From Styela clava (Eukaryota), in NCBI RefSeq assembly GCF_964204865.1, contig NC_135254.1, positions 11,656,001 to 11,720,000 on the forward strand: a DNA stretch of 64,000 bases, read 5' to 3'. Under the pieces are notes generated by a model, which did not search any database, was not told the origin of the DNA, and saw nothing but the letters and a program-made list of their open reading frames with translations. A program made the position numbers and the translations under genes. Shown here one piece after another: positions 1-64,000 of the stretch (its first letter is position 1; the number at the start of each line of letters is the position of its first letter).

Positions 1-1070
1 AACAATGAGGTGGTTAAAGTCACTAAAAAGCTGAACACTAAAAGGAAAAAGGGGTTGAAATTTCTTTCGACGGGTGGTGAGGTGGTTAAAGTCACTAAAA
101 AATCGAACACTAAAGGAAGAAGTGGATGAAATTCTGTTCAACAAATAATGAGGTGATTGAAAACACTAAAAAGCCGAACACTAAAAAGAAGAAGTGGATG
201 AAATTTCTTCCGACAAACAATGAGGTGATTGAAAACACTAAAAAGCCGAACACTAAAAAGAAGAAGTGGATGAAATTTTTTCCGACAAACAATGAGGTGG
301 TTAAAGTCACCAAAAAGCTGAACACTAAAAGGAAAAGGGGGATGAAATTTCTTTCGACGGGTGGTGAGGTGGTTAAAGTCACTAAAAAATCGAACACTAA
401 AGGAAGAAGTGGATGAAATTTCGTCCAACAAACAATGAGGTGATTGAAAACACTAAAAAGCCGAACACTAAAAGGAAGAAGTGGATGAAATTTCTTCCGA
501 CGAATAATGAGGTGGTTGAAAACACTAAAAAGCCGAGCACTAAAAAGAAGAAGTCGATGAAATTTTATCCGACGAATAATGAGGTGGTTGAAAACACTAA
601 AAAGATGAACACTGAAAGAAAGAAGTGAATGAAATTTTGTCCAACGAATAATGAGGTGATTGAAAACACTAAAAAGATGAACACTAAAAGGAAGAAGTAG
701 ATGAAATTTCTTCCGACGAATAATGAGGTGGTTGAAGTCACTAAATAGCTGAACACTAAAAAGAAGAAGTGGATGAAATTTTTTCGGACGAATAATGAGG
801 TGGTTGAAGTCACTAAATAGCTGAACACTTAAAAGAGGAAGTGAATGAAATTTCTTCCGACGGGTGATGAGGTGGTTGAAGTCACTAAAAAGCTGAACAC
901 TACAAGAAAGAAGTGGATGAGATATCTTCTGACGAATAATGAGGTGATTCAAAACACTAAAAAGCTGAACACTAAAAGGAAGAAGTGGATTAAATTATTT
1001 CCGAAGGGTGGTGAGTTGGTTAAAGTCACTAAAAAGCCGCACACTTAAAGGAAGAAGTGGATGAAATTTA
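1..1070. repeat. Tandem satellite, ~72-bp unit, ~15 copies, runs off the window start
   Basis: The unit AATAATGAGGTGRTTGAARWCACTAAAAAGCYGAACACTAAAARGAAGAAGTGGATGAAATTT... repeats every 71-72 nt. The same pair of variant units recurs at 1 and 288 (period 287, a 4-mer). Confidence 0.95.
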
Positions 1071-1804
1071 AAGTTCAATTATATGGTAGAGAACGTCGTA
1101 TCAACCGGGTAACAATACCCGTCAGGGATGAAAATCATACTAAAAATACGTTATTGGCAGGCGCGCAGCCTGGATTTTTAAAAAAATGGCGGTTAAAATC
1201 AGAGTCGCAAATTTTCTGCAACGGACGTCGCCGCGATTGCGAAACAAGATTAAAGCATTACTACCCAGAAAATACCATAAAAATGTGTGATGAGGTGCCC
1301 GATTATACATTGTTTGAATTCATCAAATCTCAGCTGCTCCTGCAACACTTACTCTGTGACACACTCCATCGTAATGCGGACCATCCTAAAACCAAACATA
1401 TAGTTGTCTCCGTTTTATTTTTAGTATTTTACATTGCCTCCTTCTCATTCTTTACAATTTGAGTTGCAGAGACATCCCTTTATTTATATTTAGCATCTCG
1501 TCGCTGATGAATTCAGTATAATAATTCAGAGTTCCGTGTGAGAACAAAAAAGGAATTATTATCATCCTCGTGGCACAAGACTTATGTCGAAGCAAATTTG
1601 TGATCTCGGTAGAGTAAATACCGAAATAAAGTTGTTTACGGCCTAAATAACATGTCACGCTGACAAAAACAATCGGCTATTTTGACAAAATGCAATCACA
1701 TGCGTTATTAGCGACTTTTTCATTCCTTTAACACAATATATGTTTTTATAAATTTTGCGACTTTTCGCGAACTGCAAGTAGTTCAAGCAAAAAGAGTGGC
1801 AGAC

Positions 1805-3535
1805 AAGGCCCAGAGGCCTTTTTTAGCAAGTCAGCAAACCGATATTATCACGAAATTTTTATGCTGTCACTAATAGAGCCATGACAAATATATAATTATT
1901 TGTGTCATAAAATGGAACCACTAAGCTGAAATAACCGGTTACTGAAAAACATTTTTTTTGTTCAAAAATACAATATTTTATCTATATTTTAGTGCAATGT
2001 TCGTTTTTTACGTCAGTATTAAAACAATATTAAAAATGTTGACGGTATTTATCCATGGAAGTGATTTTTTGATCACTAAAACAAAAAATGCGCCACAGAT
2101 TTTGCAATATCTAAAATTTAGGATGCATAAAACGATTTAAAGTGTTCGTGCAGTTCAGCTTGTCTGAAATAGTCCTACTTTAATCGATTCTTCAATACGT
2201 TATTTTGTTTATTAAATAACACGGGAGAAGCAAATAAAATCTTTTATCGTAATTCTGCATGTTTTGATGTTGCTAGAATGCCACGGGCCTAAATTTCGAG
2301 TTCTATGCGCTTAAAAACGACACCGCAGTTGACGAAGATTAATTAACACTCATATTATGTGACATGTGACGACTTGTTACAGAGTGCGGACAGATTCAGA
2401 AACATGTCCCAATGCACGGAGGATACATCTGTGACATATATTTCAGGTTTGAATGTGGCCAAAAGGGCCATAAATATACATTTATATGTCGTGAGGTTTG
2501 AGTATTTGTAAATTTACTTATGTAAATTTGAGACTCAATGCGCGCGCAAGGGGTTAACTCCAAATAAACTGCCAATAGGCATCCTTTATAATTAATCCTT
2601 TATGCTTACGCTCGAGAAGAATATAGTCCCGTCTTGTCGTCAACAATCACCGTCAATTATGTTCAGGTATAGTTAACAGATTCAATAAATTAAAGAAAAA
2701 TCCTATAATTCATAGTGGTTGGTGTTGAAAGAGGCACAATGGAATATGGAATATTTTTAGCAGATTGAAGGATTTTAACAAATGTTTATCATTAATCTGC
2801 ATTTTTTATGTTTTTGTAGACAATAATAACGTACAAAAATGGTAATTAAGTTGACCGTTGTTGTCGTGTGTTTGATTGCTGGAATGTTTGCTCAAAGTAA
2901 GTAATAATTTCACTTTTGGTGATATACTATATGTCAGCTATATCACTGACTAAACCACAGATTATTATCTGATGCATCAGTTTCAAATATCCGTTGATTG
3001 ATACGGATTGAAATTGTTAACGCATACGGCAACGTAGAATTAAGAACGTGGAAAAAGATATATGAATGAAAGTATATCCGGAAATACAGAATGAAAGCTT
3101 TTGTCGCGATGATTGTGTGATTCTTTGACAAATGTAAGGTTTGTTTAATAACTGACAAAAAAACGCGGAATATGTAAACTTGTATACAGTGAATGGCAAA
3201 ATAATATCTGCATCTGCATTACACTATATCACAAATTTTATTCTGTAACATTCCGTTTGAACAAAAAAAGACTCCCTCAGACAAGCATCTAACAAATAAC
3301 ATCTAACAATTCATTGATGTAAACTGCTTGTCCGGCTTTGTTCACGTCCGGCTTAAAGTTTTGTTAACGTCCCCATAACGCTCTTTTTTGTTCATAATTT
3401 ATGCATTCTTGGCATGTATGTCGTTTCTAATAATATGTTTCAGTGGTTGAATCTTGTTGCTATCGATTGACCGATATACTTTTCAAATCTGTTTTGAAAA
3501 ATGCCACAACCAAACTAAAGCCAATTTTTTGAAAT
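1805..3535 (+). repeat. Diverged duplicate of the upstream region, exon 1 and start of intron 1 of protease gene C (~26100-28090)
   Basis: Colinear similarity by eye, e.g. GGCCTTTTTTAGCAAGT, AAAAACGACACCGCAGTTGA, GACATGTGACGACTTGTTACAGAGTGCGGACAG and AACTAAAGCCAATTTT occur in both copies. Confidence 0.9.
2839..2896 (+). other. Orphan signal-peptide exon MVIKLTVVVVCLIAGMFAQ, paralog of gene C exon 1
   Basis: ATG at 2839, open hydrophobic leader and an intact phase-1 donor A|GTAAGT. No cognate ShKT exon follows before gene A. Confidence 0.8.
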
Positions 3536-3545
3536 GCTCAGTCTT

Positions 3546-6500
3546 ATGAAGCTGATATTAGTCGACAATATTAACACCACGCTGGCATCTTGTATTGGAC
3601 AAGTTTTGTATACCTGGGATGTTGAGCCGTCTTTGTGTGTCGATTTAACGGTACAATAGTATACAGTGAGCGGACCTCCTAAAGTATACGCACCAAGATG
3701 GCGCAAACCCGAACTCAGGTTGTGTATCAGGTTAGGGTTCAGGTTATGCGACATCTTGGTGCGCAGTACCCAATGAGCTTTAGTGTCGTATGAGAATCAG
3801 GGACAAAACTGGAAATGAATAATAAAATACCCGAATTATTAAACACGTGGAATCGTGTTTGCGAATAAGTATTAGGCTTATACACCCAGCGTAGATTTTA
3901 ATCTGAATAATCAATACGCATTTTAGTAGTGCATTTTATCGACAATGCGAATAAAAATAGGGAATTCCGTATAAAATATAATGAAACTCACCGTCTCGCT
4001 AACATTACTGGAAATGCAATATCCGTGATGTTGAGCGTAATTGTAGAGGTTTTCAAAATCTTCAATTCATTGCTGCGACCAGTTTAGCTACGTTGAAGAT
4101 GGCAATCAGTTAAATTTAACAGCAGTTCATTACTCATTTAATGTGGTATTAATAAATAAAACTAAAGAGTAGGCTATGCTAGAGAGGTATGAGCACTCAT
4201 TTATGAAATTGAATACTTGAAAAATCAATCTTCAAATATATTTATTCAATTTTTATAATAGTTACCTTTCAATGCATACGGCGTCTATCCGCTACTGCCA
4301 CCATGTTTGAACTATTTTTATTTTATTTCGCTGCATGACACTTGAATGTAATGTGATAGATATTGCGTTGAATTAGTCATTCAAGGTTTAGTTTTCTTCA
4401 AACGAAAAATAAACTGGATATAAAACGATGTAAACTTACTTCATGCATACATTCCACTACGGGTTTTCCAGCCACGTTGCTTGATCCTGTAAATTGAAAA
4501 TGCGGAAAGATGGCGCCGGGAGTATTTTCAACTCTGTTAAATATAGATAGGATTTTCATATATACGCATACGGGATTTTTAAATTGCAACCCCACGCAAT
4601 CGTGGCAAGTTCCTTGCTAGGATGAGCCGAAAACCGGCCATCAGGTATCAATTTGATTGCTTAAGTTACATCTGACGAAGTTAAATAGCATAGCTTATTA
4701 GGAATGAGAACATATTGTAACGTGATATACAGTACATATACAGCCAATTCAAATGCATATACAGCCAACCAAACAGCCAATGCAATATAACTGTTGTACA
4801 CACACAGTCAATGATTTATATGCACGTGCCAATTTGTGATGTCATAAGAATCCAACAGCGGATCGCTCATATTATATATGAAGAATGCATTCCAAGAAAG
4901 AGTGCTCATGTCTACTGTTTTGAATAAACTAATATTTCGGGAGAGATGGGAAAAGAGAGATGCACTGCACTTACTTGTTTATCTTCGACATGCCAATGCC
5001 AATGTATTGCCAAGAAGCATACATTGTAACTGAAGATTGACAAAAGCTCAAATCTATCTTCGGATAATACAAAATAAACGCGAGGCACATCTCCTCTCGT
5101 CCTGCTTTATATTAACCAATTAAGAAAATTAAAAGTATTGCAATGCATATAATATGTCGTGGCCATATAAATATATGGCCATGGAGTATCTTTATTATAC
5201 CTATGCCGTTTATTTAGAAAACATTACCGAAATCAATCAAACCAATTTTTCTCAAATCCATCACAATTTGCATTACCCAGGAAGCACCGGGGAGTCCAAG
5301 TTAAAATTGAAATAATATAAAAGCAATTGACTTTTAGACGAAATTTCCATTTTCAAATACGAATAGCCTTCATCTAGCTGTCGAAGATAAACTGATTATG
5401 GTGAAATTATCATCACTTGAGGCAAAACTGCGAGGTCGGAGTTTGGCATATTTTCGCCGGAGTCGGAGTTGAAATCTTTTTCGTATTTAAAACTCTCCGA
5501 ATTCTGGAGACTGAATTGAAATTCGGATTTTTTCAAAGTCATAACTCTAGGTCTAGGCTATCAATGGTCACAAAAGATGTCGTAATTTCTACAAAAACTG
5601 ATTTCTCCAACATCGCAGCGGGATTTTTTCTGCCCGAGGCCGGGAATCGGAATCAAGCCATTTGAATCACAGTCACTAAAAGTCCATGCAAAACAAACCC
5701 CAATTATTTATTTACTAATTGACACTGTCAATAGAGAGTTCTAATAAACTTTCCTTTTTGCCTCTGTCATTGCTACTCGTCCCTGCGTATTGTTATCGCA
5801 TTCTAGTTGGAAATTGTCTGTACTAACACTTGGATTTAGATATCTTGCTCCTTGGTAATTGAAATCATAGTTTTCATCACTGACGAGGTACGGAAGTTCA
5901 GTTCCATTTCTGATATTGGAATATATGATGATTAAATGCAATGATAACAAATTATCGTTTTAAAATTTGATGTTCTCTCCTCAATTTTTAGGAATGGTTG
6001 TGGGATATTCTAAATGGAATACCTGAGGTGGCGTGGTCTCATTTTTCTCCCGGCTTCGTGAGAGTGAAGCACAACACTGAAAGCTGTAACGTGGTCTCTC
6101 TCATAGATACTGACATTTTCTAGGTAAGTTAGATATGTGGAAATTAGCAACTTGCTTAGAGAAATTTGTTATAGACCTATCTAATTCTTGACACTTCTTG
6201 TTGGCCGTCCTGGGAGCTCATTTTGAGTGCATCTCTACTTAGCATATGTGTCATATTATCACTTGGATACTGCAACAGAATGAAGGCCCCGTCAATTCGA
6301 TCATATTGAAATATATTATCCGCACTATTTATTATTTGAATAAAACCGATATATGTAAAATAAATGATCGATATGAGCTTATAATTTTTTCACCCAAGTT
6401 TAGTGCTAGAAAGTACAAACTTGTGAGATTTTACATTTCATTGCAAACGTTCCTGAGGAATAAACTCAAGATTACCGGTTTACAGGTAAAACCGATCAAA

Positions 6501-7600
6501 CAAAATATTACTTTGCTTGTTATCAGCTTGACTTACAGATTTAACACATTCGTTTGTACAGTGTGCAGTGCAGACATAGTTCCCGATTTGAAAAAACGCC
6601 AACATCATATTTTCGAAGAGTAGGCTTATATGTAAACCGAAATCCAGAATTATCGCGAACTTCTGGAATGCCACAAAAGATTGACACTGTTAAACTATTT
6701 TATGACAAGTTTCGATAAGTATGATTATATTTGATAGGGGAGTATAATATTATACACAAACTTGCAATCTTGCTTGGATGATGCCACTTACAGTTTATGC
6801 TATACAAGTCTAACATAACCTTGACTTCTTAATACTAATGCTGTGTATTGTTTTAACTGGGGAAAAAAATATTTTCGAGAATGTGACCTTCGACCACGTT
6901 AGGGTTGTTGTATTGAATTTTCTATTGTACATAAACCGGATCTCCTGGTCCACCGTCTAGAAAACCCGCTTCTTTTGGAAACGTCAGTCCCTGTTAACTC
7001 ACACATAGTTTAAGGCCTATTTTTATCTATTTCTCAGAGGTACTTGAAAGGATGGAAACTCAACTAGTAAAAAACTAGGGTAATTCGTGTTTGAATCAAC
7101 AAAAAAGAGTGTCGAGGCCCAGTATTCCAGGTCCCAGGCTGCTTTATCACAAAATTTCCTCACGGAGACGAACAACCTCTGATCGCAATCTTTGTGGCCA
7201 TAAGACAGAGGTTGTAATTCTAACAGTTTATATATCTTGCAGGGTCTTGATAATTAAGTTCAAAAATAGGCGTTGCCAATTCAAATCAGTGATTGGATCT
7301 GTGGGAGCGGATACTTTCCAAACTAAAGGATATTTTCTCTGAAAGCATTTCGCGTTTTATGAATTCGGGCAACTCGAGTTATTTTAGCAAACTTACTAAA
7401 GGCAATTCAAATTATTTTGGACTTCTTGAATTCACTATATTTAGGTTTATACTATATTAGGTTTAACACATTACCCCAGCTCCTAATAGCCATTCAAAAA
7501 CAATGGTCGTACACGTATCAAAATGAGCCATATTTGGGGTATAACACTGATCGTCCTTTGCCAGTTCAGACTCATTCTGTGGAACAAATATGTTTTTCTA
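3546..7600 (-). pseudogene. MOXD1: MOXD1/DBH-like copper type II ascorbate-dependent monooxygenase pseudogene (unprocessed, multi-exon)
   Basis: Minus-strand exons in correct order: ~7600-7475 (DQCYTPNMAHFDTCTTIVFEWLLGAG); 6990-6888 (GLTFPKEAGFLDGGPGDPVYVQ*KIQYNNP); 6662-6537 (VRDNSGFRFTYKPTLRKYDVGVF, frameshift, CTAHCTNECVK); ~6119-6023 (VTAFSVVLHSHEAGRKMRPRHLR); 5909-5762 (NGTELPYLVSDENYDFNYQ...LECDNNT...MTE); ~5103-4975 (REEMCLAFILYYPKIDLSFC); 4928-~4825; 4533-4440; 4087-3992 (LNWSQQ*IEDFENLY); ~3809-3546. These match recalled MOXD1/DBH motifs (HxH, EMC, DSG..YDAG, FDFNFQ). In-frame stops, a frameshift and deletions are present. Confidence 0.88.
3665..3778. mobile_element. ~100-bp MITE with internal inverted repeat, inserted in the last pseudogene exon
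   Basis: Arms GCACCAAGATGGCGCAAACC and GGTTATGCGACATCTTGGTGC, flanked by CAGTGAGC/CAATGAGC (8-bp TSD-like). The empty site is visible in the paralog at ~16500. Related copies lie at ~50815-50918 and ~61875-61978. Confidence 0.75.
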
Positions 7601-8733
7601 TTTTGATTATCTCCAATACTTACTTCAAAAGTAATATGACTTTCAGTAAATTTCCGATATAATGAAATTTTCACAGATTGCAACATTGTAGAATGGCTGT
7701 AACTGTCACTCGGGGGTCATTTGACTTTTCACATTCGGCGAAAAAACGACAATACATAAAACCAATATGCAGGATACAGCTGAATACTGCAAACTAAATA
7801 TATAGTTTGTCTATCGGTATCCGGTAGTAGCCTACTTTCCACATCACGATCATTCGTCTAATCGGGTTCTCGCTATTGAATTGTGTCATGTGAGCTTAAT
7901 TATACCGATTATTCTCAGTTTTTGGAAGTGTTTTGAAGCATCTCCCTTGGCTATACTCTGAAACAACCACTTTGATGCGAAAAGCCAGTGAGTTCGAAGG
8001 AATATAAGTATTTCTTATTTAAGATGCTCTATCGAATTTACTACATGTAAAAACAAACGAAAATGGTAATTGAAATTCAAAAGTACGTAGGGAGTTACAG
8101 TTCTTTTGCGTGGATAAGACACCCCCAGATTCCGCACAAGATTATGCTGTGCCAAACTCTCAAAGAAGTTATCAGCATGACTACAATGTCAGCATAGTTA
8201 TAGTCATGTTTGTATCTTATATTTATTTAGTTGCGGTTGGTCCAATAAGCCACACAAAGCCTTTTTCGTCATGTTATATGTGGTAATTGGGTATAAGACA
8301 TCTAAAAAAGATTTGAGCCTTTCGAAGTCCAATCTATACGTTAAAGTTGCGGGAGAAGTCCCTTAGCAAGTTCGTTTGCCAAAGTCAAGTCACGCTAATA
8401 GCAGGAAAGATAAAAGAAAGCCTGGTTGGCTCATGCATTTGAATATTACCGATAAAAGATCAGAGCTTATTATTGCTATAATATTAATATGGTATTCTGA
8501 CAAAAAACGACAAAACTACAAAATCAGTGAAGTTGTGAGATAAATTTCGACCGATTCAAATCGCAAATGAAATTATTGTTTTGTTGCATATTTTATACAA
8601 GTTGTGATGAGACATAAATTGGTGAATACACATCTAATTATATATATTGACGAAACTTGTGTTTATTTATTATGTAGATAACTTACGCTTATCCATTAGT
8701 TCACGTAAACATTATTTAGAGAATACAGTAACG

Positions 8734-11700
8734 ATGTTCAAGTGTTTGTTGTTGTCGGTGTACGTCTGTTTGATTGTTGGAATTTCTGTTAAAGGTAAGT
8801 GGTAGGTTTTTGTATATAATATAGTTTCGATGATTAAATGAAATGTCAAATAATTCATTGTTTTTACCTGGTTATTGCGTATTAAATTGCCCGCAGAAAC
8901 ATGCACGTTTTCTGCATTTCCATTTTTATTTCTTCTGACCTAAGTTATTGCTATTAACATACAAAGCATGCGATGACAAGGACATTGAATGTCCGGACTG
9001 GAAGATATTTTGTGGAGACAACGAGTTTGTGGACAAAACTTGCAAAAGAACTTGTGGAAACTGCCCAACCACAACAACAACAGGTGGCTGTGAGTTTTGA
9101 ATTGGAATATTTTAGTTAATTCTTTGTTACTTTGTTCCCGTTTTATAACATTTTTGTTTAGTTCTGAAATTAGGATTTAAATGATACTGAAAGTATTTTA
9201 GTATTTCATTATAAAATTCGGACAGTTTTCGTAAAATAACTTGGACCATTGTCAAACGCGCCAACGCTGATACGTTTTCGGTATTGCCCAACGAAGTTAA
9301 ATTCATTTCTAAATTCAAACCAGCTGTCTATATGGCATCTTTCACGAACGGCACGAATGGCGATCGGAACTTTATATCCATGCTCTCTCAACCAAATCGT
9401 ATTACTTTTGCTTAGCATGTGTTGACAAAGTCCATGGATGTCCCGACTGGAAATTTTTTTGCGGAAGCAGTAACGTTTACGTCGACACTAATTGTAAAAA
9501 GACATGCGATGCCTGCCCAACAACTGGAGAAGGTGGTGGGGGAGGCGGAGGGGGAAGTGGAAGTAACAGTGAGTATTGTCATCTGAAAAATTATTAAAAA
9601 ATTGTAAAAAGTTTTATATTACATTTGAATATTGAGTAATATTTATTTGCAAATTGATACAGTAAAATCTATTTCAATTTTCAACTTTTGAAAAGCTGTT
9701 GTGTGTTCTGCTTCGCTGCAAATATATAAAAAAATATATAAATGTTTTGATGCAGCGTGGTCTTCATGCTCAAAAACATGCGGTATGGGAACGAGGTTTA
9801 AAGAGACGTGTCAAAGCGGCAGTTGTTCAAAAGAATGGGAAGCATGCGAGATACAAGACTGCCCAGAAGCATGTAAGTACCATCACAAATACGATTCATG
9901 GCTGATTCCGAAATATATATCCACCAATTTTACGTACCCACTCTAAATTTAATATAATTGCTAATAGCTTGCGGGAATAATAAAAGAAAACGAAATGGAA
10001 TGCCGCATGCCTGTTGCACTATAGATTCATATTCATCTGAGTGTGGAAAACAATTCATCAACACACAAAGAGTGGTAAAAGGAGATCCTGCAATATTCAA
10101 AAAATATCCTTGGATTGTAATTATTTTTATTTGTTGTTGTTTTCTATATTATGCTTTTCTGTTCCTATACTTGCCATTAGTCACCGACGACCAACTAAGC
10201 TCTTTAAGCTAAAACAAAATCTATAAAGAACCGGATGAATATATTCATTTCGGAAGACAAATTTGAATCTGTCCGAGTTTTCACCCTACCCTACCAGTTG
10301 GTCTGGTGCCATTTTACATGGGTTATTTTTTTGTCAACCATTAGGCCCTAAAGCTTTACTCATGGCTTTTTAATAGCGTATGATAGAGCTCCATTCAGCA
10401 ATATATGTAAAACGCACTCCTCTAAAAAAATTTTTTTTTACGTTAAAATTCCAAAACGTCTATTGAACTTGCGAGATTTAGAGATTCTAGTAGAGGGTTA
10501 ATAATTATTCCTAACTAATTAATTTTTATTTCAACGTTTTCTTGTGTTATTTTTCAACAGAACAACGCCAAAACCACTATTATAGCAAGAATGGTTACAA
10601 GAATTCACGATTGTATTTACAGAATTTTCGTGTTCAAGGCTTCAATTAACAATTTTGATGACGTCACACCTCTAATTATTACTACACACGCCCCCCTCAA
10701 TGCAAAAAATGTTACTTTTTCCGACGGAAATGCGCGTAGAGAAACGTGAACATTCTAATGCGCGCCGTCAAGCGTGAAAATTACCATTAATTTTACGTTT
10801 TTTTCACGTTTAAAAAATCTCGATACCTCTGCCAAGTATGGTGCAGTCGAAATCATATTTGTCAAAACAGCGCAGCGCCAGGGATGATATGTATGACTGA
10901 AAATACATGCTAAACCAATAACGAGAATATCGGTCAGAGACCGGAGACCTATCGATCGAAAGTTAGGGGATCCCCCAAAACAGCGCTCTTACTCCATAGT
11001 GACACCTTGTGTTCCATCACTAATTAATTAATACCTCGCTAATTATACGACATAATTCATCCAAAATCAATAGTCTTCTGGTCCGACATATGATGAATGC
11101 ACATGCAAAATTTGGAGCAGATTCAATCTCGCTTTCGTGAGATATCGCGTGCATCTAACAGACAAAGAGACAAATACCTATCAACATACTTACCGATTAA
11201 AATCGATAAGTAATAAGTCATTATAAAGAAGAAGTTAATGTTAGTGATTTCCTGTCTGAGTCGCGTCAACAATCTCACACATCTGACTGGCGATTTTGAA
11301 ATCGATGCTATTATTTATACGATTCGCACTTTGCGTCACGGCTGGAGTATCTTTTTCGTGAAATATACGACTCTACTATAGAACATTGACTGTAAAACCA
11401 TTAATACCTTTTAGTATATACCATCCGGCTGTATTGGGCCAATATGACCGGATAAGCAGTACGTTGGTAGCGAAATCCACAGAATTAATTCGGCATAACT
11501 TGTTTCCTCATGTAAATAATTCAACTATAGACCTTCAGTATTCTGGTATTTTTGCATACCCACTTATTAGACACGAAATGTACATATAGATCGTTTTGTT
11601 ATTAATACAATATTGTTGTTCTTGTTTTTCGAATTCTCTTTTCTGAAAAAATCGCTTTCCTTAATTACTGGACTAATTGATTTGCAATATTCAGGGGTTA

Positions 11701-14085
11701 AAGATTGCATTTTTTGTTAGAATTAATTTTATTTCTTTCAAAAATTTCTGTGGGCTCTATGGGATTCGTTTTTGTGTGTGCTATGATGACAAGAAAATTT
11801 AAGCACCTTGTGGCGGTTCCACAATCGCGTTAGTTGTAAACACTGTTGTACCGATGCTACTGTGACAGATCGTATGCAGATGTAAGATATTGCTCCTGTT
11901 ACGATTACTAAATGTCAATTTGTAATTTGTATGTTATTTTTTTTAACTTATAGTTATGATTTATTCTATAAAGGTGGCAATCAAAGCAACTGGAGCATTT
12001 ATTTCAAGCGAGCATTACTGCGCTGGATCCTTAGTGTCTATGAAGCACGTTGTTACAGCAGCCCATTGTCTTGCGTGAGTATTCACTATAGATATATATG
12101 TTTACTTGTTTGTATGGGAAGCAATTTCTTCTATGGTGCGCGATGGCAATGCCCAACTAGTGTGATTTTGTAGGAATAATATTATAATAAATTTCAAGAA
12201 CGCTTCATCAAAGCGAAGCAGTAAACTTTCGACTTTTGCATAGCCAGAGAGTAACACGAACAAGTTTAAAGACCGCTACAAATAATATGTATTAATTTTC
12301 AAAAGACAAAATTTAGAAGTGGAAAAAGAATCCCATAGAGCCCACAATTTTTTTTTTAAATTAATAAAAGTAACAGCCTTCTATCGCAAAGTACGATCTT
12401 TGGAATCTGATAAATTCAAACCAAATTATCCAGTAGTTGATGAAAAAAGAATTTTTTTATACGGTAACAACAAGGAGAAAATATCAACAAGAACAACAAC
12501 ATAATAACAAAACGATCCATAGGTTCATTTCGTGTCCAATAAATGCAAATGTACAGTGGCTATGAAAGTCAGAATATGAATATTAAGTGGAAAACACTGA
12601 TGAAACAATCATGAAACAATAATTTTATTTTACAGAAATCCGGAGACCGGAATAGCGTATCCGTTAAATTCGTTTGTGCTCAGTTTTGGACTCCTACGAC
12701 TAAATGATTCTCCAATGGCCATCAGAACGGTGAAACGAGTTCATTTCAGGCCACTAACAACAAATAATATTAACGGCAAAGTATTCGACTATCCTCGTGA
12801 TGATATAGCCGTTATTGAGGTAAGTGAATATCAATTGAATAGTATTCTATTTCCATTTGGAGCGCAAACGAGTAATAGTTATAACCTGGCCTAAAATTAT
12901 AACTTAAAAGTTATATACGGTATATATATTACTACTGTTTGATTAATCTAGGTAGACAAGATGATGCTGAATAGGATATCTTGATATTTTCTTTGAGCCC
13001 GTGCTACTAACATGAGGGGTTCAGGTTTCAAGACTTCATTTATCTTAAGTCACCTGTAAATCATAATTTATTTTTTGCTTCGTACAGCTTTCGCAATCGG
13101 TGACAAAATCCTCCAGTATTTATCCCATCTGTCTTCCGCACGGGGAAATCACTCCCAAAGATACAACAGGATTTGTTGCAGGCTGGGGAATAGGTAATAT
13201 GTCTATGATTGTGATAATTATTTGCTTTAACAATGTTAAAAACACTACACATTTCCTGGGAATTGATTGTTAGTGGTATCGCACAGACTTGGCAAAATTT
13301 GGTAGATTTGGGGCGGTGTCTGGAATCATTAGTTTCACATCACACACATGTAATGCTCTATGGCTATGTCAACCGGATTCTGCTCCCCTGCTGCTTTTTA
13401 ATAAATCAAGTATGTCGTGTCTCCTGCTTTATGCGTTCTATAAACTATTTTCAGATTCGGCGAATGGAATACTCAGCCTAACTCATTTACAGGAAGCGGC
13501 TGTTCAAAATTTGGATGTTGACATTTGTCGTGCTGGTTATGCAAAATATAGCTCATTAATGCCTAATGAAGCCAGTTTTTCGAAAACCAGTAAGGATATA
13601 TTGTGTGCGGGAAGCATTCATGAAATAGTAAATACCTGTCGGGTAAGAATCTAACATCAAATTTAGACGAAAACATAAAATAACGGAACAAAATGATCTG
13701 TCATAAATATTTCACCCTTAAGAGGATCCATTCCAAAGTAATGGAAATTCACACTTCATTTATTGCCAAGTAACGTGTAATTTAGCATGGTTCATGATAA
13801 TACTTGCCTGATCCTGATCGTCCTAACAGTTGCTATTGTCCCATCATTTTTCTTCTTTCTTAAATTATGTATAATTTTCAGGGTGACAGTGGCGGACCTT
13901 TGGTGTTCCAAAGATGTGAAAGCTGTAGTTGGTATTTGGCTGGAATTGTGTCTTTTGGTCATCCAGATTGCACAAAAAAAATACCCGGCGCTTACACAAA
14001 AGTTTTGAACTACGAGGATTGGATAAGAGGAATTATTAAGGAAGAACCTGATAGTTTTTATTGTTCTAGAAATGTCGGGCCTTAA
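8734..14085 (+). CDS. Gene A: secreted modular S1 serine protease, SP-ShKT-ShKT-TSP1-protease (~461 aa, 10 coding exons)
   Basis: Exons 8734-8794, 8967-9089, 9416-9568, 9756-9872, 9968-10116, 11974-12074, 12636-12819, 13088-13193, 13455-13642, 13882-14085; all GT-AG, 1386 nt, in frame. ShKT C-x6-C..W..C..CKxTCxxC; TSP1 WSSCSKTCGMGTR; activation site QR|VVKG; TAAHC, DIAVI, NTCR-GDSGGP. AATAAA at 14189. Confidence 0.92.
10270..11445. mobile_element. ~1.2-kb repeat-like insertion in gene A intron 5, absent from the matching intron of gene B
   Basis: A and B introns align up to ...AAATTTGAA and resume at CGGATAAGCAGTA. The intervening block has no coding signature and its family was not determined. 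Confidence 0.6.
11564..11775 (+). repeat. Dispersed repeat, left arm of an inverted pair flanking gene A exon 6
   Basis: TTATTAGACACGAAATGTACATATAGATCGTTTTG...TTAATTACTGGA...GTGGGCTCTATGGGATTC. The same family occurs at ~17450-17830, 22350, 38465-38635 (reverse) and ~41655-41900. Confidence 0.75.
12322..12543 (-). repeat. Dispersed repeat, right (inverted) arm flanking gene A exon 6
   Basis: GAATCCCATAGAGCCCACA...AACGATCCATAGGTTCATTTCGTGTCCAATAA is the diverged reverse complement of 11564-11775. Confidence 0.75.
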
Positions 14086-14715
14086 AATTTTATCTTAGCT
14101 TACATCCTACCTTGGGACAGAAATAATCTAGATATTAATTGAGGCTTCTTTGTAATAGTACTAGTGAAATGTTTTCATGATATCTTGAAATAAAGATACC
14201 ACATCATCAATAACTTCACTATGCGTATATATTTATATATATATATATACATATACAATACAATTAGGGTATTCATCGAAAACAACTACACATAGTCGAT
14301 AGACCGTAATCCAATAGTTTGGAGCTATAACATTGCTAGCCACGTGAATCTGCTTAAATTTCAAAATTTGCAGTAAGTACGTATTCAACTCTACTCTCTG
14401 TATCACACAATTTTACTCATACTAGGTGCTACTTTATGCTAATTGAATTGGCGCTATTGTAATGAAAATGCTTTTAAAACTGCTATTATTTTCCTTGTGT
14501 CATGAATAGGTGTTGTCTGGAGCAAATAAGTTGTGTAAAATAACGTAATTAATAAAATTATTGTTCATTCACTTCTACAAAGATTACGACGGGATATTTA
14601 CGACACTTATGATGGTAAAATCTGAGTTTCTGAATAAAAAGTCTAATTCTGCCTGGGGCCAACATAATTATGTGGAACTATACACGTGTAAGCAATGTAT
14701 GCAACAAAGATAAGT

Positions 14716-15443
14716 CAGAGTGGTCCAAGGTTGCGAGATTGAAGGGCCGCAAAAACTTTTGAGGAGGTCTCGCGGGCCGCAGTCGGAGAAAACCCAAAAG
14801 TGATCAAAACATTGCGAGTTTACTTACTTTAAATATATTTAGAAACGAGAGTTTATCGTGGTTTAACGTTGTTGTTGGTGAGGTAATGCGTTTTCGCCCA
14901 GTTTACTTCGGTCACCTTTTTTCTACTCTCATTGTATGATGAATTCATTACTTGTAGCGTGAACAGTCCTAGTGCTACCGTCAAAAAACAACCAAGTCCG
15001 TCCAAGTTGAGACCCCGGACCCAGATAAAAAAAAAAAGTCAGCTCTGCGGTTCGTCACTGCTGTCACATGGCCAACGCTTGAAAATAAAGTGTTTTGACT
15101 GAAATAAAGAAACAGAACGTCTTTTCAAATGAGGAGTTACTTGACGCTAGCTCATCCCATCGTCTTGGTCCTGTTTGCACAAGACAATTCATTCTCCTTT
15201 CATCGATCACAGGACGTCATTCTAATATAGCCACATAGATACAACAATGAATTTCCATGATTTCAACAAACATCAATCCCAATATCGGGATCAGGAAAGG
15301 ACTATTCCTAAATGGAATAATTTGAAAATAAATCAAAATTGTTCTTTTAATAAATACAAATATCTGTCAATGATTTAGTAATGAACCCTGAAATTGTTTT
15401 GTGCGCGGCATGCGGCCCGCGGGCCGTAACTTGTACCTCTTTG
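14716..15443. mobile_element. Non-autonomous hAT-type DNA transposon (MITE)
   Basis: Imperfect TIRs CAGAGTGGTCCAAG and CTTGTACCTCTTTG, subterminal GCGGGCCGCA motifs, and an 8-bp TSD AGATAAGT/ACATAAGT. Confidence 0.7.
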
Positions 15444-16302
15444 ACATAAGTATTATTCACTGCCTCTCGTCCTACGGGTCGACCAAACGGATCTGTTACG
15501 CATACAAATGACCAATCAGTTTCAACGTAAATGCATGATAGAATGCAAAGAGCCAAGCAGCATTCTTGCACATGATTGTTTGACACGAAATTAGACCTCC
15601 CTTTGAGATAGCCTACTCCAGGACGTGCCACAACATATTGACATAAGCGTCCTTGCGTCTCACAAACCCTAATGCTTTTCTTGAATTTGACTTGAAAGCA
15701 TTTAAACGTTTTTGTCCAATATAAATTTTCTCTTGGGCGTTGGAGTAAGATATTTTGTCTACATTGCAAATATGTTTTTTTCTTGCTGTAAGTTTGTTCG
15801 AGTAGCGGCAGATTAGATTATAGGTTTTGAAATTGGCGTAATATAAAGACTCTCAACACCTACGGCCTCCAGGTTTTTGAAAAAAATAGTAATTTTGCTG
15901 ATAACGGGCTAACACCATTTATTTAATTTGTCACGTTTCATAAAAGTCAACAGACGAGAGTGAAAGATTAGAATGATTACAGTAAAAGAACTGAATAAAT
16001 GTTATCGACTTTCTTCAAATTAATGAATTCAGTACCAAGAGTGTTTTTGCACTCGACTATGGAGACCTCTCAAATCCAGCACTTTTTTGTAATTTGTATT
16101 TTTGGACGCCAGGTCAGAAAAGATGTTGCGAAATGAACGAGAATGACGTAGGCCTTCTTGCTTAATATTTGGTATAAATCAGAGGGAAACAAACAAAACT
16201 AGATTTGTCAGTTCCGTTTCTAAATGCCAGATTCAATTGCATTCGAGACTTTAAACTCTGCTATCTCTTTGCTACTTCGGCATTCGGGCCAATTTCAGCG
16301 TT

Positions 16303-17264
16303 AAATGGGTCTTTGCGAAGGAACGCGTTGTCGTTGAATATGAACCGATTCGAATAATTTTTGATCCGAAACGCCGAGCGCTATGAAGATGATGTTAGTA
16401 GACAATATTAACACCGCGTTGGCATATTGTATTGGACAATTTTTGTGTAACAGGGATGTTGAGCCGTCTTTGTGTGTCGATTTAACGGTACAATAGTATA
16501 CAATGAGCTTTTATTGTCGTATGAGAATCAGGGACAAAGTTGGCAGTGAATGTTAGAATCCCCGAATATTTAAACTCGTGTAATCGCGTCTGCAAAAAAC
16601 GGTTAGGCTCATACAACCGGCGCAGGGTAAATGATTAATCGACACGCAGTGCTTTTTATTGCGAATGAAAATGCGGCATTCCGTTGAAGATATAATTAAA
16701 CTCACCGTCGAGCTAACATTATTGGGAATGCAAAATCCGTGATGTTGAGCGGAATTGTAGAAGTTTTCAAAATCTTCAATCTTTTGCCGCGACTAGTTCA
16801 GCTACGTCGGAAATGGAAATCAATTTAATTTAAAAGCAGTTCATTACTCATCTAATGTGGTATTGATAATTAAAACTAAAGAGTATGCTGGAGTGGTATG
16901 GGCACTCATTTATGAAATCGTAAAGCTTCAAAAATCAATCTTCAAATATATTTATTCAATTTTGTAACATTTACCTTTATGCACACGACGTCATTATGAG
17001 TAACAAAAGCTATCTGCTACTGCGACCATGTTTGAACTGTTTTTATATTATTTCGCTGGCTGACACTTGAATGCTATGTATATATATATATATGAGATAT
17101 TGCGGTGGATTGGTGATTCAAGGTTTAGTTTTATTCGAAAGAAAATGGATATAAAACGATGTGAACTTACTTCATTCATATATTCAAATACGGTTTTTCC
17201 AGCCACGTTGCTTGGTCCTGTAAGTTGAAAATGCGCAAGGATGGCACCGGGATTATTTTCAACT
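16303..17264 (-). pseudogene. MOXD1: Second remnant (3' exons only) of the MOXD1/DBH-like pseudogene
   Basis: Colinear paralog of 3546-4560. Exons 17264-17171 (VENNPGAILAHFQLTGPSNVAGKTVFEYMNE), 16801-16706 (LN*SRQKIEDFENFYNSAQHHGFC) and a terminal exon with a hydrophobic tail (LILSTNIIFIALGV). Its stop codon is at a different position from the one in copy 1. Confidence 0.78.
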
Positions 17265-18149
17265 CTGTTAAGTAGGAATAGGATGTTCTTTATTCTTTGT
17301 GGAAAAGTTGAATTAATCATTTGTAGATCCACGGTCTCTGGTATGATAATCCGTACATTTCGGGCGGTAAATGAAATTAACCAGTTAACCTAATTTTGTA
17401 GGAAGGCGTGATCGATCAGAAGTTACCTGATAAGGACACCGGACAGTTATAACGATCGTTTTGCATTATTTTTGGACACCTAGTGGGAAACCTAAGAAGT
17501 TGATTTTCTCTTTAATTACTGGACCAATTTCTTCAAAATTTTCAGTGGTTAAAGATGAATTTGTTTTCTAGAAAGCTATTACTTTTATTCGTTTCAAATA
17601 TTCCTGATAGCACTGTGGCATTCGTTTTTTTTTTGACACGCAATGGATTTGTTTTTATGCTGGCACTCTTCTTTTTTGTTTATTTGATCACGTGCTCATC
17701 GAACGTCGGTGGTGTGTGACGAAATTCTTGCTCTGCTATGGCGAGCAGCGCCGTAGGTACCGGTAGCGTCAAAGTAAGCACTGCTTCGCTCTGATGGAGG
17801 TGTCCATATATTTGAGCATTGCTTTTTTGTTCTTCATTTACTGATATCTTTGTGAAGAAGACATACATTCATAAACATAACCGATGAACGATGTGGAGTG
17901 CGTGATTGATTCTATGTTTTCAGTATATTATGTGTCTGGAGGATCATTACAATGAAAAAATGCACATACCATTAGATACTTTCCGAGTATTTGAGCATCG
18001 ATTTGTTTCGAAAAAATATTCTATTCTGAAATCATCAGGTATTCTCATCCCTCGTCAGGACATATTAACTTCATAAAATGGAAAGATTTATATATACAGA
18101 AGGCGGTTGCTTGCGATAACTATGTCAGTAAATCAGCAACACTCTAAGA

Positions 18150-18586
18150 CAGGGGTTCTCAAACTGGGATCAGCGAAGGATTATCAGAGGGATTATTAAT
18201 ATCAAATGTATTTTTCCCCCATTGCATTCGCACGTTTTTCAGTAGTTTTTAAAAGAGGGCAAATATGAAATTTCAATTTTCCAAATTTCACGAATATTCA
18301 TGAATATATCGCACAAAATTAAATAGTTGTCAGCATAACGCCACTGCAATTAAAATCATTATACCCTTCGTCTCCACTTACTTATGTGGACACGAGATTT
18401 TTACACTTTTTCAAATCAAAACAAAAACATAGAACAAACTCGATGTGCAATATCACATGAGATAAATCAGTAAATGAGCTATTTGTTTTGCGTTCGTGAG
18501 AAGTGGCAGGTAATTTAAATGTTGTCCGACTAGCTCTTTGCTAGTCCGCGGTTACTTCAGAGGCACATAATGTTTAAGAACCATTG
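18150..18586. mobile_element. hAT/Charlie-type MITE
   Basis: Termini CAGGGGTTCTCAAAC and GTTTAAGAACCATTG, with degenerate 8-bp flanks CTCTAAGA/CCCCAAGA. Confidence 0.65.
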
Positions 18587-20204
18587 CCCCAAGATGTGTT
18601 AAAATATAAATGCCAAAACAAAAGAAAACAAAAAATATAAAGTTTCTCAAGCCCGAAATATTTAAAAACACAGGTATGTGTTTACTCGCACGTTGTTGTA
18701 ATCATTTATAGACCAACATCAATTTTTATTAAAAATATAAATAGAAATTAAAAATATAAATACACTTGATTTACCAACGTAGAAAAGATGATGGCTATAT
18801 TGCATGAACATAGAGTAATTGTCTGAAAACATTCGATGTAATGAGAAAATATTATGTTGTTTATGAACACTAAAAGAATTTTAAACTTCGCAATTATGTC
18901 AACAAAACGTGACTTACTAGGTATTTTTATTATTTTTGATAAAAAAACTTATTTTTGCCTTCTGACGACCCTCGGGAGGGAATAAATAGCAACTTATCGT
19001 GAATAATTTAACTATATATATCATGAAACAAGCTATTTTTATAATTAATTGACGAAATATTAGATTATGAGCTAATTATGCAATCGAACAATTTATTTTT
19101 GGGAACTACTATGCAGTAAAAATATACAGTTGATGTTCCATATATGTTTATTCTTCTTCTTGCTTTTTCGGGTATGATCAAATGTGTAAATAATTTGGTA
19201 GGAATAACACAAATTATCGGATTTGAAAGCAAGTTTTGAAGAATCTCCATTGGCCATATTCTGAAAACAACAACTTTGATGCGAAAAGCCAGTGAATATA
19301 AGTATTTCTAATTTAAGATGTTCTAACGAATTTGATACATGTACAAACACAGGAAAATGGTAATGAAAAGTCGAAAAATACGTAGGAAGTTACAAAAGGA
19401 TAGAATGATAGAATTTACATAATTGTTACAACAGTGAACGTTTTGATTGACCAGTAAAAACGGCCAAATTACCCTTTTGAGAGTAATTACCCCCAGTTTG
19501 GAGGGCACCGACACAAGTCTTCTTCGTCATGTTAATGTGGTAATTAGGTATAAGAAATATTTGAGTCTTTCGAAGTCAAAACATACGTTGAAGTTGCGGA
19601 AAAATCTACTTTATCGTAAATTTTTAAACAACATTTTTAAGAACAACCTTGCCATTTTAATCTGGCAGTTAACTGACAAAAATAAAATAAATTTTGCCTC
19701 TGGGCTGTTTATGAAAAAAAAACATACGTTAGAAATAGATTTCAAGTATTTAGACTATAATCAAATTTATTAACCATTAGGTCACTCACGATATTTCAGT
19801 TCGAAAAAATTGTAACAAATATAATGAAAGATTAAATGAGGAAATTGTAACAACAATATAGGCTGTGAAATTTGTATAAAGATGTCTCATGATGTATTTG
19901 AGTACATTTACTCAACAAGTTCGTTTGCCGTAGTCGAGTCACGCTAATATAAAAAAAGATAAGAAAGCCTGGTTGGCTCATGCATTTGTATGTTACCGAG
20001 CCCAAAATCAAATCCGGGATAAAAGATCAGAATTTATTATTGCTAACATTAATAAGGTATTCTGACTAAAAAATTGGTAAAACTACAAAATCAGTGAAGT
20101 TGTGTGATAAATTTCGGCCAATTCAAAATTGTGTTTATTTTAATGTAGATAACTTACGCTTATACATTAGTTTACGTGAACATTATTTAGGCAATACAGT
20201 AACG

Positions 20205-23200
20205 ATGTTCAAGAGTTCGTTGTTGTCGGTGTTCGTCTGTTTGATTGTGGGAATTTCTGTTAAAGGTAAGTGGTAGGTTTTTGTATATATGATATAGTTT
20301 CGATGATTGAAGGAGTGTCGAATAATTCATTGGTTTTACTTGGTTATTTCGTATTAAAATGCCCGCAGAAACATGCAGATTTTCTTCATTCCTGGTTAAT
20401 TTTCCGAGACCTAATGTAAGTTATTGATATTGAATTTACATAGCATGCGATGACAAGGACAGTAATTGTCCGACCTGGAAGACGTTTTGCGGAAGCAACG
20501 ATTATGTGGACAAAAATTGCAAAAAAACTTGTGAAACCTGCCCAACAGGTGGCTGTGAGTATTGAATTGCAAAATAAAATTTTGGTTACTTTTTTGTTAC
20601 TTTGTTTCCCTTTTATAACATTTTTTTTAGTTCAGAAAAACCGGATTTGAATTATACTGAAAATATGTTAGTATTTCATTATAAAATTCCGACAGTTTTT
20701 GTGAAATAACCGTTAGCAATTCGTAAAACACTTTGGACCAGTTTTTTTAAACGCGCGAATGCTGATTTTCCGTGATTATGTAAGTTTCATTGAAGGTATT
20801 TTCTCATCAGTCAAAGCGACCTTGATTTGTTGCACAATTAGAATTAATTCCATCATTTTCAAATTGGTGTCCAATGGATTAATGTATTGGTACTTATTGA
20901 AATATTAGCAAGTGTTGAATAGTTAGCTCCCACAATATCATTTTTGCACAGTAATATAAAATTTCCTCAAATTACCCATCATTTATGTCGTCAATAATTA
21001 ACCATAAATACGATAAATTTTGCAGTCTGTTTATCATTATAATGTTATATTATATACCATACTTTGAACAGTATCAAACATTGCATATACTGTACTGGAA
21101 ATATGCCAAATGCTAAGAACTAATTTCTGTTCAAGATAAGAGAGTATGACACACTTCCGATAATTACACGATGTTCTAGATAATGTTTTGAATACACTAT
21201 TATGAAATACTCGTAAAATCTCGAAATAAGTATTCGGCATTGCCCGACGCAGTTGATGATATGTTAGCTGCCCTAAATTCAAACCAGCTATCTATATGGC
21301 AGCCATCGCGAACGGCACGAATGACGATTGGCCCTTTATATCCATTATCTCTCAACTAACCCCTATCACTTTTGCTTAGCATGTGTTGACAAAGACGATA
21401 AATGTCCCGCATGGAAATTGTTTTGCGGAAGTGGTAACGTTTACGTAGACACTAATTGTAAAAAGACATGCGATGCTTGTCCAACAACTGGAGGAGGTGG
21501 TGGGGAAGGCGGAGGGGGAGGAGGTGGAAGTAACAGTGAGTATTGTCATCTGAAAAATTAATAAAAATTTGTAAAAAGTTTTATGATACATTTGAATATT
21601 GAGTAATATTTATTTGCAAATTGATACAGTAAAATCCATTTCAATTTTCAACTTTTAAAAAGCTGTTGTGTGTTCTGCTTCGCTGCAAATATAAAAAAAA
21701 ATTATAAATGTTTTGATGCAGCGTGGTCTGTATGCTCAAAAACATGCGGTATGGGAACGAGGTTTAAAGAGACGTGTCAAAGCGGCAGTTGTTCAAAAGA
21801 ATGGGAAGCATGCGAGATACAAGACTGCCCAGAAGCATGTAAGTATCATCACAAATACGATTTATGGCTGATTCCGAAATATTTATTCATCAATTTTACG
21901 TTTTGACTCTAAACTTAATCTAATTGCTAATAGCTTGCTCCGGTTATAATGAAAGACAACGAAATGGAATGCCGCATGCCTGCTGCACCCAGGAAACATA
22001 TCCACCTGTGTGTGGAGAACAATTCACCAACACACAAAGAGTGGTAGAGGGAGATCCTGCAATATTCAAAAAATATCCTTGGATTGTAATTATTATTATT
22101 TGTTGTTGTTTTCTATATTATGCTTTTCTATTTCTATACTTTCCATTAGACACTGGAGAAGAACTGAATGAATGTATATTTATGCCCTAAAATATTCATT
22201 GGCAAGAAATTTGAAGCGGTTCAAGTTAATTGACAACGGATAAGCAGTAACATTGGTAGCGGAATCGATATAATTCCCTCCGCATAATTTTTCCTAATTA
22301 AATAATCCAACTATAGACATTCAGTGTTCTAGTATTCTTGCATACCCACTTATTGGACACAAAATGTACATATAGATCGTTTTGGTATATTATTATTATT
22401 ATGTTGTTGTTGTTCTTCTTCTTAATTTTAGAATTTTTCTTTCTATCGTTATGAAAAAATTTCTTTCCTTATTAATTACTGGACAAATTGATTTGCAATT
22501 TCCAGGGGTTAAAGATTGTATTTTGCGCTAGAAGGCTATTTTTTTTAATAATTTAAAAATTTTCTGTGAGCTCCATGGGACTCGTCTTTGTGTGCTATGA
22601 CGTCATCAAATTTGAGAACTTTGTGGCGTTTCTACGATTACGTTAGTCGTGAACACTGCTCCCCGCCGTCTACTGTGGCAGGGCTTTGTGAATATATTTA
22701 AGCATCGCTATCTTGTTTTTTTTAATATGCTGCAGATGTATGATAATGCTTCTGCTACAATTACTTATTGTCAATTCGTATTTCCTCATGTCTTCTTTTA
22801 ATATATAATTATTATTTATTATATAAAGGTGGCAATCAATGCAACTGGAGCCTCCATTTCAAACGAACATTACTGCGCTGGAGCCTTAGTGTCTATGAAG
22901 CACGTTGTTACAGCAGCCCATTGTCTTGCGTGAGTATTTACTATAGATATATGTTGACATGCTTGTCGAGGGAGCAATTTCTTCTACGGTACGTAATGAC
23001 GATGCCCAACTAGTGTGATTTATTTGGAACATTATTATAATTAATTTCAAGACCGACCTTTTACAGTACCGGTACTGTCAAAAAACTTCCGACGTTCGCA
23101 TAGCAAGAGAGTAACACGAGAAAGTTTGAAAAACCGCTACAAATAATTTTATTAATATTCAAGAGGTGAACACACAAAATTTCGAAGTGGAAACAAATCA

Positions 23201-25282
23201 CATAGAGCCCACTAAAAGTTTTGATATAAGTAATAACCTTTTAGCAAAAAATACAATCTTCAAAAACTGAAAATTTCAAACCAAATGATTAGGTAGAAAA
23301 GCAATTTTTTTAAACGGTAACAACAAGAAGAAAAATACAAAGAAGAACAACAATATAATAACAAAACGATCCAAGGGTCAATTTCGTGTCTAATACATGC
23401 AAATGTACAGTGGCTATAAACGTCAGAATACGAATATAAGGTGGAAAACGCTGATATTATTATACAATAATATAACTTCACAGAAATCCGGAGACCGGAA
23501 TAGCATATCCTTTAAATTCGTTTGTGCTGAGTTTTGGACTCCTACGACTAAATGATTCTCCAATGGCTACCAGAACGGTAAAGAAGGTTTATTTCAGGCC
23601 ACTAACAACAAATAATAATAATGGCAAAGTATTCGACTATCCTCGTGATGATATAGCCGTTATAGAGGTAAGTAAATATCAGTTGCATAGTCTTCCATTT
23701 CAATTTGAAGCCAAATATAGTAAAAGGTAAACCCTGACACATATATATAACTGTTTGGGAAATCTATAGACAAGATAATGCTAAATTGGATATTGTGATA
23801 TTACCTTCAAGCCGAAAGTTTAATAATTTCCATCTTTCTAATTATATGTTTGATTTTCCAAATTGCCTCTGTAACCAATTTTTGTTGTTGTTTGTTTGTC
23901 TTTTGCTCTCCTGGTAATTTGTGAACATTTCTTCAAATATGCCTTTTCTGTAATATTTTTTCTCTATTTGTCTTCCTTTTATCTATTTTATTATATATAT
24001 TTGCAAAGTTGCCTTTGCTTGGAAGTTTCTCAATAATTTATGAGTTATAGTCAATGTTTGCAACGAATGCAGTTTTTTACACTAAACCAGTAACAGCGCT
24101 ATAGGTGTCGACGTTTGAAGGCCTAACGAGGTCCCTCGCGACTCATTTCGCACAACTGACGTTATTTGTATATTTATTTTCTGTACTAATTTTTGTGCAT
24201 TTGTTCTTGTGACAACAAAAAAAAAAGACAGACTGACAGGCCTGTGCTAGTAACATAGTCGTTTCAGGTTTCAAAACTTCATTTATTCTAAGCCACCATA
24301 ATTTATTTCATAATTCAAATCATAATTTTTTTATTTTTTCATACAGCTTTCGCAACCGCTGAGAACATCCTCCAATATTTATCCCATCTGTCTTCCGCAT
24401 GGGGAAATCACTCCTAAAGATACAACAGGATTTGTTGCAGGCTGGGGAATAAGTAATATGTCTATGATTGTGATACTTATTTGTTTTAACAATGTTAAAA
24501 ACACCACCCATTTCATGGGAATTGATCGTTCGTGGTATCGCACAGACTTGGCAAATGTTGGTTGATTTGGGTCGGTATCTGGAATCATTAATTTCACGTC
24601 ACCCACATGTAATGCTCCCTGCTGCTTCTTAATAAATCAAGTATATCGTTTCTCCTGCTTTATGCGTCGTATAAACTATTTTCAGATTCGGCGAATGGAA
24701 TGCTCAGCCTAACTCATTTACAGGAAGCTGCTGTTCAAAATTTGGATGTTGACATTTGTCGTGCTGGTTATGCAAAATATAGCTCATCAATGCCTAATGA
24801 AGCCAGTTTTGCGAAAACCAGTAATGATATATTGTGTGCGGGAAGCATCCATAAAATAGTAAATACTTGTCGGGTAAGAATCCAACATAAATTAAGACGA
24901 AAACATAAAATATTGAATCAATATTGCCTGTCATAAATATTTTATCTTCAACAGTAACAATAATGTAACGTGAAAATCAGCACGGTTCGTCCTAATAGTT
25001 GTTATTCAATAGTTAATCAATAGTTCAATAGTTGTCCATCATTTTTATTTTTTTTTCGAATATATATATAATTTTCAGGGTGACAGTGGCGGACCTTTGA
25101 TGTTCCAAAGATGTCAAAACTGTGGTTGGTATTTGGCTGGAATTGTGTCATTTGGTCTTCCGGATTGCACAAAAAAAGTACCCGGCGCTTACACAAAAGT
25201 TCTGAACTACGAGGATTGGATAAGAGGAATTATTAAGGAACAACCTGATAGTTTTTATTGTTCTAGAAATGTCGGACCTTAA
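20205..25282 (+). CDS. Gene B: secreted modular S1 serine protease, SP-ShKT-ShKT-TSP1-protease (~459 aa), closest paralog of gene A
   Basis: Exons 20205-20265, 20444-20554, 21380-21535, 21722-21838, 21934-22085, 22829-22929, 23484-23667, 24347-24452, 24686-24873, 25079-25282; 1380 nt, in frame. QR|VVEG, TAAHC, DIAVI, NTCR-GDSGGP. ATTAAA at ~25373. Confidence 0.92.
22350..23395. repeat. Inverted pair of dispersed repeats (22350-22590 and 23188-23395) flanking gene B exon 6
   Basis: TTATTGGACACAAAATGTACATATAGATCGTTTT versus AAAACGATCCAAGGGTCAATTTCGTGTCTAATA; same arrangement as in gene A. Confidence 0.7.
23815..24240 (+). mobile_element. ~430-bp insertion in gene B intron 7, possibly the 3' tail of a non-LTR retroelement
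   Basis: Absent from gene A intron 7, whose flanks align across it. It ends in a poly(A) run followed by GACAGACTGACA. Confidence 0.45.
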
Positions 25283-27392
25283 AATTTTATCTTAGCTTAC
25301 ATTCAATAATCTAGATATTATTTGAGGCTTCTTTGTAATAGTACTAATTATAATATTTTCATGATATCTCGGATTAAAGATCCCACATCACCAATAACTT
25401 TACTATGCGCATATATATATATACCTATACAATAGTTTGGAATTATGTAATACATCGAAAAAAGCTACACATAGTCGATAGATGGTAATCCAATAACATT
25501 TATATTAGACGTCATTCGCATAAATATCGTCAAAAAGGATCTGAGTTACAACTCAAGTTTCATACTTGAACTATAGCTTATAAATCCTCCCGTTGAATTC
25601 ATAACTTTGAAACGAAATAGTTTCTTTAACTTTTTTTAAATAGTAAAATTATTTTTCTGCTGAAGTTAAATCATCAAGTTAGTTTCATAACGCTACTTCA
25701 GTTCTATTTTTATACTTTCGATCGCATCAAGTATGATATTATTTACTCATAAGCGAAATGTCGAATGATTTTAATTAAAATGGACTAATTATAACATTCA
25801 TTATCAGATTTTACATATGACTAATACTGATAGAAAATAACAATCTGACAATTATAATCTAGTAAATAGAAACATTTATTGTCCTGACTGATTAGATGAA
25901 GAACATCTAAATATGACCGCTTGCTGATTCATGCGAAACTTTTAAAAAACACATAACTTTATCATTTTATTATTATAATTGATTACCTTCCGGGAGATGT
26001 TTTCAGCGCACAAAAGCATAACAACAACTCATGAAATTTTGTAATAATCCTGAAATATTTCATATTAATAAGTTCATGATTAGACAGAAAAGTGTAATAT
26101 GGCCTTGAGGCCTTTTTTAGCAAGTACGCAAACCGTTATTTTCCCGAAATTTGTATGCTGTCACTAATAGAGTCACGACAAATATATAGTTATTTGTGCC
26201 ATAAAATTGAACCACTAAGCTGAAACCAGTTACTAAAAATATTTTTTTGTCCTAAAACATAAAATTTAACAATATTTTAGTGCAGTGTTCGTTTTTTTCG
26301 TCAGTATCAAATCATTATTGAAAATGTTGACTGTATTTATCCATGGAACTAATTTTTTGATCATTAAAATAAAGAATACGTCACAGATTTTGCAATTTCT
26401 AAAATTTAAGATGCACACGTCGATTTAAAGTGCTCGTGCAGTTTAGCACGTCAGAAATAGCCCTCTTTAGTTGATTCTTCGAAACGTTTTCCGTATTAGA
26501 TAACACAGGAAAAGCATATAAAATCTTTAATCGTAATTCTGCATGTTTTGTCGCCACGGGCATAAATTTCGAGTTCTTTTTGTTTAAAAACGACACCGCA
26601 GTTGAAGAAGATTAACACTCATATTATGCGGACATGTGACGACTTGTTACAGAGTGCGGACAGTTTTCAGAAAGATGTTCCAATGCTCAAAGGATACATC
26701 CGTGACATATAATTTAGGTTTAAATTTTTGCAAAGGGGCCATAAATGTACAATGGCAATGCAGTAAAGAATTACAGTGAGACTATATCCATTCTGATCAA
26801 ATAAATTTTACATAAAGACAAATAATTCGAGGCGGTATATTTGTAAGCAATGTTGAGTTCACATTATCAAAGCACCAGTTATAGTTATATTATTATATTT
26901 AAAATGATATTTACATATATGTTGGGAAGTTTGGGTATTTGTAAATGCTTATGTAAATTCGAGACGCAAGAGGTTAACTCCAAATAAACTGCCAATATGC
27001 AACTTTTATGATTATTTTAGAATATGACAAAAATACGTATAAATACTAAACTCGTTTTTAAATTAGTATTCTGCATTTTTACCACACTTAACTAGGTACA
27101 TAGTGCACTGCTTGAGTCCACTATTTACGAGTTGATGAAAATATAGACAAAATACCTTGCTGCTCACGATCAAGAAGAATATAGTCTCTTTCACCTTGTC
27201 GCCCACAATCACCGCCAATTATATTCAGCTATAGTTAGCAGATTCAATAAATTAAAGAACAATCTCATAATTCACAGTGGTCGGTATTGAAAGAGGTACA
27301 ATAAAATATTTTTAGCAGATTGTAGGATGTTAACAAATGTTCATCATTAAATTGCATTTTCATGTTTTTGCAGACAATAATAACGTACAAAA

Positions 27393-30300
27393 ATGGTAAT
27401 TAAGTTGGCGGTGGTTGCCGTCTGTCTGTTTGCTGGAGTTTGCGCTCAAAGTAAGTAATAATTTCACGTTTGGTGATATATTATATGTCAGCTATATCAC
27501 TGACTAAATCACAGATTAATATCTGATGCATCAGTTTCAAATATCTGTAAATTGACACGGATTGAAATTTTGTTAACGCATACGGCAACGTAGAATAAAG
27601 AACGTGAGAAATAGATATATGAATGAAAGTATATCCTGAAATACAGGATTAAAGCGTTTGTCTCGATAAATATGTAATTCGTTGACAATTGTAAGGTTTG
27701 TGTTATAACTGACAAAAAAAAAGTTGAATATGTAAAATTTTATATAGTGAATGCGAAATATTATCCTTATCTGCATCACATTATCACAAATTTTATTCTG
27801 TAATTTTCGTTCGAACAAAGTAAGACTTCCTCAGACTAGCATCTTACAAATAACTTTTCATTGAACTAAACTGCTTGTCCGGCTTTGTTAAAGTCCGCTT
27901 TAAAGTTTTGTTAACGTCCCCAAAACAATCGTTAAACGTTCTTTTGTGTCCATAATTTACGCATTCTTGGCATGTAAGTCTTTTCCCGATGGTTTCTAAT
28001 AATCTATTCCAGTGGTTGAATCTTGTTGCAATCTTTTTAAATCTGATTTGACAATTGCCACAACAAAACTAAAGCCAATTTTCAATGATTTAGATAGAAA
28101 ATAGTTGAAAGAATTTATCGAGATTGTAATTAAATTTAGGTTTGGTACGAGGCTTATTGTTTTCAGCTTTTGCTTTTGTAAAATTGTACATAAAATTCTG
28201 TTCATCAAATGTAACCTTTTACGTCACACTTACATTGCCCGCCAGTTTAGGTAGGAAATTTATTTGGCCCCTGGTTTAAAAACCTTGTCCACCTCTGCAG
28301 TGACACACAGGCAGAGAACGGAGCTGTAGTACAAAACACGACATTCTATTCAACCATGCAGGCCTACCAAATTATACTCCACCATCGTTTGATTTTAGGT
28401 GTATATACACCGTGCACTGGAATATATAAAATCTATTATGGTAATTTTTGCAACAGATTTTGAAATGAATTTTTGTAAACTGTCACCACAAGTTTATTTC
28501 ATACAGCTTGCGTGGATCAGGACAACAGATGTTCAGAATGGAAGAGATGGTGTGGTATAAACAATTACGTTGATGAAAATTGCAAAGAAACCTGTGACGA
28601 TTGTCCAACAGGTGGCGGGGGAGGTGGAGGTGGAGGAGGAGGCGGGAGTGAAAGTGAGTGGCATGAATGTAGTGTGACTTAACGTTTAAACGCGTTTGTG
28701 TCTGAATACTGATACAATTTCAAATTCGCGTACTACATAAGTTATGAACTACATAGGGTCTTTTGTAGAAAGTCCCCGCCACTAATTAAAAAAAATGAGA
28801 CTAAAAAAAACATCCACGCGACGTTTTAAAACAAAAATTAGTAATTATCCATTCCTGATTAGGAATGATTTAACTTTGAACCTCCAGATGATTTAAATTC
28901 GAATCTCCAGCGCAATCTATATTTCCCACCCAAACTCCAGCTGGTGTTTTTTTCGGCAGTGGGTTTTTTACAAGAAATCCACTACTTATTGATTGAAACA
29001 CCTAACCCCTAAGTTTTATGTCAAATATATTCATTCACAGTTGCTGCTGATAGATACATATTTAAAAGGTTTATTCCGGGGAGTTGCCCTTCCTACAGTT
29101 GTCCTTATATATGTGTCGATTATGAGAATAGGTAATATACCAGTTTTAGTTGCGGTAAAAAGTGCGATCGAACGCATATTTTTAAGGCTCGGTATGTTAT
29201 AGCAACTGCGACAAACCGATAAATTATGAGACGTTGTTGGTAGGCATTCTACCAGAAAAAGAAAAAGACTGCCAAAATTAAAAATTGTAAAGAAAGACGA
29301 TGAATTCGTGAAATAGAGATTTACGAAGAAGCGCTCAGAGAAATCAATTGTTTCATTGGTATCCCTACTCCATTGTGTGTGTTTGGTTGAAGCAATCAGA
29401 TATTTTATGATTTTGGTGATAGTATTGAATACTAAAAATTTATCGTATCAATTCAAAGTCAATATTTACTACATTTTTAAATACAAATATAACGACTTTC
29501 TGTACCGGGATATTTATGTGATATAGTTTTAGACAGTTGCCATTACGTTTATTTAGATTTTAGAAGTATCAAAATTGTCATTTTATCAATACAGCCTGCG
29601 TTGATAAAAATAGTGGATGTCCGAACTGGGAGTCTTATTGCGGTAACCACAATTTTGTGGATGAAAACTGTAAAAAAACGTGTGGTACTTGCTCAACGGG
29701 AGGAGGTGGAGGAAGCGGGGGAGGCGGAGGGGGCGGAGGTGAAAGTGAGTACTCCTAAATTCACGTTCAAAAATATAATATAGAATATTAAGAAAAAGAT
29801 CCGAAAGATGTAGTCAGATACGAGACAAAAATCAAAGTCTCGAGAATAGTAGAGGTAAATATCATCTTCATTTAGTCGAGGGGATCAGAGAATTAATATT
29901 ATTGGATTTATCTGATTTTTCTGAGCGGAGTCGAATTTAGTTCAGTCTAGTCGAGTAAATGGCTAGATTCATGGGGTGTTTTCGAGAAAGTTTTCATTAT
30001 TGGATTGTGCAAATTTTGTAACAATAGAATCGTTTTGCTTTCTTCGGTGCGACGCGTTTCTTAAAAGATCACAAGATTGGTAAGAAATAGACATCTGGAT
30101 TTGCATTGATCATGTCTGTCTATCTTGACGATATTGTGATACAAAGATATGTATCATATCAATGTTTATTTTACATTTATTGATGCTCATGAACCCTTGT
30201 ATCAATAAGTTTGTATTTATTAACAGCATGCAAAGACGACAACGCAGGTTGTCCAGGATGGTTGTCTTATTGTTCTTGGCATGAGTACGTAATAAAGAAC

Positions 30301-33300
30301 TGCAAAAAAACATGCAAAATCTGTCAAACTGGAGGTGGCGGTGGAGGAGGAGGAGGTGGTTCGTCCTGTAAGAATATTCTATATTGTTATTGAAGTAATT
30401 AAATTATTCAGGAAAGACTCGTATCATATTCTTTGTATTCAAATATCGGCATTTTTTTAAACTGGATACCGTACATTTATAAAATTTATTATAAATATAT
30501 ATGTCTGTTGACTTAAATTAAACGGAAACAACAATAACATTTTATGATAAATCCTCTGATCTGATCACAAGAAAATAACTTCATTTTTGTTCATATTACA
30601 GCTTGGTCTGCTTGTTCAAAGTCATGCGCAGAAGGCACGAGATACAGAACTCTGAGCAATGGTACCAAACAGTGGGAAGCTTGCAATATAGAGAAGTGTA
30701 ATAAAGTAGCAAGTAAGATGCTTTATTTATTGTTCGTTATACTACTGTGGGTTTATAGTCACAAGTAAGAACAATTTTTCTATCAACTTTTAGGCTTTCT
30801 GGAGCTCATTAACAAAGATTTTAAATATATGGGCTTCTATTGGGGATCACATTCTACATAGATTGTTGACACTTCAGCATGTAGTTTTAATCACGAATTT
30901 GATATTTGAGGATTTGGATGGCGCTATAGTTAGGCAGCGTGTCTTTGACTGTATCGCGAAACCTGGCATTATTTAATTTGAAAAAGAAAAATTAATGCAA
31001 ACAAGAAATCCAATATATGGAGACCATGGTCCAATGACGTACTAACAAAGTAATCTATGCTACTCACACATAGGCATTTTATCGGATCATTCTTATGATA
31101 AAAATACAAATTAGGATAGATCACGGCAGAGATATCGTTTGTCCAGAAGATGTCGGTTTTCTCCATTTTTAAATACTGAAAGTTTAAAAATGAATACTTC
31201 ATTAGTTGTGAAGTGAAGCGGTGTTTACCTAATAGCGAGAATACATTAGCAAAACGGTTCCATTTTTGCCCAGTAGTTGGATTCTAGTTTTTTTTTTACT
31301 TTTGAATGGACTACCAACGTGGACCAAAAAATAAGCAATAGAACCATTATTGACGAGTCGGTCTAGATTTAAGACTGTTCATTTGTACCACATATATGAT
31401 ATCAAAATGTATTCAAAAACTCATGTATTCAGAACAATTACCATATTCAGTATAACACAACTGAAATCTGCAAACCAATCAGGGACCTGAATATAACCTA
31501 GAAGAGTACATATATATGAATGGAATATTTTATTAGACTTACTCAATCGTCTCAATTATATTTGATCATAGCTTGTGGATCTAACCAAAAACAAAGAAAG
31601 GGTATTCCTCATGCTTGTTGTAATGACAACGGAATTTCAACATGCGGTAAAGTTAACATTGTTCAACGTATTTTTGGTGGCGACGACGCAATTCGAAAAG
31701 CATGGCCATGGATGGTAAGCTTAAAATTTAATTACATTCCGAAATGGTGATGCATGAAAAAATTACTTTGCATATTTTCAGGATCTTCGCTATGCCACTT
31801 AGTATTGTAATATATATATATTTAATGCTTAATTTGATATAACTGGATGTGCAAACTGGTTATATATTCAAAATCACCATTTTTCCAAAAATGTGCAAGC
31901 CGCTGTAACGCCGTGGTACTGGCAACTAAATTGGAAAGCGTTATCCCTATTTTTGGGGGCATATCCGATTATTGTAACTAAACTGAAACTCTACCGAACA
32001 AAATGGTTACTGGGTTATTTGACTTATACTTGGAAAAGCAAAAATTTCGAATACATAACAAAAAACTAATAAATAACACTCAAAACTCCTAAAAAGAGTG
32101 TTACAATTACAGTAACTGTTACAATCATGCTTGAAAATCTGTCTGAATGGAAATGTGTCTAAGACTCTAAGCGACTGCTTATATTTCAATTGTTACATAA
32201 CTGGCTTTTTGCTGATGAGCACAGAAACAAATAGTTATGATATAAGAGACAATGTACTGTTTAGTGTGATGCAACTCAATTTGATTGAGACTGTTTTCAA
32301 TATTGACATAAGATGCATTCAATATTTATACTCATTTAAAAATTTCAGATACAACATTGTAAGCACTTGTAATTTTTTGGAAATTCGCTGTCCCATTTCG
32401 TTTGATTTTAAATGCTCATTATGTTTTTTGAACTAAACGACTACTTTTACACTCAGGTTGCTATAAATTCGACTATTAGCAACAGACTGTTTTGTGCAGG
32501 AGTCCTTGTTTCTGATAGATACGTCATTACAGCTGCTCATTGCATGGCGTAAGTAGTTTCATGATAATTTTTCATACTACTCATGATATATGTTTTTATA
32601 TTTCTACATTCAATAGTCAACAATGCATTCATTGTAGCATTTAAATTAGCCTAAATAGGTATTGTTTTTCATAGATATTTCTTTTACGAATTGTGAAGTG
32701 GTTGTTTATACAAAATATTGTCGCCCTGAAGTTATACCTATCAGGGAAGTATTTTTACTTTGTTTTGCAACCATGTCAAATATAATCATGTCAAAGTTAA
32801 ATAAGTGATTCTCAATTTTTTCTTCCTATGTGCCGCGATGTCACAGTACTGACCACATTCTACTGACGAAATCTCTTCAAGGCCTTTCTATAAATACACA
32901 AACCGATTCCAGCGTCAAATTCATAACACGTTATATTAAAATACATCATTCTAGTTAGTAGGTCGAAATAATACATACAATTTTATTGACGTCATTAAGG
33001 TATTAACGCAAATGTATTTATCTGCGTTGATGCTCACCGCAGTTTTTGAACGTCGTTAAAAATTTAATACGACCTAACAAAGCGAAAACATTTACAAAGT
33101 GAGGAAAATACTTTGACATGAAGGTGGTTTTGCTGGTTATATATATAAGTACTCGTAACCAGTGAATCTGACCTATTTATTGATTGCTGTTTAGTGTTTT
33201 AACACTCGATTACTTGAAGTCGTGCAGCGTTTACACAATGATTTAATTATTAGGAATAATTCTAAACTACAATTGCTAGTAAAATATCAGCTACCAAACA

Positions 33301-34939
33301 AATTATTACCTTTTTGACACATTTCATATTCTTATTCTTGGACGTATCAGTAAACACAGTTGACAGAAAGATAAATCCTTCATGCCCTATTATCACTGCA
33401 AAAGTATCATGTTGAAAACTTTAAACAAATTATCTCTTTTGACCTTCTCGAATTTTTACACGACTATCTCACCAAGCACATAATGTTCTATGACATTAGG
33501 GTGGGAAATTAGTCAGCAACCACAAAATTGTCTGTCTGGAGTCTGGACATGATCTAACAAGATATTGGTCAATCTTTTAACAGAGACGTTAGTACAGGCG
33601 AAGAACTTACGACTGATGATGTTCGATTAAATTTCGGAATCCTGCGACTGACTGATTTAGCGACCGCAAGAAATACTGGGCGTGTAGATAAGGTGTTTTA
33701 TCCAAAATTGAACCAAAACAGCGCGAACTCTAAGAAAGTCTTTAATTACCCAGAAAACGATATTGCAATAATACGGGTACGTATTAATTTGACGTATAAT
33801 TGAACCTTTTTGACTTGAAATTAAAGTAATTAATAAGAATGTTTTCGAATATTCAATATAGACAAAAGCTAGAGTTCGACTGTCATCAGCCATACATCCC
33901 ATATGTTTACCTGGTGGCGAAATCACTCCTAAAGACACAACTTGCTACATTGCTGGATGGGGAATAAGTGAGTACGACCGCATTGTTGACTACCATCATC
34001 TAGTATTAATATTTATCAAACCATGACTTAAAATTTATCACCTCGTGATTACCTATAGGTATATGAATTCTTATTAGCGATTTTGAATTGTGAGAACGGA
34101 TGCCAATTAACGCTGAACAAGTGAGGATGAATCATTTGCCCCCTATCCTGGTTTTGCTGAGATATCAGTCAGATTGCTAATCAAGAACATAAACATATAT
34201 CTGATACAGTAAAAAAAAAATTGGTTTACTTGAACTCTCTTTTTCTACACCCCATATCCACAGAACCACTCAAGCTCTTTTTTTAAATGTATTCAGCATC
34301 TAACGCCAATACCGCCACGGAAGTGACACATTTACAAGAAGTTGCCGTTCAAAATATGGATCTTGACATTTGTCGTGTGGAGATGGCAAAGTATAAAAAC
34401 GAGATTCCAGAAGAAGAAGCATACGTACAATCCAGTAACAAGTTACTCTGCGCAGGAAGCCTTCACAAGGGTGCCAATAGCTGTCGGGTAAAATATATTC
34501 CTGCCAATCAGTATCTTTAGGGTAACAAAAGATTTTTTTGCGATCCTTGTTGCAGTTGAAACTAAAAATAAATTCTTCAAGATATTTCAAATTATATATT
34601 CACGATTTTATCGGTTGAAATCTTTTTGATAGCACAATGATAAACATTTTTAGCAATAGGTCCCGCAGATAAACAATCTATATGGCAAAAAGTAATTTGC
34701 TTTGTTTCATTTTTATTTCATTTTTTGATTTTCAGGGAGACAGCGGCGGGGCTATGATGTGTCAAAGATGCGCAAACTGTAATTGGTATTTAGCTGGCAT
34801 TGTATCGATTGGGGTAGTTGACTGTACCATACCAATACCCGCAGCATACACCAAAGTTGTAGATTTTGAAGCCTGGATACGTAGCGTCACTAGCATAAGT
34901 AGGGAATATTATTCATGTTCTAGACAAGTTGGACCTTAG
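27393..34939 (+). CDS. Gene C: secreted modular S1 serine protease, SP-ShKTx3-TSP1-protease (~511 aa, 11 coding exons)
   Basis: Exons 27393-27450, 28507-28653, 29595-29744, 30227-30367, 30602-30712, 31572-31714, 32457-32548, 33584-33776, 33862-33967, 34297-34487, 34736-34939; 1536 nt, in frame. Three ShKT exons each end in poly-Gly. QR|IFGG, TAAHC, DIAII, NSCR-GDSGGA. AATAAA at 34987. Confidence 0.92.
32954..33080. repeat. ~125-bp imperfect palindrome (MITE-like hairpin) in gene C intron 7
   Basis: Arms TTAGTAGGTCGAAATA and TAATACGACCTAACAA, with an inner AACGCA/TGCGTT pair. Confidence 0.5.
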
Positions 34940-36469
34940 ATATGCTCCGGAAATATGATATTGCATAAGGTTGTGATAAACCAGTTAATAAAAGAACTTG
35001 TATATACTGTATATTGGATTTTTTTCTGACGTGTGTTAAGGGAATTTCAGGTTAGTGCAACAAAGTTCATGACACATAACATTTATGAATTAAATAAGAT
35101 TCAAATGGGTTTCAACACTTTTGTATGGGCGGACCAAGCTATACATGCTCTATTTTGTCATGGAAACGATGAGAACAAAAAAGCGAGACGTGTAGATGAT
35201 GTCCAAATATATATAAAAAATACAAAATGCAAATGCGCAAACAGCCAACAGAGTTGGGGGACCTCCACTATAAAAGAGAAGAGAAAAAGTCAAGATGGAA
35301 AGTAAAGCGGATAGGGGGGCTGTCATTGCAACATGAATGTTGGATTACTAGTCTGAAATATTCCTCTATCACAATTCATTACTTACTAATTTCCATTGAG
35401 TTTTTTTTCATCTGAGTAATCGTCGATTAGTCTGCAAATACTTGTTACCTTTAGCTAAATTTTATTATGTTAAAAAAGAAATTGGACTGATTATATATAC
35501 TAATCATTTGATAAAGTCAAGTTTGAATCTCGGATTTTGTCCTTGTGTCGCCAACTTTTGATTACGACTTAGGCCAACAAACCAGGCTAAGATCTTACCG
35601 TGCCAATGAATGCAATCCATGTAAATTCCCTCTGTTTATTAGGCTTAATTTATGATGCGCTAAAAGGAATATTAAAACAAAATACAATTTCAATAATTCA
35701 ATTGAGCTGAGTGTTGTCGAAGTCTCGTAAACGCGCAATATATTTACATACCTTCTTGGAGTTATATATTTCAATTTAAAACTGGTGGTCCTCAGACAAC
35801 TGAATAAATTCTATTTGCAGTCAATAAGATATAGCCGCAATAAATAAAGATATTGTTTTCTAATATATATGTATGTATATATCTTGGAAAGGTAACCTTC
35901 CCACTTCAACACATTAAATTATAATTTTAATTGACAATTTGTCCAGAGACGTTTGATATATTGAAATCATATCATCTGTCACAAATATTGATACGAACTG
36001 AAGGTGCCGTCAATTGATATCCATAATATCCATGTGGTGGCGCATATCAGCCAGAAAAATTTAAAGTAAAATTCGGGAAAACAAAGTGGCGCTGAGTAAT
36101 CCAAAAAATATTAGAGAATTATAGCATTGCCGGTAACACAGCATTAATGACAGAATTTTTTATAACAATAACAATAGCATAAAAACAGCAAGTAGTAAAC
36201 GAACAGACTAATGACATAACAAGATAGCTAAGCTCAAATATGTAGACATGGAAGGCAAAACGGAATGTTTTATCACCAATTCTTCGAAAATCATATTCGG
36301 TAACTTACCAGTACCTTTATCGGGATACCGTGAAGGTACATGGACTGTTGGAGCTTTTCCAGGTCCCGTGACGATGATCCATTCTCCTTGATTCAGTTTG
36401 AAGATTAATTGAGACACCAACTGATCCGAGTGACGTATTTATTACCAGATTTGGCACCACATTCTATAC

Positions 36470-38273
36470 CAGGGCTTCCCAAACTAGGGGCCGCGACCCC
36501 TTCCAGGGCGAAGCGAATTTTAGGGGCCGCAAAGAGAGCACCAATTTTACACAAAGTACTATATCTATTGTACTTTTCCAGACTCTTGATTCGAAATATA
36601 ATTATTAAAAATATTATGAAACAAAATTTCACGATTCCTAATGAACACCACCTCATCATACTGTGTAAATAAGACTATGTCTTCAATTTTATTTCGAAAA
36701 TAACACTAGGGCTTAGTTTGGGGGGGTGTAGAGAATAACGAGATTTTTTATTATGACAAATAGGAATACCGATTTCCATTAATTATAAATAGCACGTCTT
36801 CATTTGAAATATTTGCTACCTATAGATTATTAACCATTTAAAAAGTAGAAAGAGTAGAAATTTTCTGAGTAGGAATTTCTTGCTATCGACTAGGACTCAG
36901 TGGTTCTCGAACTTCATTGTATTGTGACGCCCTCCAAAATTATGCTCAAGTTACGACTACCCGTGAAAATACGTATTGATAACTTTCAATAAAAGACTTT
37001 TTTTGCAATGAGTTTCATATAAAGGAACAAACGAAACATAACGACAGTCAGTGAAATCATATTTAATGGGCGTTGGTGGAAAAGTCTGCTTTATATAAAA
37101 ACGAAATCGCAGAAGGGGTAGGAGCCCGCAACGCTTTTTGAACCAAGAAAAATAATCTTTATCTACAGAAAACCGAATTTTCAGAATGAAACTTTTTTTA
37201 TTGTAACACCATCACACGTAAGATCGATATAATCTTCCCTTTTTTCTGTAAAAGTGGAAAATATGGGTTGTTCGAAAGGTTTTGAGAAAAAGAAGAAATT
37301 TTGAAAGAAATTTTGCGACGTCCTAGCAAAATTAAAACGACGCACTTCCACGGGATTAGGTCAAAAAAAAATTGCGCTATCGACTAAATCTTTTTCAAAG
37401 GGAAGCGCTTATATTAAAACAATTTCTAAAATTCAGGCTTGGTTTCATTTTCGGGGAAACACAGTAGAATCACCGCGCTTGCATAACAATGCATATTCTG
37501 ATCGTAAGACCCGATTTGCGTGTGCTTGCATAACAATGCCGGCTTTAATATTCGTTAAGCTAGCGGTTCCCGAGACGATTTGCTAAGTGCGCCTCGAAAT
37601 ATTTTATTTATTCTAAATGTTTTATTGTTTCTCATTGTTGCAAATGATGTGTATACGAATCAATTTCATTTTACTGTTCTATGTTGTGTACGCTCTGTAA
37701 CGTCGGGTATCCTACATGCTGCAATTTCGTAGGCTGCAGTTTATTCATTTGCTGAACATGAGTGATTTTTTAGCATTTTGAAGAAAAACCAGGCAGAGAT
37801 AAGATAAGTACATATTAACGATGACAAAATTGTGTTTTATCATCAGCTATCGGGCAGCATATTTTTCGTGTAGGTGCGCCATGAGTTTTTTCCAGGATAA
37901 TTTGGCGCCACACAAACCGATGTCTTATGCTAAGTTTGATCAATAAGAGTGGACAATTCCGGACCATGCCGTCGGTGGCCAGACATCGTAATTCGTCATT
38001 TATGCCTGCATAAACAAACATTGAGCCAAGGCTGGACTTGCTGCAAAAAGTATTCGCACCCATTACACTGAATAATTGAGTAACGTTAATCTGAATAAAT
38101 ATGTGCTTGTTTTTGTAATTGAGTAGGCCTACTAAAAGTTGAGAAATAGCTGTGTCAATAAAACATCAAAAATGCATATTTGGAACTGTTCAGCATTATC
38201 AGCGCGAACAAGGGCCGCGGAAAATTTTAATATATTAAAAGGGGCCGCGAGCTTAAAAGTTTGGGAAGACCTG
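36470..38273. mobile_element. ~1.8-kb non-autonomous hAT element with a nested second hAT-like MITE starting at ~36898
   Basis: TIRs CAGGGCTTCCCAAACT and AGTTTGGGAAGACCTG, subterminal GGGGCCGCG motifs at both ends, and degenerate 8-bp TSD TTCTATAC/GTTTATAC. No transposase ORF. Confidence 0.75.
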
Positions 38274-40244
38274 GTTTATACCGTTCCCCACAAAAACTTT
38301 TCACCCACATTCGCAAAGCACAGGATTCGACGGCGTTCGTTGAGCACGAGATCCGCTGATATGCGTTCGCGAAACTGCTACGAGGTGCGCACATTTTGGT
38401 GATGGCATTGCTCACAAAATACGAATGCCATGGCACTCACAGAAATATTTGAAATAATTAAAAGTAATAGCCTTCTAGCAAAAAATACAATCTTCAACCA
38501 CTGAAACTCTCAAAGTAATTGATTCTGTAAAATAAAGAGAAAGTCGATTTTTTCATAACGATAGGAAGAAAAACAACAACAACAACAACAACATAATACC
38601 AAAACGATACATAGGTCCACTCCGTGTCCAATAACTCAAAAATAAGAGCAGAAGTTGAAAAGAATTGGAGTCGTAAAGTATTGGACAAGTTAAACGCGGC
38701 AGCGAGTGTCGGTAACCAAAGTCACTGACTTCTGAAACTCGATTGGTTATGGCATTTGCTATGAAGTCGTAAAATGGACCTGCGTTGATTTGTAAATGAA
38801 ATAATAATATCGGCTGTCTAATTTATTCAGCAAACGAGAAAACTATTTATATATATATATATAGAATAGGGAAAGGTCAAGGTTTGTTTTGAAATTACCA
38901 CGACCGATGTCTGATGTGAAAACATTCAACATTTGCTGCCCGAAGCAATAACTATAAAAATTTGAAACAAGGCAATGCACAGTACCAACATCGGAATTCC
39001 TACAAATAATCTGTTCCATGTGACATATGTAAAACTATGTAGAAGCATAATAAGTTGAAGTATAACGGTCAAATCTAAATTTGCTCCATAAATTGGTATG
39101 GAATTCAGCATTAAAAGCAAAATATATATATATAAAGTTAGGAGTCATTTCTAATAATTGCAGCCTTGATTTGACTCGTGATAAGATGAATTGAGCAAGA
39201 ATAAGGATATATATTTAGTCATTTCGGTCCATAGGGCAACATTTTTCATTCAAGATATCAATTTTAAAAAAATACCGAATATACAGTGTAATGAAATAAA
39301 AACTCGCTATCAACACGGTATCGGTGGAATTGCTCGTTGTGTAAAGATAAGAAACCGTTTTAGTTTTGGGAAAATACCAACTCCGAAGTGAATTTGCCGT
39401 TAAAAATATCCTTTGTTATTAAAAAACTTTGATTCAGTTTGTCGTTACTTTGTTGATTTAACGAATGATTGTGATTGTCACAATAAATATAGCAGTAATA
39501 CTTAGATTCCAAAATAGATATTAGAAGCATGACTTATTGATCAAAATCACACCCGGAGGGCCATGTAATCATGTGATGAAGTAAATTAAAAATCTTTGTG
39601 TACAATGCAATTTGTCAAATTGAAAAGGAAGCAAAGGTAAGCAATGTCACTACATAAGATTTATTTTGCATAGGATTTTCTAGTTAATGTTTGGAAGATC
39701 AGCAAGGACCTTTTTTAAAAGCATGAACTTTGAAACCGTTTATATAGTCATCGATCTGTAAATCTATGATTTTGTTACTTCATATATTCTGGTAGAAGCA
39801 CAGATCTTGAAGTAGATTAAACTAACACACATTCAATCATATACTATAGCTTATAATTCAATGCCTTGACCTCGGAAATATTTGCTCATTACTCACAAAT
39901 CTATATTCCGATAAAAATTCACCCGCGGCAATGGTTTTATGCTATAGAGAAAATACCTTGAAAGTATTAAATCTTAATATTTTAACATAAAATATTCTGT
40001 GTGTTGCTTTGATAATGTTATGCCCTGGTTTATAGTTGAACAGAAAACTCAAGTACTTCTTGGTATGAAGAATTAGTTAGTAGGTTGACCTGCTACCATT
40101 ACGAGGCAAAATATCTTTAGTTTACAAGCAAGACTGATTTAAATTTGAAATAAAATCTAGATAAACTTAGAAGGGAATTTAACATACTCAACTTGACATT
40201 TCAGGAGAATATATATTTTGCATTAAATATAATTAGCTAGAAAA

Positions 40245-43200
40245 ATGGCGTCAGAAAGCAAACGGAATATGAAAGTCTTACTGCAATTTTTCGCCATCAT
40301 ATGTTCTCAAGTTACAGTTCAAAGTTGGTATTTTACCATGTATTTAATTTACTATGTTCAATTTTGATAAACTGATCATTGAATTGGATGATTAATTGCT
40401 GGTAGAGCTCATCCCAATTGTTTGTATAGAAAGTTATACACTTCATATCAATTTCATTTGAAACTAGAAATAACAGCACGGGTATAATCATATAAAGAGA
40501 ATGGTAGATTTCTATTTATTACCAAACCTTGCTTTAACTGTCATTGAAGACTAAAATCTTTTCAGACGTCCAAGCCCTATAGTTTCAATATAATTCGAGT
40601 TCCTCGTTGTTGCTTTTTTAAGATCGGGGCATCGTTGAAACCTATTAAACTCAAAAATGTGATGGATATCTTCTCCTTTTAATCGTACCAATACAACCCA
40701 AATACAAGATTTATCAAAAACAATGGAATCAATTGGAATAGCAGAAATATATACTATGCAAATAATTCAACTTGTGGTTCCGTGTATATCACATAGATCC
40801 TCCTAAAATTGAGATGCAATACTTTTAAATTCATGACTAGGTATCGGACATTAAACGCTGTTTCCCAATGACCACAGCACTAGAAATTAGTTACATAGTG
40901 ATCTGTGTCATTGTGTCGAGTTTTTCAAAATATAGAATAGAAAATAGGCTTAATATACCAATGCAAAAGAACAAAGCATATACTGAATTCATGCACACAT
41001 TTGTATTGTCTTTTTCATTCATTCTATGTGGCAGGTTGCACGGACGGACAACTGTATTGTAGCATGTTGGCATCATACTGTCATGAAGATTTCATGTCTA
41101 CGTGTGACATAACGTGTAATAGATGCGGGCAATCGGGTTAGTTTTATATTCAAACAAATTTTTCCACTTCTCAATCCAGTTGAATCAGACTGAGAGTGGA
41201 TATATCGGTCAGCTTAACTATTTTCTACTCCGGGCAAAAAAGAAGATAAAATTCTTTTTATTTCTTGATATTGGTAACTCAATATCATAGAAAAGTTTAA
41301 AATTCGAACACCATGACAAATCGTTATTATTGGTTAATGTTATTCATACAAAAATACTTTTTTCCAAGTTCTTCACCTCCTACAAACAAATTTTATAAAA
41401 ACAAGCTCCAAAATTTTTTTATTAACAAAATCAAGCCGCTTTGTGTCTTATTGTCTGAATACTTTAGAACAAGCATAAATTTTTTTTAGGCTCTTCCGTC
41501 TCAGGTGGAGGTGCTTGGTCGGTTTGCTCCAAACCATGTGGAATTGGTACGAGATATCGTCAAATATCTTCAACAACAGAATATCAGTCTTGCAATATAC
41601 ACGCGTGCCCAAGCATTAGTGAGTATCGATATCTTACACTATCTTTTTATCTTTGTTTATTGGACACGTAGTGGACATAACGATCGTTTCAAAATTTTGT
41701 TGTTATTGGTATTATTTGTCTCCGTCAACACGTTTTGAAGAAATCGCTTTTCTCTTCGAATACTGGACCAATTGCTTTGAAATTTTTTGTGGTTAAAGAT
41801 AAAAATTTTCTCCAGAAGGCTATTACTTTTTTTTACGCTATGACGTCATCAAAATTATGTGACTCTACGTGTTCATATATTTGAGCATAGCTCTCTTGTT
41901 CTGAATAACATTGATGTTTTATCAATTTTTGCTCATTCCCAATGGTTAATATGCTGAATGTTTCTACTGCAATAAGCTAGTTTTGTTTATTTGCCTGGTA
42001 AATACTTATTAAAATTATTCCACCAACGTATGGTACTATTCTGAAAATTTTTTTTGTGCTTCGACTTTGAATCCTCCGATATATACATTGGCTATTATTT
42101 AAAACTATACTATCGTGATCTGGCGAATACAAAATTTCAGGTTGCCCTGCAACGTACCGTTATGGATATCGAGTCGAGAGAGAGCAACGATATGAGCTTC
42201 CCCATTCTTGTTGCGACGTGGATGACTATGCGACTTGCGGAAAATCATTCTTAACTTCAGGTCAACGCGTAACTGGAGGCAAGGATGCATTACGAAAACA
42301 GTGGCCTTGGCTGGTAACAATTATTTGTAGTTTAAGTTGACTGACTTTCACTGTATTTTCAATACAATGACAAAAGCTCTAATTTTATTCACTCTAAGAT
42401 CTAAAGCAAAGATCGGATAAAAATTCATCATATATATATCAGAAAGTGGGGTGAGCCTGTTTTGGCGATCAAATTATTTCCCAGTGCCCCCGTCCTCGCA
42501 CAAGAGTATAAGATATATTACGAACTTGTAGCGACCAACGAAATTCAGTAAAAAATAATTATTTTTACTTTTCAGGTTGCCATGTTTAACCGCCGTTGGA
42601 CTTTACTTTCTGGTGGTACTCTTATTGGTACGCGATATGTACTGACGGCAACTCACAACTTTTTGTAAGTAACGATGCAGAAATGAATTGGTTACAAGTT
42701 TGTACAAATGACAGGTTTACCTACCACAAATTGGGCTACTGCATTGTCCATAATAACTATTGTACTGTTCAATACATTCATAATTTAGCCAAAATTAAAA
42801 AATCTACGAACCACACTAGTTTACCAGTTGCCCTGTACCTACGTGTTCATATGTTTGTACATTGCTTTCCCGTACTGAATTCCATAGCCGCATTAATATT
42901 TATATCGGTCACAATCTCTTTTTAGTGATGGCGATATGATTCCCTACAAGAAAAGTGACTACACTGTATACTTCGGAATGTTGACATTATCTGATACTTA
43001 CACAAACTCGAAGATTTCTCAACTATTCCATTATTCTGGAACAAACTTCAAATTTCCTTACGATGATATAACGATTGTGAAGGTATGAATTAAGTACATT
43101 TAAGGTAAAATATGTTTCCTTTTCAGTCTATGTATGAAGATTTATTTATTCATTTAGTGTATATAATGCTAAAACGCTAAAGTGTTTTTTAAGTATTATT

Positions 43201-44596
43201 GATTCCGAATCGATTTTAATCAGCGTTCATTCAGAGATGACTGAGATCAATGACATTTTATAACTTCAATCAAAAAGTGGTATGAAATGATTGATACGCG
43301 ATAATTTTGGCTTCAGCATTAAACAATAAAATACATTCTCTCTGCAGGTGGCCACTCCTGTCAGATTTTCATCTCTCATCCAGCCTATCTGTTTACCAGG
43401 AGGTGAAGTCACTCCGAAAGATACCACATGCTTCATTGCAGGATGGGGAAGTAAGCGCGTTTGTTTAATATTACAGTATATGAATTTCGAAACGTTATTG
43501 CCAAACTAAACCAATGTCTACTTGGACGCTATTTTAAAATATTGAATAAGCACCTTTGCTTCTTGTAAGTCAATTTGAGCGAAAAATATTTGTGCTGTCT
43601 GGCGGATTAATTGAAAGTCTAATATAAGCTCTCGCTGGTGATGCTAGTTCGTAACTCACCAGAGTAATAAGTACCGATAACAAAAGTAGCCTCCCAGAAC
43701 ACGAAATTTCCGTCAACATAAAGGCGGCGTTTATTCGCTGTGACCTTCACCCTACTCAGTGAAACTGCATATTCAATTTTTCTTTTAATATTGCATGCGA
43801 CTATTTAGACTGGTTGAAGGAAAAAACTTTATTATTAACAAGGCCCTTTACTTTAAAGCAAGACAGACTGACCCTTGGAACTTAAGACTCATAGGGGTCT
43901 TGATATTCAATTTTGAACTATCAATATTTTTCAATCCGTTTTCAAATTTGAGTCGTGTTCCAGAATTTGACCGTTTGCTAAGCAAGTGTTATTTCAAGAA
44001 GATGTTAAAATTCTCCAATTACTATTATGCTTTATATACATAAGGCACTGGCACACCAAACAAGGCGTCGTGGCATCTTCAAGAATTGGGAATTCAAAAT
44101 TTTGATGTGAACGTCTGCAAGACAAAATACAAAAACTATCATGATATGAACCAATACATGCCGTTTCTTAACGCTGGTAGAAAGTACCTCTGTGCCGGCA
44201 GTTTACATCGCTCAGCGGGAAGTTGCGAGGTGAGAATTTTAACCCTTAACCATTTGTCTATGGAAAAATTGAATACGAAAATACTAAAAGATAGCTTGAC
44301 TATAAGCTTACCTATATAAGATTGTGTCTTAAAACAAACTTGGGCAATATCTTTTCTGTGAAAAAAACTTTTTTTTTAAATTTCAGGGAGATAGTGGGGG
44401 TCCACTCATGTGTCAGAAGTGTTCGTCTTGCAGATGGTATTTAGCTGGGATTGTCTCTTTCGGCCTCACCGATTGCACAACATGGGGCGTTCCAAGCATA
44501 TACACAAAGGTGACAGATTACGAGATATGGATCCGCACTATTACACAAGAATCAGCAAGTTCCCCTACCTGCAACTATAATGGAGCGATCCCTTAA
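40245..44596 (+). CDS. Gene D: secreted modular S1 serine protease, SP-ShKT-TSP1-protease (~408 aa, 9 coding exons)
   Basis: Exons 40245-40323, 41035-41136, 41490-41618, 42141-42313, 42576-42664, 42926-43082, 43348-43450, 44045-44229, 44387-44596; 1227 nt, in frame. ShKT CTDGQLYC...CDITCNRC; TSP1 WSVCSKPCGIGTR; QR|VTGG; TATHN, DITIV, GSCE-GDSGGP. The start codon could instead be the second Met at 40269. Confidence 0.88.
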
Positions 44597-45373
44597 AAAT
44601 GATATAGTTGTATACTGACATTTCGTAAAATTTTAAGCAGTACTCAGCAGCAATTCAAGATAATATAATTAAAATTTGTTGTAATTTTTTAGGAATTTAG
44701 TTTTATTCAACTAAAAAATAATTCATGTGCTTTGATATATAAAAATTTTGCATGCATTTCTGAAGACGAAATATCAAATTATCGGTATCAGATTCATTAA
44801 CCCCTATTAAAAGCGTTTTGGAAATTTAAAATGAAAGGTAATACAGATTTGTTTATGCAGGAAGAAATAACTAATACTATTTTACCAGTATTGTTTTGTT
44901 ATCTTGTACCACGCATCAGCCGATAATAGATAATGGTCCAATTGAAACACCATGACAGAAAAAAATCACATATATATTGTATAATTCAAAATTTAAATAT
45001 TAAATTGTAATAGTTTGATATCAAAACGGCGAGGACAGTCAGACAAATGTACGGACTTTGACGTATCGGTAGGAAGTCATAGGCATACGACATAGGTCAA
45101 AATATGTGGGGAGCTGTGAAAATTATTATGTGGTCAATACGGAAACTCGTTCAAGAGCAATGATCCATATCAATTATAAGCAAGCAACCTCGAATGCAAT
45201 CAAAATCTATAACTTGATTTAAGGTAGGTAACAGCAAAGTTTCCACATTTCTTTTAATATAAAAAGTGCACAGTTGGTTTCTTATATTCAAATATTTTTA
45301 ATACAAGTAAAATAATATAAATACTTCACAGCATCATAATCTACATATAAGTAATACAATTTAAACTCACGGT

Positions 45374-48300
45374 ATGAATTCAAGCATGAAAAAATTGTTG
45401 CATCTGCATCTCCTATTTTGGGTGAAATTTGGTAAGTAAATATTAAATCATTTTTGTTTAGGATTCATTATATGTTTAATGCAAGAATCAACAATTTAAA
45501 ATGATAAGAAAACGTGCTATGCAATCTAATGATCAACTATAATATATGGTGCTTGGTTAGTTTTATAGATTTTTATCTCTATGGCAATACGTTAAATTAA
45601 AACAAATCTCAAATCAATGTCAGATTATTAGGTAATAATGATCATAAAAATTTCAAAGGATTTTGTCAAGATATCAACCAAGCAAATGCTTTATTTACCT
45701 GTACTGATGGAACGGTTATCTCTAATGAAAAACGGTGCAATGGAAAATACGAATGTGAGGGAAGAGAGGACGAAAAAAATTGTGGTATGACCAATGGACT
45801 TACTTGCATCATTTCTTTTGTTTAAACTATGACGTAAACTGTGAAAATCAATTTTTATCTGCTTCTCGAAGAGTATTTTGAATCTTATATTCAAGCTCAC
45901 TGAAATAAGTTAATAAAAATAATAATCTTCGTCATTTTATAAATCTTCATTCGAGACTTTCAAAAATGTGGGAAAGTGGAAGCTGGGGAAGCACATCATA
46001 GTATGGTTGAAGCGAAGAAATTATCGGGAAGAATTGTTGGAGGCGAAGATTCACCTGATGGTGCGTGGCCTTGGCAAGCTATAATAACGAGATATTCAAG
46101 TAATAAGCGTGGTGGAACGCCGATTGTAAGTATAACGTATAAATTTAATGATTGTTTTCAAAAATTCCGAAACTTTAAAAAAATGTTAAACAACGAAAAA
46201 CCGAAAAAATGAGTTGAACTTGTTATTGTTGCATATTATCCACTCGTGGTAAAATATACTTAGCAGAAGTCGATTTAAGTAGAGTTTACAAATATCAATG
46301 ACATACATTCCATTCATTTTTTACAATACAATATTGTTGAGGGTATGAAAGACCGATCTGACTGATACGCTAACTACTAATCTGCATTCTTACGGGCAAA
46401 AACAGTATAATATACATATTGTTCTTCAATTTTTCAATACTGACGATGCAATTCAGATGTTCAGCAAGTGGTATATTAAAGGCGGCGGATCCTTGATTGG
46501 CAGTAAATGGGTGATGACTGCGGCGCATTTATTTGGAACAGACGACAACTCACAAGTATGGCTTTCAGACTACGCTGTCACGCTAGGTGAGAAAATTATT
46601 AAATGCACGGGTTCATAATTGTCTCAAAAAATTATAAATGCGGCATCAAGGATTTTCTATAACATATCATAGTGAAATTTGAGTAAACATATATATATAT
46701 ATAAATATATATTTCAAAATTCAGGTATGTCTGAGAGACCAAATACCAATATGGGGGTCGCAGATTTTGTTCAGATGTTTGCACTGCAAGATGTGTATAT
46801 CCATCCAAACTATTCGTATGGAGTTCTTGACAACGACATCGCATTGGTAAGCTAGAGATATTTACCGTAAAGTAAAAAAGATTCTTTTGTTGGTTAAATT
46901 AATACTGATCTGGATTACTGTGCCTTGTCTTCCATTTTGGAGTGAATTCTGTTAGATCTTTGTGTACACTTACACTGCAGTAGAGTTTATGCAAAGATTT
47001 TTATGAAAATATTGCATTCTGCTAGTCTCGCAAAATAGAGCATTCAAAACATAAAATCATCACAATCATGCAATATGCTTCATGTGTCATTAAAATCCAA
47101 AATTGATGCTCTATAAAAATATTTTTGGATAACTTTTGTGAACAATATTAGATTTTATTCATTGATCAGATGTACTTGTTTAAAGCGGTCTATATATCAA
47201 TGCTTTGGTAATCCCTAGTAACTGACATATTAGATTGATTAACCAGTTAGAACAGAATTGTATTGAGAGTCAATTGATTTTACTTTTCAACTCTCCCAAA
47301 TCTCCAAGATAGTACATATGCAAACTCCGATTAGCAATCAAAATTACAAAGATAAAAAGCATTATATTATTGATATTTTACAGATAAAGCTTGGAGCTAG
47401 AATAAACTCAGAATCACTAGCGATTAACGAAAGCGATGCAAATGGTGTAACCTTTACGTATCATGTGAGGCCAGTGTGTTTGCCCTGTCGGGATGAAGAC
47501 CCAAACGGTGAATCAAAGGATGAGAGCTGCCAGCCTGAGGATATCAATGGTTTGTCAAGGTTTTATTTGTAGAAATGAATGGACGTGTGTTTGCAAGGTT
47601 AGAAAAATGTGTATTTTCCAATGGCCACAAGTGCACAAAATCTTTTAGTATATATTATTAGAATTTATTTGACATTCTTTTTATGAATGTGTTGTTTCTA
47701 CATTAGAATCTGAACTGCTAGCTGCTGGTGAAAAAGTTATTGTCACTGGATTTGGCAACATCAAAGGAACAGATCTAACACAAAGAAGACAACAATTTCA
47801 AATTCCGGATCGTCTCCAATATGCCGAACTGAAGCTTGTAGATCAGTACACGTAAAAAAAAATTCTAGTTGCAAAATTTCAATTAATATGGTCATGAAAA
47901 GTTATTACAGCCAATTACAAGCCTTCGTACTATCACAAACCAGCGAGCATATTCAATACAATCCCAAGTAGTGAGAAATTAAGATAGTCTATTTGAAATG
48001 TAGAAATATTTTTTACGGCACTTTTTCTGTGTAGTAATAGGTTCTGCACTATAGCTTTAATATATATATTTTATTTCCAAAGATTGAGTTTTTATGTTTC
48101 TGTCACATAGATGCTGGCTAGGAATCCAAAATATAAACAAACTTACCCATGGAAATATCAGATATTCTGACAATTTTATTTGCTGCAACCCCGCGAAGGT
48201 TAAAAAGAGTATCGATGCTTGTCAGGGAGACAGTGGAGGACCTTTGGTTAAAAAGGTGAGCCTGGGATACTCACAATTGATGTAATTTTGAAAATTCGAT

Positions 48301-48755
48301 ATATTAGTACACTGTGGTATTACTTGACTACATGAGAATGCAGCAATTTTTCACAAATTTAACCAAATTAGCAACTTTTTATTTTGATGTTTGATGGGGA
48401 GTATCAATAAATGCACAAATGTATTAGATTTTCTTTCATTCTAAACCCTTCCTACGTTGGTATGCTAGAATAACGAATCTCTCTACGTTATTACGATCGT
48501 AATTATCAAATTGACTAAATAAATTTCAGAGAAAGTTTACTTCCTTAGCCTACTATCTTGAACGAATACAAAGTTAACTGCAAACTTCAAATTTCACGTA
48601 TATATAAATAGGTGACGAACTCTGAAACGAGTCAATATCGTTGGTTTCAAGTTGGAATCGTGAGTTTTGGATACGGATGTGCACTCAACTATCCTGGATA
48701 TTATATTAACGTTGTGAAATATACAGGATGGATAAACACTATCATGGATTCATAG
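45374..48755 (+). CDS. Gene E1: secreted LDLa-containing trypsin-like serine protease (~401 aa, 9 exons)
   Basis: Exons 45374-45431, 45659-45784 (possible alternative acceptor 45632), 45956-46125, 46457-46586, 46725-46846, 47384-47549, 47707-47851, 48111-48255, 48612-48755; 1206 nt, in frame. LDLa-like FTCTDGTVISNEKRCNGKYECEGREDEKNC; GR|IVGG; TAAH, DIAL, DACQGDSGGP. AATAAA at 48886. Confidence 0.9.
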
Positions 48756-50814
48756 GCTGCAATCATAACTACTTGGACTTGAAGTCCGGAGTTTGTTTAA
48801 CTTTGTCATTGATGAATTGCTTCAAACTGATTTGACTATTTTGCAATTTGTAGATAGTATATATATGAAATCATTTGGTTCAATGAATAAACGTCTCATA
48901 TGATAGTTTTAAATATTAAAACAATTTTCAGCGTTTTGTCTTTAATTCTGTGACAATAAGATGATAGTACACATAGTTGAAGATATTAAAAAACGTAATG
49001 TTCAGTATAATCTCATAAAGGGTATTCGAACTCGTAAATCAAATATTAAATTCCATTGAGAGCTTGGTTGTAAGATCTTTGAAATTGAAAAATACATTTA
49101 TTCTCCATGTTTTTGATGATTTACTTACACGGCAATTGAAAATTAAATCATTTTGACAACATATGCCTTCCAAACACTGCAATATATAGTTGATGCATCT
49201 ATAATTTATTTGCAGCGAATATCTAAATTTGACGACGCTATAGATGATACGTCATTGGTTTGATTTAAATTCCAGCTAAACAATACATTATAGAGATTGT
49301 TTTTTAATTTTTTCTCCGACAAAGGACAAGTTAGCAAGGCATATATATATTTTAGGTAGAAAGTCGGTTGATGGCTGTTTATGGGAATGCAGAAGGAACA
49401 TGCTGCAGCGTGAAACAGTTAACGTCGTGAGAAATTTATTTCTGAGTGGTACAGATCAACACAAAGGCATTTGAAGCCAGTTGCGTTATTTTGCAAACTG
49501 TGAAAATTATGTAGGTGCGTGTCGTATAAACATCATCAAAAGTCACGCAGAAGCGTCGAAATAAGGCTTGATTGAGTCAATCTTTTCTCGCTGTAATTGG
49601 CTGATCAGTGTTAGTTCAAGATGCACCATTTCGGGCATACTTTTATTGTTTCCTACCTCATGAACTAGGAAAAAGTGGGGAAGGTTGGGACACTTTTTTC
49701 TTTTGGATTTTGTGAGCTACGTAATTTTCACATTCATTTGAATTTGTGTCTGTAGTATTTACCCCAGCGACTGAAAAATTTCCCAGTGAAACGCACATTA
49801 CCACCAAAAGTATTTCAGATCTTTTTTTAAAAAATTCCCCAAAACAAATTTTCTGTATTGGCAACATAAAACCACTTCGGGGACATTCGTATCTGAAGAT
49901 TTTGCATTGTAGACTTACTTGTTGAATATTTTAGATCCCTATTATTAAATCTGAAATGAAATCATTGTTTTACCGTTGAATTATACCTAATTTTAACCAA
50001 TTGAAAATGAGTTCGAAACTTTCATTATCGACGATGACTGTTCTTTGTTAAAAAGGCCATAAACATCAAATACGGGGTTTGAGTGCTGTTTAAAAAGAAC
50101 AAATAACGATGGTGGGACTTCATCAATCAAACAATTGTTCACTGCCTCCACTAAAACAAAACCAACATATATATATTACCAAGTATAATTTCTAATTCCG
50201 ACCAAAGACAAAATATTTCCTTTTTGAATCTGAATCACTCTGAAAATTTTTTTTGAATCTAGAATATATTTTATATTGGACCATTGGAAGATACTTTATC
50301 ACCACAAGAAGATACTTTAATATCACACAAAACTATATCAAAAACAAAACTATCTATATGCTTCTAAGCACTTAATGGATCAAACACTGTCAAATTGTGC
50401 CCAGTGGAGCAGGTCCCACTGAACCCCGTTTCATTGTTTTCCATAGGAAAAAATATTATCAGACCATTCCACGTAGAGATTAGGAAAACACATCTCCTCG
50501 CCAACGTTATGAATATTTCACAGTGGACTAAAGCTAAAAAAATACCAGACAGTGGTTTGTCCTCATGGAAAGCCTAAAGTAGAAAAATAAAACTGTGATG
50601 GCCAAAACCAATTTCATCTCATTGCTTGCGTCGCTCTGCACGGTCGCTGCCCGTTTGCTGACGCTGTCAGTTATGTTGTAACTTGCCGAAAGGCGGATTC
50701 AAATATCAAACCGCGGACCTGATTCAGGATATAGTATGAGTATGAGAGTTGAATTTTCACTGTTCCCACTTTCCCCTACTGCATTTAATAACAAAGAATA
50801 CCTTAAAATTTTGG

Positions 50815-50918
50815 CGCTCCTGAAGTATGTGCACCAATAGGGCGCACAACCTAAACCCCAACTTGGTACAACTACTATGGTCAGGTTGTGCGCCATCTTG
50901 GTGCACATATTTCTGGAA
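50815..50918. mobile_element. Palindromic MITE, same family as 3665-3778
   Basis: CTCCTGAAGTATGTGCACCAATAGGGCGCACAACCT ... AGGTTGTGCGCCATCTTGGTGCACATATTTCTGGAAG. Confidence 0.7.
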
Positions 50919-51257
50919 GTTGAAGATTTAAATTGATAAAATTCCACATAAAATCTGACTACAGTATTTAAAAACAGCTTGAATAGCCTAAACATAAGCT
51001 TTTACTGATTAAACCTTAACTGTAAACACTGAGCGAATGAACGAAGACGCCGGCTCATTATGGAGTAGTGCAAAAACCCGGATAAAAGGTAAGTGAAGAT
51101 TTTGTTAAATTCACCTTGTTAACTGTCTCAATTCAGTTCCAGCCCCGAAAGATAATTACAATATCTTATTTGCATTATTATTGTACATGATAATAAAAAT
51201 CAGATTTTATTTACAGTTTCATATCAGCATAATAGTCATCTGTACGACAATCACTCT

Positions 51258-54200
51258 TTATTTGTCACAATAATCGAAAAAATCCGGACAGCAATCTCTT
51301 CTGCTCTGGCAAGACAAGTCACATGAGCAAAGTTCCCCACGAGACAAGCATTTTCCGGAACAAGTCATGCCAGAAACTTAAAATAAAATGGGAAGTAATT
51401 AACACAAAAGACATAAAACGAAAAGAACATAAATTTGCGGCAAAATGAGTTGCATAAATGAATGTAAAATCGGGAGATCCCAGCATAAATCATGACTTTT
51501 CAAATTTATTAAATGTATAGACTGTTGTATGTTGGCTAGTTTTAAATTTTATCTATGAAATTAGGATAATAATATTCATTGTTACGTGCCGAAATGTACT
51601 GTTATGTACTGTGGTACATGAATTCATAGACGCAAACCAGATCGACGTAAAACCTACGTTGTAACACATATTACTTAATGAAAAAGTCTCAAATATAAAA
51701 CGAAAGAACAAATAAATCAAAAATAGACTTAAAAATTGGATAAAATGGCGAATAAATTGTATAAGTGAATAATTTTACTAAGAAATATTTTCCCGATACA
51801 CCACCAAGGTCTCATTATAATCTACTCACCACATGCATACTTCCTGTAATCGCTTGACCATACATTTAAACCTTGGCATGTTATCGTTGGTTGCAAACCA
51901 GGACCAAGAACTTGAGTCTCAATTTGGCAAATTATTTCCAGTTCGTGACCAACAGCAAATTCTACACCGTTCAAACTTCCCCCTGCATGACCCCGTACTG
52001 TAACGTTACCATCCAAAATAGCGCTGTTTATCCAACATCCAACCGCTGAAATGAACATTTATAGTAATTCACGTTAAATATTAATATCGGACATTCAATG
52101 GTGGACTTCATGAAATTTTAGCAACAGGTTGTTTTCGTATCGAATTTTGTGTTTGTATTTTGTATTTTTTTTTATCGAACAACAACAGGTTCCATCATTT
52201 CCGAAAAACATGCTGAACAAATAGCAAAACAATATCGGATTCGCTGATTAGCACGACATTCCAAGAATATCCGTGCGAACCTCCTAATTCCCATCAGGGA
52301 TTTTATTCTTAGAACGTTTTGACGCTTGTCGAAACGTTCTGAAAATGTCAAGTATACCGAATGAAACTTCTCATGGACTAGAATAATAAGCTCAAATTCC
52401 AGTCATTCATTATTGTTCTCGTTATGATTATAAGACAATCAATTGTCCCTATTTGTTATTTTTATTATTGTTTTGTTAGCATATTTACAACAAGATATTT
52501 GAAATTATTAAAATTAATTTGAAATTCAATTTTTAATCACACAAATGTGAAAGAAGACAAATTCTATTTAGAGGGGCAGATTAACGCCACAATTCCATTT
52601 ACATAAAGCAGGAGATATAATCAGAATTCAGCCATTAATCGAATTTACGGTATGGTTGAATATCACTATCCTCGATGAAGGTTTATAAATGGCATCAATA
52701 AATAAATTTTTATTCTTTAAATGATGACTATTATTTACTTAACTCACGCTCGCATGAAACTTTCTCATTCCAACTTCCGTCTTCTAAACATTTGATTTGA
52801 TTACTGCCAGAATGTCTGTGATTAGGCGGGCAATTAGGATACAGCGTCTCGTCTGGATAGAAAACTTTTGCCCGACTGTTAAGGATCATGGTTCCGCGTT
52901 CAACAGATGAAGGAATTCCACATACTTGCACTGAAATAATGATAAAAACAAAGCGCCATTTCACATAAAAGATACACAATTAATAGACTTGAGAAGCTTT
53001 AGTTCATTATTTGCTAAAATAATTCTAATATGATTCTCTTTTATTTATTTACGTCCCATATATTTTGTATCCATTAAACGTGCATAGGTCACAGAATTAT
53101 AAAGTACGTTAAAACATTTAAAAATTACAAACAATCATGTCCACCTTCTATATATTATTAAAATCCCAAACATCATTTTTAATAATCATTATTTTTTATA
53201 TTGTCGAAGAACGCTGCGTGTAAAATCCACGCTTTTGCAATAATAAATTTGTCATCGAATTTTTTCGGCAACTTTTTTGTAAACACGTTTGTGATTACAG
53301 GTAAGGGTGAGTTTTAAAAGAATGTAAAAGTAATGGAGGGCGAAAATATTTTTTTACTGTAGTGTACACCGTATTCTGGTGATTTTGAATATTGGAGATT
53401 TTTAATTTTATACTAGAATTTGTAGTTATTTTTTATTTGTAGTATTATTATACATGATATTTTACTGAATCAATCGATACCGCATTTGAAATCATCCACC
53501 GGTGGATTCCAGTTTTCATTTTCCAGACAAACACTCGAATTAATCAGTTTTTGCAAGCTACGAGAAAATGCGTGTTTGGTGTTATTGACGCACGACATCT
53601 GGAGGATATCGCCGACTTCGTAAGAATCTATGGTTTGCCTTGGTGCTATGACTTTTATTCCTTCGGATAAATTTGTTAAAGAAAGTTGACATCCCAAACC
53701 TGAAAAAGTACAAAATTTTATAAAAAATTATTGCTAATTATAAATATAATATGATTTAATTAGAATTTGATTCACATATACAATTCAAATAACCGTTACT
53801 GCCATTACTATAAAACACTTACGTTCACAACGAGGTAGTTCTGACCAATTTTCATTGGCAAGACACGTTATGATATTGCGACCTACAATACGAAATCCTT
53901 GTTGACATCCAACTATCAAACTATCTCCCAAGAGATATAATAGATGTTTTTCAATATCACCTATTGTCATATGGTCTTTGAGTACGGGGTAGTCGCATCT
54001 CACGACGGGTGGGAGTTCCTCTAAAAATAGTTAGTTTCTATGAGAAAGTGAAAAGCTCAATTCTTATAGTTATGAAGTCAATTTTTGTAATAGTTTACCA
54101 TGTAAAATATTTAATCATCTTCATAAATTATGAACACACAATAATAAAGTATACATTATAGTGTTGTACGTTTATTTTATCTTTATGGAACTCTTCATAC

Positions 54201-55094
54201 GCTGGGCTTATCATGGAACCTCAATTACCAATCATACAAACACACCCATCATTATCAAATATTTTGGTATCAGACACTTAAACAACAACAATGAAAAGTC
54301 ACAAAAATGAAAATGCAAGAATACTATTCGCGCGACTTCTGTTAAAGCAGAAAAATGTTGCTCCACACAATCGATTCAAAACTGAGAAATTCACACAGGA
54401 CCCCTATAGGCCGCCGAACACCAATAATTGTTTTGCGAACACTAGGTTTAAGAGAAATCTCGGATAAAGAGCACTAGTATACATGAATATTACCTGTTGC
54501 CATTTCTACGCATCTTGGAAGAGTAGACCAAGTACTGTCTTCCCGGCATATTATGCTAGTGGGGCCAGCTAGTGTATAACCAGGATCACACGATGGTTGA
54601 AAAGTCTCTCCCACATTATACGAAATACGTTCTTCTGTGGATAAATCTCTGAGTTTCATAGAGATGGATATATCTGGATAATCACAACCTGATTGACTCG
54701 GAAGTGCTGTTGTTAATGAAGATAATCGATAGTTTGAATGACTTCCATTCGCTCTGTTATTAGCTTTAGTTCTACAATATAGTTGTAAAGGTTGGATTTG
54801 ATTAGGTTTGCTATTGAATAGGTAGTAACCACTAGAGATAGAACATAATTCCGAGTTAGAAATTACCTCCACAGAAAACATCGTCAAACGTGGGTGTCCA
54901 GAGTCCACCATAATCGCATTCGATAGTTGGTGGATCAAAAGGAATTTCATTTTGGAAAATTTGTTCACCATCTCCACATTCTAGAGTAACTGTATCACCA
55001 ACGTTAAAGGTTTTTAAATACAATGAAATCGGCGAGTATCCGCTAACTGTCACTCCTTCAGGCAGAACATATTGGTCCAATTGACATATATTTC
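51258..55094 (-). CDS. Gene F1: multi-CCP (Sushi) protein with C-terminal somatomedin-B domain; 5'-truncated at the duplication junction
   Basis: Phase-1 exons 55094-54867, 54706-54494, 54020-53823, 53699-53481, 52930-52748 and 52045-51830 each encode one CCP (C..C..C..W..C). The last exon, 51376-51258, reads VSGMTCSGKCLSRGELCSCDLSCQSRRDCCPDFFDYCDK*, the 8-Cys SMB pattern. Minus-strand AATAAA at 51211-51206. No start or signal exon was found before 55428. Confidence 0.85.
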
Positions 55095-55531
55095 CTGTTA
55101 GGAAAATAAAAAAAATTATGCACGACTAAGTGGAATATTAAATATTAACAACCCATGCGGTGGTATACAAGGCAAAAAAGCTTGAGTTCATTTTTTTGGT
55201 TCCAATATGTTGTGCTATATAAAATGTGCTGCAGGATAAGGCTTCGAAAGCTTAGAGAGAGAGGCTCCAATCTGATTAAAGACAAACAAGACCCGTTTTG
55301 CAAATATTTGTTTATGTTAGTCTCTTTGTTGTTGAGAAAACATTGATTTTTTCCGCAACTTAGGGAAAAATCGAATTCCGTACTTAAAAATGCAATTTTT
55401 TTTTTTTTTTTTTTTTCAAATTTTCAAACTAAAAGATAGCTTGACTATAAGCTTACCTATATAAGATTGTGTCTTAAAACAAAACTTGGGCAATATCTTT
55501 TCTGTGAAAAAAGCTTTTTTTTAAATTTCAG

Positions 55532-55741
55532 GGAGATAGTGGGGGTCCACTCATGTGTCAGAAGTGTTCGTCTTGCAGATGGTATTTAGCTGGGATTGTC
55601 TCTTTCGGCCTCACCGATTGCACAACATGGGGCGTTCCAAGCATATACACAAAGGTGACAGATTACGAGATATGGATCCGCACTATTACACAAGAATCAG
55701 CAAGTTCCCCTACCTGCAACTATAATGGAGGGATCCCTTAA
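55532..55741 (+). pseudogene. Orphan duplicate of the last exon of protease gene D
   Basis: GDSGGPLMCQKCSSCRW...NGGIP* with an intact acceptor. The upstream exons of D are not included in the duplicated unit. Confidence 0.85.
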
Positions 55742-56519
55742 AAATGATATAGTTGTACACTGACATTTCGTAAAATTTTAAGCAGTACTCAGCAGCAATT
55801 CAAGATAATTTAATTAAAATTTGTTGTAACTTTTTAGGAATTTAGTTTTATTCAACTAAAAAATAATTCATGTGCTTTGATATATAAAAATTTTGCATGC
55901 ATTTCTGAAAGACGAAATATCAAATTATCGGTATCAGATTCATTAACCCCTATTAAAAGCGTTTTGGAAATTTAAAATGAAAGGTAATACAGATTTGCTT
56001 ATGCAGGAAGAAATAACTAATACTATTTTACCAGTATTGTTTTGTTATCTTGTACCACGCATCAGCCGATAATAGATAATGGTCCAATTGAAACACCATG
56101 ACAGAAAAAAATCACATATATATTGTATAATTCTAAATTTAAATATTAAATTGTAATAGTTTGATACCAAAACGGCGAGGACAGTCAGACAAATGTACGG
56201 ACTTTGACGTATCGGTAGGAAGTCATAGGCATACGACATAGGTCAAAATATGTGGGGAGCTGCGAAAATTATTATGTGGTCAATACGGAAACTCGTTCAA
56301 GAGCAATGATCCATATCAATTATAAGCAAGCAACCTCGAATGCAATCAAAATCTATAACTTGATTTAAGGTAGGTAACAGCAAAGTTTCCACATTTTTAT
56401 TAATATAAAAAGTGCACAGTTGGTTTCTTCTATTCAAATATTTTTAATACAAGTAAAATAATATAAATACTTCACAGCATCATAATCTACATATAAGTAA
56501 TACAATTTAAACTCACGGT

Positions 56520-59500
56520 ATGAATTCAAGCATGAAAAAATTGTTGCATCTGCATCTCCTATTTTGGGTGAAATTTGGTAAGTAAATATTAAATCATTTT
56601 TGTTTAGGATTCATTATATGTTTAATGCAAGAATCAACAATTTAAAATGATAAGAAAACGTGCTATGCAATCTAATGATCAACTATAATATATGGTGCTT
56701 GGTTAGTTTTATAGATTTTTATCTCTATGGCAATACGTTAAATTAAAACAAATCTCAAATCAATGTCAGATTTTTAGGCAATAATGATCATAAAAATTTC
56801 AAAGGATTTTGTCAAGATATCAACCAAGCAAATGCTTTATTTACCTGTACTGATGGAACGGTTATCTCTAATGAAAAACGGTGCAATGGAAAATACGAAT
56901 GTGAGGGAAGAGAGGACGAAAAAAATTGTGGTATGACCAATGGACTTACTTGCATCATTTCTTTTGTTTAAACTATGACGTAAACTGTGAAAATCAATTT
57001 TATCTGCTTCTCGAAGAGTATTTTGAATCTTATATTCAAGCTCACTGACATAAGTTAATGAAAATAATAATCTTCGTCATTTTATAAATCTTTATTCGAG
57101 ACTTTCAAAAATGTGGGAAAGTGGAAGCTGGGGAAGCACATCATAGTATGGTTGAAACGAAGAAATTATCGGGAAGAATTGTTGGAGGCGAAGATTCACC
57201 TGATGGTGCGTGGCCTTGGCAAGCTATAATAACGAGATATTCAAGTAAGAAGCGTGGTGGAACGCCGATTGTAAGTATAACGTATAAATTTAATGATTGT
57301 TTTCAAAAATTACCGAAACTTTGAAAAAGTTAAACAACCAAAACCCGAGAAAATGAGTTGAACTTGTTATTGTTGCATATTATCCACTCGTGGTAAAATA
57401 TACTTAGCAGAAGTCGATTTAAGTAGAGTTTACAAAAATCAATGACATACATTCCATTCATTTTTTACAATACAATATTGTTGAGGGTATGAAAGACCGA
57501 TCTGACTGATACGCTAACTACTAATCTGCATTCTTACGGGCAAAAACAGTATAATATACATATTGTTCTTCAATTTTTCAATACTGACGATGCAATTCAG
57601 ATGTTCAGCAAGTGGTATATTAAAGGCGGCGGATCCTTGATTGGCAGTAAATGGGTGATGACTGCGGCGCATTTATTTGGAACAGACGACAACTCACAAG
57701 TATGGCTTTCAGACTACGCTGTCACGCTAGGTGAGAAAATTATTAAATGCACGGGTTCATAATTGTCTCAAAAAATTATAAATGCGGCATCAAGGATTTT
57801 CTATAACATATCATAGTGAAATTTAAGTAAACATATATATATATATAAATATATATTTCAAAATTCAGGTATGTCTGAGAGACCAAATACCAATATGGGG
57901 GTCGCAGATTTTGTTCAGATGTTTGCACTGCAAGATGTGTATATCCATCCAAACTATTCGTATGGAGTTCTTGACAACGACATCGCATTGGTAAGCTAGA
58001 GATATTTACCGTAAAGTAAAAAAGATTCTTTTGTTGGTTAAATTAATACTGATCTGGATTACTGTGCCTTGTCTTCCATTTTGGAGTGAATTCTGTTAGA
58101 TCTTTGTGTACACTTACACTGCAGTAGAGTTTATGCAAAGATTTTTATGAAAATATTGCATTCTGCTAGTCTCGCAAAATAGAGCATTCAAAACATAAAA
58201 TCATCACAATCATGCAATATGCTTCATGTGTCATTAAAATCCAAAATTGATGCTCTATAAAAATATTTTTGGATAACTTTTGTGAACAATATTAGATTTT
58301 ATTCATTGATCAGATGTACTTGTTTAAAGCGGTCTATATATCAATGCTTTGGTAATCCCTAGTAACTGACATATTAGATTGATTAACCAGTTAGAACAGA
58401 ATTGTATTGAGAGTCAATTGATTTTACTTTTCAACTCTCCCAAATCTCCAAGATAGTACATATGCAAACTCCGATTAGCAATCAAAATTACAAAGATAAA
58501 AAGCATTATATTATTGATATTTCACAGATAAAGCTTGGAGCTAGAATAAACTCAGAATCACTAGCGATTAACGAAAGCGATGCAAATGGTGTAACCTTTA
58601 CGTATCATGTGAGGCCAGTGTGTTTACCCTGTCGGGATGAAGACCCAAACGGTGAATCAAAGGATGAGAGCTGCCAGCCTGAGGATATCAATGGTTTGTC
58701 AAGGTTTTATTTGTATAAATGAATGGACGTGTGTTTGCAAGGTTAGAAAAATGTGTATTTTCCAATGGCCACAAGTGCACAAAATCTTTTAGTATATATT
58801 ATTGGTTAGAATTTATTTGACATTCTTTTTATGAATGTGTTGTTTCTACATTAGAATCTGAACTGCTAGCTGCTGGTGAAAAAGTTATTGTCACTGGATT
58901 TGGCAACATCAAAGGAACAGATCTAACACAAAGAAGACAACAATTTCAAATTCCGGATCGTCTCCAATATGCCGAACTGAAGCTTGTAGATCAGTACACG
59001 TAAAAAAAAATTCTAGTTGCAAAATTTCAATTAATATGGTCATGAAAAGTTATTACAGCCAATTACAAGCCTTCGTACTATCACAAACCAGCGAGCATAT
59101 TCAATACAATCCCAAGTAGTGAGAAATTAAGATAGTCTATTTGAAATGTAGAAATCTTTTTTACGGCACTTTTTCTGTGTAGTAATAGGTTCTGCACTAT
59201 AGCTTTAATATGTATATTTTATTTCCAAAGATTGAGTTTTTATGTTTCTGTCACATAGATGCTGGCTAGGAATCCAAAATATAAACAAACTTACCCATGG
59301 AAATATCAGATATTCTGACAATTTTATTTGCTGCAACCCCGCGAAGGTTAAAAAGAGTATCGATGCTTGTCAGGGAGACAGTGGAGGACCTTTGGTTAAA
59401 AAGGTGAGCCTGGGATACTCACAATTGATGTAATTTTGAAAATTCGATATATTAGTACACTGCGGTATTACTTGACTACATGAGAATGCAGCAATTTTTC

Positions 59501-59903
59501 ACAAATTTAACCAAATTAGCAACTTTTAATTTTGATGTTTGATGGAGAGTATCAATAAATGCACAAATGTATTAGATTTTCTTTCATTCTAAACCCTTCC
59601 TACGTTGGTATGCTGGAATAACGAATCTCTCTACGTTATTACGATCGTAATTATCAAATTGACTAAATAAATTTCAGAGAAAGTTTACTTCCTTAGCCTA
59701 CTATCTTGAACGAATACAAAGTTAACTGCAAACTTCAAATTTCACGTATATATAAATAGGTGACGAACTCTGAAACGAGTCAATCTCGTTGGTTTCAAGT
59801 TGGAATCGTGAGTTTTGGATACGGATGTGCACTCAACTATCCTGGATATTATATTAACGTTGTGAAATATACAGGATGGATAAACACTATCATGGATTCA
59901 TAG
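56520..59903 (+). CDS. Gene E2: second complete copy of the LDLa-trypsin-like protease
   Basis: Exons 56520-56577, 56805-56930, 57101-57270, 57601-57730, 57869-57990, 58528-58693, 58855-58999, 59259-59403, 59760-59903. Differs from E1 by A>T, N>K and Y>S. Confidence 0.88.
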
Positions 59904-62316
59904 GCTGCAATCATAACTACTTGGACTTGAAGTCCGGAGTTTGTTTAACTTTGTCATTGATGAATGATTTGACTATTTTGTAATTTGTAGATAGTATATA
60001 TATGAAATCATTTGGTTCAATGAATAAACGTCTCATGATGATAGTTTTAAATATTAAAACAATTTTCAGCGTTTTGTCTTTAATTCTGTGACAATAAGAT
60101 GATAGTACACATAGTTGAAGATATTAAAAAACGTAATGTTCAGTATAATCTCATAATGGGTATTCGATTCGTAAATCAAATATTATATTCCATTGAGAGC
60201 TTGGTTGTAAGATCTTTGAAATTGAAAAATACATTTATTCTCCATGTTTTTGATGATATACTTACACGGCAATTAAAAATTAAATCATTTTGACAACATA
60301 TGCCTTCCAAACGCTGCAATATATAGTTGATGCATCTATAATTTATTTGCAGCGAATATCTAAATTTGACGACGCTATAGATGATACGTCATTGGTTTGA
60401 TTTAAATTCCAGCTAAACAATACATTATAGAGATTGTTTTTTAGTTTTTTCTCCGACAAAGGACAAGTTAGCAAGGCATATATATATTTTAGGTAGAAGG
60501 TCGGTTGATGGCTGTTTATGGGAATGCAGAATGAACATGCTGCAGTGTGAAACAGTTAACGTCGTGAGAAATTTATTTCTGAGTGGTACAGATCAACACA
60601 AAGGCATTTGAAGCCAGTTGCGTTATTTTTTGAACTGTGAAAATTATGTAGGTATTATGCTGATCAGTGTTAGTTCAAGATGTACCATTTCGGGCATACT
60701 TTTATTGTTTCCTACCTCATGAACTAGGAAAAAGTGGGGAAGGTTGAGACACTTTTTTCTTTTGGATTTTGTGAGCTACGTAATTTTCACATTCATTTGA
60801 AATTGTGTCTGTAGTATTTACCCCAGCGACTGAAAAATTTCCCAGTAAAACGCACATTACCACCAAAAGTATTTCAGATCTTTTTTTAAAAAATTCCCCA
60901 AAACAAATTTTCTGTATTGGCAACATAAAACCACTTCGGGGACATTCGTATCTGAAGATTTTGCATTGTAGACTTACTTGTTGAATATTTTAGATCCCTA
61001 TTATTAAATCTGAAATGAAATCATTGTTTTACCGTTGAATTATGCCTAATTTTAACCAATTGAAAATGAGTTCGAAACTTCCATTATCGACGATGACTGT
61101 TCTTTGTTAAAAAGGCCATAAACATCAAATACGGGGTTTGAGTGCTGTTTAAAACGAACAAATAACAATGGTGGGACTTCATCAATCAAACAATTGTTCA
61201 CTGCCTCCACTAAAACAAAACCAACATAATATATATTACCAAGTATAATTTCTAATTCCGACCAAAGACAAAATATTTCCTTTTTGAATCTGAATCACTC
61301 TGAAAATTTTTTTTGAATCTAGAATATATTTTATACTGGACCATTGGAAGATACTTTATCACCACAAGAAGATACTTTAATATCACACAAAACTATATCA
61401 AAAACAAAACTATCTATATGCCTCTAAGCACTTAATGGATCAAACACTATCAAATTGTGCCCAGTGGAGCAGGTCCCACTGAACCCCGTTTCATTGTTTT
61501 CCATAGGAAAAAATATTATCAGACCATTCCACGTAGAGATTAGGAAAACACATCTCCTCGCCAACGTTATGAATATTTCACAGTGGACTAAAGCTAAAAA
61601 AATACCAAACAGTGGTTTGTCCTCATGAAAGCCTAAAGTAGAAAAATAAAACTGTGATGGCCAAAACCAATTTCATCTCATTGCTTGCGTCGCTCTGCAC
61701 GGTCGCTGCCCGTTTGCTGACGCTGTCAGTTATGTTGTAACTTGCCGAAAGGCGGATTCAAATATCAAACCGCGGACCTGATTCAGGATATAGTATGAGT
61801 ATGAGAGTTGAATTTTCACTGTTCCCACTTTCCCCTACTGCATTTAATAACAAAGAATACCTTAAAATTTTGGCGCTCCTGAAGTATGTGCACCAATAGG
61901 GCGCACAACCTAAACCCCAACCTCGTACAACTACTATGTTCAGGTTGTGCGCCATCTTGGTGCACATATTTCTGGAAGTTGAAAATTTAAATTGATAAAA
62001 TTCCACATAAAATCTGACTACAGTATTTAAAAACAGCTTGAATAGCCTAAACATAAGCTTTTACTGATTAAACCTTAACTGTAAACACGGAGCGAATGAA
62101 CGAAGACGCCGGCTCATTATGGAGTAGTGCAAAAACCCGGATAAAAGGTAAGGGAAGATTTTGTTAAATTCACCTTGTTAACTGTCTCAATTCAGTTCCA
62201 GCCCCGAAAGATAATTACAATATCTTATTTGCATTATTATTGTACATGATAATAAAAATCAGATTTTATTTACAGTTTCATTTCAGCATAATAGTCATCT
62301 GTACGACAATCACTCT

Positions 62317-63817
62317 TTATTTGTCACAATAATCGAAAAAATCCGGACAGCAATCTCCTCTGCTCTGGCAAGACAAGTCACATGAGCAAATTTCCCCACG
62401 AGACAAGCATTTTTCGGAACAAGTCATGCCAGAAACTTAAAATAAAATGGGAAGTAATTAACTTGAAAGACTTAAAACGAAAAGAACATAAATTTGCGGC
62501 AAAATGAGTTGCATAAATGAATGTAAAATCGGGAGATCCCAGCATAAATCATGACTTTTCAAATTTATTAAATGTATAGACTGTTGTATGTTGGCTAGTT
62601 TTAAATTTTATCTATGAAATTAGGATAATAATATTCATTGTTACGTGCCGAAATGTACTGTTATGTACTGTGGTACATGAATTCATAGACGCAAACCAGA
62701 TCGACGTAAAACCTACGTTATAACACATATTACTTAATGAAAAAGTCTCAAATATAAAACGAAAGAACAAATAAATCAAAAATAGACTTAAAAATGGGAT
62801 AAAATGGCGAATAAATTGTATAAGTGAATAATTTTACTAAGAAAATATTTTCCCGATACACCACCAAGGTCTCATTATAATCTACTCACCACATGCATAC
62901 TTCCTGTAATCGCTTGACCATACATTTAAACCTTGGCATGTTATCGTTGGTTGCAAACCAGGACCAAGAACTTGAGTCTCAATTTGGCAAATTATTTCCA
63001 GTTCGTGACCAACAGCAAATTCTACACCGTTCAAACTTTCCCCTGCATGACCCCGTACTGTAACGTTACCATCCAAAATAGCGCTGTTTATCCAACATCC
63101 AACCGCTGAAATGAACATTTACAGTAATTCACGTTAAATATTAATATCGGACATTCAATGGTGGACTTCATGAAATTTTAGCAACAGGTTGTTTTCGTAT
63201 CGAATTTTGTGTTTGTATTTTGTATTTTTTTTATCGAACAACAACAGGTTCCATCATTTCCGAAAAACAGGCTGAACAAATAGCAAAACAATATCGGATT
63301 CGCTGATTAGCAGGACATTCCAAGAATATCCGTGCGAACCTGTTATCTTTATTATTGTTTTGTTAGCATATTTACAACAAGATATTTGAAATAATTAAAA
63401 TTAATTTGAAATTCAATTTTTAATCACACAAATGTGAAAGAAGACAAATTCTATTTAGAGGGGCAGATTAACGCCACAATTCCATTTACATAAAGCAGGC
63501 GATATAATCAGAATTCAGCCATTAATCGAATTTACGGTATGGTTGAATATCACTATCCTCGATGAAGGTTTATAAATGGCATCAATAAATAAATTTTTAT
63601 TCTTTAAATGATGACTATTATTTACTTAACTCACGCTCGCATGAAACTTTCTCATTCCAACTTCCGTCTTCTAAACATTTGATTTGATTACTGCCAGAAT
63701 GTCTGTGATTAGGCGGGCAATTAGGATACAGCGTCTCGTCTGGATAGAAAACTTTTGCCCGACTGTTAAGGATCATGGTTCCGCGTTCAACAGATGAAGG
63801 AATTCCACATACTTGCA
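62317..63817 (-). CDS. Gene F2: 3' exons of the second CCP-SMB gene copy (5' part lies beyond the window)
   Basis: Exons 63817-63635 (CCP), 63105-62890 (CCP) and 62435-62317 (SMB: VSGMTCSEKCLSRGEICSCDLSCQSRGDCCPDFFDYCDK*). Confidence 0.85.
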
Positions 63818-64000
63818 CTGAAATAATGATAAAAACAAAGCGCCACTTCACATAAAAGATACACAATTAATAGACTTGAGAAGCTTTAGTTCATTATTGG
63901 CTGAAATAATTCTAATATGATTCTCTTTTATTTATTTACGTCCCATATATTTTGTATCCATTAAACGTGCATAGGTCACGGAATTATAAAGTACGTTAAA

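What the first reader, a model, noticed from the sequence alone, without database searches (positions are those of the whole stretch)
8734..55094. Candidate clustered protease cascade: tryptic LDLa protease, four Arg-activated non-tryptic ShKT-TSP1 proteases and a CCP-SMB protein
Seen: genes A-D all have Arg at the zymogen activation site (QR|VVKG, QR|VVEG, QR|IFGG, QR|VTGG), yet residue 189 is Asn (NTCR, NTCR, NSCR) or Gly (GSCE). The adjacent gene E has Asp189 (DACQ) with Gly216/Gly226. Established: Asp189 gives Arg/Lys specificity, so A-D should not self-activate and need a tryptic activator; multi-CCP proteins are typical protease cofactors or regulators in complement. Inference: E may activate A-D and F may regulate or localise the reaction, forming a linked extracellular system (immunity, fertilisation or matrix remodelling). 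Linkage alone does not prove this.
Basis: partly seen in the sequence, partly recalled or inferred. Interest (0 to 1): 0.75.

Follow-up and report, generated by a model that had tools for sequence, protein, structure and literature searches.

The report
Sea-squirt protease gene cluster, cascade unproven
A sea squirt (Styela clava) carries a row of duplicated secreted protease genes that have lost the trypsin-type specificity residue, next to a trypsin-type protease gene that shares transcripts with the last of them; whether they form an activation chain is not shown.

Summary
Genes A-D are intact ShK/TSP1-S1 protease genes of Styela clava. They have Arg at the activation site (QR|VVKG, QR|VVEG, QR|IFGG, QR|VTGG), a complete catalytic triad, and Asn189 (A-C) or Gly189 (D). 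E is an expressed 401-aa LDLa-protease with Asp189/Gly216/Gly226.

- An 11-kb, 98.6% identical tandem duplication gives a second intact E (E'), a last-exon fragment of D, and a second F.
- The "F" in the flagged span has no first exon. It looks like a 5'-cut copy of the 3' end of a larger Sushi/EGF mosaic gene.
- A fifth Asn189 paralogue lies about 16 kb upstream of the window.

Among the 150 best family representatives, 31 of the 34 that carry the family's CQ[RK]CxxCxW loop have Asp189. The three exceptions are this cluster, which nests inside Asp189 relatives. So the Arg/Lys activation site is inherited and the non-tryptic pocket is derived.

New support for a D-E link: both are present in 3 of 3 RNA-like runs. 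One contig and one RefSeq isoform splice D's last exon into E's 5' exons.

The closest analogue is the kallikrein (KLK) locus. Activation of A-D by E and any role for F remain untested.

The parts
8734..14085 (+). Gene A. Signal peptide, ShK, ShK, TSP1, S1 protease. 10 exons: 8734-8794, 8967-9089 (alternative donor 9083), 9416-9568, 9756-9872, 9968-10116, 11974-12074, 12636-12819, 13088-13193, 13455-13642, 13882-14085. Activation site QR|VVKG at 10066-10083; Asn189 in NTCR at 13631-13642.
   Evidence: Pfam on exons. Splice enumeration. Database protein P0178 matches these exons.
20205..25282 (+). Gene B, paralogue of A with the same architecture and the same 10-exon layout. QR|VVEG at 22035-22052; Asn189 at 24862-24873. 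Two RefSeq isoforms differ by the donor used, 20549 or 20555.
   Evidence: P0007 = XP_039270406.2 of Styela clava. Pfam on P0007: Trypsin 3.7e-41, ShK in 2 stretches. A versus B dN/dS is about 0.48.
28494..34939 (+). Gene C. Three ShK exons (about 28494-28653, 29595-29744, 30227-30367), TSP1 (30602-30712), S1 protease. QR|IFGG at 31664-31681; Asn189 in NSCR at 34476-34487; Ala226. The 5' end (signal-peptide exon) was not found.
40245..44897 (+). Gene D. Signal peptide (40245-40325), one Cys-rich ShK-like module (41035-41136, not recognised by Pfam), TSP1, S1 protease. QR|VTGG at 42263-42280; His57 in TATHN with no Cys42/Cys58; Gly189 in GSCE at 44218-44229; Ser226. Stop codon ends at 44596; 3'UTR contig runs to 44897.
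   Evidence: P0154 = XP_039270109.2. Exons. Last intron 44230-44386 seen in 3 of 3 RNA-like runs.
44510..45331 (+). Alternative intron that joins a donor inside D's last exon (AAG|GTGACA, 44509|44510) to E exon 2 (45332). A second acceptor at 45014 inside E exon 1 is used by a RefSeq D isoform.
   Evidence: The 15 loose letters before E exon 2 in the X11 contig (table 7) match 44493-44507 exactly; 0.01 matches expected by chance. Sequence read. The tail of P0155 is encoded at 45014-45061 and 56160-56207.
44906..49233 (+). Gene E. Non-coding exon 1 (44906-45223). CDS 45374-48755, 401 aa: signal peptide, LDLa (exon 45659-45784), S1 protease. Activation site SGR|IVGG at 46027-46044; TAAHL with no Cys42/Cys58; DACQGDSGG at 48214-48240; Gly216/Gly226. 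Coding exons: 45332-45431, 45659-45784, 45956-46125, 46457-46586, 46725-46846, 47384-47549, 47707-47851, 48111-48255, 48612-48755.
   Evidence: GT..AG joints in RNA-like contigs and none in the DNA-like run. Frame check. Pfam LDLa and Trypsin.
51258..55125 (-). F (copy 1): six CCP-type exons (54859-55125, 54477-54701, 53788-54030, 53473-53727, 52734-52979, 51825-52058) and a terminal somatomedin-B exon (51261-51377, followed by a stop). No start codon or signal-peptide exon. Probably a 5'-cut duplicate.
   Evidence: Pfam. Comparison with copy 2 and its upstream exons.
44283..55316 (.). Copy 1 of a tandem duplication. It begins in D's last intron and ends upstream of F's first retained exon. 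A 111-bp junction lies at 55317-55427.
   Evidence: Self-BLAST, 98.6% identity. Extension into L001:1-2208. DNA-like run X1: contig depth 30.3 inside against 15.9 in the flank, and the two copy-specific forms at 49516/49600 have depths 16 and 19.1.
55428..64000 (.). Copy 2, which runs on 2208 bp beyond the window. It holds the D' last-exon fragment (55532-55741, +), E' with an intact 401-aa CDS at 56520-59903 (+), and F' exons (62320-62436 SMB, 62885-63118, 63621-63866, -).
   Evidence: E and E' differ at 4 CDS positions, 3 of them non-synonymous.

Best explanation
**What it is.** This is a lineage-specific tandem array in Styela clava: four genes in the window plus a fifth about 16 kb upstream. 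The genes belong to a tunicate family of secreted mosaic S1 proteases. Each has ShK-like and/or TSP1 modules, then a protease domain with a CQ[RK]CxxCxW loop.

**How the array differs from its family.** The array's ancestor lost the trypsin-defining Asp189. A-C and the upstream copy now have Asn189; D has Gly189. All kept the family's Arg/Lys activation site.

**Inferred mechanism.**
- The proteins are secreted as zymogens.
- A trypsin-type enzyme cuts after Arg15.
- The new Val/Ile16 N-terminus switches the enzyme on.
- The ShK/TSP1 part stays attached through the linker Cys-Cys122 disulfide.
- The active enzymes then cut after non-basic residues (Tyr/Phe/Gln type, as KLK7 and KLK9 do), so they cannot activate themselves.

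**The neighbours.**
- E is an unrelated S1 subtype: it has different intron positions, an LDLa module and Asp189. It lies directly downstream of D and is at least sometimes transcribed with it. It is therefore a reasonable but unproven activator, at least for D.
- The flagged F is a partial copy made by a recent 11-kb tandem duplication. That duplication also made a second intact E. F is probably not a dedicated cofactor.
For: **Identity and gene models**
- Organism and RefSeq models.
- Domain content.
- All four genes are intact with a complete triad.
- A versus B dN/dS is about 0.48, which indicates constraint.

**The non-Asp189 pocket is derived**
- 34 of the 150 best representatives carry the loop signature. 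Of these, 31 have Asp189. The 3 exceptions are B, the upstream copy and D.
- In a quick maximum-likelihood tree of 38 rows, these three form one group (SH-aLRT 86). That group sits inside a starred (95) group with the Asp189 proteins P0020, P0098, P0041 and P0058.

**The subfamily is confined to S. clava**
- All proteins at least 41% identical to B are from S. clava; the next hit is 35% identical.
- Family exons on chromosome C5 occur only at 11,637,075-11,711,732.

**Specificity**
- Asn189 and Gly189 are the residues of the chymotryptic KLK7 and KLK9 (PMC3014083 passages).

**E and the D-E link**
- E model and expression.
- D and E are both present in 3 of 3 RNA-like runs.
- D-to-E splice forms.

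**Duplication and truncated F**
-.
Against: - The tree is a quick search. The key group has support 86 (not starred), and the outgroup rows were long and not monophyletic.
- C's protein was not in the tree, and its 5' end is unknown.
- Specificity is inferred from three pocket residues only. An Asp next to Cys220 is invariant in A-D, and its role is unknown.
- Few styelid proteomes may be in the databases, so "S. clava only" may reflect sampling.
- The close packing and shared transcripts of D and E argue that this adjacency is not purely incidental.
- Expression of A-C and of F was not examined.
- The RNA status of runs X5, X6 and X11 is the tool's guess. It is backed only by GT..AG joints that are absent from the DNA-like run.
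Confidence: 0.7

Rival explanations
1. E (and E') is the physiological activator of pro-A to pro-D. The CCP-SMB protein F binds or localises the reaction. Together they form a dedicated linked extracellular cascade.
For: - A-D have a non-Asp189 pocket with P1 Arg, and E has Asp189/Gly216/Gly226.
- E's first exon starts 310 bp after D's stop codon.
- D and E are co-present in 3 of 3 RNA-like runs, and D-to-E splice forms exist.
- E has no close paralogue elsewhere: 2 matches genome-wide for its exon 7, and the next-best match for exon 4 is at most 53% identical over about 30-40 residues.
- KLK loci are a precedent for clustered cascades (PMC3014083).
Against: - P1 Arg/Lys is ancestral in the family, so it does not point to E.
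- At least 7 Asp189 family members and many other S1 genes (90 exon matches, a lower bound) are alternative activators.
- A-C lie 3-6 kb apart, with no transcript link and no expression data.
- The flagged F has no 5' exon and is a duplicate of part of a larger gene.
- E is not found next to the family's other clusters on other chromosomes.
- No biochemical or cross-species evidence exists.
Confidence: 0.12
2. D and E form a tunicate operon-like or read-through unit for reasons unrelated to protease function, such as compact genome packing. The chimeric D-E RNAs would be by-products, and the proteins act in different processes.
For: - About 20% of Ciona genes sit in operons, operationally defined as same-strand pairs less than 100 bp apart (PMC2760879, abstract and passages).
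- The D and E RNA contigs are 8 nt apart.
- Both chimeric forms would truncate D after ..SIYTK and add 10-15 unrelated residues. They look like by-products.
Against: - No spliced-leader letters were seen on E contigs.
- Contigs cannot show transcript ends.
- E's contig depth is about 11-fold above D's in X5 (74.6-97 against 6.5). That hints at E having its own promoter, although depth from contigs is a poor measure.
Confidence: 0.13
3. A-D keep enough affinity for basic P1 residues, or are otherwise self-activating or non-proteolytic binding proteins, so no upstream activator is needed.
For: - The S1 pocket is open (Gly216, with Gly/Ala/Ser226) and has a polar floor.
- An Asp directly before Cys220 is invariant in A-D.
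- PMC3014083 notes exceptions to the residue-189 rule among KLKs.
Against: - The triad and oxyanion-hole motif GDSGG are intact.
- The same Asp before Cys220 also occurs in Asp189 relatives such as P0020 and P0075, so it is not a compensating change.
- Asn189 and Gly189 enzymes among the KLKs are chymotryptic.
Confidence: 0.05

Closest known systems
Human kallikrein-related peptidase (KLK) locus and its activation cascades
   Same: - A tandem cluster of secreted S1 zymogens activated after Arg/Lys.
- Most members are tryptic (Asp189) and a few are chymotryptic, with exactly the residues seen here: Asn189 (KLK7) and Gly189 (KLK9).
- The chymotryptic members depend on tryptic neighbours (PMC3014083, passages read).
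   Different: - KLKs are single-domain proteases and all are paralogues of one another.
- Here the non-tryptic genes carry ShK/TSP1 modules.
- The tryptic neighbour E belongs to another S1 subtype, with an LDLa module and different intron positions.
- No cross-activation has been shown here.
Tunicate TSP1/ShK-S1 protease family with the CQ[RK]CxxCxW loop (automatic names such as 'brain-specific serine protease 4-like', 'coadhesin-like', 'SCO-spondin-like' in Styela, Ciona and Clavelina)
   Same: - The same protease domain, loop signature and C-terminal Cys.
- The same linker motif (..CC..CG..R|) and the same module types.
- P0020 of S. clava also shows ShK (Pfam) and a TSP1-like stretch (read by eye) before the protease domain.
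-.
   Different: - All 31 other signature-bearing representatives have Asp189.
- This cluster alone has Asn or Gly.
- No paper on the family turned up in four full-text searches.
Complement-type protease systems (MASP, factor I, CCP regulators)
   Same: - E combines an LDLa module with a tryptic protease domain that lacks the Cys42-Cys58 loop disulfide. That loss is a trait I recall for C1r/C1s/MASP-2.
- Sushi/CCP repeats lie nearby.
   Different: - E has only one LDLa module. It has no CUB, EGF, CCP, FIMAC or SRCR modules.
- F ends in a somatomedin-B domain and lacks its 5' part.
- No C3/TEP-type gene is in the window.
- The best PDB matches of B are generic: PPAE-I, prostasin, tryptase, MASP-2 at E about 1e-24 to 1e-27.
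Ciona operons
   Same: A same-strand gene pair whose RNA contigs lie 8 nt apart, under the 100-bp operational limit (PMC2760879).
   Different: - No spliced leader was seen.
- The downstream gene has a 318-nt non-coding first exon.
- Transcript ends cannot be read from contigs.

Membership tests
Peptidase S1 (chymotrypsin fold), catalytically competent | Match to the Trypsin profile, plus His57, Asp102, Ser195 and the GDSGG oxyanion motif. | tested here: met
   - Pfam Trypsin on exons of A and E.
- Pfam Trypsin on P0007 (B) 3.7e-41 and P0154 (D) 1.4e-42.
- Triad residues read in A-E.
Peptidase S1 zymogen activated after a basic residue | Arg/Lys at P1, followed by a hydrophobic residue 16 and the ..G(19) motif, aligned with known activation sites. 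| tested here: met
   - Motifs.
- B's tqR|VVEG aligns with the adK|ILNG site of PPAE-I.
- E has SGR|IVGG.
Trypsin-type specificity | Asp189 with Gly216 and Gly226. | tested here: not met
   - A and B: Asn/Gly/Gly. C: Asn/Gly/Ala. D: Gly/Gly/Ser.
- E meets it: Asp/Gly/Gly.
KLK-like activation cascade | A tryptic member demonstrably cleaves the propeptide of the non-tryptic members. | not testable with these tools
   This needs recombinant proteins. Only co-presence of D and E RNA and shared transcripts were found.
KLK-like activation cascade | Linkage conserved across species. | not tested
The other genome collections hold no tunicates.
ShKT-domain proteins | Match to Pfam ShK (PF01549) above its cut-off. 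| tested here: inconclusive
   - A: 2 of 2 modules met.
- B: met.
- C: 2 of 3 met, the third at 17.8 bits against a cut-off of 20.9.
- D: 0 families, although it keeps a six-Cys pattern and a weak tblastn match (E 6.8e-05) to A's ShK2.
Complement factor I / MASP | Module string FIMAC-SRCR-LDLa-LDLa-SP, or CUB-EGF-CUB-CCP-CCP-SP (architectures recalled). | tested here: not met
   E's nine coding exons give a signal peptide, one LDLa module and the protease domain only.
Tunicate operon | Same-strand genes less than 100 bp apart, with the downstream mRNA carrying a spliced leader. | tested here: inconclusive
   - The gap between RNA contigs is 8 nt (44897 and 44906), but contigs cannot show transcript ends.
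- No leader letters were seen.
Regulators with CCP repeats (a complete secreted CCP-SMB protein) | An open reading frame with a start codon and signal peptide ahead of the CCP modules. | tested here: not met
   - No Met or signal-peptide exon lies between 55125 and the end of the repeat.
- In copy 2, the next upstream exon is a Sushi exon outside the repeat. Its GTAAGT donor is phase-compatible.

The most novel reading that the evidence does not exclude
A non-tryptic protease zymogen (D) and a tryptic LDLa protease able to cut its QR|V site (E) are produced from one read-through or operon-like transcription unit. The tunicate would thereby deliver activator and substrate together, giving a two-step cascade hard-wired at the level of transcription. 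The recent duplication of E would double the activator dose for the whole Asn189/Gly189 array.
Probability: 0.12. Interest if true: 0.6.

Novelty: new variant of a known kind. Interest (0 to 1): 0.36.

Why it matters
If E does activate D (and A-C), this would be a compact invertebrate-chordate counterpart of the kallikrein cascades. It would have been built independently from mosaic ShK/TSP1 proteases.

The locus would also be a clean example of two things:
- how a specificity switch (Asp189 to Asn/Gly) creates dependence on another protease;
- how tunicate read-through or operon transcription could couple the two partners.

As it stands, the locus is mainly a well-resolved case of lineage-specific protease gene expansion with a derived specificity pocket and a very recent segmental duplication. 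It is useful for annotation and for choosing candidates to express, but it is not surprising to a protease specialist.

Tried and rejected
**Leads that went nowhere**
- E and F could not be searched as whole proteins. Only exon-by-exon Pfam and PDB searches were made.
- F expression is unresolved. The single read-laying run covered 44040-50039, which holds no F exon. My rough word arithmetic is this: X5 holds 0.29 of the words of 44040-54039, and D plus E pieces explain about 0.20-0.27. That neither shows nor excludes F.
- Which copy (E or E') is expressed could not be told. RNA variants match copy 2 at 6 of 10 (X5), 3 of 12 (X6) and 1 of 5 (X11) places.
- Other long ORFs of the window gave no Pfam family: 0 of 8 stretches scanned (one of the eight was F's sixth CCP-like exon).
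- Four literature searches found no paper on this family. Supplementary files were not asked for.

**Readings I rejected**
- That D lacks His57 or Asp102. Its exons were missed by a motif scan but found.
- That the 11-kb repeat is a haplotype mis-join. Contig depth is 30.3 against 15.9 in the flank, and both copy-specific forms lie near single-copy depth. X1 may, however, be the assembly's own sample, and the tool warns that depth is not copy number.
- That the upstream paralogue is complete in this assembly. Residues 1-119 of the older model P0179 find no match of 85% or more in the 30 kb upstream.

**Not done**
- Structure prediction and fold search were not run. They would not resolve side-chain specificity.


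Full report
**Where the window comes from.** The window is chromosome piece C5:11,656,001-11,720,000 of the assembly searched as G000. Proteins identical to the window's genes are RefSeq models of the ascidian Styela clava:
- Gene B is XP_039270406.2, named "chymotrypsin-like protease CTRL-1".
- Gene D is XP_039270109.2.
- An older model of gene A is P0178.

The window is 31-37% G+C and has no N.

I built exon models from three sources: stop-to-stop frames, paralogue tblastn, and an enumeration of phase-compatible GT..AG pairs.
- A and B have ten exons each. They encode a signal peptide, ShK, ShK, TSP1, a Cys-containing linker with the activation site, and five protease exons.
- C has three ShK exons. 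Its first exon was not found.
- D has a signal peptide exon at 40245-40325, one Cys-rich module and one TSP1 module.

Pfam gave the following:
- A: ShK, ShK and Trypsin, with TSP1 below the cut-off.
- C: ShK in 2 of 3 exons above the cut-off, plus TSP1.
- D: TSP1, but no ShK match.
- P0007 (B) and P0154 (D) as whole proteins: Trypsin at 3.7e-41 and 1.4e-42.

In A-D an intron lies exactly between residues 192 and 193. The reading N/G189-x-C191-R/E192|G193-D-S195 therefore depends on that splice.
- It is phase 0 with GT..AG in all four genes.
- It is the junction in P0178, P0007 and P0154.
- For D it is seen directly as a joint skipping 157 nt in 3 of 3 RNA-like runs and in 0 of 1 DNA-like run.

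In phmmer alignments to solved structures, B's Asn stands opposite the Asp of the D-x-C-x-GDSGG motif of PPAE-I and prostasin.

Positions 216/226 are Gly/Gly in A and B, Gly/Ala in C and Gly/Ser in D. His57, Asp102 and Ser195 are present in all four. D's His57 and Asp102 exons were missed by my first motif scan and found.

A and B differ with dN/dS of about 0.48. The protease exons are more constrained than that, and the first ShK exon has pN above pS on small counts. The "seen" part of the finding is therefore confirmed.

**Gene E.** One read-laying run was made on 44040-50039 with three RNA-like runs from three studies (X5, X6, X11) and one DNA-like run (X1). It gave GT..AG joints for E that are absent from X1:
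- five joints appear in 3 of 3 RNA-like runs;
- two appear in 2 of 3;
- the exon 1-exon 2 joint appears in 1 of 3.

One further intron (46587-46724) is inferred. It rests on contig length arithmetic (251 nt between mapped pieces) and a GT..AG pair. The tool had skipped a simple repeat there.

The resulting frame is open for 401 codons, from 45374 to 45431 onwards through to 48755.

E encodes:
- a signal peptide;
- one LDLa module (Pfam 1.7e-07);
- a protease domain with SGR|IVGG, TAAHL, DNDIAL, DACQGDSGGP and ..SFGYGCALNYPGYY.. .

That gives Asp189, Gly216 and Gly226. The Asp aligns with the corresponding Asp of thrombin.

E lacks both Cys42 and Cys58, and so does D. E's intron positions differ from those of A-D; for example, there is no intron at 192|193. 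E therefore belongs to a different S1 subtype. It is not a diverged member of the array.

E's exon 7 finds only two places in the genome, E and E'. Its exon 4 finds nothing closer than about 53% identity over about 30 residues.

**The duplication and gene F.** Self-comparison shows that 44283-53113 is repeated at 55428-64000 with 98.6% identity. Fetching the next 10 kb shows that the second copy runs on to L001:2208. There is no third copy within the 30 kb fetched downstream.

The unit starts in D's last intron. Copy 2 therefore holds:
- a lone copy of D's last exon (55532-55741);
- a second E with the same exon lengths, conserved splice sites and an open 401-codon frame (56520-59903). It differs from E at four CDS positions, three of them non-synonymous;
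- a second set of F exons.

Evidence from the DNA-like run X1:
- The contig inside the repeat has depth 30.3, against 15.9 for the unique flank.
- It carries copy-2 letters at 19 of 21 variant places.
- At 49516/49600, where the copies differ by an 83-nt stretch, both forms are present at depths 16 and 19.1.

This fits a real two-copy state. Two cautions apply: the tool warns that contig depth is not copy number, and X1 may be the assembly's own sample.

F lies on the minus strand. It has Sushi matches in five exons (four above the cut-off), one CCP-like exon without a match, and a terminal somatomedin-B exon followed by a stop.

No Met or signal-peptide exon lies upstream of its first exon within the repeat. 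In copy 2, the next upstream minus-strand exon lies outside the repeat.
- It is a Sushi exon (8.2e-09).
- It ends ..GCI A|GTAAGT in phase 1.
- It matches the phase-1 acceptor of the first repeated exon.

Further upstream lie EGF, EGF, Sushi and LDLa exons. After those comes a C-type lectin-EGF-Sushi series.

The flagged F is therefore most simply a 5'-truncated duplicate of the 3' end of a larger mosaic gene. How those upstream exons divide into genes is not known, because I had no RNA data for them.

**Family context.** I searched 1.84 billion representatives with a profile of the last exons of A-D. It found 9403 proteins at E up to 0.001, and the best 150 were listed.

Of those 150, 34 carry the loop signature x-x-C-x-GDSGG..CQ[RK]CxxCxW.
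- 31 have Asp at 189.
- The 3 that do not are B, D and P0009.

Named members come from Styela clava, Ciona intestinalis, C. savignyi and Clavelina lepadiformis. Their automatic names vary widely.

I read the activation sites of 9 Asp189 relatives (P0020, P0041, P0058, P0075, P0079, P0085, P0114, P0131, and P0021 in part). P1 is Arg or Lys wherever the site is present.

I built a quick IQ-TREE of 38 rows: 32 signature rows and 6 outgroup rows. Two fragments, P0046 and P0117, were left out.
- B, P0009 and D group together (SH-aLRT 86).
- That group sits inside a starred group (95) with P0020, P0098, P0041 and P0058, all Asp189.
- The outgroup rows were long and not monophyletic, so the root is only approximate.

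A word search with B found proteins at least 41% identical only in S. clava: A, B, two models of the upstream copy, and D. The next hit is 35% identical and from an insect.

In the genome, family exons on C5 occur only between 11,637,075 and 11,711,732. The other matches lie on other chromosomes.

The upstream copy (L005:1048-4333) has Asn189 and Lys at P1. In this assembly it has no ShK or TSP1 exons within the 30 kb fetched.

Two conclusions follow:
- The basic P1 residue is inherited from tryptic ancestors.
- The Asn/Gly pocket is a derived trait of this one array.

**A transcript link between D and E.** D's stop codon ends at 44596. In X5, a contig covers D's last exon and 3'UTR up to 44897, and E's contig begins at 44906.

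In X11, the E contig carries 15 extra letters ahead of exon 2.
- These letters match 44493-44507 inside D's last exon exactly. They also match the D' fragment. The match count expected by chance is 0.01.
- In the genome they are followed by AG|GTGACA, a usable donor.

Independently, an older RefSeq isoform of D (P0155, XP_039270110.1) ends ..SIYTK FDTKTARTVRQMYGL. That tail is encoded at 45014-45061 inside E's exon 1. Copy 1 differs by one residue, and copy 2 at 56160-56207 is exact.

So transcription from D (or from the D' fragment) sometimes runs into E. Both chimeric forms would truncate D and look like by-products.

Ciona operons are defined operationally as same-strand pairs less than 100 bp apart, and they hold about a fifth of its genes (PMC2760879, abstract and passages). 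No spliced-leader letters were seen here, and contigs cannot show transcript ends. The operon reading is therefore open.

**Most likely mechanism and comparison.** The steps below are textbook S1 mechanism, applied here by inference:
- A-D are secreted zymogens.
- Cleavage after Arg15 frees Val/Ile16, which pairs with Asp194.
- The N-terminal ShK/TSP1 part probably stays disulfide-linked through the ..CG.. linker Cys and Cys122 (PICLP).

The active enzymes should prefer non-basic P1 residues. Among human kallikreins the chymotryptic members have Ser189 (KLK3), Asn189 (KLK7) and Gly189 (KLK9) and prefer Tyr, Phe or Gln. KLK zymogens are activated by autoactivation, by KLK cascades or by other proteases (PMC3014083, passages read).

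This locus differs from it in three ways:
- its proteases are mosaic;
- the tryptic neighbour belongs to a different subtype;
- no cleavage has been shown.

E is a fair candidate activator for D because of the shared transcription. However, at least seven Asp189 members of the same family in S. clava are equally able in principle: P0020, P0032, P0073, P0090, P0114 and P0131, plus P0021 by its sequence. So are many other S1 genes.

**Limits.**
- Expression of A-C and F was not examined.
- The RNA nature of X5, X6 and X11 is the tool's guess. It is supported by spliced joints that the DNA-like run lacks.
- Supplementary files were not consulted.
- The following rest on my recall of the literature and on no call made here: the role of Asp189/Gly216/Gly226, the Ile16-Asp194 switch, the Cys122 interchain bond, the module strings of MASP and factor I, and the absence of the Cys42-Cys58 bond in C1r/C1s/MASP-2.

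Noticed in passing
window 4-1069: A minisatellite with a 72-bp unit, 14.8 copies and 84% matches. The 294-aa minus-strand ORF there is made of the repeat.
   Followed up: partly
window 44283-55316 and 55428-64000 (+ L001:1-2208): A two-copy tandem duplication of about 11 kb at 98.6% identity. It gives a second intact LDLa-protease gene (E', CDS 56520-59903), a lone last exon of D (55532-55741) and a second F. Contig depth in a DNA-like run is double that of the flank.
   Followed up: yes
window 44509|44510 to 45014 or 45332: A donor inside D's last coding exon is spliced to acceptors in E's exon 1 (RefSeq isoform P0155) or at E's exon 2 (contig of run X11). These are read-through D-E transcripts that would truncate D.
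   Followed up: yes
L005:1048-4333 (G000:C5:11637048-11640333), about 16-19 kb upstream of the window: A fifth paralogue (P0009) with Asn189 and Lys at P1 (TQK|VLQG). In this assembly no ShK or TSP1 exons lie within the 30 kb fetched, although an older model (P0179) has them. The current RefSeq model starts with an unrelated 114-aa exon at L004:6034-6375.
   Followed up: partly
L001:2575-5972 and L002:544-8089, minus strand (just beyond the window's end): A long run of mosaic exons: Sushi, EGF, EGF, Sushi, LDLa, then a selectin-like C-type lectin-EGF-Sushi series. How they divide into genes, and whether F' is their 3' end, is unknown.
   Followed up: partly
window 49640-49839: A high-copy repeat. 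Summed contig depth is 907 in the DNA-like run, against about 30 around it.
   Followed up: no
window 1807-3528 / 26101-28082 and 3765-4557 / 16495-17288: Dispersed repeats, 80-84% identical and not colinear with the A/B duplication. They are probably mobile-element remains. ORFs within them gave no Pfam family.
   Followed up: partly
window 42576-42664 (D) and 46457-46586 (E): D and E both lack Cys42 and Cys58 (the histidine-loop disulfide), while A-C keep it, although D and E belong to different S1 subtypes. This may be convergence or chance.
   Followed up: no
window 9416-9568 versus 21380-21535: The older database model of gene A (P0178) carries a second ShK module that is 97% identical to B's exon, not A's. 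This suggests gene conversion, a haplotype difference or an assembly chimera. The ShK modules are joined by poly-Gly linkers.
   Followed up: no
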